From contig CM119373.1 of assembly GCA_051294905.1 (NCBI GenBank), positions 25,420,001 to 25,484,000 on the forward strand: a stretch of DNA of 64,000 bases, in the 5' to 3' direction. Shown here in pieces: positions 1 to 64,000 of this stretch. Every line of letters starts with the position of its first letter. Position 1 is the stretch's first letter. The stretch comes from Botryllus schlosseri. Taxonomy: Eukaryota. Under the pieces are notes generated by a model. That model was not told the origin of the DNA. It worked only from the letters and a program-made list of their open reading frames with translations, and ran no database searches. The translations under genes and the position numbers were made by a program.

Positions 1-1494
1 GTTTGATAGGTTTCAACTGTTAACCATCACAGAAATCCTAACCGACATTGATATAACTCGAATCAAAATTCTAAATTCAGCTTGGGTTTTGATTATTTCA
101 GTGATGCGCTTACGAAAAAAATCGATTCACGCGTGTCTTGGAAGATTCATTCTATGTATGGCATAGAATGATGAGCTATCACAATAAATAGGCAAGCTCA
201 TGATTGAGAGCAAGTGGACCGGAAGGGCTATGCAACATCGTAAAGTGTTCATATCAACTGTTCGTATATTGCAAATAGCATTCATTTTGTGAAGTCATCA
301 ACAAATTCTGCTCCTTGTCATCCAGCCGTTGGTGATGGACTTATTGGTTTATTTCGGAATATTACAGGATGGAGTTAGCCGTGACGGCTCAGAGATTTTC
401 AAATGGTAATTCCTGCCAGCCAGATCCTTATAAATAGTGCTATGTTGATAATTGCGGGGGCGTAGTGATGCGAGTCGAGCTCATAAACCACTGTAGATGG
501 TCACCGAGAACTTCGAGTCCTGGTTAGTATTCATCATTTCCTTTACGATGCAGCCTTGCTCATACTCATTTCGATGTGGCCAACCAGCAGACGTACGACC
601 GCATGCATCCTTAAAATCGTCAATATATGTATACGAACCACTGCACACATTTATATATGCGTTTGTTGACAGCGATCAATATGCAATTTGAATTGGTTAC
701 CCAATCTCTGAGAGATTTTAATTCGACTTGAAGATTTTCTTCACACTTAGCTCGATTCAGGGTGACTTGGATTATTCGTTTTAATGTAATAGTGTCCTCG
801 AAATTTATGTACCAATCTACAAATGCGAGATGCGTAACAAAGTGATGCGCTCCACAAAGAAATACCTATTCCGTCTCATGAATGACGGTATTTCTAGTAC
901 GTCTAAGCGATTCCAATATATTCTGGCTATGCTGACAATCCTTGTGCGAGGTCAAGAAAAACAACATACAGCAATGTGATTACCAAATTTTGGGAATGCA
1001 TTCATCAATAATTTTTCAACCAAAACTCTCGACTCTACATCAGCTCCAGCAGTAAATATGGCTTGGAATTGATAAATATTTGACTGTAACATATGTGAAG
1101 CTACCAATATTAACGATGAAATTCATTCACAAGGTTGAAAAAAAATTCGCGTTCCGCGAGACTGTGAGACGAATTCTGGTCACTTTTCCTAACAATAATA
1201 CGATTTGAGCGCATATATAGTAATTCTGTGAAGGTGTTCAGCTTTTACTGTAAGAGACTTTTATATGCGCAAGATATAATTCATGAAAACCCTGAAGGCA
1301 CGGAACACTACAAGCTCTCTCCGAGGTGAAACCTAAAATACTGGTATTTGTCCTCCAGATGGGCCAGGACGACTCTCCACTGGAATGCGGTCGTATTCGA
1401 CATATGCAATCGAAATTTGACCGTAAATAGCATAAGGTTGAACACCCCCCGGATAAGGCTTATCACGGAATCGGTGCATATTGTATGGTCAGTG

Positions 1495-1574
1495 AGTTTT
1501 GAGTACTTGACTCGAGTCATTGTAATTGAAATTCGATTCAGATTCGAGTAATCGAATCATGATACCCAGTTTTA
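1495..1574 (-). mobile_element. Terminal fragment of a hAT-type element (TAGGG-ended, CTCGA-rich subterminal repeats)
   Basis: The reverse complement (…atgattcgattactcgaatctgaatcgaat…) closely matches the element end at 22195. Only one end is seen. Confidence 0.55.
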
Positions 1575-2602
1575 ATGATGATCTGTTCGTTTCCCAGAAC
1601 TGTAAAGTGCTGAGCGATTATTTGAAAGTTATCTTCTATTCGACTATCGTTTAGATGACAGCTCCTCGACAACGGCTGAGAGAGACAAAGACATCAAAGT
1701 TGAGGAAGATTTCAATCTGAGCTCTCAAAGCAACCAAATTGATTTCCAAGGTGCCTCGATTAGTGTAATTAACGTCGGCGGTACTATGCACAGTCCCCAT
1801 GAACGTTCCACCTCATATAACGGTGGTAACCGAAATTGGCGCCCGGTTATGGTTATTATTTCATTTGTCAATTTTAGCATGTATGTAGAAGTGAAAGTAG
1901 CAATATTCAAGTAATTTACAAGAAATTTTCAAGTTCGGCATATAGTTTTACCGGAAAAGAACAAAAATTGTCAAGGTAAAGTTGACAAATAGTCTGAAGC
2001 AGGACTGACTAATTTAGAGCCGTAAGAGTAAATTTATACGGCCGTCGACATGCAGATCGAAATAACTCCCGAATATTAGAGAGATTTCATACATACTTGA
2101 AATTTTCTTCGCGAATTGCGAGATTTAGCGCTATTTCATATTTCGATTTAAATATTGTAAATCCCTTTGAAATCTGAGCCTTCAAATACATACGCAAACA
2201 GCAGAGGAAAATGATACGCTTCATAAACAAATACCGTGTGCACCTCCCGAAATAAATTTGTTTGTGGTACGTTTGGACGATTGCTATTTCTTACCTCTAT
2301 ATCGACAATTCTGATGGGAGGTCAAGAAATGACAATTGCACACCTAGTCTTCGTGATAAATACTGAAACATGGAATGGAATAACACAAGCTCGGTTGGAT
2401 CATATGTGTGGGCTTTGAAATGTTATGTTTTATGTTGGGTCAGACGACAAGGATACGCATGGAACAGAGGAAGAGATGTTTTTGATTGGGTGTCGAGGCT
2501 TTGTGTTTGTGTTTTGCAATATTAAACGCCAGTTCTTTTCACAAAAAGCTTAACATTTTTGGCGGTTTCTGATTTGCCGTAATATTTTACTATGAACTTG
2601 AG

Positions 2603-3303
2603 CAGTGGTTCTTAAACTTTTTGTAATCGCAGACCCCTTTTGGACCGTCACGGACCCCCAGCATTCTATTTATGTAGAAATTGGGTTAACTTTTATTATT
2701 TCAAAGCTGCAACTGCAATACGTGGTCGTGTCTTTTCTGCGCCTTCGATTTGATATCAACGAGTGCTGAAAATCCATTTAGACAAAGAAAGATGGTGGCA
2801 AATGCAATAATAAGGCATAACGCTACTGGTGACACATTTTGGTATGGTCGCAACAATGATGACGCCAAAATTCACAAAAAATTTTTTTATTGAACATATA
2901 TAACTTCAAGCCTGTTAATTTATATCTAGCAGCTCATCTTTCAGTTATTAGGGAAATGGTTATATAGGCCTATATCACAGAAGAAAACGGATTTTTGCGA
3001 ACATTTTGAAGTCTGCGTGATTTACTTTACTAATCCAACCTTTTATTTTTTACGCAATGCCCGACAAAACACCTCTATACAGTCAAATATTTGTATCAGT
3101 GGGCTATTGGCAATCTAGCAACTAAAATGAGTCCACACCGCAGGATATTCCATCTCAGACGGCCACCCTGATGATGTGAGTTCCACTGAAATGAAGCAAA
3201 ACTGCCACGTGATTTTCCTAATTTGAAAAATATAAATTAGGTAATCAACTATTTTGTAAGTTTAGAGGCTTCGCGGATCCCGACCCTCGGCTGAGAACCA
3301 CTG
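2603..3303. mobile_element. hAT/Charlie-type MITE (~700 bp)
   Basis: TIRs CAGTGGTTCT.A / T.AGAACCACTG. Degenerate 8-bp TSD AACTTGAG/AACTAGGG. Interior shared with the copy at 43245-44789 (tatcacagaagaaaa.ggattt; catctcagacg.cca). Confidence 0.8.
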
Positions 3304-4239
3304 AACTAGGGTTTGTAGAAGTGATTGGCGTTGCTACTCAAGTAACTTCCTATATATTCTGCTCAATTAACAGTATAAGTGGTAATTTCTAAGACACGTG
3401 AAAACTGCTTCATGTGGCAGAAATAACTAAGTGGGTATATTTGGTGGGGGGAGGGTGGTCGCATATTTTCGACATTTAGTCGGAGGTGGCTATATACGAA
3501 ATCGCAACATGTATCTTGTCAGCCAACGCAAAATGTTTGTAATGACACAATACCCATTGGTAGAATATTCGAAAATATATTCAGTTACCGTGCTTTCGGG
3601 GCTGTTGTTAAAACTACCACATTTATGAAATCATATACATCCAACATCGTTGCGGAGCGGACCTTTCTTTGGAGTACACTCGTGTTAGAATTAATTACTG
3701 GGTGCAGTACCAAATCCAAGGTGGGGAGATATCTCCATGACATTCCCAGCTGATTTACTAGGCACACAAAGCACTAAAACAAAATCCAATACAAATTATT
3801 TCCCGTATTGCCAATCACAGATGGGAATTCGAATTGCGTACATCTGATTCAAAGCACATGGTGTGAACCCTTCCCCGATGGCTGTTATAACAACCTTGAT
3901 TTAACCCTAATATACCACATGCAATACATATATATATATTATGGGATTGAAGCGCAAAATATTTCCAATAGTAAAATCACAACTAGAAAACAGCGACCGG
4001 ACTTTGACCTCTAACCAGGATAGTGACTGCCGCACCCCAAATCGTCCAATCGGGGGTCCCAAGCTCAAAAGGGCCCGAAATTATGTTGGTGAATGAACAT
4101 AAATTATTTATAGACCTACATCACTTATTGACAATTTATGCAACTCATTTCAATTTTTTTCGCGCTGGACACGTTTTCATGTTGCCAAATTTTTGAATAT
4201 TGAGTACCCTTCCCCCACGAAAAAAGCATAATTTATAGA

Positions 4240-4390
4240 AAATAAAAATAGGCATTTCGGCATTGGCCATTACCACGCCGCGATGCACGAAAACATACGA
4301 AGTATTTGCCAATACGGTACTCCAAAAAGTGTGCCAATAGGTCGCCTGCGAGAAAACCTTGACCGTGGCAATCTGAACACCACAGGTCAA
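4240..4390 (+). repeat. Unclassified dispersed repeat (other copies at about 53070-53225 minus and 62770-62910 plus)
   Basis: All three share GGCCATTACC.CGCC.CGA..CAC.AA.ACATA.GAAGT and GAGAAAACCT..CCG. Confidence 0.65.
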
Positions 4391-4804
4391 AGAACATTTC
4401 TCAGAGAAAAATTATTTTCCAGTTAAGAAATACCAATTTTCAATAAAGCCACCACAAACGTTTCTTGGATTTCGCATGGTTTCTCAACAAATTACGGCAT
4501 GATGTGTGGATGTACGTAATATGGCCATTTTCCTAATTTTCTGATAAGTCGCGATCAGCGTTTCACAATCCAGTCTCAAAGCATGACCAATTATAGTGTC
4601 CAAAGTAGGACTGCATTTAAAACAAACGGTGTTTTAAAACACTTTGTTAAAACATATTTTAAACAAAAGCTTTCAAAAAAAATTGTACTTTTTCAAGTTG
4701 TAAAATTATACCATAATTGTATGTATGTATGTATGTATAAGGGGTTTTATGGTGCTCGACTACTAAGGTCTTGTGCACCAGGCCTGGGGGAGCTAATAGT
4801 TGAA

Positions 4805-7800
4805 TCATATACGTCTACACAGTACAACAAATTCTATGACTGGATTAACCATACACGGATCAGTCAACAGACAGTCCAAGTTAAAGCTAACACTGTTCTG
4901 TTCAGCTACATTTTTTAAATATTGTCTCTGGTGATAGTATCGAGGACACGTTAGTAGGAAATGTTCGACAGTTTCTGGTACGCTGCACGTTTCGCAGAGA
5001 CCACTGTCATGACAACTCATGCGATGGAGGTGATAGTTCAATTTGCAGTGTCCAGTTTGTAGTCGCAATATAATGGATGATTCCCTCCGCGACAAATTTC
5101 GTGGACGGGGAATGCACGAGAATGGTGCGTGTAAACGTAGGTACGAAGAGTCTTGCTCGATGTCGTTCAATTCCGACATCCACTTCTCAATACATATTCC
5201 ATTGGTGTGTGACTTCATTTCGGCAAGTGACATAATGATTTCGTTTTCGTCGTGGGATCCAGGTGTGCTAGAGGCGAATTTTGCGAGTTCGTCTGCCCTT
5301 TCATTGCCACGTATTCCTGTGTGAGCGGGAATCCAAATGAACGTCACTTGTACTCCCTTTGTTGCCAGGTCTCTGCAGAGTAAGATAATAGTTTCCGTTA
5401 AACTATTCGAATTGCCATTATTTTTTATGGACATCAATGCGCTTTGACTGTCGGAGAATATCGCTAACTGTTTGGACGGCAAACATGCGTTGCTCGCCCA
5501 ATTTAAACTTAACATAATTGCATATAATTCCGAGGAAAATATTGATTGTTTGGCGTTACGCGTGGCCCAATGAGAATATTGAAGTTCTTCGACCCAAAAT
5601 GCTGCACCACCGCGCGTATTTGTTTTCGAACCGTCGGTGTATACTTTCGTATAGGTACGATAGCGCGTCGCAATGTAATGTTCACATTCCTGACGTATGT
5701 ATTCAGGATGGTGTGCCCCGCAGGTGATACGCGTCAATTTCAGATCGACGGCAAGCTGTTCATTCACCCAAGGCGGCACTGTACTCGGTTTCCTCGACTG
5801 TAAAATAATATTTTGGATAGACGCGGATCTGGTTTTCATATGAAACGTAATAAACTGATGCGATTCGGAATAGAATTCGTGCCAAGATTCTCGAGTTAGT
5901 GATATGCAGGGGTGGTTTGGAGTTGCCATAATAATACTGCGATACTTATAACACGCTTGAAGCTGTCTTATGTGAATTGGTGGTTCACCGCAGGAATGCT
6001 GCAAGGCGTAGACTGGCGTGCTCATCATAGCCCCACAGCAGATTCTCAGAGCTGCGTTCTGAATTTTCTGTATTGCTTGTATGATATAGAGTGGCGAAAA
6101 TAAATAAGCTTCACAGCCATACTCAATGACGGATCTAATGAGTGCTCTATATACAGCTAGAAGGCAGGGTTTGCTCGCACCCCATGATGTCCCGCTTAAT
6201 AACCTCAGAATGTTCATCCTTTGAATACATTTCTCCACGACCGCATCCTTGTGAAGTCGGTAGGATAGGCGCGAATCAAAGATGATTCCAAGATATTTAT
6301 GTTTTTTATTGATTGAAAGTGGTGTACCTCCTATCTGAAGGTTTACTTGTGGTAGGTTCCTACGCTTGGAGAATATGACTACAGCTGATTTTTGCACATT
6401 GACACGGAGTCCCCATTTCGTTGTCCACTTGAGCACGTCATCCAAGGATTTTTGGATATTTTTCGCCGATGCGGTTATGTTCAGTCCTGTTTCCCACAAA
6501 CATGCGTCGTCGGCAAACAGATTCATTGTGCTGTTCACTGCTGTGGGGAGATCATTAATCATGACGCTAAATAAAGTCGGACTTAGCACACTACCCTGGG
6601 GAGTGCCATTTTCTAGAGTGTATGTATCGGATAGACTTTGTCCTACGCGTACTTGGAAAGTGCGATTGCTGATAAATGAATATATCCATTTCAGGATGTT
6701 GCCAGATATTCCAAGCTTGTGAAGCTTATAGATCACACCTTCTCGCCATACCAAGTCATACGCTTTCTGGAAGTCAAGAAACACTGCTATTGTTGAGCGT
6801 TTGTTCCAAATTCCTTTGTATATTTCATCATGAAGAGTCATGATGCAGTCTGTTGTCGATCTTCGAGCCCGGAAACCACTTTGCACAGGAGTAATCAGGT
6901 CTTTGCTCTCCAGAAACCAATTCAGGCGATTCGCTATCATTCTCTCCATTACTTTGCACGTGGTGTTCGTTAACGATATGGGTCGATATGACGCTGGGTC
7001 GGACCTGGCTTTGCCCTCTTTTAGCAATGGGATGATTATTGCGTGCCGCCAGTGATCCGGGCAATGCCCATCTTTCCAATATCTATTGAAGATTGACAAC
7101 AGACAATTTCGACTGCGTTGGTTAAGATTTCTTATCATCTGATAGCAAATTTCATCGGGTCCTGGAGCTGTACTTTTTCCTCGATTTAATGCTCTTTCCA
7201 GCTCATTCATGGTGAAAGGCTTATTAATGCCGTCGTCTGTTGTATTTTCTGCATGCATAATTGGCACAATGTATTCGTTTTTCAACTCTTGTCGTCTGAC
7301 CCTGAACTGCAAATCTAGATTTTGGTCGCTACTGACCGACGCAAATTGTCCAGCAAGCGCGTTTGCTTTATCGGCGTTGTCTGTTAAATTAATGCCTTGG
7401 GACTTGAGGCTATTTATGACGTTCCATGTACGGGTCCCCATCATTGATCGTACTGTTCGCCAAACCTTTGTTAATTTCGAATTGCTATTCAGCGATAAAC
7501 AGAAATTTTCCCAGTGTGATTTTTTGGCAGCTAGAATTGTTTTTCTTGTTTCTGCACGCTGCTTCTTGAACGCGATCACTGAATCAATATGAAATGATAG
7601 TTTCATTTTCAGAAACGCCGCTCGTTTGCGACGAACTGCTCTGGAGCAGGATTCGTTCCACCAAGGAACACAGCTCTTACTGTGTGGTTTTGATACAGGA
7701 ATGCATGCTCGTGCCGCTTGTATGATTGCTTGGACCGCATGTTCAATATTATTATCACCCTTTTGAAGTCCTGACATTAATTTGTGTTCAGCAATTCGCC

Positions 7801-8506
7801 TATACCTGTCCCAATCCGCTTTGTGGAATGACCATGAGCGAAAGTGATATTCTGGTATAGCGATTGGGATATTGATCGTGTTGAATATGACAAAGTGATC
7901 GCTTCCTAGTAAGTGGTCTGTGACCGTGGTTTCTATTTTGAGCGCGATGTCCTTTGATACAATGCATAAGTCTAACAGAGATGTGGCACCAAAATCCGAC
8001 GCGATGTTGATGCGTGTGCCTGCCGTGACGTTGGTAATCACAAAATCATTGCTGTCGATCACTTCATAAAGGTTCCGTCCATATCTGTTTGTACTGTTGC
8101 TACCCCATAATGGATGATGCGCATTGAAATCGCCTACAATAATGGATTTCGAATCCAAAGAGTTCATGCATGCTTCTAGAGTGGCCTTGGAAAGTGATCG
8201 ATTTGGTGGAGCGTAAATGTTCATGATGTTCATCCCTTCAACCTTGATAAGCTGTGCTTCTATCGGGTCCAATCCGGTCAGTTCAATTTCCTCGTATTGT
8301 AACCTTTCCTTGATAAATAAGCAGACCCCACCCCCATATATGTCTCGGTCTTTTCGAATGAGCTTATATCCACGGATTTTCGGCTTGTAACGGGACACCA
8401 AGTGTGACTCTTGTAGTGCTATTATCTGCGGCTCCTCCGCTAATTCTTCCAAAAAATGTTTCAGCTCATTGATCTTTCTATATATGCCGCGGCAATTCCA
8501 TTGCAT
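4805..8506 (-). CDS. LINE ORF2: APE endonuclease + reverse transcriptase + RNase H + C-terminal CCHC zinc finger (1233 aa)
   Basis: APE motifs QWNCRG, LQESH, GDFNAH, GSDH. RT motifs YRPISLTN, GFR, FLDFQKAYD, GTPQGSVLSP, LFADD, KYLG. RNase H motifs YTDGSK, SELYAI, FSDSQS, WIPAHTGIRGNERAD. C-terminal CETC..ETVEHFLLTC. Confidence 0.97.
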   Translation of the reverse strand: MQWNCRGIYRKINELKHFLEELAEEPQIIALQESHLVSRYKPKIRGYKLIRKDRDIYGGGVCLFIKERLQYEEIELTGLDPIEAQLIKVEGMNIMNIYAPPNRSLSKATLEACMNSLDSKSIIVGDFNAHHPLWGSNSTNRYGRNLYEVIDSNDFVITNVTAGTRINIASDFGATSLLDLCIVSKDIALKIETTVTDHLLGSDHFVIFNTINIPIAIPEYHFRSWSFHKADWDRYRRIAEHKLMSGLQKGDNNIEHAVQAIIQAARACIPVSKPHSKSCVPWWNESCSRAVRRKRAAFLKMKLSFHIDSVIAFKKQRAETRKTILAAKKSHWENFCLSLNSNSKLTKVWRTVRSMMGTRTWNVINSLKSQGINLTDNADKANALAGQFASVSSDQNLDLQFRVRRQELKNEYIVPIMHAENTTDDGINKPFTMNELERALNRGKSTAPGPDEICYQMIRNLNQRSRNCLLSIFNRYWKDGHCPDHWRHAIIIPLLKEGKARSDPASYRPISLTNTTCKVMERMIANRLNWFLESKDLITPVQSGFRARRSTTDCIMTLHDEIYKGIWNKRSTIAVFLDFQKAYDLVWREGVIYKLHKLGISGNILKWIYSFISNRTFQVRVGQSLSDTYTLENGTPQGSVLSPTLFSVMINDLPTAVNSTMNLFADDACLWETGLNITASAKNIQKSLDDVLKWTTKWGLRVNVQKSAVVIFSKRRNLPQVNLQIGGTPLSINKKHKYLGIIFDSRLSYRLHKDAVVEKCIQRMNILRLLSGTSWGASKPCLLAVYRALIRSVIEYGCEAYLFSPLYIIQAIQKIQNAALRICCGAMMSTPVYALQHSCGEPPIHIRQLQACYKYRSIIMATPNHPCISLTRESWHEFYSESHQFITFHMKTRSASIQNIILQSRKPSTVPPWVNEQLAVDLKLTRITCGAHHPEYIRQECEHYIATRYRTYTKVYTDGSKTNTRGGAAFWVEELQYSHWATRNAKQSIFSSELYAIMLSLNWASNACLPSKQLAIFSDSQSALMSIKNNGNSNSLTETIILLCRDLATKGVQVTFIWIPAHTGIRGNERADELAKFASSTPGSHDENEIIMSLAEMKSHTNGICIEKWMSELNDIEQDSSYLRLHAPFSCIPRPRNLSRRESSIILRLQTGHCKLNYHLHRMSCHDSGLCETCSVPETVEHFLLTCPRYYHQRQYLKNVAEQNSVSFNLDCLLTDPCMVNPVIEFVVLCRRI

Positions 8507-9969
8507 TATTGTGAAGAACGTCCTTTGTTCCTACCCGACTTTTTTATGACCTCTTGTACGTCTTTCCCGAGGGGTGGACCTCCACCCTCAGTCATATTCG
8601 TGATATTCGAGTAGTTGGGCATATTTCCGATTGTTGGCTCGCTCGTTTGTTGACTGTTATGTGACTCTAGACACTCCAAATTATCCATCTTATTTTCTCC
8701 ACTAAAGGTCAGATCGATCGCACCTCCGATATCGACTTCAGGAGTCGTCATCATGGCATTGAGTTGGTTAACTTGGTTGCCGTTACTACGATTGAATGCG
8801 TGATTATTTGTCACTGAGATACCAAGATTCTCCCCTGCTGATTTTTCTATGATTGCTTCAATGTCGATTCGTTTTTTTTCTATAAAGCTTGTTAGGGTGT
8901 TTTTCATGACTTCGGCAATGAAATTAAAGAAGCCAGAAATAGGGATAGTGATATGATCCCCTGTCTTCTGCACTATTGAGCTCTGTTGCTGAGATACGCT
9001 TCGGCGATACTGGTTTTCATCTGGTAGGGCGTTTTTATTCGACACTTCTGGAGGAATGTCCGCAATTCTAAACGAAGTAGCGTTCGGTTTCGGCAATGGT
9101 GGGAATTCACTGAGAGGTGGTACTACCGGATCACTAACTTCGTTTTGCAGCGTATTCCGCGCAGTCCAATAGTCTACCTTGGTGTTCGCCATTATTTTCT
9201 GAATCCTAATTTCCTGTTGATACCTTGGACAACCAGTGTATCGAGCAGAGTGAGAATTGCCGCAGTTAACGCAGTGGAGAACAACACTGTCACACTTGTC
9301 GTGGGTGTGGCGGTTTCCGCATTTAGAGCAACGCTGCGCGCTTCGACAATGCTTCGATTTATGACCGAAGCGATTGCAATTATAGCACCTGGTGGGCGGT
9401 TGATTGTATACGCGAGGCCTAAATCGTAAGAATCCTATCTTAACCACGGCTGGCAGGATTGTCGACGAGAAGCACAAAAGCACTGATTTACCCCGTATGG
9501 TTTCCCCATCAGCGCGATAGGAGAATCTACGCGCGAACGTAACATGTTGGTTTGTCAACGAATGCAATATCTCCTCATCCGACATTTCTAGTGGCACGTT
9601 TGTAATAACTCCCTTCACTTCTACTGGTCTGGTATTGTATAATTCCGTTCGCACCTCTATCGGATTTGTACTCGATCCGAGATCGGTGCATGACAATAAC
9701 TTAGCAACTTGATCACTATTCGCACATTTAACACAGATATCCCCTGAAGGAAGGACTTTCACATCCTTGTAATTACCACCTAGAACTGCGTATAACGATT
9801 TATTGATAGTCAATGGATTGTATTGCCGAATGCGCTTTTTTACCCCTTTTATAATCACCGACTCATCAATACCAAATCTTGCAGAATTCCCTGTCGCTAC
9901 CTCCTTCGAGGAAGGCCCAGGAAGATCCGAATCTGCGGAGCGCTTCTGCGCCCCGCCACTACCTGACAT
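8506..9969 (-). CDS. LINE ORF1: nucleic-acid-binding gag-like protein with three zinc knuckles (487 aa)
   Basis: Knuckles CYNCNRFGHKSKHC, CSKCGNRHTHDKC, CVNCGNSHSARYTGC, preceded by an RRM-like region (KGVITNVP...). Its stop overlaps the ORF2 start as TAATG at 8504-8508. Confidence 0.95.
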   Translation of the reverse strand: MSGSGGAQKRSADSDLPGPSSKEVATGNSARFGIDESVIIKGVKKRIRQYNPLTINKSLYAVLGGNYKDVKVLPSGDICVKCANSDQVAKLLSCTDLGSSTNPIEVRTELYNTRPVEVKGVITNVPLEMSDEEILHSLTNQHVTFARRFSYRADGETIRGKSVLLCFSSTILPAVVKIGFLRFRPRVYNQPPTRCYNCNRFGHKSKHCRSAQRCSKCGNRHTHDKCDSVVLHCVNCGNSHSARYTGCPRYQQEIRIQKIMANTKVDYWTARNTLQNEVSDPVVPPLSEFPPLPKPNATSFRIADIPPEVSNKNALPDENQYRRSVSQQQSSIVQKTGDHITIPISGFFNFIAEVMKNTLTSFIEKKRIDIEAIIEKSAGENLGISVTNNHAFNRSNGNQVNQLNAMMTTPEVDIGGAIDLTFSGENKMDNLECLESHNSQQTSEPTIGNMPNYSNITNMTEGGGPPLGKDVQEVIKKSGRNKGRSSQ

Positions 9970-10875
9970 AACTTGACTGTTTTATATCACAAATATGCGA
10001 TGCAACTATTGTATACAGAGCTACAGAACGCTTCAGCTGATATAAGCCTACTGCTACGCGACTGTCAACTGCGCGGCTAATCGTTAATTAGGCGAGTCAC
10101 TATACGAGATCACGATAAGACGTCCTATCTCGACGGCGCTCAACACACGAATGTACCATAATTGTCTAGACTTAACAAAAACATGATGTATGAGGACAAT
10201 TACCACCCAATTTAGCCGACGCATATCGTTCTGGGATGGTTGGAACCCTCAAAATAGTCGGTTCAACAGTTGCAGTACATATATTTTGTCAAAGAGGCTA
10301 TTTTTATCTTATATTTTCAACGGTGAATTTCAATCCGTTATGACGTCACAATTGAATTTTCGTGACGTCGTGGCTTAAAAACAAAAACAAAAAACAATAA
10401 AAAAAATGTTTTCAATTAGGGCCTTGTTTTAAACATGTTTTTTTTTCAATTGATTTTTGTTTTAAATGCAACCATAGTCTAAAGGATGTGTAGTACTATG
10501 ACTCTCGCAGAAATAAGCTCCAACATGACACAGTGAATCCCCGGTCCGATAGCCTTTTCTACACTTAACACAAATTGCTGTTTCTTTTTGACTGAGCACT
10601 ATTTAAAAAACAAGCAAGGTAAATGGAACAAACCATAGTAAGTAAACTATAACATAATGGAGTTATTACGAACAACGACAACTCCACTTGCGCCAACCCC
10701 CCCCCCCCCTCACTCATATTCCTCTATCACTCTTATTCCCCGAAACAGGTATATAATTCTATTTTTGTCTTCATTTATTCCTTTTGCATCTATATTCTGC
10801 TTTTCTGTTGATAATTCAATAGTTTTTAGCCTTTTGCTCATATTTTTACATTAATTTTTTCACTAACTTCAATTT

Positions 10876-11045
10876 TTAACCCTTGGCACGTTTTTGGTCA
10901 TAAATTTTTTCCCCAAGGTAAAAAAAGTGACAAAACCTATCATTGTAAAGCTGTTGAAATTATCTTTCCAACAGTATATAGTACATCTTTATAAAAAAAA
11001 TTTCTAGGTTGACCCATTTCTAGACCAAATTCTACCGGACTATAG
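10876..11045. mobile_element. Possible piggyBac-like element end
   Basis: TTAA followed by CCCTT at 10876-10884. No partner end was found. Confidence 0.25.
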
Positions 11046-12147
11046 CCTGTCATTACTTACATTATGGCGGGTGTGTTTGTTCATCAAGGACTACCGTTTT
11101 AGTGTCAATCTCAATGATTTGTTATTATTTGAAAATCTTGTGATGAGATTGGTTTGGACACAGTGAAAACATTGATCTAGTCTTCGATTACCAAGGAGAA
11201 AGTTTCCCGCAATATCCGAAGGTGATAGGGAAAGATACCATAGTAGATTAAAGTTTTTAAATGTTAGTTGACTATTGCTGATGATTCAAATGAGACAAGA
11301 GTTTTTAGGATAAATCTTTGCTCGCACTTTATTTATTCCGCAAAAGCATATGCAATGTCAGTTCAACAAAACAGTGCAGAACAGATGACTATTTGAAGAC
11401 TAATGATCAACTTTCGTTTGCAGGTGGTTCTTGGAAAATTTTATGCAACAAGCACTAACTATTATAAGTGGTACTTTTATGTTAGTTTTGGTTGCCTAAC
11501 TCAAAAGCACAGCTTGGTGTGAAAAAACTGAAGTTATTTTTAATTCAGCGTTCAAAAGTTAGTCTGAAACAATTTTCAGACCAAAGTTACCAAACACCCC
11601 GTTGCCGGTGTTATAGGTCGAATTGGTTAGCAAGTAGTGATGACAAGTAAATACCATTATTCAGCTTCTGTACCATTATCGATTTTTGTAAAAAAAATTA
11701 TATAGGAATGCCAATAACTATTGAAATATGTCTGCATGAAAATATAAAAATAGTGTATAACGATAAATTTTTAAATTGTGGTCCGTGAACCCAACGAAGG
11801 GCCGGCGTCTACCGTTTAAGGCAGGGGCGGGTAACTTCTCTAGTTGGCGGACCGGATATGAGAAAATGAAGCACTTCGCAGGCCGCATTACAGAGTGTAT
11901 ACATTTACCGCGTACTTATTAGGGATGATGTGACGGTGAGGTTCACGTTCACGTTCTGTGTGTGAAACTCGGAAATTAAGAGGTCCATCTTCACAAACGA
12001 ACCTTGTTAGGTTCTGTACTGTGAGCCTTTTTCTATATAATTAATTTTTTTTACGTAATTATAGCACGTTTGGTTGAAATTCGTTGCGTTTCAACTTGAG
12101 AACGCTCTATGCGTGGCGCTGGCAGCATAGAAAAATAAACTCCTAAA

Positions 12148-14347
12148 TAGGGTTGCCATACGTCCGAAATTTCCCGGACATGTCCGGAATTTCATTGTTG
12201 AAAAGGCGTCCGGAAGTAATTTCTAAAATATGCCAAAATGTCTGGAATTTTGAAGGCTTGAAGTAAGCTCATAATTTTTTGTAAATCAATATAATGGACA
12301 ATACTATTTTTGGGCAGATTTATGTTACATAAAATTTTATTTTGCGCTCTGCGCGATTTAGTATCATGTGTGTTGGTTTTAATATGGGGACTACCACCCT
12401 TGCAAAAATTGCGATCAAAAATAAATAAAAATAACAGTCATTTATAGAAATAAGTCTGATTATAATCGCAATCACAAGATACGGTATATTCATAGAGTAG
12501 GTCTAGGATGCTTTATTCTAAGATATAGTGGTTCTAGCCCAGGTGGTAATTTGCCTTTATTCTGGGGTTCGCGAAGATTTTGAACATAATCAGCTTCCAA
12601 AATTGGCCGTGAGTTAGTCTAGGCAAATTTGCCGACGTTTAATTAGTAATCAGCTTATCAAATTTGGACCTGGGCCACGGCAAATTGGAAATGGAGTCAC
12701 GACCATAAAATGTTGGAAACCACCGGATGCGCGGTGTTTATATAGCTCAGTGGTGCAGCGCGCACCGGCATTAGGCTGATAAATAATATTATCAGTGTGA
12801 CATGATCATGACTTAACGATGTACAGTTATGCTTCTTGCATTTTCGAAGTCATCATCCTCCACCAGCTCAGCCACTAACTCTGATCATGTAGGCGGAGAG
12901 AGGATAAAAATTATATAGTACTACATGGAAGAACCAATATTATTGACATAATTCAATCAAATCATTTAACGACCAGATGCATGTAGTATAGGGTTACCAT
13001 ATTTCTGTGACACAAATTCCATACACTCTTTAGCGCCCACTAGAGGATTACAAAATGAGTTGTGACGTCACAGTAGCAAAGCTATGCTCTTCGACCAGAG
13101 GTGGTCACGATACGTTTCAGGATTATGTGGCTGTGTGTTGTGTAACCGGGACCGAAACCACATTTTTCAGCCCCTACCCACCCAAATGAACAATGATTTC
13201 GAGTCCACCATAGGGTAATCGATGCAACTTTTGGGGGAGGGGGTTACTATATGAATCTGGTTTCTATATGCATTTGGTCGTATATTACTATATAGTTACT
13301 AGGCCTACTCTCCACCCACATGATCAGTGTTAGCGGTAGAGCTGGTGGAGGATGATGAGTTCGAAAATTCAGTGATCGTGATTGTACATCGTTAGACATT
13401 AAGTCATGTTCATGTCCCACCGCTAAGATTGTTTATCAGCCTTATGCCGATGCGCTCCACGGAGCGACACAAACACCCCACGTCCAATGGGTTCCAACCT
13501 TTTATGGTCCCAACTCCATCTCCAATTTGAAAATGTTCCATGCCCGGATCAAAATTTGACAAGCTGAATACTAAAAGAAGTCAACACCTTTGCTCAGAAT
13601 TACTCACGGGCTAATTTGGAAGCTGATTACGTTCAACATATTCGCAAACCCCAGAATATAGGCAAACGACTGCCAAGTTTGGAGCCACTATATATCATTG
13701 AATAAAGCATTTAAACGGCCTTAACGATGTCTTAGAATAAACCGTTCTCCTATAATTGCGATTACAATTAGGCTCATTCCAGTAAATAATGGTTTTTTTA
13801 TTTATATTTTATTGCACTTTATTCGAGGGCGATAGTCCATTAAAGTCAATAAATGTGATACTAAATCGCGCGCAGCGCGAAGAAAAATATCATGCATCAG
13901 CATAAATATTCCCAAAAATAATGTTTTCATGTTAATTTACGAAAGAATTATGAGCCTACGTCAAGCCTTCAAAATTACGGACATTTGGCATAGTTTAGAA
14001 ATTCCTCTTGGACGCTAGTTTGAACAGTGAAATTCTGGACATGTCCGGGAAATTCCGGACGTATGGCAACCCTGATGTAGTAAGCCACCAGAAGTTGCAT
14101 CGATTACCCTACGGTGGGCTCAAAATTAGTGTTAATTTGTGCGAGAGGAGGCTGAAAAAATGTGACTGCGGCCGTGGTTACAACTTACAACACACAATCA
14201 CCTATTCCTGAACCGGATCGTGACCACCACGCCGCTTCGCTGGTTTGACGTCATAGTAACTGACAAGGGTCTAATACCTCATCTTGAAATTCACTAGTGG
14301 CGCTAAAGAGCGTCCGGAACTTGTGTCACGTAAATATGGTAACCCTA
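12148..14347 (+). mobile_element. Non-autonomous hAT element (~1.1 kb), outer copy, interrupted by an inverted copy of itself
   Basis: Ends TAGGGTTGCCATA (12148) and TATGGTAACCCTA (14347). The segments 12148-12988 and 14083-14347 are inverted homologues of the inner copy. The outer TSD is poorly preserved (CTCCTAAA / CTATAAAC). Confidence 0.8.
12989..14074 (-). mobile_element. Non-autonomous hAT element, inner inverted copy (1086 bp)
   Basis: TIRs TAGGGTTACCATA (12989) and TATGGCAACCCTG (14074). Perfect 8-bp TSD ATGTAGTA at 12981-12988 and 14075-14082. Confidence 0.88.
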
Positions 14348-16022
14348 CTATAAACGAGCACGCACCTTGCAAATCTCCAAAATTTCACTTGCTTTGTTAC
14401 AAATGTTGGCTCGAAATATTCAGCTTTCCGCTGAATGGTTCCACTGAATATCTATGAAATGGATGTAAAGAATACACCCTTGATTATGTAAAAAAAATCA
14501 GCAAGTATACGGAACACATCTTGACTTGATCTGTTTATTATATCTTTAAAACCAAATCCGTGCTATTGAGGATTTGGCTACTGCTGTATAGCATCTTCAT
14601 GGGGTAATATCGGTAACAATTATAAAAAACCCGTTTTACACTCTGCTCAATATGAAGGTAGCAATCGTCAGACGCCGAATAAATTGTCCGGTCTGGGCTA
14701 GACCGTTAAGATGTGTGCATTCCGTAGGAAGTCTCCGTCTAAATTGTGGGCAAAGTGACGGAAGATATAAATTTTACGGGATCGTATAACATTTGCTTAC
14801 TACAGTTTGTTTTCGGTACGAAACAATATTCGTATGCAGTTTATCACTTCGGTTTAAATGAACTAATACCTTGACTACGATACTCGCAATACCAACAGTT
14901 AAGACAACAGCAACATAGATGGAGAACGTTTTTCAGTACGCGAAACAGGTAGACAGTCTGCAATCATTACAGTACATCACGACTAATGATCATTAATACT
15001 ACATATAGCGGTTCCGCATTGGCGTTTTCGCTTCTGTGAATAGCTAACTTCTTGAAATTTGATGTCAATTTATCTGACATGTTGGTGCTAGTGGTAATTG
15101 AAGCGAAACCCCAGCGTTGTAGTCCGGCGTCGGGCTATTAAAATCGAAGTATTTTCTGCAAAAAATCTCAACATTTGTTACAAATATGCTGGGAAATAGA
15201 GGAATTTTTCAATCTACCTAGAATTGCTTCGCGGGCCTTTATTTCTGGCTGGGATTTTTCTATAAGGTGTGTTCCCTGTATCGTGATCATATCTCGCTAA
15301 CGCAAAATATAAAGTTTAGGTTCTGGTAACTTTCGGTAGATAGATCCGCAATTCCATTGCATTATTACTAGACCCGTGTCGTTTAATTTAAACTTATTGG
15401 TTCGACTTCACTTGTGCGTAAACAAGTAGCAACAATTTTGAGTATGTCGGCGTCTTCGCGGTTAATGGTGACTCCAAGTACTTTTTGTACTGCCTCAGTT
15501 ATGATGCAGTAGAACAAGCAAGGTTTCGTTTGTAAGTGTTCAATCAGCATTTGGCTCTGCACTATCATAATTTCGTTGTCAGTATCTTCCCGCTGGCTGC
15601 AGTCAACGGGAACACTATATTTTCGATTGTCAGAGTCAATCCAATGTGACGTCACAATTATATATTCGTGATGCCATAGCTGGAAAAAACTATAAAAACA
15701 TGTTTTTTACCAGGTAACATGTTTTAAACATGTTTCTTTTAAATGCGTCCTTAATTGGTTGTTACTTCATCATGTAAAATTTTGCATTGATTTATGTGTT
15801 AGGCTACAAAGAAATTATTACCTTAATTAAAACGTGCACTTGGCACCACATGCAGCTCGTAGTGACTTTTGACACAATCAAAATTGCGTATTTCGCCTAT
15901 TTCTGCAGTATAGTGTAGGGCGTAGATAGGGAAAACATCACTTTCCGGTAAATCATTTCCCATTCCTAGTTACTCCCAGTTCCAATTGGCGGAATAGAGT
16001 CGATAGACCAATTTTTATACAT

Positions 16023-17309
16023 ATGAACATACTTTCAGACTGTAACATTCACGATGAAGTCACAGATGATATCGGACCTGAAGGAAAAACAATTGAAATT
16101 GACGGAAGCTCCATTGCGTTTCCAGCGGGCTGTTTCGATCAAGTGCAACGGGTATCCATAAGAGCAGACATAGATGATGCGGCGTGGCCTCAGGGCAGAG
16201 TCGGGATCACCCCTATTCTCCACATCGAAGCACCGGACTTGAGAGTCCCAGCCGCCGTTAAATTGGCAACATGGTGCGTTCCGGATGATAACGAGGAAAG
16301 TTCGATTGTTGACGTGTTACGCTACAACAGGGATAAAAATGACTGGGAACTGGTTCACAGCTCCCCTCTTGGAACGTCAGGATATATCGAATTCAAAATC
16401 GATCATTTTAGTAAAATTGCAGGCACTGCAAAGATTTCAGATGCTATTGATTATCTTTTGATGCCTAGCATTTATTCATGCGGAAGCATGCTTGCAGTTA
16501 CCACGACGTTGCATGATCAGACAGCCAGAAAGAGATGCCTCAAAAAATTAAAGGATGCATTCAACAACGAAGTTACCACGATGTTGGATAACATGGAACC
16601 TAGAAGCAAGTATCGGAAAATTACTAATAAAAGATTCATGGATGTAGTCACTGAACATAACTGCGACATTTTCTCCTGCAAGACTTCGCATTCACTACGA
16701 AGTGCACTATCTTGTAATACCTATCAAGATACCTTTACACTTTATCCTTGCGAGTTTAAACATCCATTGGTAGAAGTAGTCGAAGCAGAAGGTAGTCGCG
16801 TAGACACCGTCACAGTTGTAAGTAACGAAAAAAAGGCAGAAGTCAGCATGGCATTTCAACTCTACAGAGATGACGAGCCGACGCGTGAATGTAACTTCTT
16901 CTATTACTGGAAGCCACGTGACATACCTAGCACAGATCAAAAAAGCGTGCCTACTGCAGTCGAAGATCGGGGAGCGAATTCAAATACTCCCACCAAATCC
17001 AATGTCCCATCTAACATCGATCCTAATTCTGCAAACACTGACGGCGAGGGTGTTGAACAGTCCAGACATACCGGAACGGGAAACGAAAAACGCAAGGGCA
17101 GTTCAAGTCATAATGACAATCAGACGTTAAATCTTAATCAAAATCAAGATAATGAAGAGATGAATAAGTCAATTCATATTGGTCCTCATTCCACTGTATA
17201 CCTGAACAGTATGAATACGACAGGGATGGCTAACAGAGGTACGGCAACAATCCACAATAAAAATACTAGCACTGCAATGACCGCTGGGACAAGAGAAATG
17301 GCAAACTGA
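16023..17309 (+). CDS. ZU5-like (HFS motif) / UPA-like protein with a C-terminal Asn/Ser/Thr-rich tail and RHIM-like motif (428 aa, one long exon)
   Basis: ZU5-like pattern IGPEGKTIEI..SIAFPAGC...ITPILHIE...VKLATWC...W...IEFKIDHFS. Clear homology to 57148-57947. Tail contains SIHIGPHSTVYLNS. The frame stays open upstream to a possible phase-1 acceptor (ttcctag, 15969), so an upstream exon may exist. Confidence 0.75.
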   Translation: MNILSDCNIHDEVTDDIGPEGKTIEIDGSSIAFPAGCFDQVQRVSIRADIDDAAWPQGRVGITPILHIEAPDLRVPAAVKLATWCVPDDNEESSIVDVLRYNRDKNDWELVHSSPLGTSGYIEFKIDHFSKIAGTAKISDAIDYLLMPSIYSCGSMLAVTTTLHDQTARKRCLKKLKDAFNNEVTTMLDNMEPRSKYRKITNKRFMDVVTEHNCDIFSCKTSHSLRSALSCNTYQDTFTLYPCEFKHPLVEVVEAEGSRVDTVTVVSNEKKAEVSMAFQLYRDDEPTRECNFFYYWKPRDIPSTDQKSVPTAVEDRGANSNTPTKSNVPSNIDPNSANTDGEGVEQSRHTGTGNEKRKGSSSHNDNQTLNLNQNQDNEEMNKSIHIGPHSTVYLNSMNTTGMANRGTATIHNKNTSTAMTAGTREMAN

Positions 17310-17749
17310 AAGTCCGATGACGAAATTGTTCTCCCGTAATATTTATTTTTCATGAATTCATTCCTGAGATTCCTGAGCTCCCATCATATGTACAGAAACC
17401 GTCTGGACTTGACTGATTTGTATCTTGAGTTTATACCTAAAATTACCCATGTAGAGTTTTGTATGGATTGGCAATGTTATATTTATTCATAATTAGGCTA
17501 TGTATATAGGTATAGGTGTGGCTGTAGATATTTGAAACTCATACTTTCAGTGATCACTGGAGCTTTCTCATTACAATATGTGGACATCAATTCGCTTTAC
17601 TGATCCTCTCTTACGTGGCCACTTCGATTCCTCATGCGGCGATTTCTCTGTTCCGCCTTTCTTGACTGTATCGATATACTTGTTTCGGTCTTATAGTTTA
17701 TACAGGGCATAAAAATTAGAGGAGTCAAATGCGAGAAGGCCATTTAATA

Positions 17750-18193
17750 ATTGTAATGATTCGAATCGTGTCATTAAGTCGGTCTAGACTAGAGTAACAA
17801 AAATACAGATACTCTTGACTCGAAGTATATAGTTTCGATACTTTCTCCCAGCGGCGGGAACAGCGAAATATCAATTCTTAGTAACCCGACATTCAGAATA
17901 TACGTTGTAAAATGCTACTCTTGCTCGTTGAGACGACATTTCTGTGAATCGCAGAACGATCCACTGCATAGTCACAATGCGATATGTAATAAGTGGGGTC
18001 AAGGAATACAAAATTAATTTCAATGACGTGTAACTGGCACTCTTTTCCTTGCGTCTGCAAAAAAGATTTATTATTTTAACTTTCCGGAGTGTTATGACGT
18101 CATTACAGGATTCACTCGAACTCTCGTCTCGACTAGACGCATAATACTCGGTTTCTGGATAGAATCCCTAGATACTCAATTATCCCAACCCTA
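17750..18193. mobile_element. Degenerate hAT-type MITE remnant (same CTCGA-rich type as 22195/25000)
   Basis: Right end ATCCCAACCCTA at 18182-18193 with ctcga/tcgag repeats. The left TIR was not found. Confidence 0.4.
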
Positions 18194-18430
18194 TTTGTTT
18201 TGCCTATAACAGTAATTTGGCTGATTTAGTTAAGGATCGAATAAGAACCTGAAAGACTTATTCGGGAAGGGGACACATCTGCTCATATCAACTAGCAATA
18301 TAGTGTGATGTTAGACATGTGAACTAAACATGTATGCTTAGCAATGGCACAGAGAACAATTACAACTAAGATTGGTTTGGACTGTTACAAGCTCGTTGCT
18401 AAATTTTCAGTTGGACGATATCCGTTTCTA

Positions 18431-18779
18431 TGTCACTGACTAATGACCGCTCTGAGTATACTCTTGCAATCCTGATCACACACGCAGATCCAAGGAGCTT
18501 TCTTTACTAGCACAGAACAGCCAAATAGTAGTAATTAGTGGTCAGAAACTTGTAGATTTACCAGGTTCAAATGATACTGCGGTTCAATAAGAAATAGAAA
18601 GAATAAATGAAGCGAAATGGAGCCAATTGTCTATCTTACGACTGGAGCGCGAACGCGCCGACCTCAATATGCGGGTTCTGAGAACACGTGCCTCGCAGAT
18701 TGCCTGTGCCCGTGTGTGCCGTCACGGTTTTGGTTTGCGTGCGGCCTACTTATGCTTTCGCGTATGACAGGCGTTTACA
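18431..18779 (-). repeat. 3' LTR of the BEL/Pao element
   Basis: Direct repeat of 31406-31749 (10 substitutions and one 4-bp indel by manual alignment). Starts TGTAAACG on the minus strand. Confidence 0.93.
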
Positions 18780-18788
18780 CTCCCCCTC
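18780..18788 (-). other. Polypurine tract (GAGGGGGAG)
   Basis: Purine run on the minus strand directly abutting the 3' LTR start. Confidence 0.85.
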
Positions 18789-18988
18789 AAGGACATTTTT
18801 GTGCAACACAAAATGTCTTTACAACTATTTTCGTAAACAGTGTGGCTCCACGTCGGGGTATCGGGCTACAATGATAACACATAGAGTACGAGAGATCCAA
18901 ATGGTCTCAAATGGACGAAAACAAATAACGATAACAACAACAACAAAAAATAACGAGATTCACACGTATCACACAGCAAAACAGACAA

Positions 18989-19987
18989 TCAAGAATCGTC
19001 TGATATCAAAAGCACCAACTTGTGAATGGGGCGGTCAACATAAGTGGAAGAAGCAGTGCGTCTACTTTTTGCATCCAGCTCCGTTGTCGCAACTAACACA
19101 GTTGCTTTCCGAATGTGCCCATCACCACTTGGCGTGACAACCTCAACTCGGCCAAGTTTCCAAAAATTCCGGGGCTGATTAGGGTCAGAAATTAAAACAA
19201 TATCGCCGGGTTTGAAATCCCGTTTGACATCATTCCATTTACTTCGATTTTGCAGTGAGCTCAAATACCCACGTTTCCATTTACTCCAAAACTCATTGGC
19301 GAGGTACTGGACCCTGCGCCATCTTTTTACCAAATATATATCACATTTTTGAAATACTCCTGGTGGAGGCAACAAAACCTTGGACTTCAATGTGAGAATA
19401 TGCTGAGGGGACAATGGGATTGGAGCTGATGGGTCATTCAAATTTTGCACACACAACGGTCTTGAATTTACAATATTCTCAACTTCGGCAAGAAATGTAC
19501 GGTAAGACTCATCACACAAGATATGACCAAATTTCAGCAACAAGGGATTAAGAGCCGCCTTCACGGTTCGGATTTGTCTTTCGACTGCTCCTGACATGTG
19601 ACTAGCATGGGGAACGGCAAAGTTGAATTCAATAAAATCGCAATGCTCATTCAACAAGAAGTTTTTCACTTTAGTTTGGTTCAATTTCAAAGCAGCTTTT
19701 TTCAGCTCATTACTAGCACCGACAAAATTTGTGCCACAGTCACATCTCAGTTGCTTCATAGGACCTCTACGGGCCAACATTCTGCGTAGGGCATTGATGA
19801 AGGAATCAGTGGTCATAGCATTCAACGATTTCAAATGGATAGCACGAGAAGACAAACATGTAAACACAACACAATAACGCTTCAGAGTAGATCGCTTCTC
19901 CTTCACATAGTATATACCAAATACATCGCACGCAACGTAGGTGAATGGCGCTTCAGTATCAAACCTATCTACTGGCATAGGCGCCAT
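18989..19987 (-). pseudogene. pol: BEL/Pao integrase core (D,D35E) + DUF5641-like C-terminus
   Basis: VACDVFG...CDCGTNF...GAVER, then RWRRVQYLANEFWSKWKRGYL. It is in frame with the upstream RNase H ORF but separated by a TAG (PLES*KMAP). Confidence 0.93.
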
Positions 19988-19990
19988 TTT

Positions 19991-21300
19991 CTAGCTCTCA
20001 AGGGGCCGTCGCAACTTGCGACATGTAACACAACAACCAATTACATGCGTCACCCGAGACGATCCATTTATCAACCAATACCCGTGTTGCCGGATAAGAT
20101 TCAAAGTCATGTAGCGGCCGGAGTGGTTACTACGTTCATGAAAATGACGCACCAGCATATCAGTAATGCAAGACTTCTTGGGTATCAAAACTGGGTGCTT
20201 CACATCATAGGGTTCATCAGAATTTTCAATGCGACCTTCTAGTCGTAGCATACCACAAGAATCGAGAAATGGATTCAAGCGGTACAATGCGCTATTTTTC
20301 TGCAGTGGTTTCCCACTGTGCAAAGTCTCGATTTCCTTTGCGAAACATTCGTGCTGAGCTGAGCGCACCAGCAGACATTCAGCATCTTGAAGTAAACTTA
20401 CAGACAGATCTCCTGGATCCGATTTTTTCAATATAGCAACAAAACGCATGGCTTTCGCTACAGATCTCTTACACTTATCCCAACACGAGAAATGCCCAAG
20501 GCTATCTGGAACAATGACGCCAAACGTAGGGTGCGTTGGATTCTGTACTACGTTACTCACAAAGGCAGTTGCTTTTCTCATTTCATTAGCAATTACTGTT
20601 TTTTCTGACTCGCACGGTTCAAAGGTAGACTCAGGGGCCGCAAAGGGACCCACGACATGCAGGAAACTAGGGCCACACAACCAACGACATTTTGCATTAA
20701 AATCACTCACAGGGATACCTCTACTGGCATCATCACTCGGGTTTTTTTGCAGAAGGCACGTAGTACCATGAATCCCCATTAGTATGGTCATGGTTGCGAC
20801 ATACGCATGAAATCGCTTTGCGTCGTTTTTGATGTAGCCTAAAACTACCATGGAATCAACCCAGAAATATTCAACAACATTCTCATACTTCAACTCGTCG
20901 CGAAGAAACCGACTCATCCGCGACGACACAACAGCAGCGCTCAATTCCAATCTAGGAATAGAAAGTTGCTTATTCAATGGGGCTACACGAGCTTTCCCCA
21001 TCACAAGGGAACAGGACACATCCCCTTTATCATTTACCAAACGCACATAGGAACACTGGCCATATGCGAAATTACTAGCATCAGAAAAATGATGCAGCTC
21101 AACGTGCTCTACTTTGCCAAATTCAAGGGGCTTATAACAACGTCTTATGTGGACCGACTCAATTAAATGGATATCCGAACGCCATTTCTCCCAGCGCATC
21201 CACAACTCTTGGGAAACAGGGTCGTCCCATGATGCATTAGCTTTACACAGTGATTGCAAAATAGCTTTGGGCTCAATCAATATAACAGCGGCGAGGCCTA
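19991..21300 (-). pseudogene. pol: BEL/Pao RNase H (Pao peptidase A17-type region) and integrase zinc finger
   Basis: ELHHFSDAS..AYG, LVMGKARVAP, IPRLELSAA, FWVDSMVVL, NPSDDASRG, HERSNHSG...CVTCRK. There is a local deletion or frameshift in the YVATMTILMG region. Confidence 0.92.
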
Positions 21301-21364
21301 CACTGTAAAAACTGGGCCTACCCCTAGAGGTGGATCAAAATGCCACCCCATGATCAGAAGGGTA

Positions 21365-21465
21365 GGGTGGACTGGTCTACCTACGCCACAGGGTAAACTG
21401 GTCTAACCACGCCAAAGGGTAGACTGGTCCAACCACGCCACAGGGTAGACTGGTCTATCTACCCC
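21365..21465 (+). repeat. Subterminal 26-bp tandem repeat x4 (GGGTAGACTGGTCTAACCACGCCACA)
   Basis: Units start at 21365, 21391, 21417 and 21443, head-to-tail with no spacers. Confidence 0.9.
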
Positions 21466-21746
21466 TGTCCGGATATAACCCTTACCTATCCGGATATATC
21501 AACCTTGGGATATGCTTTACAAAAGTCAAACCAAGGCATAACAACCTATATCCTGCCCGAATATCTTCATCAAACGCTCAATCTCCGGTTACCAATACCA
21601 ACCCATATCTTTGTCAAACGCCTATTCCTGCTGCACTCTTATATACCATATCGGTTTTTGTGATGTTTATTGAAGTGTTCATTATGCCTCGCATGTTGAC
21701 ATAAATTACCAAACATCGACATCATTTCAGGCAACTCATTTGCAAA

Positions 21747-24067
21747 TTAGTCACTAATCTCGCGAAGTTTGGTGCGAACAGCACCAGTGGCCTTCAAATT
21801 AGGCACGCGAGCGAGAAAAATTGACATGAAAGTGAGAGATCTTTTAATCTTGGGTGAAAATTTCATGTTGAAGACCCAATGAATTGATATCATCACCGCC
21901 AATGCCTGATGAAAGCTGCGTATTTGTGTCACGCGTTGGCCTTCAAAGCCGACTGTCCACTCTTCCTTCGTCGTATCAAAACAAATGACCGGGTATCCAT
22001 TTCCGTGTTTGGGTGTCTGTTATTATATCAAAAAAGAATTAGGACAAATCTACACAGCACACCACACAGGCACAGACTTTTAGTAATCAGCAGTGTTGGG
22101 ATCAAGCCACTACCTTCGAGTGACGAGTCATTTCGACTAGAGTCAAGTCAGAATTCAAGTCAAGTTGCCTTTTAGAAGCAAGATGTATGATTACTAGGGT
22201 TGGGCACAATGATTCGAGTACTCGAATCTGAATCGAGTATTAATTTTAATGATTCGAGTCGAGTAGTAAAAGACCATTTTTTCGAGTACTGAAATTTTAC
22301 GCTCCTCGCAACTGGAAGTTAATTTATCATCGAGAATTATACTTTCGATACTAATTTTCACTGTTGAGCCTTGAAACCTTGGTTGACGGTATCGCAGCAT
22401 ACGACACATATAGTACAAAGCTACGTAGGTTACTGGACGCAGCACATTTTCGAAAGCATGATTATCCGACAACATTGTCACCAAGTCGAATGAAATCGGT
22501 CTCGTTCGGAAAATACCAAAGTATCATTTATGAGATGAGATTTTATTATTATTTTATTATTATGTTAGTTGTGGCAATAAAATATCAATGGTGCGTGATT
22601 TACATAGGAGTTAGTTGATAATGCATTCAAATGCTAATAACATTGATGAACTTCGTACCTGATCAATCAATAGGAAGTGCTCATACTTTTCGTTAAAAAC
22701 GGCGGGTACTGCTACCATCCAATCTAGATTCTGAGATTCTGTAAAAAAATACAATAATTAAGTCGGGAGTCGGGTACTGCGGGGAACATCTGGTTTTGAT
22801 GACCAATCAATATGGATCAAACCATACGGATTTTGGAAAATAATTAAACTTGGTACAGCTGTTGAAGAGGTCACAGTTCCTGAAAACCAACAGCTATATA
22901 TTGTGAGTAATAGCATGACATACTGGATAACTTTTGAATGACTTCTGGGACATTCTTCGAGCTGATTGTATATTGAGCGGAGCTGTACGCTTTGTCCGAA
23001 ATTCTTTTTGTTAGATCGACTTTACAGAGATCATCCTGACATCCAGAAGTGTGGAAAATTAGTTTGAATTCTGCAAGGACCTGGAAAAAGTTATGTCACC
23101 AGATGTGTCATCAGATCTGAGATTATGATGCTATATGTCGCATACCCAGGTAGCGTGTTGCAAGATAGGATATTTTTCGAGCACCTCCTTTGTCTCCATA
23201 CCACCATCGATATCGTTTCGTCGCAATTGAAACGTCATCCTCATCCTATTCTCCATTACTGTAACATCATGATGCTTTTTACGAAATTGTTCTTTCATGG
23301 TTTTTTGATGAGAAATCACGGCATACTCGTCTTCAGTGTTTGCGTAAGAACTCAAATCCGTCTGCAAAGTAGTCAAATTTTGAAATATTTAGCGAATATG
23401 AATTTTGATAATATTCACACTTACACTGATATTAATGCGCGGAGCTTTACATCTAGTAATAGTCTCTTCGTCATCATTTCTACTGACGGCCTCCCTCTTT
23501 CTACCAAATTTGCGCTTATTAGCCAAAACCTCGGCATCATTCTCAAGTTTGCGACGATAATCTTTGAATTTTGTTATCATCCGACTTTTCCAATAACCCT
23601 GAAACACATCGTATTGAGAAAAAATTATAAATCTCGTCCATAGAAAAACAACTTACATATTCAGATCCGTTTCCAAATATTAGTCTATCCTTCAAAACCG
23701 GGTACATGTTGACCAAAGTTTTACAGGCGTTTTTATATTGTTCGGGTTCCGGGTACCTGTTTCAATATAAAATAATATATATTAATAGTGGTAGAAAACA
23801 ATTTATTTCCATAAAATCTTTTTTGGTAATACCTTGTATATTTGACCATGTCCCAAAAAAGCGCAGACACAATATCGCGTCTGAGTTTTTCTGGAATAGA
23901 AGTCACTTTCTTCCCTTGATAGGGTTCCAGCTCCTGCTCGAGGTTTTTGGGCAAAGCAAATATATATGCTTTGGTCGGCCATCCAAGTCCCGCATCAGGA
24001 ATTTTGCGGTAAGGTTTTATAAGCGGGGTGCTGCATCTGGTAGCACCATTTGATGGCTTCATGTCAT
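21747..24067 (-). CDS. Spliced SAMD3-like / EnSpm accessory (TnpA-equivalent) gene, at least 7 exons, open throughout
   Basis: Exons 24067-23833, 23756-23657, 23598-23425, 23361-23146, 23080-22924, 22738-22659, 22016-21747. All are GT-AG and phase-compatible, with no stops (about 410 aa). Motifs RYPEPEQY...LVNMYPVLKD, YWKSRMITKFKDYRRK, TFQLRRNDI...VLEKYPIL, VLAEFKLI, SFHQALAVMISIHWVFNMKF resemble by eye the SAMD3-like ORF of animal EnSpm elements. A further upstream exon probably starts at 24314. Confidence 0.78.
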
Positions 24068-25000
24068 CTTAAAAAGGAATCAAACAAATAATAATCTAAA
24101 TCAGTGGTTTTCAAACACCGGCCCTGGCAAGTTTCCCATGCCGGTCCGTCAAATATATACAGACCAGAACGATGATGTCCATCATCACGGGCAGAAACGA
24201 CGATGCCGATATCTGTTGACGAATCAAATGCCTCGTTCTGGTTATCGCTGATTTCCCATAGCAAATCACCAACCCCCAAGTCATCTGAATCACCCTTTTT
24301 CTCGCCTGAACAATCTGTAATGAGATAACAGTACATTGAGCCTTATAAGATATATGGAGGTTAATTGAGGAGGTTAATGGCATTGCAGGCAGACATGGTG
24401 CAAATTCCCCTGGCAAATCCCCAACTCCCGGGTCACCTTTTTTCTCGCCTGAACAATCTGTAATGAGATAACAGAGCGTAAAGTACATGCGTAAATGCAG
24501 ATTATACAATCTCCTCGTGTTAGCGAACTTGCACGTATGATGAGCTTGTCAACGAGTCCATAAGTGCTGTCAACTAGCGAGCACCTGATCGCTCGCTCGT
24601 AATATGCGTTGATATGCGCGTAATACGCGTTGAGAAAGCTCGCGTATTCAATCATTCGCGAGAGATCAGGGACTCGCTAACTAACAGCACTTCCGGACAC
24701 GTTGGCAAGCTTATCATACGCGTAAGTTCGTCAACGCGAGGCGATTGTATAATCGTCATTTACGCATTACTTAACCATAATGAATCGATGCTATAAAAAT
24801 CGAAACCCCGCCCTCTTCATTTCAAACCCCTCCCATATTTTTCGGCTGGCTACGCGCCTGAACCGGCATTATATTTTCTGTGGTTGCATAAAAGGTGCTC
24901 ATTTGATACTTGACATATTACATTCTGCTATGACGTCATAATGAGCGATACTCGAATACTCGAATCGAATCACTCAGGTATTCGATTTTGCCCAGCCCTA
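22195..25000. mobile_element. Pair of facing hAT-type termini (TAGGG(C/T)TGGGC) enclosing most of the SAMD3-like gene
   Basis: TAGGGTTGGGCA at 22195 and TGCCCAGCCCTA ending at 25000, both with CTCGAAT subterminal repeats. Flanks ATGATTAC / CTCATTAC match at 6 of 8 bases. Confidence 0.55.
24481..24772. repeat. ~290-bp imperfect palindrome
   Basis: 24481-24553 is the reverse complement of 24700-24772 at roughly 80% identity. The inner part is also self-complementary. Confidence 0.8.
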
Positions 25001-27462
25001 CTCATTACAAGATACAGCATATCGAAGAGGAGTGCATCGAAGTGTCGTTTCGTAAGCACGTATTTCTTTAGATCAAAAGCGGTGCACGCATTTAGGCATG
25101 GTCTGATTTTGATTGCAATGTAATTGCAGCATGACTAATAAACACTATATATCATGAGAGGCAATTTGTAGATAGAGATTAACTACTTGGTACAAATATT
25201 TGAAGAGATCACGGCTTCTGTCAAAATCAACAGCTTTATTGGAATAAATACATAGATAGCAGAAAGAGAAGAACATACCCATAAGATTCGAACCAATTCC
25301 GCATTGATCACGCTTATTTAGTCTTCAGGTACGAGGTACATAAGTCGAAACAGCTTTCTGCAAAGCAAAGCAGTCAAATTTTGAAATATGCACTGAACCA
25401 GAATAAAAATTTCATTAGGAGATTGAATGTGTGGTACCGAAACTCAAACATTTTTGCAACAGGTGAAGCAGCGAAAACGAAGCATCCTCAATACAATATA
25501 CATTTGTATAGGCAGCTAGTGTGAAATGGAGATAGTTTTAATAATCTTTTAGCTACAATTTCTTTACAGCGGCTTTCTGTCCTGAATAGCTGATGCGGAT
25601 GAAATTTTAGTACTGATTAATTTGAGACCACGTCATATTTAGAGAGCAGTGCCCCTTTAACTCAAACTGTACCACAGGCACAAACCATTCGTTCTAATGA
25701 TGGTAAGTTTGAAAGCATCACTTTTACCTAGAGCATTTTTCTTTGGCTCTCCGCCAACATATTTATAGCTTAATTTATTTCAATACAGATAATTATAATT
25801 TATGTATTATAATTTTATCGCGCGCACTCGCGCATTCATACACATCAAATATACAAACACGATGCCCACAGTCTCATTCAGAAATGACGAAATTTGCATT
25901 ACCAAAGTCTGTGGTGACTGCTATGGCACGAGCAGACATAATTTATAGCCTTTACGGTGACAGCAGGGTGACTTGGTAAACCAGACGAATTTTCATGATA
26001 GTGATATTCAGCCTGCCAGACGACCAATCAAGTGTGCTGCGGACATCAATTCCATACTGGATATACTAGCATGGTTTCATACTAGAAAATGACATCATGG
26101 ATTGCAGTAACTTCTTACTTCTAATATTTGTTATCAACTATAATTCAACCGAACAACTCTGACTCAATGACTCTAACTTAAGCATGTAAATTTGAAAAGG
26201 CAAATTAGAAGCATGCAAAATACACTTATGAGTGCATTGTCGTCTCACCTTTCCTTTCTTCACGTAACGTAATCTCCAATATGGCGTCCGACCGTCAGTG
26301 TCAGAAACAATCGAGCAAATACCGTAACCGGTATATGCCAGCGAGAATAGAATGCGTTCATACCGCATCCCTTATCAGGATGAACCGGACTCATATTCTA
26401 AAACGTACAACTATTGCCCTGTGCAGTGAGAATAAAGAAATTCGCCTCATAGTAAAACTGCAAGACACATTCGCCATCTTTCCCCTTCCGCATTCGCTTC
26501 GCGCTTTCGAGCCTCGGTTGGCGAGTCACTAAAGCGTAACCGACCCGGTTGATCAATTAGCATCGGATATTAGTATCTTCACTTTGTGTGCGTGCCACTT
26601 CCTACATTCACTAAATGAATATTATAGCTATCATTATTGAGTTAAGAGTAGAAGTTGATCGAATATGATGGTAAGATGTCAGTCGAACCATTAGCTCATC
26701 TGTGTTTATAAAGCTCGGTGGTTGAAAGGGGTTTGTCGCTTCAATTTGATTCCCGCGGAAACACAGCTGACTTCGTGGGATCGCCGCGCAAATAACTGAG
26801 GCGTTGCATTACGGTGATATGAATAATATTATCTCGATACCGTGAACAACGATATTAGAATTTTAGATCAAACTTTATTCGGTATCGCCTTATCGGTAGC
26901 TCGGCATCGCCTAAATTTCATTATATAAGTTTGTCTCTCTATCTAACTGTGAGTTTAAAACGAAAACAATGTTGCGATTTCCTGCTACAGGCTCACTGCT
27001 AAATTTTGAAATGAACAAACTAATATATCTTCATTTAACTCGTTCAATTTCTCTTTAATGATGCTGATTTGCACGACTGACCGATAAATATTCTTTCACT
27101 CCCGCTCTCTCTGTATCGATAAATGGTATGTCTGTCAGTCCGTTGATTTGACCATCAGCGACTTTGAGCACATATGCATTCAATCTCGCGACATCAACGC
27201 CGCGCAAGCATCTCGCGCGTACATATACAGCGCAGGTGATTGAAATGTTCATAGCGGAAACATATGTATCCTCAATTGATCAGAGGTGTGGTCGCCGTGC
27301 CACGCTTAATCCAGGGTGGCTGGATGCAATCCACTGTAATGCAGGGGTAGGAGCAACATTCCCACGCCTATTCTACCCTAAACGGGGGTGGAACAGGGAG
27401 GTACACTCCTGCATTACGGTAGATCATCCCTATCCACTCCTATTCCACCCCAAAACCCACGG

Positions 27463-28434
27463 TTATTTTTTACAGTGTAACGGGTCATATATTGAAGCCA
27501 CTGTCGACAAAATGCCACGCCGGGTACACGGACAATCTTTGAGTTGCATGCGAAACTGCAACGAATCATTTTCGATACACCAAACGATACCAAGCGTTCT
27601 TACATTGGGCAATGCGTCCTTTTTCAAATCAACTTCTTTTATGTCCTTAGCTCTATCGGACGGTTCAATACTTTCAATCACTTTACGACTATTTGAGACA
27701 AATTTGCAAAGCTTCATGCCAAAATTTTCACACAACGCGCTGCTACTTTTGGCCAGCGCGATCATCTCAGATTCATCGTCTAGGGATATTATGCCACCAT
27801 CCATATAAAAGTTATCACGGATGAAATCTGCCGCAGGCGTGCCAAATTCTACTTCACCATCATCTGCCGCACGTTTCCGGCCAAAGTTGCAAACGGAGGG
27901 ACTGCTACAAGCCCCGAACAAATGAACTTCTAGACGATACTCTATTAACTTGCCATTTACTACGCCACCATCTTCCCACCAAAAGAAGCGCAGCAGATCA
28001 CGGTGCTTGGGACTGACAAAAAACTGAAAGAACATACTTTTCAAATCCGCACTCATGGCGTAATCAAACTTTCCCATTCGACAAAGCACACCTAACATTT
28101 TGTTCAACAGATCTGGGCCAGTTAGCAGGTAATCATTCAAACTCATGCCTAAATACTTGGCAGAGCCATCAAACACGACACGAATTTGATTTGGCTTACG
28201 AGGGTGGTACACACCCATGTGGATCAAGTAGTTCACTTTACCATTATTCAGATCAAGCTCATTGTCAGGGACTTTCTCGGCATACATGCTCAAAATATCA
28301 CTCATAAATGTGGCATAGTCATTACGAAAATCATCATGCTTTGCCAAACGCTTACCAAGTTGGGCAGTCCTTTTCAAAACGAACGATTTGTTGTTGGGAA
28401 TATCGACAGTCTCGTCTCGAAGCGGGAGAGGCAT
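27463..28434 (-). pseudogene. pol: BEL/Pao reverse transcriptase (catalytic YxDD changed to YMDG; true BEL sequence ends at 27478)
   Basis: RVVFDGSAK, LLTGPDL, SADLKSMFFQ, VHLFGACSSP, DNFYMDGG, RTLGIVW, TRRGILSTVASIYDPL. The final HCKK* is read from the inserted transposon end. Confidence 0.93.
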
Positions 28435-28437
28435 TTC

Positions 28438-31269
28438 CTAGTGCTTGTCTGGACGCTGCTTTATCCCGTCTGAAATCATCTGCAGGAATCTTCGATCTTC
28501 TACGGAGAGCGACGATAAGTTTCCTTTATGCTCGGCGAACTCCAATTCGAACATGTTCTTCACGGCGTTCGGGTTGATTATCTCTTTTGCTCGAGACGCT
28601 AATACGATGTTAGCGTCATTGTTCATTTCTTGCACCATGATCCCATGACATATAGCATTGTTAGGATCAACGCCTTTACAGATTTTACCCACAACACCCC
28701 ATCCCAAGTCTGTCTTCATAGCAAACGGCTCGTTATCTCCCCCAGCTACCACCTCACGAGGGATTAGGGCTGCGACCACATCACTTCCCAGCAAGATGCC
28801 GACTTTAGCATTCGGTAGATAAGGAGGCAACTCATCTGCTACCTTTTGGAGGTGGGCCCATTCTTTGCATGCGGACGCTTTAGGAATCTGTGTTCTGTTC
28901 GCGGGTATCTCATCTCTGGCATACGCTTGTGTTACGTTGACACTCTTCTTCTTGTCATAAGATGTAACTTCGAGGTTCCAAACTTTCTCAATAGGCCATG
29001 CATCCTTTCCGCTCATTGTAGACAACTCGACATGTGTGGATTGACTATTCAGACGAAGCTCATTCTTTATCTCTTCCGTAACAAAAGAACGGTTACCCAA
29101 CGAGTCCAGTGCGGCGTGACAAAGGGTAATCTTCGTGGGATCCGACTTGGGATTAACCGAGACCGGCACCAGCATGGTATTATCGATTTCCATGTTTTCC
29201 GACTCGCAGACTTGAATGCAATTTGAAACACTGGGAGTAGAACTCAAATGGAGGCTAGTAAAATGAAACTTGCCGCATTTCTTACAAACCACGCGCTTGG
29301 TACAGACTTGACCCTTGTGGGATCTAGTACACTTTTCTCCACACCCATAACATAAAAATTTGTCGTAAATATACGATCTTCGCTCAGAGAGGGGCAACTT
29401 TTCGAAATCTACACAATCCGGGATATGATGGCCCTTCTTTTTACAAAAGATGCAATCGAACTCATCTGGCTTCACATTAGTTCCGAATGACACACTTGGC
29501 TTATCACGTGAAATCTTTTGGGCGGAATGAGTGACGTTACTATGTCGGTCTTCATTAAGCATTCTGAATTTCGGCATGTTTTCAAGATCCGACTGATCTC
29601 TTACAAATGACACGAAATACTCAAAGGGCGGGTAGCAATTTTTATCATTCGTTTCCACTTTGTATTGCGACACTTTAACACGCCTCTTTTCGACTAGTGA
29701 CGGAGGTAACTTCTTCACTATGTACATATGACTTGACGAGTAATCAAGAATGCCCAACTCTGATACATAATGCTTGTTGACTACTACTTGCTCCAAAAAA
29801 TCAGAGAATTCGCGCAGGCCAAGTTTGTCATATTCCTTTATGTAGCGCCAAGCACGCAGTCTATTCAGGAAGGTTTGGCCAATGACAACAGGGCTTCCAT
29901 ACCTGTCTCGCAAGTCTCCGATTGCTTTTTGGTAGGATTCCTCCGTACCATTCAAAAAATGACTTTTAACAACTTTCAACGGGTTGGGACCAAGATGCTG
30001 TTTCAACAAATTCATCTTCTCATTGACACAGCAGACTCTATCTTCCACCAAAGCCTTGAACGAATTTTCGCACTCTATATAGTTGGTTTCATCACCATCA
30101 AAAACCCAAACTTTTATATCGGGTATTCGCGTCCTAGGTCTTACATTGTATTGATGTTCACTTGGTATGAGCATGGGATGATCGGTGGGCGGCTTAGGAC
30201 TCGGCACAAACAGTTTTTGTTCAATTACTTGCGGTTCGACACATGAGACATGGTTCATTGGGGGACATTTATCAATAACTAACGTTGGTGTTTTAGGTTC
30301 CGTAAATTTGACAGCAGATGGCCTTACTTCGGGACGGTCATGAGAGTCACTTAAAACAAAGTTTTTTACCTTGTCTCCCGAATCCAAAACCGGAACTCTA
30401 TTCTGTATTTCTGCGAAGCTAGATCCAACATACTGGGTATCTTCATCCAGACCGAAGGGGTTTTCCTCCTTTTCAATTCGCTCGCAAACTGCGATCACGG
30501 CTTCTTTTTCAGCAATTTCACTCTTCAGAGCCAATTGCGACAACTTTGCTTCATCTTCAACCAACTTTCTCTTCATTTCAGCTTCTTGCTCTGAAAATTC
30601 CAGTCTTGCTTTCAAAGCGGCTGTTTCTTTTTGGTGATCATGAATCTGCTGTTTGTGACTGGTGTGACTGTGTTGTGAATGTCGACTCGATCTCGAGCCG
30701 GCTCCAGATCTCGCTCGGCTACGGACGGATCCATTTTTGGATGGAAGCATCATGAAGGCCGCAACGGCTTGCCGAATTCTTCTGAAATCTGTTTCAACCA
30801 ACCTCAGACTGTCGGTGAAATCTTTTGTTTCCGTATTCCTGGCGAACTTCGAAACAATCTCTCCAGTAATTTTCTTCAATTCATCTCGATGACACATAAC
30901 TCTTTTCATTGCTTCGCGCACTTCCTCTTTATTTGCGCATAGCGCCACAACATTCTCAGTTGCGTCGATGCATCTTTCAACTTCACCTTTTGTTTCATGG
31001 AACTGGTTGCCAAGTTAAGTCAATCTCTGATCGAATCCGTGGAACAAAGTGCTGACACTACTGGTTGTATCGTCAGAACCCACTGACTTGCTCTTCACGG
31101 GGCTCTGGTCCACATTTTCTTTCTTGACACTCCCACGTTCATCTTCAACATTTTCCGAACTTGGCGGAGCTGGGCAGCCAGCACTTGTCTCTGACGTTGC
31201 CACAGTTTTACTTTGTACGGCTGAGCAGTCTGCTTTCTCTGGCGTTGCTGCAGCTTCCATTACTTTCAA
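28438..31269 (-). pseudogene. gag: BEL/Pao gag (DUF1759-like capsid, zinc knuckles) + aspartic protease
   Basis: VFDGDETNY, LRDRYG, CIFCKKKGHHIPDC, LCYGCG...H, CKKCGKFHFTSLH, degenerate protease ALDSLGNRSF, ILLGSD. The N-terminal piece (31015-31269) is cut off by a stop. In-frame TAG at KH*EMPLP. Confidence 0.9.
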
Positions 31270-31391
31270 CTTCTCCGACTTTCAACTTTGTGACTGGTAA
31301 AGTTTCTAACTGTAGCGGTCGCTGCAACGGCTTGTTGCAAGACACGCTGGTATAGTGCTTGATTGGAGTCGATGCTACAGCTTACAGTTCC

Positions 31392-31749
31392 TGTTGTACG
31401 CACTAGTCACTGACTAATGACCGCTTTGAGTATACTCTTGCAATCCTGATCACACACGCAGATCCAATGAGCTTTCTTTACCAGCACAGAACAGCCAAAT
31501 AGTAGTAATAAGTGGTCAGAAACTTGTAGATTTACCAGGTTCAAATGATACCGCGGTTCAATTAGAAATAGGAAGAATAAATGAAGGGAAATGGAGCCAA
31601 TTGTCTATCTTACGACTGGAGCGCGAGCGCGCCGACCTCAATATGCGGGTAGAACACGTGCCTCGCAGATTGCCTGTGCCCGTGTGTGCCGTCACGGTTT
31701 TGGTTTGCGTGCGGCCTACCTATGCTTTCGCGTATGACAGGCGTTTACA
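31392..31749 (-). repeat. 5' LTR of the BEL/Pao element
   Basis: Matches 18432-18779 over 31406-31749. A TGT…ACA boundary at 31392 suggests a true LTR length of about 358 bp, with the 3' LTR trimmed. Confidence 0.88.
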
Positions 31750-34700
31750 GTTACCCTTGACGAGACAAAATACCAGATGGAAATAAATCTGTCAAAAAAA
31801 ACTAATAGGCTTTGTCGAATCGAGGCGAGGCGTAGTCCGATAATTTCAGTACGAAAGAGTAGTTCATTCTACTAAAGTAGATTCGTTGCCATTTAAAGGG
31901 TGAGAAGTGAAGGCGGACACGTCAAAAAAGCTTAGCAAACAATGGAGCGTGCAACATAAATGGAGCACAAATAATGTGCGATTGAATTAGGCGCCTTTTG
32001 GGATACGAGTTCATATTGGAAGACCGTCAAAATTTGTTATGTATCAAAAAGCGAGATACAAAACTCCTACGGCGGCTATTTCTGATGAAATATTGAACGA
32101 TTTCAAAACATTGCGGAACTAAATCGCAATCAAAATAGACTGTAGAAAAATACACGCCAAAAATATCCCCTGTGATATCCCGTCAATGAGAAACTCACTG
32201 CGATCCGATCGCTGCCGTTTTCTAAGGAAAAAGGTGAATGCTGCTAGAAAGGAGTGTACTTGACAGCGGACTGTTGTACTGCAGCACTTTTTAGATTACA
32301 GGCAATTAATCTACAAGGCCGTCACCTGCAAATGAACAACAAGCGTATCAAATTAATTCTTGAGTTTGAAATAGATCAATTTATGTATATTAGGGCCGTT
32401 CAAGTTCACTAATATCCAGACAATCGGTCGTTAATAGTGCACGAAACATCATGTATGTTGCTGGTAAAGTGACTAAAATATGGCCACGGTAGGTTAAGTG
32501 ATAAAATTGGTCACCGTAAGTCAGAGATCACCAACACGCGGCCCGCGGTTGCTATGCCCTTCAGCCATGTCAGGGGAGTACATCGTGGTATTGACGAAAT
32601 TTGAAAGGTAGCCCTACAGTCGTTTTGAAATGGTCACTCCTGCCGTAAATACTATTCATCAAAAAAATTGTTGAAATTTCAATTTGAGATTGGACACTAA
32701 AGCTGCGAAATTCTGAAAAAGTATATGTTTTTAACAACCCTGAATGTCCAAACATGCGGTCGTCTTGTGGAATTAGAATTCATTATCGTTGATGACGTAG
32801 GAGTGATCAGTATTTCCTAGAACGTTTCCAAGAGTTCCGCAAATTGAAAATTGTGAGAGGAGTATTGCATTGCTAAATAGTGCACATGATGGTTCAATAA
32901 GAAAGTCATATTCTAATAAAGCTCCGATATGGATGAGCTCAGCGCACTTGATCCACTCAATTGAGACTTATCGAGTTTTTTTTCTTTCCCGCGACGATCT
33001 CTGTAACTTTTCCATCTGTTCATACACTGATCCACTGGAGGAATAATGTTCTGAATGTGTATCATGTATAGTCCACAGCACCCATCTCAATATTATTTAA
33101 AATATATGCAGATAAATATAACGTGAAACGCGGAGTGAAGTCCATTGTGGGATCATTTTTCAGCGCTTCGTACACCATACTTGGTGTGAGTAGAGCGTTT
33201 TCTCAGTTTTTTTGTATTTATTTCATTTTGTAAAAGAGGTTGCGACACGCAAAGTATCTCAAGCTATGTTGCGCTTCGTTCTAATTCTTTATTAATTGCG
33301 CTACGTTACGCGCTTAAAGTGTTTCAAGGTAAGTTTATCATGACGCAGAACGGATTCAAGGTGAGTTCAACAGAAGTTTAGGTTCAATTAGCCCCATTTT
33401 GTTTTCTGCCTTCACAACGGTATCTGATAGCTATATGTGGTTGTCATATTCGGAGATACTAGCATTTTGGGGTGGCTGACACGACTGTCGGTGCCGGACG
33501 AATAGCCGCTACGGCCGGTTGCGAAAGGTTCCCTTGAAATTGAACCACAAAATTTATTTATTCAGGTTAATACGTGGACTAAAACAATAGGCTGTATGTA
33601 TAAACTGAACCGGGAATGCGTTTACTTTGGAGTCTAGTTTAGCCATGTACCGTGATTGCGTAACGTATACGGTACGTGCTTCGTATGTCTAGGCTAATCA
33701 AGGTTCAAAATAAGGCAAATATAGCAAATCACGCCGTAAAATTTAAATTTACAAGACACGTTTTTCCAGATTCATATTCAAATCTTGTTTCTTACCACCG
33801 TTACATTTGGAATGACCATGTCTACATTTCAAACTGTTACGTCATAGGTTTCTCGATCCTTATTGGCAAAATAATGCAATCAGTGCGCGTAATTGGTGGT
33901 CATTACTCGGAAACGATGTTATATCGAACAATTGAATGACATTTCAACATGAGTTGGACCACTAAATATATGTTTACTGAAGTCATCCATGAACCCATAT
34001 TTTTAGTTTATGATGAGCACCGAACAGCTTTCTGTGATTCCGCATTATGAGAAAGTATGGTCGTTTCCGAATACCGGTCCCGTGCAAAAAAAATATATGC
34101 GATAACGGTGTTGACCCCACTAGTCAAATCAGGAAATTCACACCAAGATTTGGTAAGTTCATCCTTTCGGTGGTACAGCCGTTTCGATTCAATCCTAGCG
34201 CCCGTGTCGATCTCATCACGTAGTTGGTACGTCTATATTAAAACACGAGTCGGACATTTAGGCTGTGACAGATTTCGATATCAATAGAGATAGGTAAGGC
34301 GTCTATTGGCAGATGTGGACAGCAACGAAGTACTTCAACTTTTTCGAAGTATCCAGGTAGTTTTCCTCTACTTGCATTACCTAACCGAGAAAACATAATT
34401 TTCCGCCACAGATACTTCTGCTTCATCACATTTTGTGACTTATTGCTTTTCGCTATATACAGTATGTCAATTAAAGTAGAAGAGCGAGACCAAGAAATAG
34501 AAATTCCAATCCCGCTCCGGTCCTGAAGATATGAGATTTTATGGTCAACATGCGTCATTGCAAACTGCAAAGTGCGGTGCAGAAAACATCACCGGCCATA
34601 AAAGCTTGGCCGAAGATAACGGTCGCTGGTTTCCCAAAACCTTCGAAATTGATATCTCCGGTTGTCGAATTTGCCGGCATTAAATAGTCCCGTCCCTGCA

Positions 34701-35151
34701 ATCTGAGATCGGCAGTACAAACGCGGCCTGCAGAGGTGAATAATGCAACCCAATTTCAAATCGGGTACGTGAAACATTTTTGATACAACTGCGTTGCGTG
34801 GAAATGATTGTCTTCGTATTAGGAATGTCAGTGGTTCCCAAAATTTTTCAGCTCGTGGTAAACTAGAAAAATCATAAAATGCCCCCTGCACACCTAAAAG
34901 AGCTAAAAGTAGCTTCAAAAATATTCTGCACGTGCTTATGCTATGGATGTGCTATGGTGCTTTTTTGTTCTGAAACGAATTTGCATTGCGGGTAACTATC
35001 GGCGCATTTCATGGTAAATTCCAACCAGTTCCTCTCCTTCGCGACGGTAAAATTCATTCAAACAGAAAAGCCAAGTAAACATGGCCATGGAGATGTGCAT
35101 GGCAACAAATTCTGTTGCTTTGGTACCAATCATCGAATATTTCGCTTAGAC

Positions 35152-35420
35152 CAGGGATGTCAAACTCAACGTACATCGCGGGCCGGATTCAAACATTTAG
35201 ATCGCTCGCGAGCCGGATCAGTCAAATAATTTCAAATTCTTATGCCGCAAAATACGCGACCGTGTTTTAATATGAATACTGTATTATCAAGAATATCTAC
35301 GTAATAGTATAGTAGATTACATTATAGTACGGATCATAAGGGTTCTATTCTATTAACATCGTTATTCGCAAACAGTCGATTTAGCAAAAATGCGATGCTT
35401 GTCCGGTTGAATACAGTGGC
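35152..35420 (+). mobile_element. hAT/Charlie MITE left portion (same family as 41164-41837)
   Basis: CAGGGATGTCAAACTC...CGCGGGCCGGATT start and shared interior. No matching right end or TSD was confirmed. Confidence 0.6.
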
Positions 35421-38400
35421 TCTAACGACGATATAAGCAGTCATATATCTGTGATCTCTTTCTTTTAGTCGTAATCTAACGTTATTCCTGGATTGGGTAT
35501 GCGCTGTGAGTAATACAAGAGATTCAACTCTACTAAACGCGCCCGTTGGCATTTGGTTCATCAGTATAAATTCACGAATTGGGATTTTGCGAAGGTCGGG
35601 ACCTGATACAGAGGTGCACCAACATATATTTGAATTATAATTTTGTGGCTATTTCATTCTCTATGTAGCCCACATATAACGGTTTTGCATAGGTGTTTCC
35701 GCTTCTACTTTTCGGGATTTGGTTTCAATGTCAGTGACGTGGTTCGCGCTGGTAACTGGAGGTAAACCGTATTACCGCTGTCGGATGGTTATATTGCGGC
35801 CTATAAACAAAACTCAACGTTTGATGTCTCTTAGGATTATTTAACCGTAGACCCATCAAATTTGGATCCATGATCCTTTCTTAAGGTTTATCGATATAAA
35901 TTACCTAAAATAATAAATTCACTATGAGACTGGAGTCTTTCCATTGAAAAACTCGAGGAAATACCAGGTTGACAATCTGTCAACGTGTGTGCAGATTAAG
36001 TTACTTAAAATTCCCGTGCTCGCGGACTCACCCAGGACCTTCCGCGGACTCGGGGTTGAGAAACACTGTTCTAGAGGGCCTAGGCATTATGGTGAAATGC
36101 ATGTTCATTTGTGCAATCAATAAATAACCTGAATCAAAGGCTTGGAGAGCCGCATGCCACCGGCGAGCCGCGGTTTGTCCACCCCTGGTACATATACAAC
36201 TGATACCAGCAATTTGATGGGAATATTATTACTGACCGGTCACTGCTCCTGCACGTGATATCGGTAATATAACATACATAGTCACATCATTTTGGGTTTC
36301 TCACCGTAACATTGGGTAATAGCTGTGTGTCATGGGTTGATTGACGACAATATTATTGATACAGTGGTTAGCGAGGCATATATACACGATATGTGACATC
36401 TATTCTATTCTATTCAAAACTATTCAGTCGTAACGTAACTCCCATGCACGATAAAGCGTCGATAAAGTCTTGTGGAAGTTAAATGCAGCTTCATATTAGG
36501 ACGTAACCATGATTACCGTATTTCCTGAAAGGCAAATTTAGCAAGTGTTTTTGAAGACGATATCTATCGTATACTCTTCGTGTAATGAAATATAGCAAAA
36601 ACAAATCTTTCCGCAAAATATTTTGAAAGTTTGGTAGAGAAACATATCCAGTTAATACATGAGATTAGCCACGCAAGCTTCAGTCATTTGATATTGAGAG
36701 TAAGTCCTTACTGGGACTTTTGCGCGTACTTAATTGCTAAATGGCCATAATGATCGCGAGGAAGGTAGGTTTAAGCGAGTATTAGAGCATTGCCATATCA
36801 ACAGACGAACACAATATATGCGATTCTGATCGATTGAGTGGCTACAACTCAGCACTGCCGCCTTTCCAGCTTTACAGTTGAAAGACGCCATTGCAGTGTT
36901 AAGTATCGATTTCATTATAGAATAAACTTATCAAGAATTACCATTTTTATGTACAAATATTATCGTATAATCCTTTATGTCTAATGGTTCTATGTAGGGC
37001 ATGTTGGCATAAGATTAACGCAGTTCTCGGAATTGATTTATTGTGCTTTAACCAAACGTATGTAGTATTAGAACATCTCCTTTTATTTACGAATTTTTGC
37101 CAAACAAAAGGTAGCAGCTTTTCATTGCTACACGGCTCATACTATTTGAACAATGTAACTTACTATAAGGCTAAGCCTTCAAGATACCCCGGTATTAGTA
37201 TCTTTGCGTCACTAGTTCTCTTGCGTATTTTGTTACACACAGACATCCGAGCTCCGTAGGCTATTTACCTATGATACAGCCGTTGAAGTTATACTGTATA
37301 GAAGGGACATACGTGGTTCTGCAGCTTGAGAACCGGATACGGAGAGCAATTTCGGGTCACTTAAAAAATAGATACGGCAGTCTTAGAGTTGGCCACATAG
37401 ATTCCCGAAACCGAAGACTACAGATGCACTCATACAAAATAAATAATTAATATTTGATCAGAGCACTAAAATATACCCTCCGACGCTCGCCCCATAACCT
37501 ACCGCGAATTCCGAAATCACTGTTATCCTGATCAATCGTATAGCGCCGGAATACCGTGAGAATCGCGTACTGAATATTACCGGGGATGATTGCACACACA
37601 GTACAGTGATCACGCATTTACAAAATTGGATAAAGCCAAATAAGGACACATGGGCCAACGCGTGTCATCGCTCACAATTTACAGAAAATGTACAGAAAAC
37701 AGGTCGTTATTTCGGCTCTTTGTGGTTTCATTCGGATTGTAGAATCGGAAACTGTGGTGCCCGCAGACAGTCAATGTAGTGGTAACTTTATATATGCCGC
37801 GGTCTCTCATTACCATGACCTACTCCTTCAATTTAACAAGGTCAGGTCATTCAAACCAGAAATCCTTGATATCAGACAGATTTCCAACCCCATTAAAGTG
37901 TTTATAATGTCGTCATCGGGCATATATTGATCAAAATGACAGTGCAAAGTCTTCTTGATACGGCAATCCAACGATGAAATGCGAATGGGGACACATTGAA
38001 ATGGAATAGGAACGCAGGATTTGCTAGATTGTCCTGCAATAATGGCACTATATAACTACATTTTCATTATATTACAAAAACGTTACGTGTACGTGAGATT
38101 AGTGATATCTATATCTTCGAACTAGCCAAAGTAATGTGTAAGATTAATCAGTTGCAAGTCCCCGTCTCTCTACAGCATTATGTTCAAGACTGTAGTAAAG
38201 TTCATAGTCATAACACGCGGCCGCGGCAAACGCCAACTTGTTCACAAAACTCCCATTTTAATTATTTATTCAAGGCACGGGTGCTCGACTATATTTTCAG
38301 TAACTGCTACTCAATGCTTATTCACTGCCGATTCTCAGTATATAAATCTGCAACCAATTTATTTATTATTTGTGTACATGGATACATTGAATGTGTGTAA

Positions 38401-41163
38401 CTGTAACTGTTATGTGTTCTATTTCTTTTTTAATATTCTTGCTGCTCAGTGAGCCCAACTATTCCTTTTTGTACGATATATTCTGTATTAGTCTATCGTG
38501 CTTAGTTGTTAGTTTATGATATTATTTCATTTCAATGTCCATTTACGCTGGTTCCAGCGGACACGAAGATCGTCATGATCATATCACCGGTACCAGTCTA
38601 TACCGAAAAAGTACTGTTTTTTTTTGTTAAATACTGCATATTTATACGTGTTCTATTTTTGGTATCATCGATTGACGAAATATCTCTCTCTCTCCTTCTC
38701 GTTCTCACCCTCTCCCTTTCGCTCTCTCCCCTGCAATCTGCAAACTTAATTATCCGAGCAATAATGATGTACTGGCGTAACAAGAGCGACGCATCATTAC
38801 TGTCGTTAAGATGGAGTCACTATATTCCCATCACAATTCACTTCTAGTATCAGCAAAATTTGACTCGAGTGATGTCAAGTCATTTAGGATTTTTTCATGT
38901 CAAGTCACGAGTCAGGTCACGCGGATTTTCGAAGTGAATCGAGTTAAGTCAATCGAATTCGAATCCATTTCAAGTCATGAAATACATTCAGTTTGCTTGA
39001 TTTGTCGTTTGATTTTACTGTGATGAGGCTTAGGAAATACATAATTGGGAACTTTGCAAATGCATAACTATTTGACATTGGTGTCATGCCTTTCCGTACT
39101 ACTATAATGGTATCGGAAGTTTAATGTTGGAACGTTGACGAGAAATTTGTTACAACAATTCGTAGATATTGACAAGAAAGTAAAAACTTTGATTCTCCTC
39201 ACATAATTCAATCTGTCAAGGAATGCTATCATAGCTACACGATGAACAAAACTTCGAGTTCAAATCGCCAAACCAATTTTATCCAAAAAAAAAGACCTGA
39301 ACATATCCACACACGGTAATAAAGTTGAAGTGAAAATATAATGTCAGTCAAGGTCAATATAACTGCAGTTAGGGGCAGTCGAAAGCTGTTTTATCTTCGT
39401 TGTCGCTGATGATGAAACCAATGGTATCGAACACGAACCGAAATTTGAACCCAACTGATCTCGTGATCAAGTGACGATGTAAAATATTATATGAGTTTAA
39501 ATTGAATAAACATTTGTTTGTGAGTCACCAAGCATCCAATATTTGTAAATCATCGCAGTCAAGTCATCCAAACATTGCAAATAATTACTCTATTAACAGG
39601 ATCTGCAGACTAAGGGTTGGCGTTCACGGCGGTATGGATCTGAAGTAATGATAAGAGCAAAGCATCTTGGTATTTCCAAACCTTTAGCACACTATATGGT
39701 GATTGGCGTTGGATAAGAGATCTCTACTCCCGATATGACCAGTCACAGGTCATGATGGGTCGCAAATAAGCCTGTCCCTGCTAAATCCAAGTATCGTAAC
39801 TTTCCAAAATCCAAATCAGTGTCATAGCAGAACCGAGATCATCGCGGTGAAACTAATTTGGAAAACTGACCACATCAGTCAGTCTGAATTTATATAAAAG
39901 ATTTCCCAAGATATCAGTGGGATTCAACGGCACTGTCCTCTGATTAGAAATTAGGAAAAGCCCATAGCGTTTCGCGCAGCGAGGCTAAAATTTTGGCATC
40001 ATTTCCTTATGATTGCATAAATGATATATTCAGCCATGCTGTGGAAAAACGTCATCTTTGTAAATAGATATCAATGACATCGTATTGCACTGCGAATAAA
40101 GTTCATGACCTAGCATGCCTTACATTGTCAATATTTATCAGAATTTCGTTACGTACCAGCAGCGTTGCTATCAATAAAAATCCACCAGTTATATTCTTTT
40201 GTGGGCCTCTGATAAGATACAGTCAATGGCAACGGGAGGTCAGGACAGCGAAAAAGGTATGTTGCTTGTGACATTGAAAATATATTTCGACCGTTAATCT
40301 TATCTTCAATATCGTCACTATCAGACTACTGTTCATGTACACCGTATTGGCCAACTCCCAGGTGACGCACGAAGTCACGGATAATATATAATGGCAATGA
40401 TAAATTATATTCCATTCAAAGTTGATTTTTCAATACATGACCTATTGAGGAAATTCTCAAATTCACTGGATCCGGTTATTTACTGTGTTTACTTTCGAGT
40501 CCCTATACGAAATCTGATAAACAATGAGTGTTTCACTTCACACGTATTTAGCATGAAAATAGCTCAGTGCGTTTCCCGTTTTATATTGACATATTAGCGA
40601 CATGTTGGTTGTGAAATTTATATGGACTGTTTGTTTTAAATTTACTATTCGATTCTTCCTTCATTGACTTTTCTTTTCAATGTTAATCTGTATCTGTGCA
40701 TTTATCAAATCATGAATCGGGGTTTCTCGTGCAACGGGCCCATCTCCCTATTATTTATCCGAGGCGGTAAGATCGCCTACTGATTACTTTAACTAATATT
40801 GGCAGGCGGCAAGTTTCATCAGTTTTTGCACATTTTTATTTTACCTAAATCATTATGACGTGAAGATGACACATGCCAAGTGCAGATAATTTACACTTGT
40901 CAGTTTCGTTCCGAATGACATATTAAAAATAAACGAGCCGACCATCAAGATAAACACCCGCAAGTGAAAGTTTTCAACCTATTATGTTCACGACCCACAA
41001 AACTAGTGAAAGCATGACATCGGCCGATTAAATATCAATAATCCACACCAATTTGCAACAGTACCAGGGCTGTCATACACTTAAGATTGAGTCAAACTGG
41101 TTACTTATTTACCTGTTAATCATATTAAAATGATTTTGCTATCAATTCATATACGGTCTATGG

Positions 41164-41837
41164 CAGGGGTTGTCGAACTCAAATTGCGTCGCGGGCCGGA
41201 TTAAACCCTTTAAATCGCTGGCGGGCCGCACTAGTTAACTGATTCCAGAATCATGCCCTATCTTTTCACTTGAATATTTTATTATCAAGTATATACAGAT
41301 AATAGTATATTGGCAATATTGCATTGTACCACGGATCATGTTTTATTAAAGTTATTCTAGCAAGTAGCAACACCTTTATTCGCGAACAATGGCGATTTGG
41401 GATTGTCTGGAGGCCGGACATCTTTTGAATAAAAGGTGACATGGTAGTGCAACCACTGATATTTGCATTGTATTTCTCTAACTTCTATATTCTACATGTA
41501 CACTGCTTATAATGGTTTCGCATTGGTGTTTTCAGTTATGTGAATAACTACGTTCTTCGTGTCATTTTTCCGTAAAGCTCTAAACTCAGTGGGGACCCAA
41601 TGTCTTCCCGAAATTGGGTGATAAAGTCACCAACTTTCCCCACTGTTAATCAAAAAGAAACCACAACAGTGGTAATAATGTGGTCTACGGACATGTCCCA
41701 CATTTGCTGTCTTAAGGCAATATTTAATGGATGAAATCCTACAAAAAACTCAACATTTGTACCGAATGTGATGGATAATATAACTATATATTAGTCAATG
41801 CAGAATTGGTCCGCGGGCCGCATGTTTGACAGCCCTG
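41164..41837 (+). mobile_element. hAT/Charlie MITE (674 bp)
   Basis: TIRs CAGGGGTTGTC / GACAGCCCTG. Perfect 8-bp TSD GTCTATGG (41156-41163, 41838-41845). Confidence 0.9.
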
Positions 41838-43244
41838 GTCTATGGTCTACTGAGGACAGGTCAATTGGTTGAAAAGTAGAATAATTCATACCTCGAACAA
41901 TATATTATTTCTTAATAAGCATATAAGCATATCGAATCTAATAAAATATATAAATTTTTACTGGATATATGATACCTCACATTCCTCTATATTAGGCGAA
42001 CTTTTCAGCTCCCGGGCCGATTTCAATAAATGAATCGATTCGCGTGCCGCACTTATATTAAATTAGGATTATTAGCCAAAGTGCAATGTTTTTATTTAAT
42101 TAAACAGGGACCGATGAATTACGGAGATGATATCTATGTATTTATTAATATTTAAATGCTTTCTTGCGCCGATAGCAGACGATACGTCCCAGCAAACACT
42201 GGTACAGACCAGGAATGCAGAAAATCCGTTTTTATTAGGGTGCGGCGGGAATGTAAAAATACCCTGCCTTGTCGACTCGTTTCAGCGTACTTCCAATGGA
42301 CTGCGGGATGGTGCATAATCCGTCTTTTCAGCGTAATTTCAACATTATGCTAGACTGTCTTTATCACGGCGTGGCGAGAATGTAAAAATACCCTCCCTGC
42401 CTTGTCGACTCGTTTCTACGTACTTCTAACGTTCTGCATATTGCCTCGTTTCAACGTACTTCTAACGCCCCGCAGAACTGTCAATACTGCCGGCAAATCT
42501 GATTTCGGGAACACACAAATCATAGCTTTGAATTACTGTTATTAAAAATTCAAACGAAAAGAAAGCACCATCAAACAAAAACAAAAAACTTTCATTTCAG
42601 CTTCATTTCAGTAAGCTTGATAACACATATCTTCTTCACCTTGGTCGTCGTCTGAAGATATGGTGTCTCTTATTTTCTTTTTTTAACAACCTCCTGTAAA
42701 GATAGGACATAAACACCGATTAGCTAAGGCATTCATTCAGACTCCAGGGCATAGCAATTTTTTGGGGGGAAGGGAGGCAAAAATTTGATGCGGTGATATG
42801 AGGATATGAAAAAATAGACTAAAAACCTAAAAAAACATGGTCTTGGGCCCGTAACTGGGTGATTAACACAGCTTTAACGGTGATCTTTTACCCACAGACA
42901 TGTTATGGAAAACCAGTGCTCCTCAGCAAATGAATATTTTAAAGATAATAGTTGAATTTGGTCAAGAATATTGTCAGTTACACTGATCCGTGGGCACTCA
43001 ATAGGGTGGATCAAACAAACTTATCGGGGGGATGCATCATCCCCTAGACCAGTGGTTCCCAACCTGTGGTACGCGAGTAGATTCCTTTTTTTTCGATCGA
43101 AGGGAAACGTTAGTTAAGATGGGGTTGATTTTCAGTTTTTTGAAGCCGTCGTTGTGGGTAGGGACAATCCCACCAATGACGGCCTACATTGGGATTCCGT
43201 TTTAATATATTTGACCACAAGTATTCCAAATGGATCCACTATAG

Positions 43245-44789
43245 CAGTAGTTCTCAACCTTTTTGTCTTCGCGGACCACTTTTGGACCGCCACAGACCCC
43301 CGTGGACCCCCTCAAGTTTTCGTTCAAAATTAGCTCAATTATATCGTGCAACCGTCAACTGTCTCGTGCAAACATTGATTTTAGGTTAGTAATAAACAGT
43401 CAGAAAATGAATTTTATTCAAAATAACATCACACTATATGTCGAAATTGGGTAGACTTTTAATATTTGGAAACAAATTTTCCACCTGCATTTATTGTCTT
43501 GAAAATTCTCGTCTTTGATTGGATATGAATGAGTGCCGAAAGTCCATTTCCACAAAGATATATTGGTGGCGAATGTCATATTAACGCGTAACGCTTCCGA
43601 CGATAGCTTTTGGTGTGTGTTTGTAATGAACATATCATGTCCACTAGGGTGGTTCAAAAATAACCTTTTTTCCTGAATCTTGCAGGTTACTTGATTAAAT
43701 CGTTAGGTTGCCTTAAAAAACGACGCACACCAAATTTGAATTCATTCCAACCAATATTCGCGGATTTCGTAGAGTTTGAAAATTTTGAATTTGCCTAAAA
43801 ATGCAAAAAAAAAATTTTTTCAAATTTTTCTGCCAACCCCATGAAATTGTTGCGCTGTCTTCGAAAACGATGCAAAACAAATTTGACTCAATTCGAAGCC
43901 GTAGAAGTGGAGTTATTTCAGTTTTTCTTTGATAATTCTGGGATTATCCTTGATTGGTGGATCATCTCAGAATTATCATCAAAAAACTTGAATAACTCCG
44001 CTTCTGCAGCTTGGAATTGAGTCAAATTTGTTTTCCATCGTTTTTGAAGACAGCGCAACAATTTCATAAGGTTGGAAGGAAAATTTGAAAAAAATTTTTT
44101 TTTGCATTTTTAGGCAAATTCAAAATTTTCAAACTCTACGAAATCCGCGAATATTGGTTGGAATGAATTCAAATTTGGTGTGCGTCGTTTTTTAAGGCAA
44201 CCTAACGATTTAATCAAGTAACCTGCAAGATTCAGGAAAAAAGGTTATTTTTGAACCACCCTAATGTCCACGCAGCCTATAGTCATTTCTATCTAGCATC
44301 TCATCTTGAAGGTATTTAGTGGTTATATCACAGAAGAAAATGGATTTCGTGGCGGCGCGGTTTCAATTCTTTCATTGGGACAGATAAGGAAAAAAGTTCA
44401 GGAACTTCTATTTCAAACGAATGATTACAAATTTGCTGCAACTGACAACTGCAACTGCAAATCCAAATTGCTATCTCCAACATTTAATTTTTCAGAAACC
44501 TTAACAAAACATTTATAAACAGCAATATATGTTTGCATCAGCATGCTATTGGTAAGTTGACAATAAAATGAGTTTGCACAGTCGGGTATTTCATCTCAGA
44601 CGACCATTTTAATGACGCGAGTCCTAAAGTTTTAGTAATTATGAAGCGAAAACTGTCCCATGCTTTTCCTAATTAAAAAAATGTAAATTAGGTTACCAAT
44701 GACTTTACAATGACCAGAGGCTTCCCAGACCCCCTGAAAATGCTTCGTGGACCACCAGGGGTCCGCGGACCCCCGGTTGAGAACCACTG
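43245..44789 (+). mobile_element. hAT/Charlie MITE (family of 2603-3303) hosting a fold-back insertion
   Basis: TIRs CAGTAGTTCTCAACC / GGTTGAGAACCACTG. TSD CACTATAG / CACTACAG (7 of 8). Confidence 0.87.
43645..44263. mobile_element. 619-bp fold-back (whole-length palindromic) hAT-type MITE
   Basis: Ends TAGGGTGGTTCAAAAA / TTTTTGAACCACCCTA. Perfect 8-bp TSD ATGTCCAC (43637-43644, 44264-44271). The arms are ~300-bp inverted repeats. Confidence 0.93.
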
Positions 44790-44869
44790 CACTACAGAAA
44801 TCATATAGCCTACTGCAAGAAATATTGCAAGAAATAGAGCTACAGAATTAGTTTTAAAATGATGAATGT

Positions 44870-45078
44870 TTTCACAATTTCTACATAAATGGTCTGATGT
44901 TAATTTCAAGAAAATTCATTTTATCGCTGTTTATCACTACGCTGCAGCTAAAATTTTCACAAGGCAGATGACAGTTGGACGATAATTGAGCTGAATTTGA
45001 ACCATAACTTGATATGTCCGCGGAGGTCCGTGATGGTGCGTAAGGGGTCAGCCAAGACAAAAAGGTTGAGAACCACTG
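44870..45078 (-). mobile_element. Truncated inverted copy of the 43245 Charlie MITE family
   Basis: The reverse complement matches the first ~200 bp of the element at 43245. Confidence 0.7.
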
Positions 45079-45291
45079 GCTTATGATATAAATTGTCTCA
45101 GTGTACATACGAAAAATCCTACCTTCTATCGGCATGCCCCTTTCTGACTTGGGAAGTGCCGCAGTGCTTCCCCGATGACATGAAGTCTTTTTCATTTGTC
45201 CCAACATGAAGATTTCTGCAAGCTCCTAAAACGATTTTTGGAAGCGTTAACATCAAGAATATTAAATCGATATTCCATTACGGTGCTTTAA

Positions 45292-45703
45292 TGATAAACA
45301 TATATTGAAACCTAAGAACTTTTCGCGTGCCAGTTATCCAAGAGCAACCGGCACGATGAAGGAAACAAAACCCAGTTGAATTCAAAACCAAATGGAGAAT
45401 TATGACACAACAATGTCGAATTCATAAATAGCATCAATGGAGCCAGAACATAGCAACAATGCAGCGTATAGCAACGGTAGCGTAACTGTGTGTCACGCTC
45501 TCATACTGCTTTACACAAGCGTTGTTATACGCTGCATTGTTGCTATGTTCTGGCTCCATTGATGTTAATTCTAAATTCAACATTAATGCGTCATAATTCT
45601 CCATTTGGTTTTGAATTCAACTCCATTTTGTCTTCTTTATCGTGCCGGTAGCTCTTGATAATTGGCACGCGAAAAGTTCTTCGGGTTTCAATAACGTTTA
45701 TCA
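45292..45703. repeat. ~410-bp imperfect palindrome (probable MITE, superfamily unclear)
   Basis: Ends TGATAAAC / GTTTATCA. Long matching arms, e.g. AAGAACTTTTCGCGTGCCA / TGGCACGCGAAAAGTTCTT and CATCAATGGAGCCAGAACATAGCAACAATGCAGCGTATA with its reverse complement. Confidence 0.85.
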
Positions 45704-45797
45704 GGAAGGTACTTTTGAAAGCAGTATTAAAATTTTGTACCACCAACCAATTATTCAATTACTATTTATCTTCAAAGTAAATGCTCATTGCATGAAG

Positions 45798-46279
45798 TAG
45801 GGTTGTAATGACTCGAGTCAAGTCACGATTTTCTGTTGACTCGACTTGACTTAAATCATTTTCTAAAAGTACAAAAATGACTCGACTCAATCTGTGTATT
45901 GACTCGACTCATTGCGCATGACTCGAGACTCAGACGGACAAGACCAACATTTCATGGTGATTTCAAAGAATAGTAAAGTAAACCGCCATTGGGATTTCGC
46001 CTATTGATACTGGTATTTGAAAATGCGACCAGAAACTGCTAAAAGTGAGGAAAATCAGTATTTTATGAATGCGAACCACTCGATATCACAAAAAAAAATT
46101 ATAAAAAGTTGGTTTAACAAGACTTTAACTGGAAAGTGAGCAGCCAACAGAATGACTTGGGAGTCTGACTCGAGTCATTATATAATACCATGACTCGACC
46201 CTCTGCTCGCTGACTTGGACTCGGACTTGACTCGGTGGTGACTTGTGACTCGAATCCTTGTGGCGTGGTTACAATCCTG
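45798..46279. mobile_element. hAT-type MITE with GACTC-rich subterminal repeats (482 bp)
   Basis: TIRs TAGGGTTGTAA / TTACAATCCTG. Perfect 8-bp TSD GCATGAAG (45790-45797, 46280-46287). Confidence 0.9.
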
Positions 46280-46363
46280 GCATGAAGCCTCAACAGTTAC
46301 ATGAGTGGGGTGACTAGACAATGAACATAGTCACATTTGCAGCATATCATGAATGTCTCTTAC

Positions 46364-46901
46364 TATATGTGATCTTGTTCAAATGGAGGTTGATGAAAGC
46401 GTATTTCCCATTCTTTCCGAATCCGCTGTAATCACACCAGACACCAGCACTGGCAAATTGCTTCATGATGCTTCTTGCTGACTGACCAATATTGTCGCCG
46501 CCAACAGTACTGAGTACAAATGTCTGAAATGTCAATATAGGAACAGAATTAGTTGACTGTTCTTGACCGTCCACTTTCAGAGTTGCATCTCAAAGATGCT
46601 AAAATAAGTCTAAAAATAATCGAAGCAATACGATCGTCAACTTTGACCGACTGAATTTCTATAAAAATAATAAACATAAGACCTTGATAGCTTCCATGTC
46701 TTACGTTGATATTTACCATCTGCTATCGGCACAACAAAGTATTTAAAAACAATAAAACAGATTCAACATACCACATCTCTTGCAAAAGCTTTTGCATTCA
46801 TTCAATTTGTCATCAAACATCTTCAAATCCTCCTTCGTGGTGAGTGGCTCAGGAAATAATTCTTCTAGGAGCAACTCTAATATCTTTTTATGATAGACAA
46901 T
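46364..46901 (-). pseudogene. DUF4806-like transposon accessory gene, two recognisable exons
   Basis: Exon 46901-46772 (…FPEPLTTKEDLKMFDDKL…) splices GT-AG in phase 1 to exon 46573-46364 (VLSTVGGDNIGQSARSIMKQFASAGVWCDYSGFGKNGKYAFINLHL), matching the DUF4806 pattern by eye. A weak LCWP…W..YKI remnant lies near 47410-47570. Confidence 0.68.
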
Positions 46902-49900
46902 CTATGACGGAAAAAAGTTTCGGAGAAGTTTTAAAACAAACACAATTTTCCACACAAAATTAAATTGCCACACGAAATGCGAAATACTACGGTGACTACG
47001 CTCCCATTTTACAAGGTATGGCGTGATGACGTACTCGTACATCCCATTATAGCTACAACAGCAATGAATTGCGTGTTCGAGCCTGACACGTCGACTCCAT
47101 AATTCCTACCAAAGTGTTGGTTGTTTGTCTAGGCTCCTCCTCGCCATGTCTCAAAAAGCCTATGGGCCGTGCTGTAAGTGGGCAGATACTGAATCATAAT
47201 AAGAACCGGCCAGGTGTAAAATGACCATTGTAGTTGAACCACCATGAACACCGCAAACAAACAAACATCTGACATGGGCATTGGGTATGTTGAAAAAGAA
47301 ATATTTCCGCTGTCAGAAAAGAAAGAAGTTACCCTTACCTAACACAGTAAACATTGAAACCAGCAATATAGGTCTTATTCGAAAGCAGAATAACAAATGT
47401 TTTACCGTACATATCAAATCAAATGGAAAGTTCATGTAAAATAGCCCGAAATATTATCTTATACTGTGACCATATTCTATCAATATGGTATGGCTGGTCA
47501 AATTCTCTGGGCCAACATAAACAAAACGTTTCGTTTCAACGATTAATAATCTTGTCACTGGATTCGTGGTATAATTGCACTAAAATATCAAAATTTGCTC
47601 CATTTTAAGAAGGGCAATTACCATCAAGATGAAAATGTCTATTCTTGCACCAACTTTTATAAAATCAGGATTCCAGTACCAAGGCAGGTAACCTACGAAT
47701 CAGTGTTCTATACAGGTATACATCTATGACGTTTACCTATAAAATTCAAGCATAAATATTCTGATATAGGTATATAGCCTAGGTACCGGTAATTCAGATG
47801 TTTGAAGCGACTTAGACAACTACATCATTCTAGTGGTTTAATTTCACTAAATTAGAGCGAAATGCCAGTAATATAATTGTAATCTAATTTGGAAAAAACG
47901 GTGTAGCTTCAATTCTAATCTGGAAAAGCTGAAACTTCTAGTTGTCTACGCCTGGTTTGAAAAAAGTCAAACAGCTTTAGGCGCCATATAGTACAGGCAA
48001 TTGGAAATACCCCATAAGCTATGCTACTGCATATATAACTTCAACCCGATACCTCAGTCAGTCACCATTCCTACATATTTACGGCATTTACCACACAGAA
48101 AAAGCGAACTATGCCTGGCTGCGACCTGTTGCGAGTCAAATCTGGACCCGCGCGATCATGTCAAATTTGAATCGCGGAAATATTCTAGAAGTCACGCATC
48201 GATAATCACATTCCTTAACGTACAACATCTCACTTATTTAGTTATTCTCTGAATAAACCTATTATCCATACTCGTTGAACATACGAGATTACCGAAAGAG
48301 CGAATATATATATAATGAAGATCATATATATGAGAAAAAACAAAACTGTTCGACCTTAGAGCAACAACACGAATATACAACACCGGTGACATCCTCACGC
48401 AATAAAACGAAGGGGGAACGATGTTTTCAGATGGATATTACGAAGCTACCGCATGAGATCGAACAAAACCGGACAGGAATTAATCGCGATTGAATGTACC
48501 GCCAAAGTCATCCTTTCTACGCATTTTAGTCATACCCGCGAGAGATAGAAAATTGGCATTATTAGGTTAACTACCGGATATAACGAAGCCTAATGCATGA
48601 GATGGAATAACACCGAGTGTGAATTCATTCTGATTAAATGTAACCCAAAGACCATCCTTTCCACGTGTTTCAGACATACCCCCGACACCTAGAAAATCAG
48701 AACCTAATGGAGATGATCCCGGATGATCCTTTTACCGTTTTGTGTTTGCTGGGGTAAGACCTTGGTATTGGTATTTATTATTAAAAGAGTTATATTCGCA
48801 AGTGGACGTGGAATAGGGTGTGAAAGCTACCAAGGTCTTACGATTAAATATTTAAAACAAATCGAACAATAATTTATTGTTAATGTACCCGCGTCAGAAA
48901 CATGACATCCTCAATAACCAATTTGGTAAAATTTGGAATCAAAGACGGCTGTGCCGATTCTTAAGAGCGGATGTAAATTTGAATCTGTGAGGAACGGTCT
49001 GTTCATAGATTAGCTGATTCTACTTTTGGTTCATCCCGAGGACAGACAATGCAGACAGCATCATAACCATGCTATCTTAAATATACCCTTCCACAATATA
49101 TAGTTAATATTAACATAAAATACTTCTAGCCATATCGAGGACAATTATATTCTTAGCACACGCTCCAATCAGTGTCCCAAATAACAGTAATAAAAGTAAT
49201 AAAATTGCTGGAGTTGCCAATTTTAAATCGCAATCATGATCCGGAGGATGTTATTTTCGATTAGAATTTCTGCGATGTTTACGAACTGAAACCTTTGAAA
49301 ATACGAAGTCCTTGAGATCAGGCAACTATATAGGGCGGCAATAACATAAATATAGTAAAACTAACTTGTCATTGTCACGGGAAAAAATATCAAGAAAAAG
49401 TTTTGCCAAGTCGCTGCAAAAAGTTACATTTTAGTGCGCATTATATTTTCGTCGGGCGTTCGCGGTTCGTAAAAAACGGGGATCCGGGCCGCACGCGGCC
49501 CGCGGGCAGTGGTTTGCCCACCCATGCTCTATATCTATATCACTTGCTATCAATCGATTGTTTGTGCAAACAGTGAACATGACTTAAAACTTCAATCACC
49601 AGGACACATGTTTACGGATATTATGCCTGATATCGCTCACATGATTTGAAGCCGTATGTAGCGTATCTAAATCAAATATTATTTTACCAGAAACACAGAG
49701 AAAGAAGAATTCTATCGCTGAAAATGTAAGATTTTACGAAGGTGAGAATCAAAGCCACAATATCAATGGTTCAATCTACTTTAGTCGGATATTTACCTAA
49801 AATAGGCATTGCACAATCTACGTATTTTCAGAATACATTAGATCAGACTGGATGAGTGGATCCCAACGTGCGTGATATCTCCCCCCTCCCCAGTCGGCGA

Positions 49901-50759
49901 TATTGAGAACAAGGAAACGAACATACCAAACGAAGTGACTGGGGGGGGGGCGATTGGGGGCGAAATGTTAGAACGTCCAGGGAGATATATAGTTAATTAC
50001 CACGGCAAAAATGCACGTTAATACCGCTTATTCTGCATATGACGCGAAAGTGGCCTAAAAATAGGTCAACTAAACGGAAAGTAGACATGCAAAGCGGTTT
50101 TCCGAGCACCTACTCGAAAAAAAAAACGTCCTTTATTTAGTCAAACCACCATCGATCAGTTAGGTGAATACATTTACCGATTATATGTCCTCTTTTCCGG
50201 ATCCGTAAATATGGGGGATGAAAATCTGTGTCGAGCTTGATAAGTAGGCGATGACTTATGGCTGTCTCACTTCCAATCCTGACATATATCATGATCAGTA
50301 CTAAAGCAATCCAAGTTGTATTGCCATTTGTATCTCGATGACTATGTGCCCACTGCACAAGCTGTGCGCGAGAGAGACTGCTTGAAATTGACGGCGAAAT
50401 GCGGGTATCTCGTCAACAATTCTATGTAACTCCGTTTCAGTCGCATATGTGCTCGTACAAATGAGGATAGCCATCGCATTACCACGTTAATTTTTTCTCA
50501 AAAAGCATTTTTTTATGTGTGCCACGAGTATTTTATAATTTTCCTGCTTTGCCACAAGCCGAAAATGTTTGGTAACGACTGGGCCATAGGAATGGTGCGA
50601 ACCCCTGAAATGAAAGGAGGACGTAAGTTATTTTTGTCCTCGATGTGTTTGCGGCGTATACACCGACTCATGATATACATACACACGATCCGCTGGACAA
50701 GTAGGGTGCATATATAGCTCTATACGGCTATCTAATTCTTGCCCCACCTCTCCATGCTA

Positions 50760-50885
50760 TCCCAGTCATGCATGAACGCCAAGCGGGGAAGTCATGAATA
50801 CCAGTGTTACAAATCCGGTCTATCGTCTGACCCGTCCAGTGGATTGACCTAACGACCTACCGATCAGGAAGCCGGACGCGAACCT
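50760..50885 (-). mobile_element. Possible tRNA-derived SINE fragment
   Basis: The minus strand reads GGTTCGCGTCC…GGTCGTTAGGTCAATCC…ACTGGTATTCATGACTTCCCCGCTTGGCG, resembling the B-box and body of invertebrate tRNA SINEs. No A-box was identified. Confidence 0.4.
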
Positions 50886-52229
50886 TTTTGAAAGTTTCTC
50901 TGTGAGACTGAACGTGAACTTATGACGTCACGTGACGCCATATAGCTAATTCCGACGCTACATATCAGTGAAGTGATGTACAAGATATCTAGCGACAATT
51001 CGAGCCACATTATGCCAATGATACTGAAGTACATGCTGACTTTTAAACGTCACCAAATGTATCAACTATATGGAACATTCAAATGCGATAATAATCCCTT
51101 AAAATCAATATCTTCCTTGACTTTGCCAACGATTTCGACGAGGACTTGCGAAGGAATATAAGCCTACGCCTTAGCGGTCTATGCCATACCGGACAATGTA
51201 ATTGGCGTCTTATAAGCCTCTGCAGATGGTTTTTTGCCAGCATTATAACATTTCTTGCATGATAAGTCTGTGCATTTGTCAAATGCATTGGATGGCGTGA
51301 CGCAAAAGGCTTTCTTTCGGTTTTAACAATAATATTAATAATAATTTGGCATCGGAATATTGCTACATTGATATCGAGCACCGTATAAAACGGATTAATC
51401 TACTTGCTATTGATATTACGCTTTAAACAAGTTATGCAGTAGCCAAGCCCACACCTCTATGGCGCGGATTTGGTTTTTATAATACAATACAAAATATATC
51501 AAATCACGATGAATCCCGTACGCCTGCTAAGGATTTTTTACATTACACGGCTATGTATATTTTTAATATCAATTCCATTGATCGATTGAACAAGCATCTT
51601 CCTTGGCTACTTACCAACGCGGTGCTCACGGGCCCCAGGTTGCCCGCGAGCCTGTTCTAAAATATATCGAATAGCAGCACTTACCAGTGAGCTTTTATTC
51701 ATTTATATTGATTGATTTAGCTATTCGTGTATAAACAATACCAACATGTAACTTACAAATGACAATTCATATATATGAGAAGAGAACACTTAAAATCAGT
51801 GGTTCCCAACCTTTTTCGGTGGCAAGGCCAAATTTAGAATTTCAGAGTACCGTCGGGGCCGCACGAATACCAGGGCAATGAAAGGAACCTAAGATAGTCA
51901 CCAGAATATGAAAATTGGCACTGTTCCGATCATTCGCTTCACGCCATTGGCCATTGTGTTGCCGCGCTCCCGTTGTTCAGAACAATCAACCTTTGCTAGC
52001 TATTTCGGAGTAGTTTTAATGCCCTGGCGAGATTTCAATTCGTATTTTTGCAATCAGTGCGACACTTGCTTTCGATAAACACCGACATATCAAATTATTC
52101 GGACGCTTGGGTCGCGAACTATAGGACTACCAATTATGCTGCTTTTTGCCGGCTAAGCAGTACGCATCTCGGCGTATTCAATCGTGAATCACTTGTTGCA
52201 CATCTATCCGTAAATTAGTTATCAATACC

Positions 52230-52790
52230 CAGAGTCGTAACAGCACTTCGTTAGTCCTCTCCCCCAAACGTTGCTCTTGCCCCCCCATAGGGTGATAAAC
52301 CGAACTAGAAGCCACCCAGCCCCTCTCAGGCTGGATGGCCGTTTACCGCTATTATCATCTAAATCGGGTGTCCGTTTTAGGCAGCTTCTCTCGGCTGATC
52401 GTGCGAAGCGTAATCAGATTTACCGGTTGAGCCGAGTGAGTTGTGTTTGAAAATGTAATAACACTCAATAATAATTGAGCATCTTCGGGCGTATACCCGT
52501 TGGCAGGAACGAAACAGCACTTCGTCAGGCCCCCCAAAACACTTAGGTCTTGAGCTCCCATAGGGTGATAAACCGACCCTCCGTCCCGTTGTTCGCTTCG
52601 TCCACGAAATAAGGATCACCGTTTAGTGAGCTAGCGTGGAGTGCGAAAATTTTCGTTAATTCAAAATAAAATAGGTCAATAACTTCGGGAATTGCATATA
52701 TATTGCTATCAATTACTTGTCCTCTCTGTTCACGTAATCAGATTTACCGGTAGAGCTGAGTGAGGTGTCTTGGAAACTGTAGGGCCCGTA
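52230..52790 (+). repeat. Degenerate tandem duplication (~275-320 bp period)
   Basis: ACAGCACTTCGT…CCCATAGGGTGATAAACCGA occurs near 52240-52305 and 52515-52577. TAATCAGATTTACCGGT.GAGC.GAGTGAG occurs near 52411 and 52735. Confidence 0.7.
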
Positions 52791-53299
52791 AATATTAATT
52801 AAACATACTCCGACAGGCGGACCCGTTGGTACGACTACGTTACATGATGTTATTTCGTGACCTCCAGTCTGCTATATCAAAAAATATAGAATGGCCCAAA
52901 CGTACTAAACTAAAAGATGCACACGATTTCAAATTGGTAGTTCTTCACTGGCATATAATTATTCCCTGCGGGATGGTAGCCTATTTGTCTCGTGAGGTTC
53001 AGATTGCCAAGACAGGAACATTCGGCGCCAGACATTTAGGCCACCTATATGTATTTTGTATATACATAACGAAGTTTTCGGTAAGCGTAAGGGCAGTGCT
53101 TTTCGGCCAAGGTTTTCTCGCCGCCGTTCGTTCTGGCACACTTCTTGGAGTCGCATGTTACATGGTCTAAGACTTTATATGTCTTAGTGCGTCGTGGCGC
53201 GGTAATGGCCAACGCCGATATCCCCACTTCTATAGATCTTGCGTATTTTATCCTGCTGGAAGAGTACCCAATGATTAAGGTATTTTGAGATTTGAAATC

Positions 53300-54808
53300 G
53301 CGTGCAGCCATAATCGAAACAAATTCAGCCCCTGCCCGTCGAATTAACACTGATATTGAGCCCACCATAGGGTTGTTGTTGTTTATTTAACAACAACAAA
53401 AATTGGCGCTTATCGCCTAACGACCTTTTGCACCACGGTCGTCGAGCATAGTAGGCTACACAAATAAAGGAGATAACACGAAATAATGATCAATAGCACA
53501 ATAAAGTAGAATCAATCAGGTGAGATGGCGATTAAAGAATAACACAAATTGATGCACGTACGAACATAACAGAATAGAATAACAGAAATATATTACAGAC
53601 TACGGTTATAAACAGCCGTTACACGATAACACAAATTCAACGACATGCGGGATTATACGAGAATCAGTGAGCAAATCATCAATACATAAATTCACTTTAA
53701 ATTGAACACATTTATCAATAAGAAATGAACGATGAAAGTCATATTTCGGGCAACTAATTAAGAAATGATCCACAGTTTCGGGGTAGCGGCAGTAACAACA
53801 CGCAAGAGAGTCTACCATTCCAAGTTTAAACAAATGGCCGTTTAATCGACAATGACCTGATTGGAAACGAAGGATTACATTATCATAAAGGCGATTACCA
53901 TAACCCGGGGAAGGATCAAGAACATAACTGTTGAAGGACTTGTAACGAATACCGTTTTAAGATCTCTGGTATTCTTGGTCCCACAATGCCATGCAGTGGC
54001 GACGTACCACCATAGGGTAACCGATCTGATCTTCAAATTTTGTGAATGAGATCGGTCTATAATATTACTTTCTCCATGCATGTATTACTATAAAATTTTG
54101 ATCCTGTTTCCGCCCACATGATCATACTTAGTAACAGAGCTGATGGAGGACGATGACTTCGAAATTACAGGGAACGGAATTATACATCGTCAAGTCGTGT
54201 CATGTGTATTTATGAACCAAAATGCAGATCCGAACTAGCAGATTGCCCATGCGGTGGTTTTTAGCCTTTCATGGTCGCGACTCAATTTCTAATTTGAATT
54301 TTTTTTGATAAACTGATTAGTGACAAACGGTCACCACCTTTGCCCAGACTTACTCACGGCCTATTTTGGAAGCTGATCATGTTCAAGATCGTCGCGAGCC
54401 CCAGAATAAGGACAAACGACCCCAGGTTTAACGCCAATAGCTTCGACTAATGCATCTAAATGGCCTTTACCGACTCCAGTAATACATCGTTCTCCTATAA
54501 TTGCGATTACAATTGGACTTTTTCAGTAAATGCTGGTTATTTTTAATAATTTTTGATTGCATTTTTTTGCGAGGGTGGTCGAATAAAGAATGTAGCAATA
54601 AATCGCGCGCAGTGCAAAGAAAAATATCCAGCGGCATAAATCTGCTCAAAGTAACGTCGTTTCTCTTGAATTACGAAAACATTTTGATCCTATTTCAACC
54701 CTTCTAAAATCCGGACATTTAGGCATATTTCAGAAATTTTTCCCGGGCGCAGTTTCAATAGTGAAATTCCGGACCTGTCCGGGAAATTCCGGACGTATGG
54801 CAACCCTA
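53300..54808 (-). mobile_element. Third copy of the 12148/12989 hAT family, one end truncated, interrupted by a LINE fragment
   Basis: Ends GGACGTATGGCAACCCTA at 54808. Colinear homology with 13170-14074 across the LINE insertion (gagcccaccatagggt…aaccgat). Confidence 0.8.
53374..54006 (-). mobile_element. 5'-truncated I/Nimb-clade LINE fragment (different family from 4721-10153)
   Basis: 12-bp TSD CCACCATAGGGT (53362-53373, 54007-54018). (AAC)n tail. Encodes an ORF2 C-terminus (ILRFQSGHCRLNGHLFK…CCYCRYPETVDHFLISC…LLTD) homologous to the full-length element, with an in-frame TAA upstream. Confidence 0.9.
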
Positions 54809-56660
54809 TGGTAGCTCTACGTCCAGGACAGTGCCAAAGGGGTGAACAACATTTCTATTCGGTAGCAGATAGCCGTGAAGCACCAGCAGATTTTCAATGT
54901 CTATATGCCTATTACGTATTATATATTTTGACACAGCTTGATTCTCTTACTCTCTACCTACGCAGTTAAGTACCAGGTTTCAAACTTTTTGTAATCGTTG
55001 CTGCTGTTCGGTATAACGATATCCACGGAGCCTGTATGCTGAATAGTTCGAGATTGAAATTTCAACAATGTAAAATTAACTCCACCCATATCCCACCAGG
55101 CTGCACCAAACTTTTGGTTCCTTGTTGACGCGGAAAAGTACATCGGTGTATGCGCAGCAGCTATAAAGGTTGCAAGCATGTTTGGTTCCATTTACCGTTG
55201 TGTATCAGCAGTTCCTGACATGTACTTCATTAGCAACAAACACAGAACACGCCTTACTGATGTACATCCGGAATACTCACGGTGCAGTTGTCAAGTTACA
55301 TATCAGAGTACAGCGCACTAGTTGATAACAAGCAATGCCAGGCTTACCACGGACTGATATAGCAACTGATATTAATATGTCCAGTCCAAAGTGTGACATG
55401 ATTTATTTAAAAACTTGAGTTGACTGTTGATGCATAATTTATACAAACATGGTGCGAAGTAATTCAAGGTTTCCTAAAAATGGTTGTAGCTATAGCTAGT
55501 TGAATTAGGATTTTTCAATTTTAAAAGACTGTCTTAGAAGTCTTCCCACATTGTGATTGCTGCCTAGTGCTATGAATATAAAAATGAAACTTCATCCTGA
55601 TACGGGTAAACGACGGGAGTAATTGGTAGCTGGCCGATTCAGTCAGTACCCAAGAAGTAACTCTTGGTTACAAAAAGGCTGGTGACCCCTGACGTCGTGT
55701 ATTTCGTTCTTGATGTTTTGTGATTGGCTAGGTGCATGCTGGTTTGTAATTGATTTTTTTTTAAGCTGCCAAACCCATACAGAGTGGTCCGAATTTGAAA
55801 TGCAAAGAAATTGAGCCAAAAGTGCGATAATGGCATGACAAAATGTAATACATGAAAAATGTTCACACTGCAGAACCTACCAAGGTTCGTTTGTGAAGGT
55901 GAACCTATAAATTTGTTAGGTTCACACACAGAACGCGAACGTGAACCTCACGCCCAAACCATCGCTACTATATATGCAATAACCTTGCGAGTTCGGTTAC
56001 GAGCACTTCCGTATTTCGAGTCGTGCTTGGCACAGAACCATCTTATATGGAATTTCAAGGTAATCCGTCCTTATCGCCCTTGATTGATTTCAGGGTGAAG
56101 GAAAACACCAATTGACCGGATAAGTCGGGTTGTTTAATTATGGCCGTCAACCAGTTACTCACCATGGAATTTTATACTTTCTAGGACAGTCTCCGCTTAT
56201 GGGATCGGAGGTGTGGAGAAAAAGCAAAAGATCGAACCACGAAGGTGAAGTATATTTGATGGCATATCACATTCGTCGTTCGCATTTACCCCACTTAACT
56301 GCATTGTTGAATTCATGATTGCGTGATTTGACATAAAACGGGAATGTCACTTTATATCCACGTATCTATGTTTCAACTAAATTTTGAGTTCATGAGACGC
56401 CGGTATAAACGACCGGATATCGCTTTTATGACCACAAGAGAGAAGATTAGAGTACTTTATTTCAATAGTTGGTTAATGCCAAGTGTATATCTCACATGCT
56501 CATGAATACAGCTCCGAAACAAATGTTTTCAAATGTCTACGAACTCTAATAGTAGGCATTTTATCAGAAAATATCACAATCTATTATTGACAGACAATCA
56601 CACAATGAAACTTAATGAGATTGAAAAAAAACCTGTAGCCCGGTGTTCTACCACATACTA

Positions 56661-57073
56661 CAGGGGCTGGCAATTTCTCCAGTCGGCGGGTCGGATATGG
56701 GAATATGAAGTACCTGGCGGGCCAGAGTCCTGCATCGATTCATTATTCGCGGATTTATCCAACTATAGAAGGAATAAATCGTATTTAATATACTTCAATA
56801 GCTGTTGAAGTCAATGAGAAATCTGTGGTCGATCAAAGTTGTCAACAAATTATTTGAACTCTGGCTGCATGTCGTCGGACGTAGAAACCCTTAGTAAAGA
56901 CTAGATGTGAATATCAATGAGATTGGAACGCTGCTTTGCCTTGCTAATGTTCATGGTCGAAAATGATTGCTCGCAAATGTATGTAGAACCGCGAGCTATA
57001 TTTACATGTAAGACTGGAAAGTGTCTGCGGGCCGCTTAAAATACCGTCACCGACCGTATGTTGCCCTCCCCTG
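56661..57073 (+). mobile_element. hAT/Charlie MITE (413 bp)
   Basis: CAGGGG / CCCCTG ends. Perfect 8-bp TSD ACATACTA (56653-56660, 57074-57081). A related left end occurs at about 11822. Confidence 0.88.
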
Positions 57074-57147
57074 ACATACTACGATTGCATTCGAAATAAG
57101 ATGTCATTGGAAGATGAATCAATAAAGTCTAATTGATTAACTTTTAG

Positions 57148-60027
57148 CGCTAAGAGAAACAACCACTGTCGAAGTTGGAAATAATTACCAAGAATTGGAA
57201 ATAGCCGATTGCAAAGTTACGTTTGATCAAGGATCGATTACTGATATTCAGGAAGTAACAATCACAGCTGAGGTAAACCCTGAAAACTGGCCTCCGGGAA
57301 GAGAAGCCGTTACTCCCATGCTACACGTAGATGCGCACAAGCTACTCAGACAAGCAACGGTCAAATTGCATACTTGGTGTGCTTATGACTGCCGGCCGCA
57401 GACGGAGGAAGTCATGCGGTACAGCGAAACAAACACGGAATGGGAGTCAGTACAATTTTGCACTGTCAGCGAGACACGTTACATTGAATTCAGCGTGGAA
57501 CACTTCAGCTGGGTTATCGCCATCTTGAAAACATTTTTTTCAGCGTCATATATCATGAGGCCGATCGTGTACTGTTCCCATACTACCTTCGTGCTAGCTC
57601 TGCTGCGCGACACAAAACTTCAAATACAGAATTTTCAACAAGAAATGAACATTTTTTTTCATTCCGGATATGAGGAAAAGAGAATTCAAGCGATTGAATG
57701 CAAGAAAGATGACGAAATAAAGACATTAATCTCTTGCATCAAACCAGCAACCGGTTTCGGTTCTTGCCGCATTCTATGTACATTCATTCCGTCCGATGCA
57801 TCGTAACAAATAGCGGGCCATCATACCGAATTTACGACTTGGCTAGTGATAAACCGTCTCAACAGATCACGATTAAAGTCGAGTCGAAAAACGGTAGCAA
57901 AGTATTGTCACGCAATTGCTTTGGCTTCTTCTGGAATGGTGATAAAGGTGAGTCTTACCTCGTACCCAAAACCTTAGATGCAACATCGAAACTACGTCTA
58001 GCTGGAACATTACATTGAATGCTGTAACACTATTCATTGCATGATAATATCGCGTTACATCGATGTTATAGGCTACTTATCTTATCTTACGAATAATAAA
58101 TTTACAGGTAGATCCCTGCATCACCAGCACGTATCCGACATTTATAACGGGAAAATGGTAGTCAACGTTCATGGAACAGCATACTTAGCTGATGGGGACG
58201 TAATTCATGGAAGCACCATCGGGACTTTGAATAAAGGGGAGATTCATAACGAAAACCACGGTCTTACGAGCGTCGTATCTGGACAAGGATATACAACTGC
58301 AGATAGTACTACGTCAGTGGAGATGACACGGATGCGAAATTGCGCCAGAGAAGACAATGCAGTAGACTCAGGTACCATGCATTTATGTTTATCTGCCAGG
58401 AAGGTATGGAAATCTCGCGCCCTGCTAGATTTTACGGATCACAAATATATTTATTCAGGTCTACCAACTGAAGGGGCAAAAGAAGTAAAAGATAGAGTTA
58501 TTAATTTGGAAGGTACTGTGTATATAATATTATACATTCAACATGTGCCGCTATAAGGGATCATGAGAACTGGGAAATCTTTCTATTCCACTTCATGTCG
58601 TGACCCTGACTTAAATTACCCGGCCCTGTGAAAACTGTCTACAGGATCACAGACCCACCACTGTCATCGCTCCACCCGCAATCATCGTTCATTTATTGAC
58701 AATAGCCTACATGCGAGGGAAGCTCATTCCGCATCGAATTACAGCTCCCTTGCGATTACATACTAGAGCAGGACATGGATCGAAGCCGGATCGGATAGCC
58801 GGTCGGATTTTCTCATTTTTTCCGGAGCCGGATAAGCATTACCCCTCTTCCACCCTCGAATCAATTGTTAAAGTGAAACGTTCATGGAAATAACCCACAT
58901 GCTAAGTCCAAGTTGACATACTTAGTTCAAATAAGGGCTGGGTCTGATTTGTGAGTTTTTAATTTCCTGTATGCAATATTTCAATCAATATTCAATACCG
59001 TCCTGTAAGTACATAATTATTATCGGAGTTTTCCGGGCCGGATCACTGTCATTTTTAGAATCCGGCCTAGGAGTGGAACCGGGGTCGTAACAGAGCTTTA
59101 ATAAGCAGAATCGGAGTAGGACCAGAAAATTTGTCGATTCGCTTCGCACTGATACATACACACACCACGGAGAAAGAGAGATTAATCTCCTGTATTTGTC
59201 ATTTCGAATGCCCAGCTCCGATAATTATCGACAGTATCACTTGAATTTCAAGTCGTTGCGTTTAAAATCGATGATGGTGTATCTCAATGAAATTGCTCAC
59301 CGCCGCATATGAAGCGATCATATAATGAACCGCATTCTTTATTGGCCGTACTGCAGGGTGGAACATTACTAGATTCATAGAATTAAAGCCGTAAAACAAG
59401 GCAAGCATATTGGATCATAGTTTCTATGTTTACGTACTTTTTGCAGACAAGAAAAGAAAATTGATGCGCGAGAATGGCGATGTTATTAAAGCTTCGGAAA
59501 TTCTGGTCGAATTACAAATATTGAGAGATCATGAGAATGTAGATGACTTATTGGATATTGCGGTGTGCGAGCTACATTTAATGAGAGGTCGGGACGAGAG
59601 TTCGCTGCGGAATTTAAAAGATTACATTTCGCAGTCACCATGGCTGTCGGCAAGGGATGTGAGATTATTCGGTTGCCAACTTGCAAGGTTTGAAGGTCGG
59701 TTCGCCGCAGCGATAATCTTGCTGATCATATCTCACGAACTGCGAAATCAAGAGAGACGATTGACGCTAACGGAGGAAACCGAATGGAGACTAGAACTCT
59801 TGAGCGAGATCCGTGAGTTCCTCAAACTATTGGAAAATGACGCCACAAAATTCAAAGAGCCAGCAGTCATGCTCGTCAAGAAAGCTGTAGAAATCTTGAA
59901 GAAAGACATGCCGACGCAGCGCGAAGGCTATGATGACCATGAAAAGTCACCATATCGAGACGAGACAGGTAACCTGAAGTTTGTAATACCCAGATTAATT
60001 TCAAAAATATTACGGGAACCACTATAA
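57148..60027 (+). CDS. Multi-exon paralog of 16023-17309: ZU5-like (HFSW) + UPA-like + Gly/Asn/His-rich segment + helical C-terminal domain; one frameshift (pseudogene or assembly error)
   Basis: Exons 57148-57947 (acceptor ttttag, donor AAG|GTGAGT), 58108-58371, 58459-58512, 59447-60027. All introns are GT-AG and phase 1. The first exon is 800 nt, one base short of a whole number of codons, and the frame switches between 57713 and 57803. Upstream exon(s) were not identified. Confidence 0.7.
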
Positions 60028-61941
60028 AGAATGTGATACTTCAAAGTGGTTCTTGACATTATATGTTGCAAAACGCACATGAAATGTTCAGTTTCGGTTA
60101 AAAATGCAAGTAGTCTATATTAAAACCTGCATATATCAACTAACGCTATTAAATTGATAGGTTGAGCGTGATAGTGTTAGTTTTGGCACAAAATCGCACT
60201 GTCGGTCTCCTGCTGAGCTGTGTGATTGCTTTTATACACACCTTTTTGAGTCAGTAAAATATATTCTCATTACTTAAGATGTACAGAACCAAGCAGAAAA
60301 AGAAAAGGAAGAGCGAATGAAAATTCTGGAAGGTACAGCGTTCAAGCCATCAATATTGAGTGATAAAGCGTCATCGCTTGATTCACGATATATAATAGAA
60401 CATTACATTTTTTGCACGATTCCTATCGCTATTCAGACGAAAAATTTGAAGAATCCGATAAGTTTCTCTTCAAGTTTGAGAGGATCTTGTTTAGGAGTTC
60501 GTTAGTGGCGAATTTATGTCCGCATACAACTAACGTATTTGATAAATTGATAATTACTTATAACTTGGTCGATTTTTTTGACACGTCAAAATAAGCCAAA
60601 ATTTTGTCAAAATTAGCCAAAACCTGGTCCAAATTGCAGCATTAGGTCAAAAAATTGTCAAAATTACTTACAAAAAATTCTTCACAAATCAACCTTGAAT
60701 TTTGGATTGTGACGGAGTTTGGCATGGTGACGCAAAAATGCTGTCGGGCTCTTGCTCCTGAGCTGCGGTCTTGTTTTGCCGGACGGCATTGTTTGGTCAC
60801 AAACCAAAACTTCACCACAATGCAAAATTCGAAGTTGCTTTTGAGGGGTTCCAGGGTCATGAGCAGAATAAAATTATTATTTTCGTAATCAGTACAGCAA
60901 CAGCTTTCCTGTGATACCCGATTTATTAAATTTAGCGCTCGGCAAGCTGGTCAAAAATGGCCGTAAAATTGCCTTTGGCCAAATGGAAAGTATGACGTAA
61001 CACAAATGATGTAAGCCGTTCAATCTTGCTGTGTCCACGCCATTTAGGACACTGTTGGAACCACAGATTTAACTTATAATAATATATATACCCTAATACA
61101 GCTTGTGTGATGTCTTTGAATCCATATGTGAATTCTAGATCGGTAATGCATTTTCACCTTAGTTCTTTTTACGTAATTAGGTCCGTGATGATCGACCATG
61201 TATCACCCATCTTTCGACGCCATGTCTACGAATAAACCCAATATCTGCCGCACAAGCATGCATCCATATCCCTCGCCAATCAAACTCTAGTGATTTGGTG
61301 TGTTGGCGTGTAATTCGAACTAATGTAGATATTATGTCACATCTGAGAAAGGGAGCGACATATATAGCTGTGGTTCCTTTGTATGTGCGTTCTCATAATT
61401 AACTCGATCTACAGGCATAGTCTATATTTTTAAGTTAAACAGTTCGTGCATTTAATCACGCATTACTGGGATATGTGTACTCACATAGTCTAAAAATTAC
61501 ACTTCTAACTAACGCAGTTGTGGGCAAACTACTGCCCGCGGGCCGCAGGCGGCCCGCAACATCGTTTGATGCGGCCAGCGAAAGCCTCAAGTAACGTTGT
61601 AAAAATATTGATCAAGTACGCACTGAAATGAAAATACTGTGGTTTTTGTTTTCAACTTTTTCTAAATATATTTCAACACGATATGACAAGTTATAGTCTT
61701 ACCATAGTATTTTTTTATCTCAGTGATGGCGCGATAGCCCGATGTCGGGGCCCATGCATTTTGAAAGGTTTGAATTGATAAACATCACAGAAAGTGAAAA
61801 TTAAAATACCTAATTCGCATCGCGATTGATTTTAGATTGGCAACACGATCCAGTTTAATACTATTTGTGCTGTACTTGGAAAAACACTTTCTCGAGTGTG
61901 TTAGCAGGTCTCTTCAACCGGGTGTTTCGTACACCCTAGGG

Positions 61942-63238
61942 TAGTGCTTCTCAACCGGTGGGTTGCGAAGCTAATTCAGGTGGGCCGCGATGACGTTCTA
62001 ACTGTAACACTTTCGTATTCACTTTTCCAACTCTTTTAGACACTTTATATTCTCAAGATTAGAAGAGGTAATGCACATTCTCCTCCTCCAAATTAAATTG
62101 TTTTACGCCCATGAGCGCCACAAGTCACGTTGCCTTGCTCACAATAATTCGTGAGCCAGATTTTCGTCACATTTATATTCATTGGAGCGTGAAATTCGAC
62201 AGTGCGTTATTGTGCATGCGTGAGATTGAAATTCACTCTATATGCAAACGTTGATCGGGAAATGTAGCAATCCAGCGCGATTTGTCGTTATAATCAGCAA
62301 ACAACTGCCGCGACGCAAGTTACTCATAACTCGTAAAGACGAATGGCTGATTGGATACGCGCTTTCTCGTCTGTTTTTGTTTGGTGTTTTTCTACTACAA
62401 TGGCCATTTACACCAGACCGATATTATTTATTATGATTCCGCATCTGACGACTTGGAGCACGGTCTACTCCCAGACTTTTTTAAAACACCGTTTAAGCAG
62501 ATAGGATGATGAGGAGTCTAGATAAGCGTTTAACGTCTGTAATCATCTGTTACATGCATGACCTTAACTGCCCCACCCCAATCGGTGCATCGAGCTTGAA
62601 GAGGGGCCAAAATTATCTCATGAATTAACATAAATTATTGAGTATTTGTTTGGAGAGTTATTGAACTTCTTTCAAATTTTCTTCGCACTTGGCGCGAATT
62701 GGCATTGTTAGATGTCTTGGTTTTAATAGCGGTATACCCATCTCCATAATAGAATAATACGCATAATTTATAGAAATAGGTCATTCGGTGTCGGCCATTA
62801 CCGCGCCACGACACACCAAGACATATGAAGTTTCGGCCTACATGCGACTCCGCGAATTTCGCAGCCAAAAAGGTCGACAGTGAGAAAACCTCTGCCGAAA
62901 AGGATCGAGTCCTTCGGTATATGTATGTATGCCTAATTGTCCATGGACTATATACGGTAGGTGCCTAATGGATGTCTCAAAATATCGCTGTCACAAAAAA
63001 ATTCATAGTAGGCTAGTATATGTAATTGGCAATATCTTTGACCGAATGCCATCATGAATTCCAGAAAATATTCACGTTAGGCGCGACTATAGATAACTGT
63101 AACACACTGTCAACATAGAAACTGGTACCCACGAGCAGTGGTTTAAATGTAAATCGCAAAAGGGCGTCTAGTGGGTCGCGCAATGAAATTCGAACGAAAA
63201 GTGGGTCGCGAACTGAAAAAGGTTGAGAAGCAGCAGTG
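61942..63238 (+). mobile_element. hAT/Charlie-type element (~1.3 kb) nested in another Charlie-type end
   Basis: TAGTGCTTCTCAACC / GGTTGAGAAGCA(GCAG)TG ends. Flanks CCCTAGGG / CCCTAGGT. Confidence 0.6.
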
Positions 63239-63643
63239 CCCTAGGTTGTACCATAATTTCTAAAGGGTGTACCACTCAGATGTGGTGTACTTGGGTGTAC
63301 CAGATACGCATCACAATGGACCGATGACTAGCTATAAATATGCAAGTTTATGCTTCAGAACAGGTTGAACGAATGTGCAATATTGCATAATGTTCATATC
63401 AACTGTATGCAGCTTGCAAATTACATTCCTTTTGTGATGTTATAAGCAAATGTTTCTCCTCGTCATTCAACCTTTGGTTATGGACTCATTGGTTCCTTTT
63501 GGAGTGAAACAGGGTGTAGTTAACATGTGTTCAGGTTGCGACATCTATCTATAATGCCGCCGCGATATCTCAGATATTTTGAATTCGCACTTCCTGCGAC
63601 AAGCTTATGAATAGCGCAGTGTACATAATTGCAGGGGCGTAGC

Positions 63644-63836
63644 CAATGTTCCCTCTAAGCTGCGCACGTGCGCAAATGCGCAGTGCTTTCACGGTCTCTG
63701 CGCACATAAAATCCAAGTTGCGCACAAAAAATCCGAAGTGATGACCTTTTTTTAGTCGTTACGCACTGTTTTCCAAGGGTCTGCGCTGTGAGTTGGTGAG
63801 TGTGCGCAGACCCGTCAAAAATTATAGGGATCATTG
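63644..63836 (+). mobile_element. 193-bp hAT-type MITE
   Basis: TIRs CAATGTTCCCT.TAA / TTATAGGGATCATTG. Perfect 8-bp TSD GGCGTAGC (63636-63643, 63837-63844). It sits inside a CAGGGGCGTAGCC motif that looks like another element's terminus. Confidence 0.88.
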
Positions 63837-64000
63837 GGCGTAGCCAGGCTCTCGGGGTCGAGTTTGAGATGGTAGCCTGGTAACCTCGAATCCTGCGGAC
63901 GTACGGCCGCATGCAGCCGTAAAGCGATAATTATGCGGCCGTCTACGCATAATTAAATTTACGTGTGTTGGTGGCCGTCGATATGCAATTTGAATTTATG

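Follow-up and report, generated by a model that had tools for sequence, protein, structure and literature searches.

Which kind of signalling protein combines a ZU5-UPA module with a short Gly/Asn/His/Thr-rich tail? The question is raised by two related genes in a 64,000-nucleotide stretch of the genome of the tunicate Botryllus schlosseri (contig CM119373.1, positions 25,420,001 to 25,484,000; the window in the following), for which an earlier note, made from the sequence alone, had proposed a two-gene family that couples a PIDD-like self-cleaving module to a RHIM-like amyloid segment in place of a death domain. The NLRP1, CARD8 and PIDD pathways centre on the self-cleavage of FIIND or ZU5 domains, combined with the polymerisation of CARDs or death domains. 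We consider it rather probable that the window genes encode FIIND-like self-cleaving immune modules, from which a UPA fragment carrying the tail motif would be freed and would signal by homotypic assembly, perhaps of an amyloid kind.

Gene 1 corresponds to a 428-residue open reading frame at 16023-17309, as confirmed in the ORF listing, and is composed of the following parts:

16039-17309, + strand: large 3' exon with ZU5-UPA, linker and tail, from the predicted phase-1 acceptor to the stop codon
16050-16412, + strand: ZU5 domain, ending in HFS (16404-16412, residues 128-130); AF2 pLDDT above 90, alignment with ankyrin ZU5
16413-16910, + strand: UPA domain, ending in FFYYW; structural alignments with UNC5b and the rat NLRP1 fragment 7crv_D
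16911-17168, + strand: low-complexity linker rich in Ser, Asn, Thr and Asp; pLDDT below 50
17169-17306, + strand: tail motif, SIHIGPHSTVYLN...TTGMANRGTATIHN...GTREMAN; recognised by an HMM of the C5/C3/C4 paralog tails

In the AF2 model of gene 1, residues 1-295 have a pLDDT above 90 and residues 296-419 are disordered, and the model strongly supports an arrangement in which a ZU5 beta-sandwich is directly followed by a UPA domain, i.e. the fold that had been expected from the sequence. VIA Z scores of the model are 18.9 for UNC5b, 17.7 for ankyrin-B, 14.9 for the rat NLRP1 FIIND and 14.8 for CARD8; UNC5b aligns over model residues 1-287 (253 residues, rmsd 2.9 A), and ankyrin ZU5 structures align with residues 1-128 (Z 13). 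Foldseek returns UNC5b (E 4e-10) as well as NLRP1 and CARD8, and the matches in AFDB comprise UNC5A-D, UNC5CL, MACC1, SH3BP4 and PIDD1 (residues 456-775). The best structural matches are those to the supramodule of UNC5, ankyrin, UNC5CL, MACC1 and SH3BP4, at a sequence identity of 10-14%; unlike the modules proposed here, however, these proteins do not cleave themselves and carry a death domain or another folded domain after UPA. The UPA domain of gene 1 contains a helix insertion of ~25 residues that is absent from the aligned paralogs.

Pfam ZU5 (PF00791) matches neither gene 1 nor gene 2 nor any of 25 paralogs at E<=1, and Pfam FIIND has no match in the window proteins or in 25 family members, the best value being an E of 0.15 in one member; for the window proteins this counts against our reading. 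A profile of 25 paralogs has no match at E<=10 among PDB sequences, single Styela domains find there ankyrin ZU5 alone (E 0.34), and gene 1 itself gave no matches in a word-based search of proteins. Two relatives that HMMER finds when started from gene 1, P0010 and P0017, pass the Pfam ZU5 cut-off (23.5 and 26.2 bits, respectively) whereas the window proteins do not, and thus the link of the family to Pfam ZU5 is a transitive one.

The HFS motif is located exactly at the ZU5/UPA boundary, as the earlier note had anticipated: the UPA fragment left by cleavage of rat NLRP1 (7crv_D) matches model residues 121-288, where residue 121 is the Ser of HFS. F-S or F-C is found at this junction in 21 of 26 copies of this genome and in most relatives. 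The FIIND of NLRP1 and CARD8 has the same two-domain fold (about 240 residues aligned, Z 14.9 and 14.8), and F-S at the ZU5/UPA junction coincides with the FIIND cleavage position; cleavage is predicted here from the motif, and the conserved (H)F-S/C most likely supports autoproteolysis. In the copies of this genome F-S is preceded by His, like in PIDD and unlike in FIIND; most relatives from Styela clava have Asp, Glu or Lys at the position of this His, which counts against our reading. PIDD1 (LRR-ZU5-ZU5-UPA-death domain) also ends its ZU5 with HFS, but it has two ZU5 domains and a death domain, whereas the window genes contain only one ZU5 and lack a death domain, and its TM-scores to the model are below those of UNC5.

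Gene 2 is split over several segments, the last of which had been assigned to it by the earlier note:

57148-57947, + strand: ZU5-UPA exon, 800 nt, HFS at 57501-57509; recognised as ORF and by alignment to gene 1 and paralogs
57948-58107, + strand: predicted phase-1 intron, GTGAGT...TTTACAG, 160 nt; canonical and frame-keeping, by reading of the sequence alone
58108-58371, + strand: tail exon, 264 nt, symmetric phase 1-1; paralogous exons, dN/dS 0.35-0.5
59447-60027, + strand: helical TPR-like exon with a compatible phase-1 acceptor

The homology of the two genes, as claimed, is clear: the gene 2 ORF at 57195-57806 matches residues 24-165 of gene 1 with 33% identity (E 5e-27), and all motifs quoted for the pair are present (WPQGR/WPPGR, TPILH/TPMLH, VKL.TWC, HFS and FFYYW/FGFFW). 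The quoted tail segments are present as well, at 17169-17258 in gene 1 and at 58158-58250 in gene 2, where the motif reads VVNVHG...GDVIHGSTIGTLNKGEIHNENHG. The extent of gene 2 up to 60027, however, holds in part only. The 160-nt intron leading to the tail exon is canonical, and four other exons of the genome are clear paralogs of the tail exon (E 4e-19 to 2e-10). Searching the whole genome with a profile of the tail exon yielded only the 5 known copies and 2 weak ones, short motifs lying below the sensitivity of such a search. In contrast, the join to the helical exon is unsupported: paralogs of this exon never adjoin ZU5-UPA or tail exons, and we regard its assignment to gene 2 as doubtful. 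As a candidate death fold the helical exon was rejected (AF2 pLDDT 66, weak TPR-like matches). Moreover, the ZU5-UPA exon of gene 2 would need one nucleotide more than its 800 to be divisible by three, and compared with the intact paralog L019, which has a single open frame, it exhibits a 1-nt frameshift near 57753-57758. Thus, either gene 2 is a pseudogene copy or the assembly is in error here.

Instead of the proposed two-gene family we find ~38 loci in the genome, ~30 of them intact, and further relatives in Styela clava, i.e. both genes are members of a large, fast-evolving tunicate family with a FIIND/PIDD-type ZU5-UPA module as its core. Nor are the gene models complete, since their 5' parts are missing: almost all copies have the ORF as a downstream exon, which follows a phase-1 acceptor conserved in phase and position ahead of ZU5. 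A single phase-1 exon, joined by splicing to exons ahead of it, would encode the module. In gene 1 the predicted acceptor AG (16037-16038) is in phase 1; among the read and contig alignments of 11600-17500, the match of one contig from run X3 (kind unknown) begins at 16037 and is preceded by 7 letters without a match. As the acceptor is kept across paralogs, most of which have no ATG at all, the ATG of gene 1 is probably not the true start. The window itself yielded neither a NACHT exon nor any other upstream exon, which again counts against our reading; elsewhere in the genome, four ZU5-UPA exons have NACHT exons on the same strand 10-33 kb upstream. A tblastx comparison of the 1.5-kb upstream flanks for shared 5' exons returned repeat noise alone, and no upstream exon or splice joint of gene 1 was recovered from two bulk RNA-seq runs and contig runs of unknown kind. 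Both window loci are flanked by retrotransposons.

Downstream of UPA the absence of a death domain noted earlier is borne out, as none of 25 members has a Pfam match to Death, CARD, PYD or DED and the tail is disordered. The tails share a weak, non-random motif, TIGTxNxGxIxxxNExC, with I/V-N/H-V/I-x-G ahead of it. The HMM of the C5/C3/C4 paralog tails scores 9.8 bits on the gene 1 tail, a value reached by 1 of 300 shuffles, and its scores across subgroups are far above those of shuffles (17.8 bits for L014, 13.0 for L012 and 11.7 for L007); the ending GTR(E/G)MAN is common to gene 1 and L014. With ~0.4, dN/dS in the tail equals that of the ZU5-UPA domain. A direct BLASTP comparison of the gene 1 and gene 2 tails is not significant (E 0.2), which weighs against our reading, and the claimed likeness of these two tails is thus credible only via intermediate paralogs. 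A four-copy complex prediction for the gene 2 tail (score 0.00, no interface) bears neither way.

What such a tail might do can be judged from its sequence and position. It is quite possible, though we would not expect it, that the ZU5-UPA modules are real and the tails are fast-evolving disordered C-termini with an ordinary linear motif, e.g. for docking, degradation (a degron) or modification, rather than a self-templating or amyloid element. The predicted disorder, the weak conservation, the non-significant direct match and the lack of any Pfam match, RHIM and HET-s types included, would fit this, and that ten tails have no Pfam match, RHIM included, at E<=10 also counts against our own reading. 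Nevertheless, the alternating hydrophobic residues together with Gly/Asn resemble known beta-arch motifs, the motif occupies the position of the CARD or death domain polymerisation domains in NLRP1, CARD8 and PIDD, and an exon homologous to the gene 2 tail exon is located, like a cassette, 9.7 kb on the 5' side of a NACHT exon that has no ZU5-UPA in its vicinity. The amphioxus RHIM and the HET-s, PP, sigma and BASS motifs of fungal and bacterial NLR systems are likewise short, Gly/Asn-rich, flanked by disorder and placed at the site of a death-fold adaptor (PMC4262963), whereas their consensus differs from that of the tails and no profile matches. One NLR first exon carries STVNVVAGDQYIYG, a hint that an NLR receptor and an effector may share a motif in this genome; Smith-Waterman comparison of NLR N-termini with the tails is marginal (the best score, for one tail, was reached by 0 of 300 shuffles, most are non-significant) and speaks against our reading. 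It is very improbable that the tail shares ancestry with the RHIMs of RIPK1, RIPK3, ZBP1, TRIF and amphioxus and is itself a genuine, though divergent, RHIM. The hydrophobic-polar-hydrophobic-Gly tetrad amid disorder (IHIG, INVG, LNIG) would agree with it, as would amphioxus RHIMs standing where death-fold domains are usually found, but the tail cores (IHIG, VNVHG, INVGG, LNIG) have N or H in place of the Q of the RHIM, the Gly position shifts, Asn at +3 is not conserved, no RHIM profile matches at E<=10, and tunicates appear to be without RHIMs (PMC4262963). Membership of the tails in the RHIM family, to which the earlier note had likened them, is not supported.

A different objection concerns the two loci themselves, which might be non-functional: exons that duplication and exon shuffling left behind, orphaned or pseudogenised, in a transposon-rich region. 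We regard this as rather unlikely, although several observations point to it and also count against our own reading: gene 2 is frameshifted, at least eight family loci carry stop codons, and gene 1 has essentially zero RNA coverage over 11600-17500 in the two bulk RNA-seq runs (about 6% sampled); the lack of upstream exons within the window and the flanking retrotransposons would agree as well. On the other hand, gene 1 keeps its 428-codon open frame together with all family motifs, the frameshift of gene 2 may be a homopolymer assembly error, and dN/dS in the ~30 intact paralogs is 0.35-0.6 for the domain as well as for the tail.

Returning to the FIIND-like module as the preferred reading, we propose that cleavage at the junction would leave a C-terminal UPA fragment with a disordered linker and, at its end, the short Gly/Asn/His/Thr-rich motif, which would stand where NLRP1, CARD8, PIDD and UNC5 have their CARD or death domain and would serve as homotypic assembly or recruitment element, possibly beta-arch or amyloid-like. 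Once freed, this fragment would nucleate downstream signalling towards caspase-type or RNase-type effectors. An architecture of ZU5-UPA and motif tail appears to be undescribed. FIIND proteins end in a CARD, whereas the window family has a short disordered motif instead. A FIIND-type cleavable module is here coupled to a short non-globular motif, in dozens of copies, in chordates that form a sister group to the vertebrates. Were the motif to self-assemble, it would follow that a death-fold polymer and an amyloid-like motif can replace each other as the output of one sensor design, and that NLR-linked amyloid signalling extends to tunicates. Going further, one might envisage a cleave-and-release system of stolidobranchs, tunicates for which neither RHIMs nor sensors of the NLRP1/CARD8 type have so far been reported, in which a lineage-specific amyloid-like motif replaces the CARD and the same cassette has been shuffled onto NLR N-termini, caspases and effectors. 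We think this unlikely; if true, however, such cassette sharing would parallel, in animals, the NLR amyloid signalling of fungi and bacteria.

The role in immunity or cell death that had been suggested for the family is supported by its relatives in Styela clava, where the module is placed behind NACHT-LRR or ahead of caspase, kinase-RNase or membrane segments; NACHT, caspase and kinase plus Ribonuc_2-5A domains are found by Pfam in the same polypeptides as the module. NACHT-LRR precedes the module in P0012, P0017, P0020, P0024 and P0030, the upstream parts being NACHT-LRR-FN3-like regions, so that the position C-terminal to NACHT-LRR known from NLRP1 also occurs in these Styela proteins. According to published surveys, Ciona has no NLRP1- or CARD8-like protein (PMC11258412). 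Even without an amyloid, NLRP1-like NACHT-LRR-ZU5-UPA proteins are documented in tunicates, all of them currently annotated as 'uncharacterized', and some of the Styela relatives carry two copies of ZU5.

The ORF at 16023-17309 claimed in the earlier note is present (428 codons), all motifs quoted there were found in the sequence, and the proposed homology of both genes holds, as exon ORF 57195-57806 aligns with gene 1 residues 24-165 (33% identity, E 5e-27). The elements of both genes are:

16023-17309, +, gene 1 ORF
16037-16038, +, gene 1 phase-1 acceptor AG
16404-16412, +, gene 1 HFS
16896-16910, +, gene 1 FFYYW
17169-17258, +, gene 1 tail segment
57146-57147, +, gene 2 phase-1 acceptor AG
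57148-57947, +, gene 2 ZU5-UPA exon, 800 nt
57501-57509, +, gene 2 HFS
57948-58107, +, gene 2 predicted intron, canonical (GTGAGT...TTTACAG), joining the tail exon in phase
58108-58371, +, gene 2 tail exon, 264 nt, symmetric phase 1-1
58158-58250, +, gene 2 tail segment

Searched in six frames, the window's own genome (495 Mb) gave 46 stretches matching gene 1, and a profile of 25 paralogs found 48 stretches at ~38 loci on at least 10 contigs. Thus, the description as a two-gene family was wrong. The initial observation is real, yet under-scoped. The ZU5-UPA frame is uninterrupted at ~30 of the ~38 loci, with stop codons in at least 8. HMMER, run exhaustively against 1.8 billion representatives, yielded 42 relatives; where these carry a name, it is "uncharacterized protein" from the ascidian Styela clava, and the remainder stem from sequencing-run assemblies. 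Going by these best hits, the window's genome most likely belongs to a tunicate.

Pfam searches gave no ZU5 or FIIND match for the two window proteins or the 25 paralogs (best score in the family: FIIND, E 0.15, one member); two Styela relatives (P0010, P0017) lie above the Pfam ZU5 cut-off. The ZU5-UPA reading is nevertheless well supported by structure prediction. AlphaFold2, with the 25-paralog alignment as input, gives pLDDT >90 for model residues 1-295 (remainder <50), and Foldseek against the PDB retrieves the UNC5b ZU5-UPA-DD (E 4e-10), ankyrin, rat NLRP1 and CARD8. VIA-align gives the highest Z score for UNC5b (18.9; 2.9 A, 253 residues), followed by ankyrin-B (17.7), rat NLRP1 FIIND (14.9), CARD8 (14.8), ankyrin ZU5 alone (~13) and GAIN subdomain B (~10.8). 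Matches in the AlphaFold DB are UNC5A-D, UNC5CL, MACC1, SH3BP4 and PIDD1 residues 456-775.

HFS of gene 1 (residues 128-130, model residues 119-121) falls within the loop behind strand 112-117. In the alignment with 7crv_D, the C-terminal UPA chain of cleaved rat NLRP1, the match starts at the HFS serine (model residue 121), and the motif therefore sits where FIIND and PIDD cut, as had been suggested. The family-wide conserved core is F-S or F-C, found in 21 of 26 copies in the window's genome (14 as HFS), and the preceding residue in Styela relatives is mostly Asp, Glu or Lys. According to D'Osualdo et al. 2011, as cited in PMC8195603, the cleavage motif (slash marking the cut) is SF/S in NLRP1 and CARD8 and HF/S in PIDD; the former bears a closer likeness to the Styela junctions than the latter. 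We infer that the family proteins would cleave themselves at the ZU5/UPA junction.

No death-fold domain follows the UPA in the 25 members according to Pfam; a Gly/Asn/His/Thr-rich segment stands there instead, in agreement with the earlier note. It forms the C-terminal end of 13 single-exon paralogs and is added to gene 2 by a separate exon, which has four clear paralogs (E 4e-19 to 2e-10) sharing the invariant pattern V.N..G...DV..G..IGT.N.G.I.NEN. HMMs built from the tails of one subgroup were scored on the others versus 300 composition-preserving shuffles and pick up other subgroups well above these. The HMM of the C5/C3/C4 paralogs' tails gives 17.8 bits for the paralog L014, 13.0 for L012 and 9.8 for gene 1 (reached by 1 of 300 shuffles), the gene 2 tail being non-significant (22/300); the gene 2-type HMM gives 11.7 bits for L007, 9.0 for L009 and 6.8 for L003. 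The shared core reads T-(I/T)-G-T-x-N-x-G-x-(I/M)-x3-N-E-x-C-x2-V-I, preceded by (I/V/F)-(N/H)-(V/I/A)-x0-1-G-(G)-D, and Styela tails have a related F-Y-G-D-(V/F)-x-V-x-G-(D/N)-M pattern right after the UPA. As dN/dS of the tail (~0.4, deeper pairs) is the same as that of the domain (0.36-0.63), the tail is constrained coding sequence.

Membership of the tails in the RHIM family, by contrast, is not borne out: they match no Pfam family at E<=10, RHIM included, and carry N or H where the RHIM tetrad has Q, so that "RHIM-like" denotes a resemblance only. Amphioxus has many RHIM proteins with immune architectures, and RHIMs are apparently absent from tunicates (Kajava et al. 2014, PMC4262963). 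Most likely, the ZU5-UPA module would undergo FIIND-like cleavage, after which the UPA-motif fragment would signal through homotypic assembly; amyloid/RHIM-type signalling by the tail is a reasonable hypothesis. Our literature search found no description of ZU5-UPA joined to such a tail motif. ZU5/FIIND autopeptidases have been shuffled between immune proteins of invertebrates (Kaur et al. 2021, PMC8195603), and no protein resembling NLRP1 or CARD8 turned up in Ciona in a 2024 survey (PMC11258412).

The relatives from Styela clava place the module in various contexts. It follows NACHT in P0012, P0017, P0020, P0024 and P0030, with LRR-like and FN3-like regions in between, and precedes hydrophobic segments in P0007, P0019 and P0023. 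P0031 has ZU5-UPA directly fused to a downstream caspase domain, and in P0033 it is followed by a FYGDVHVRGDMNIN motif and then by a protein kinase and an RNase L/IRE1-type Ribonuc_2-5A domain; both fusions suggest downstream effectors. Of 224 candidate NACHT exons in the window's genome, at least 94 exceed the Pfam cut-off; they are mostly single open frames of ~500 aa with clusters on contigs C1, C10 and C16, i.e. a large NLR expansion. For four of them, a ZU5-UPA exon follows on the same strand 10-33 kb downstream; the window itself was found to have neither a NACHT exon nor any other upstream exon of the Styela type. Another architecture is a 719-aa single-exon ORF with ATG start (L044:287-2446; G000:C3:13221586-13223745, +), in which three BACK-like repeats precede ZU5(HFS)-UPA without tail; P0036 from Styela has weak BACK and ZU5 matches. 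Fusions and NACHT neighbourhood are the pattern of a shuffled innate-immune or cell-death module.

One exon homologous to the tail exon of gene 2 (G000:C1:1195775-1195957, -) has no ZU5-UPA exon in its vicinity, and a NACHT exon (G000:C1:1185581-1186075, -) follows 9.7 kb further 3'. The tail motif may be a cassette also serving NLR N-termini. The first exon of one NLR gene reads MAEGEHVTQQFGNSTVNVVAGDQYIYGK; compared pairwise, 0/300 shuffles reach its score with the L007 tail, most comparisons being non-significant and the overall result marginal. A motif common to tails and NLR N-termini is a lead, not a result. P0017, P0020 and P0030 show a conserved V-x-V-x-P-x-L-x2-(I/V)-x-F-Y-G just before NACHT. 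Its x-F-Y-G recurs in the post-UPA tails of P0030 and P0020/P0049, the P0017 tail lacking it, and may represent a paired motif, but the statistics are weak.

Most paralogs have no ATG near the frame start, and nearly all have a polypyrimidine tract and a phase-1 AG 5-20 nt ahead of the conserved domain start; this marks the ZU5-UPA ORF as a downstream exon. The gene 1 ATG at 16023 is probably fortuitous. In a relative's transcript-like contig (L042) the frame is open upstream of ZU5 up to the sequencing adapter. RNA-seq reads from the same species (two bulk runs, ~6% sampled) leave gene 1 practically uncovered. Database relatives follow one frame of the gene 2 exon as far as 57758 and a second one from 57740-57746 on, and since they switch frame without a gap we read this as a 1-nt frameshift near 57753-57758; the paralog L019 is intact, with a single frame throughout. 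Of the spliced gene proposed at 57148-60027, the predicted canonical in-phase intron to the tail exon stands, whereas the join to the helical exon 59447-60027, phase-compatible as it is, is doubtful because paralogs of this exon elsewhere never adjoin ZU5-UPA or tail exons.

This TPR-like exon and G000:C3:25484067-25484615, just past the window end, are tandem duplicates (44% identity). Six further paralogs lie on C1, C3, C10 and C15, two of them (L033, L034) being longer with TPR-like repeats at the end, and these exons show no linkage to ZU5-UPA loci.

With G+C of ~40% and the following retrotransposons, the window (zero N) is animal DNA:

4805-9969, -, apparently intact non-LTR retrotransposon between window start and gene 1
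18989-30948, -, LTR retroelement-like, directly downstream of gene 1

The former has two long ORFs, one of 487 aa with zinc-knuckle-like Cys/His motifs and one of 1233 aa with endonuclease, reverse-transcriptase and RNase H-like sequence; ORFs of 836, 323, 429 and 332 aa in the latter comprise gag-, protease/RT-, RNase H- and integrase-like sequence.
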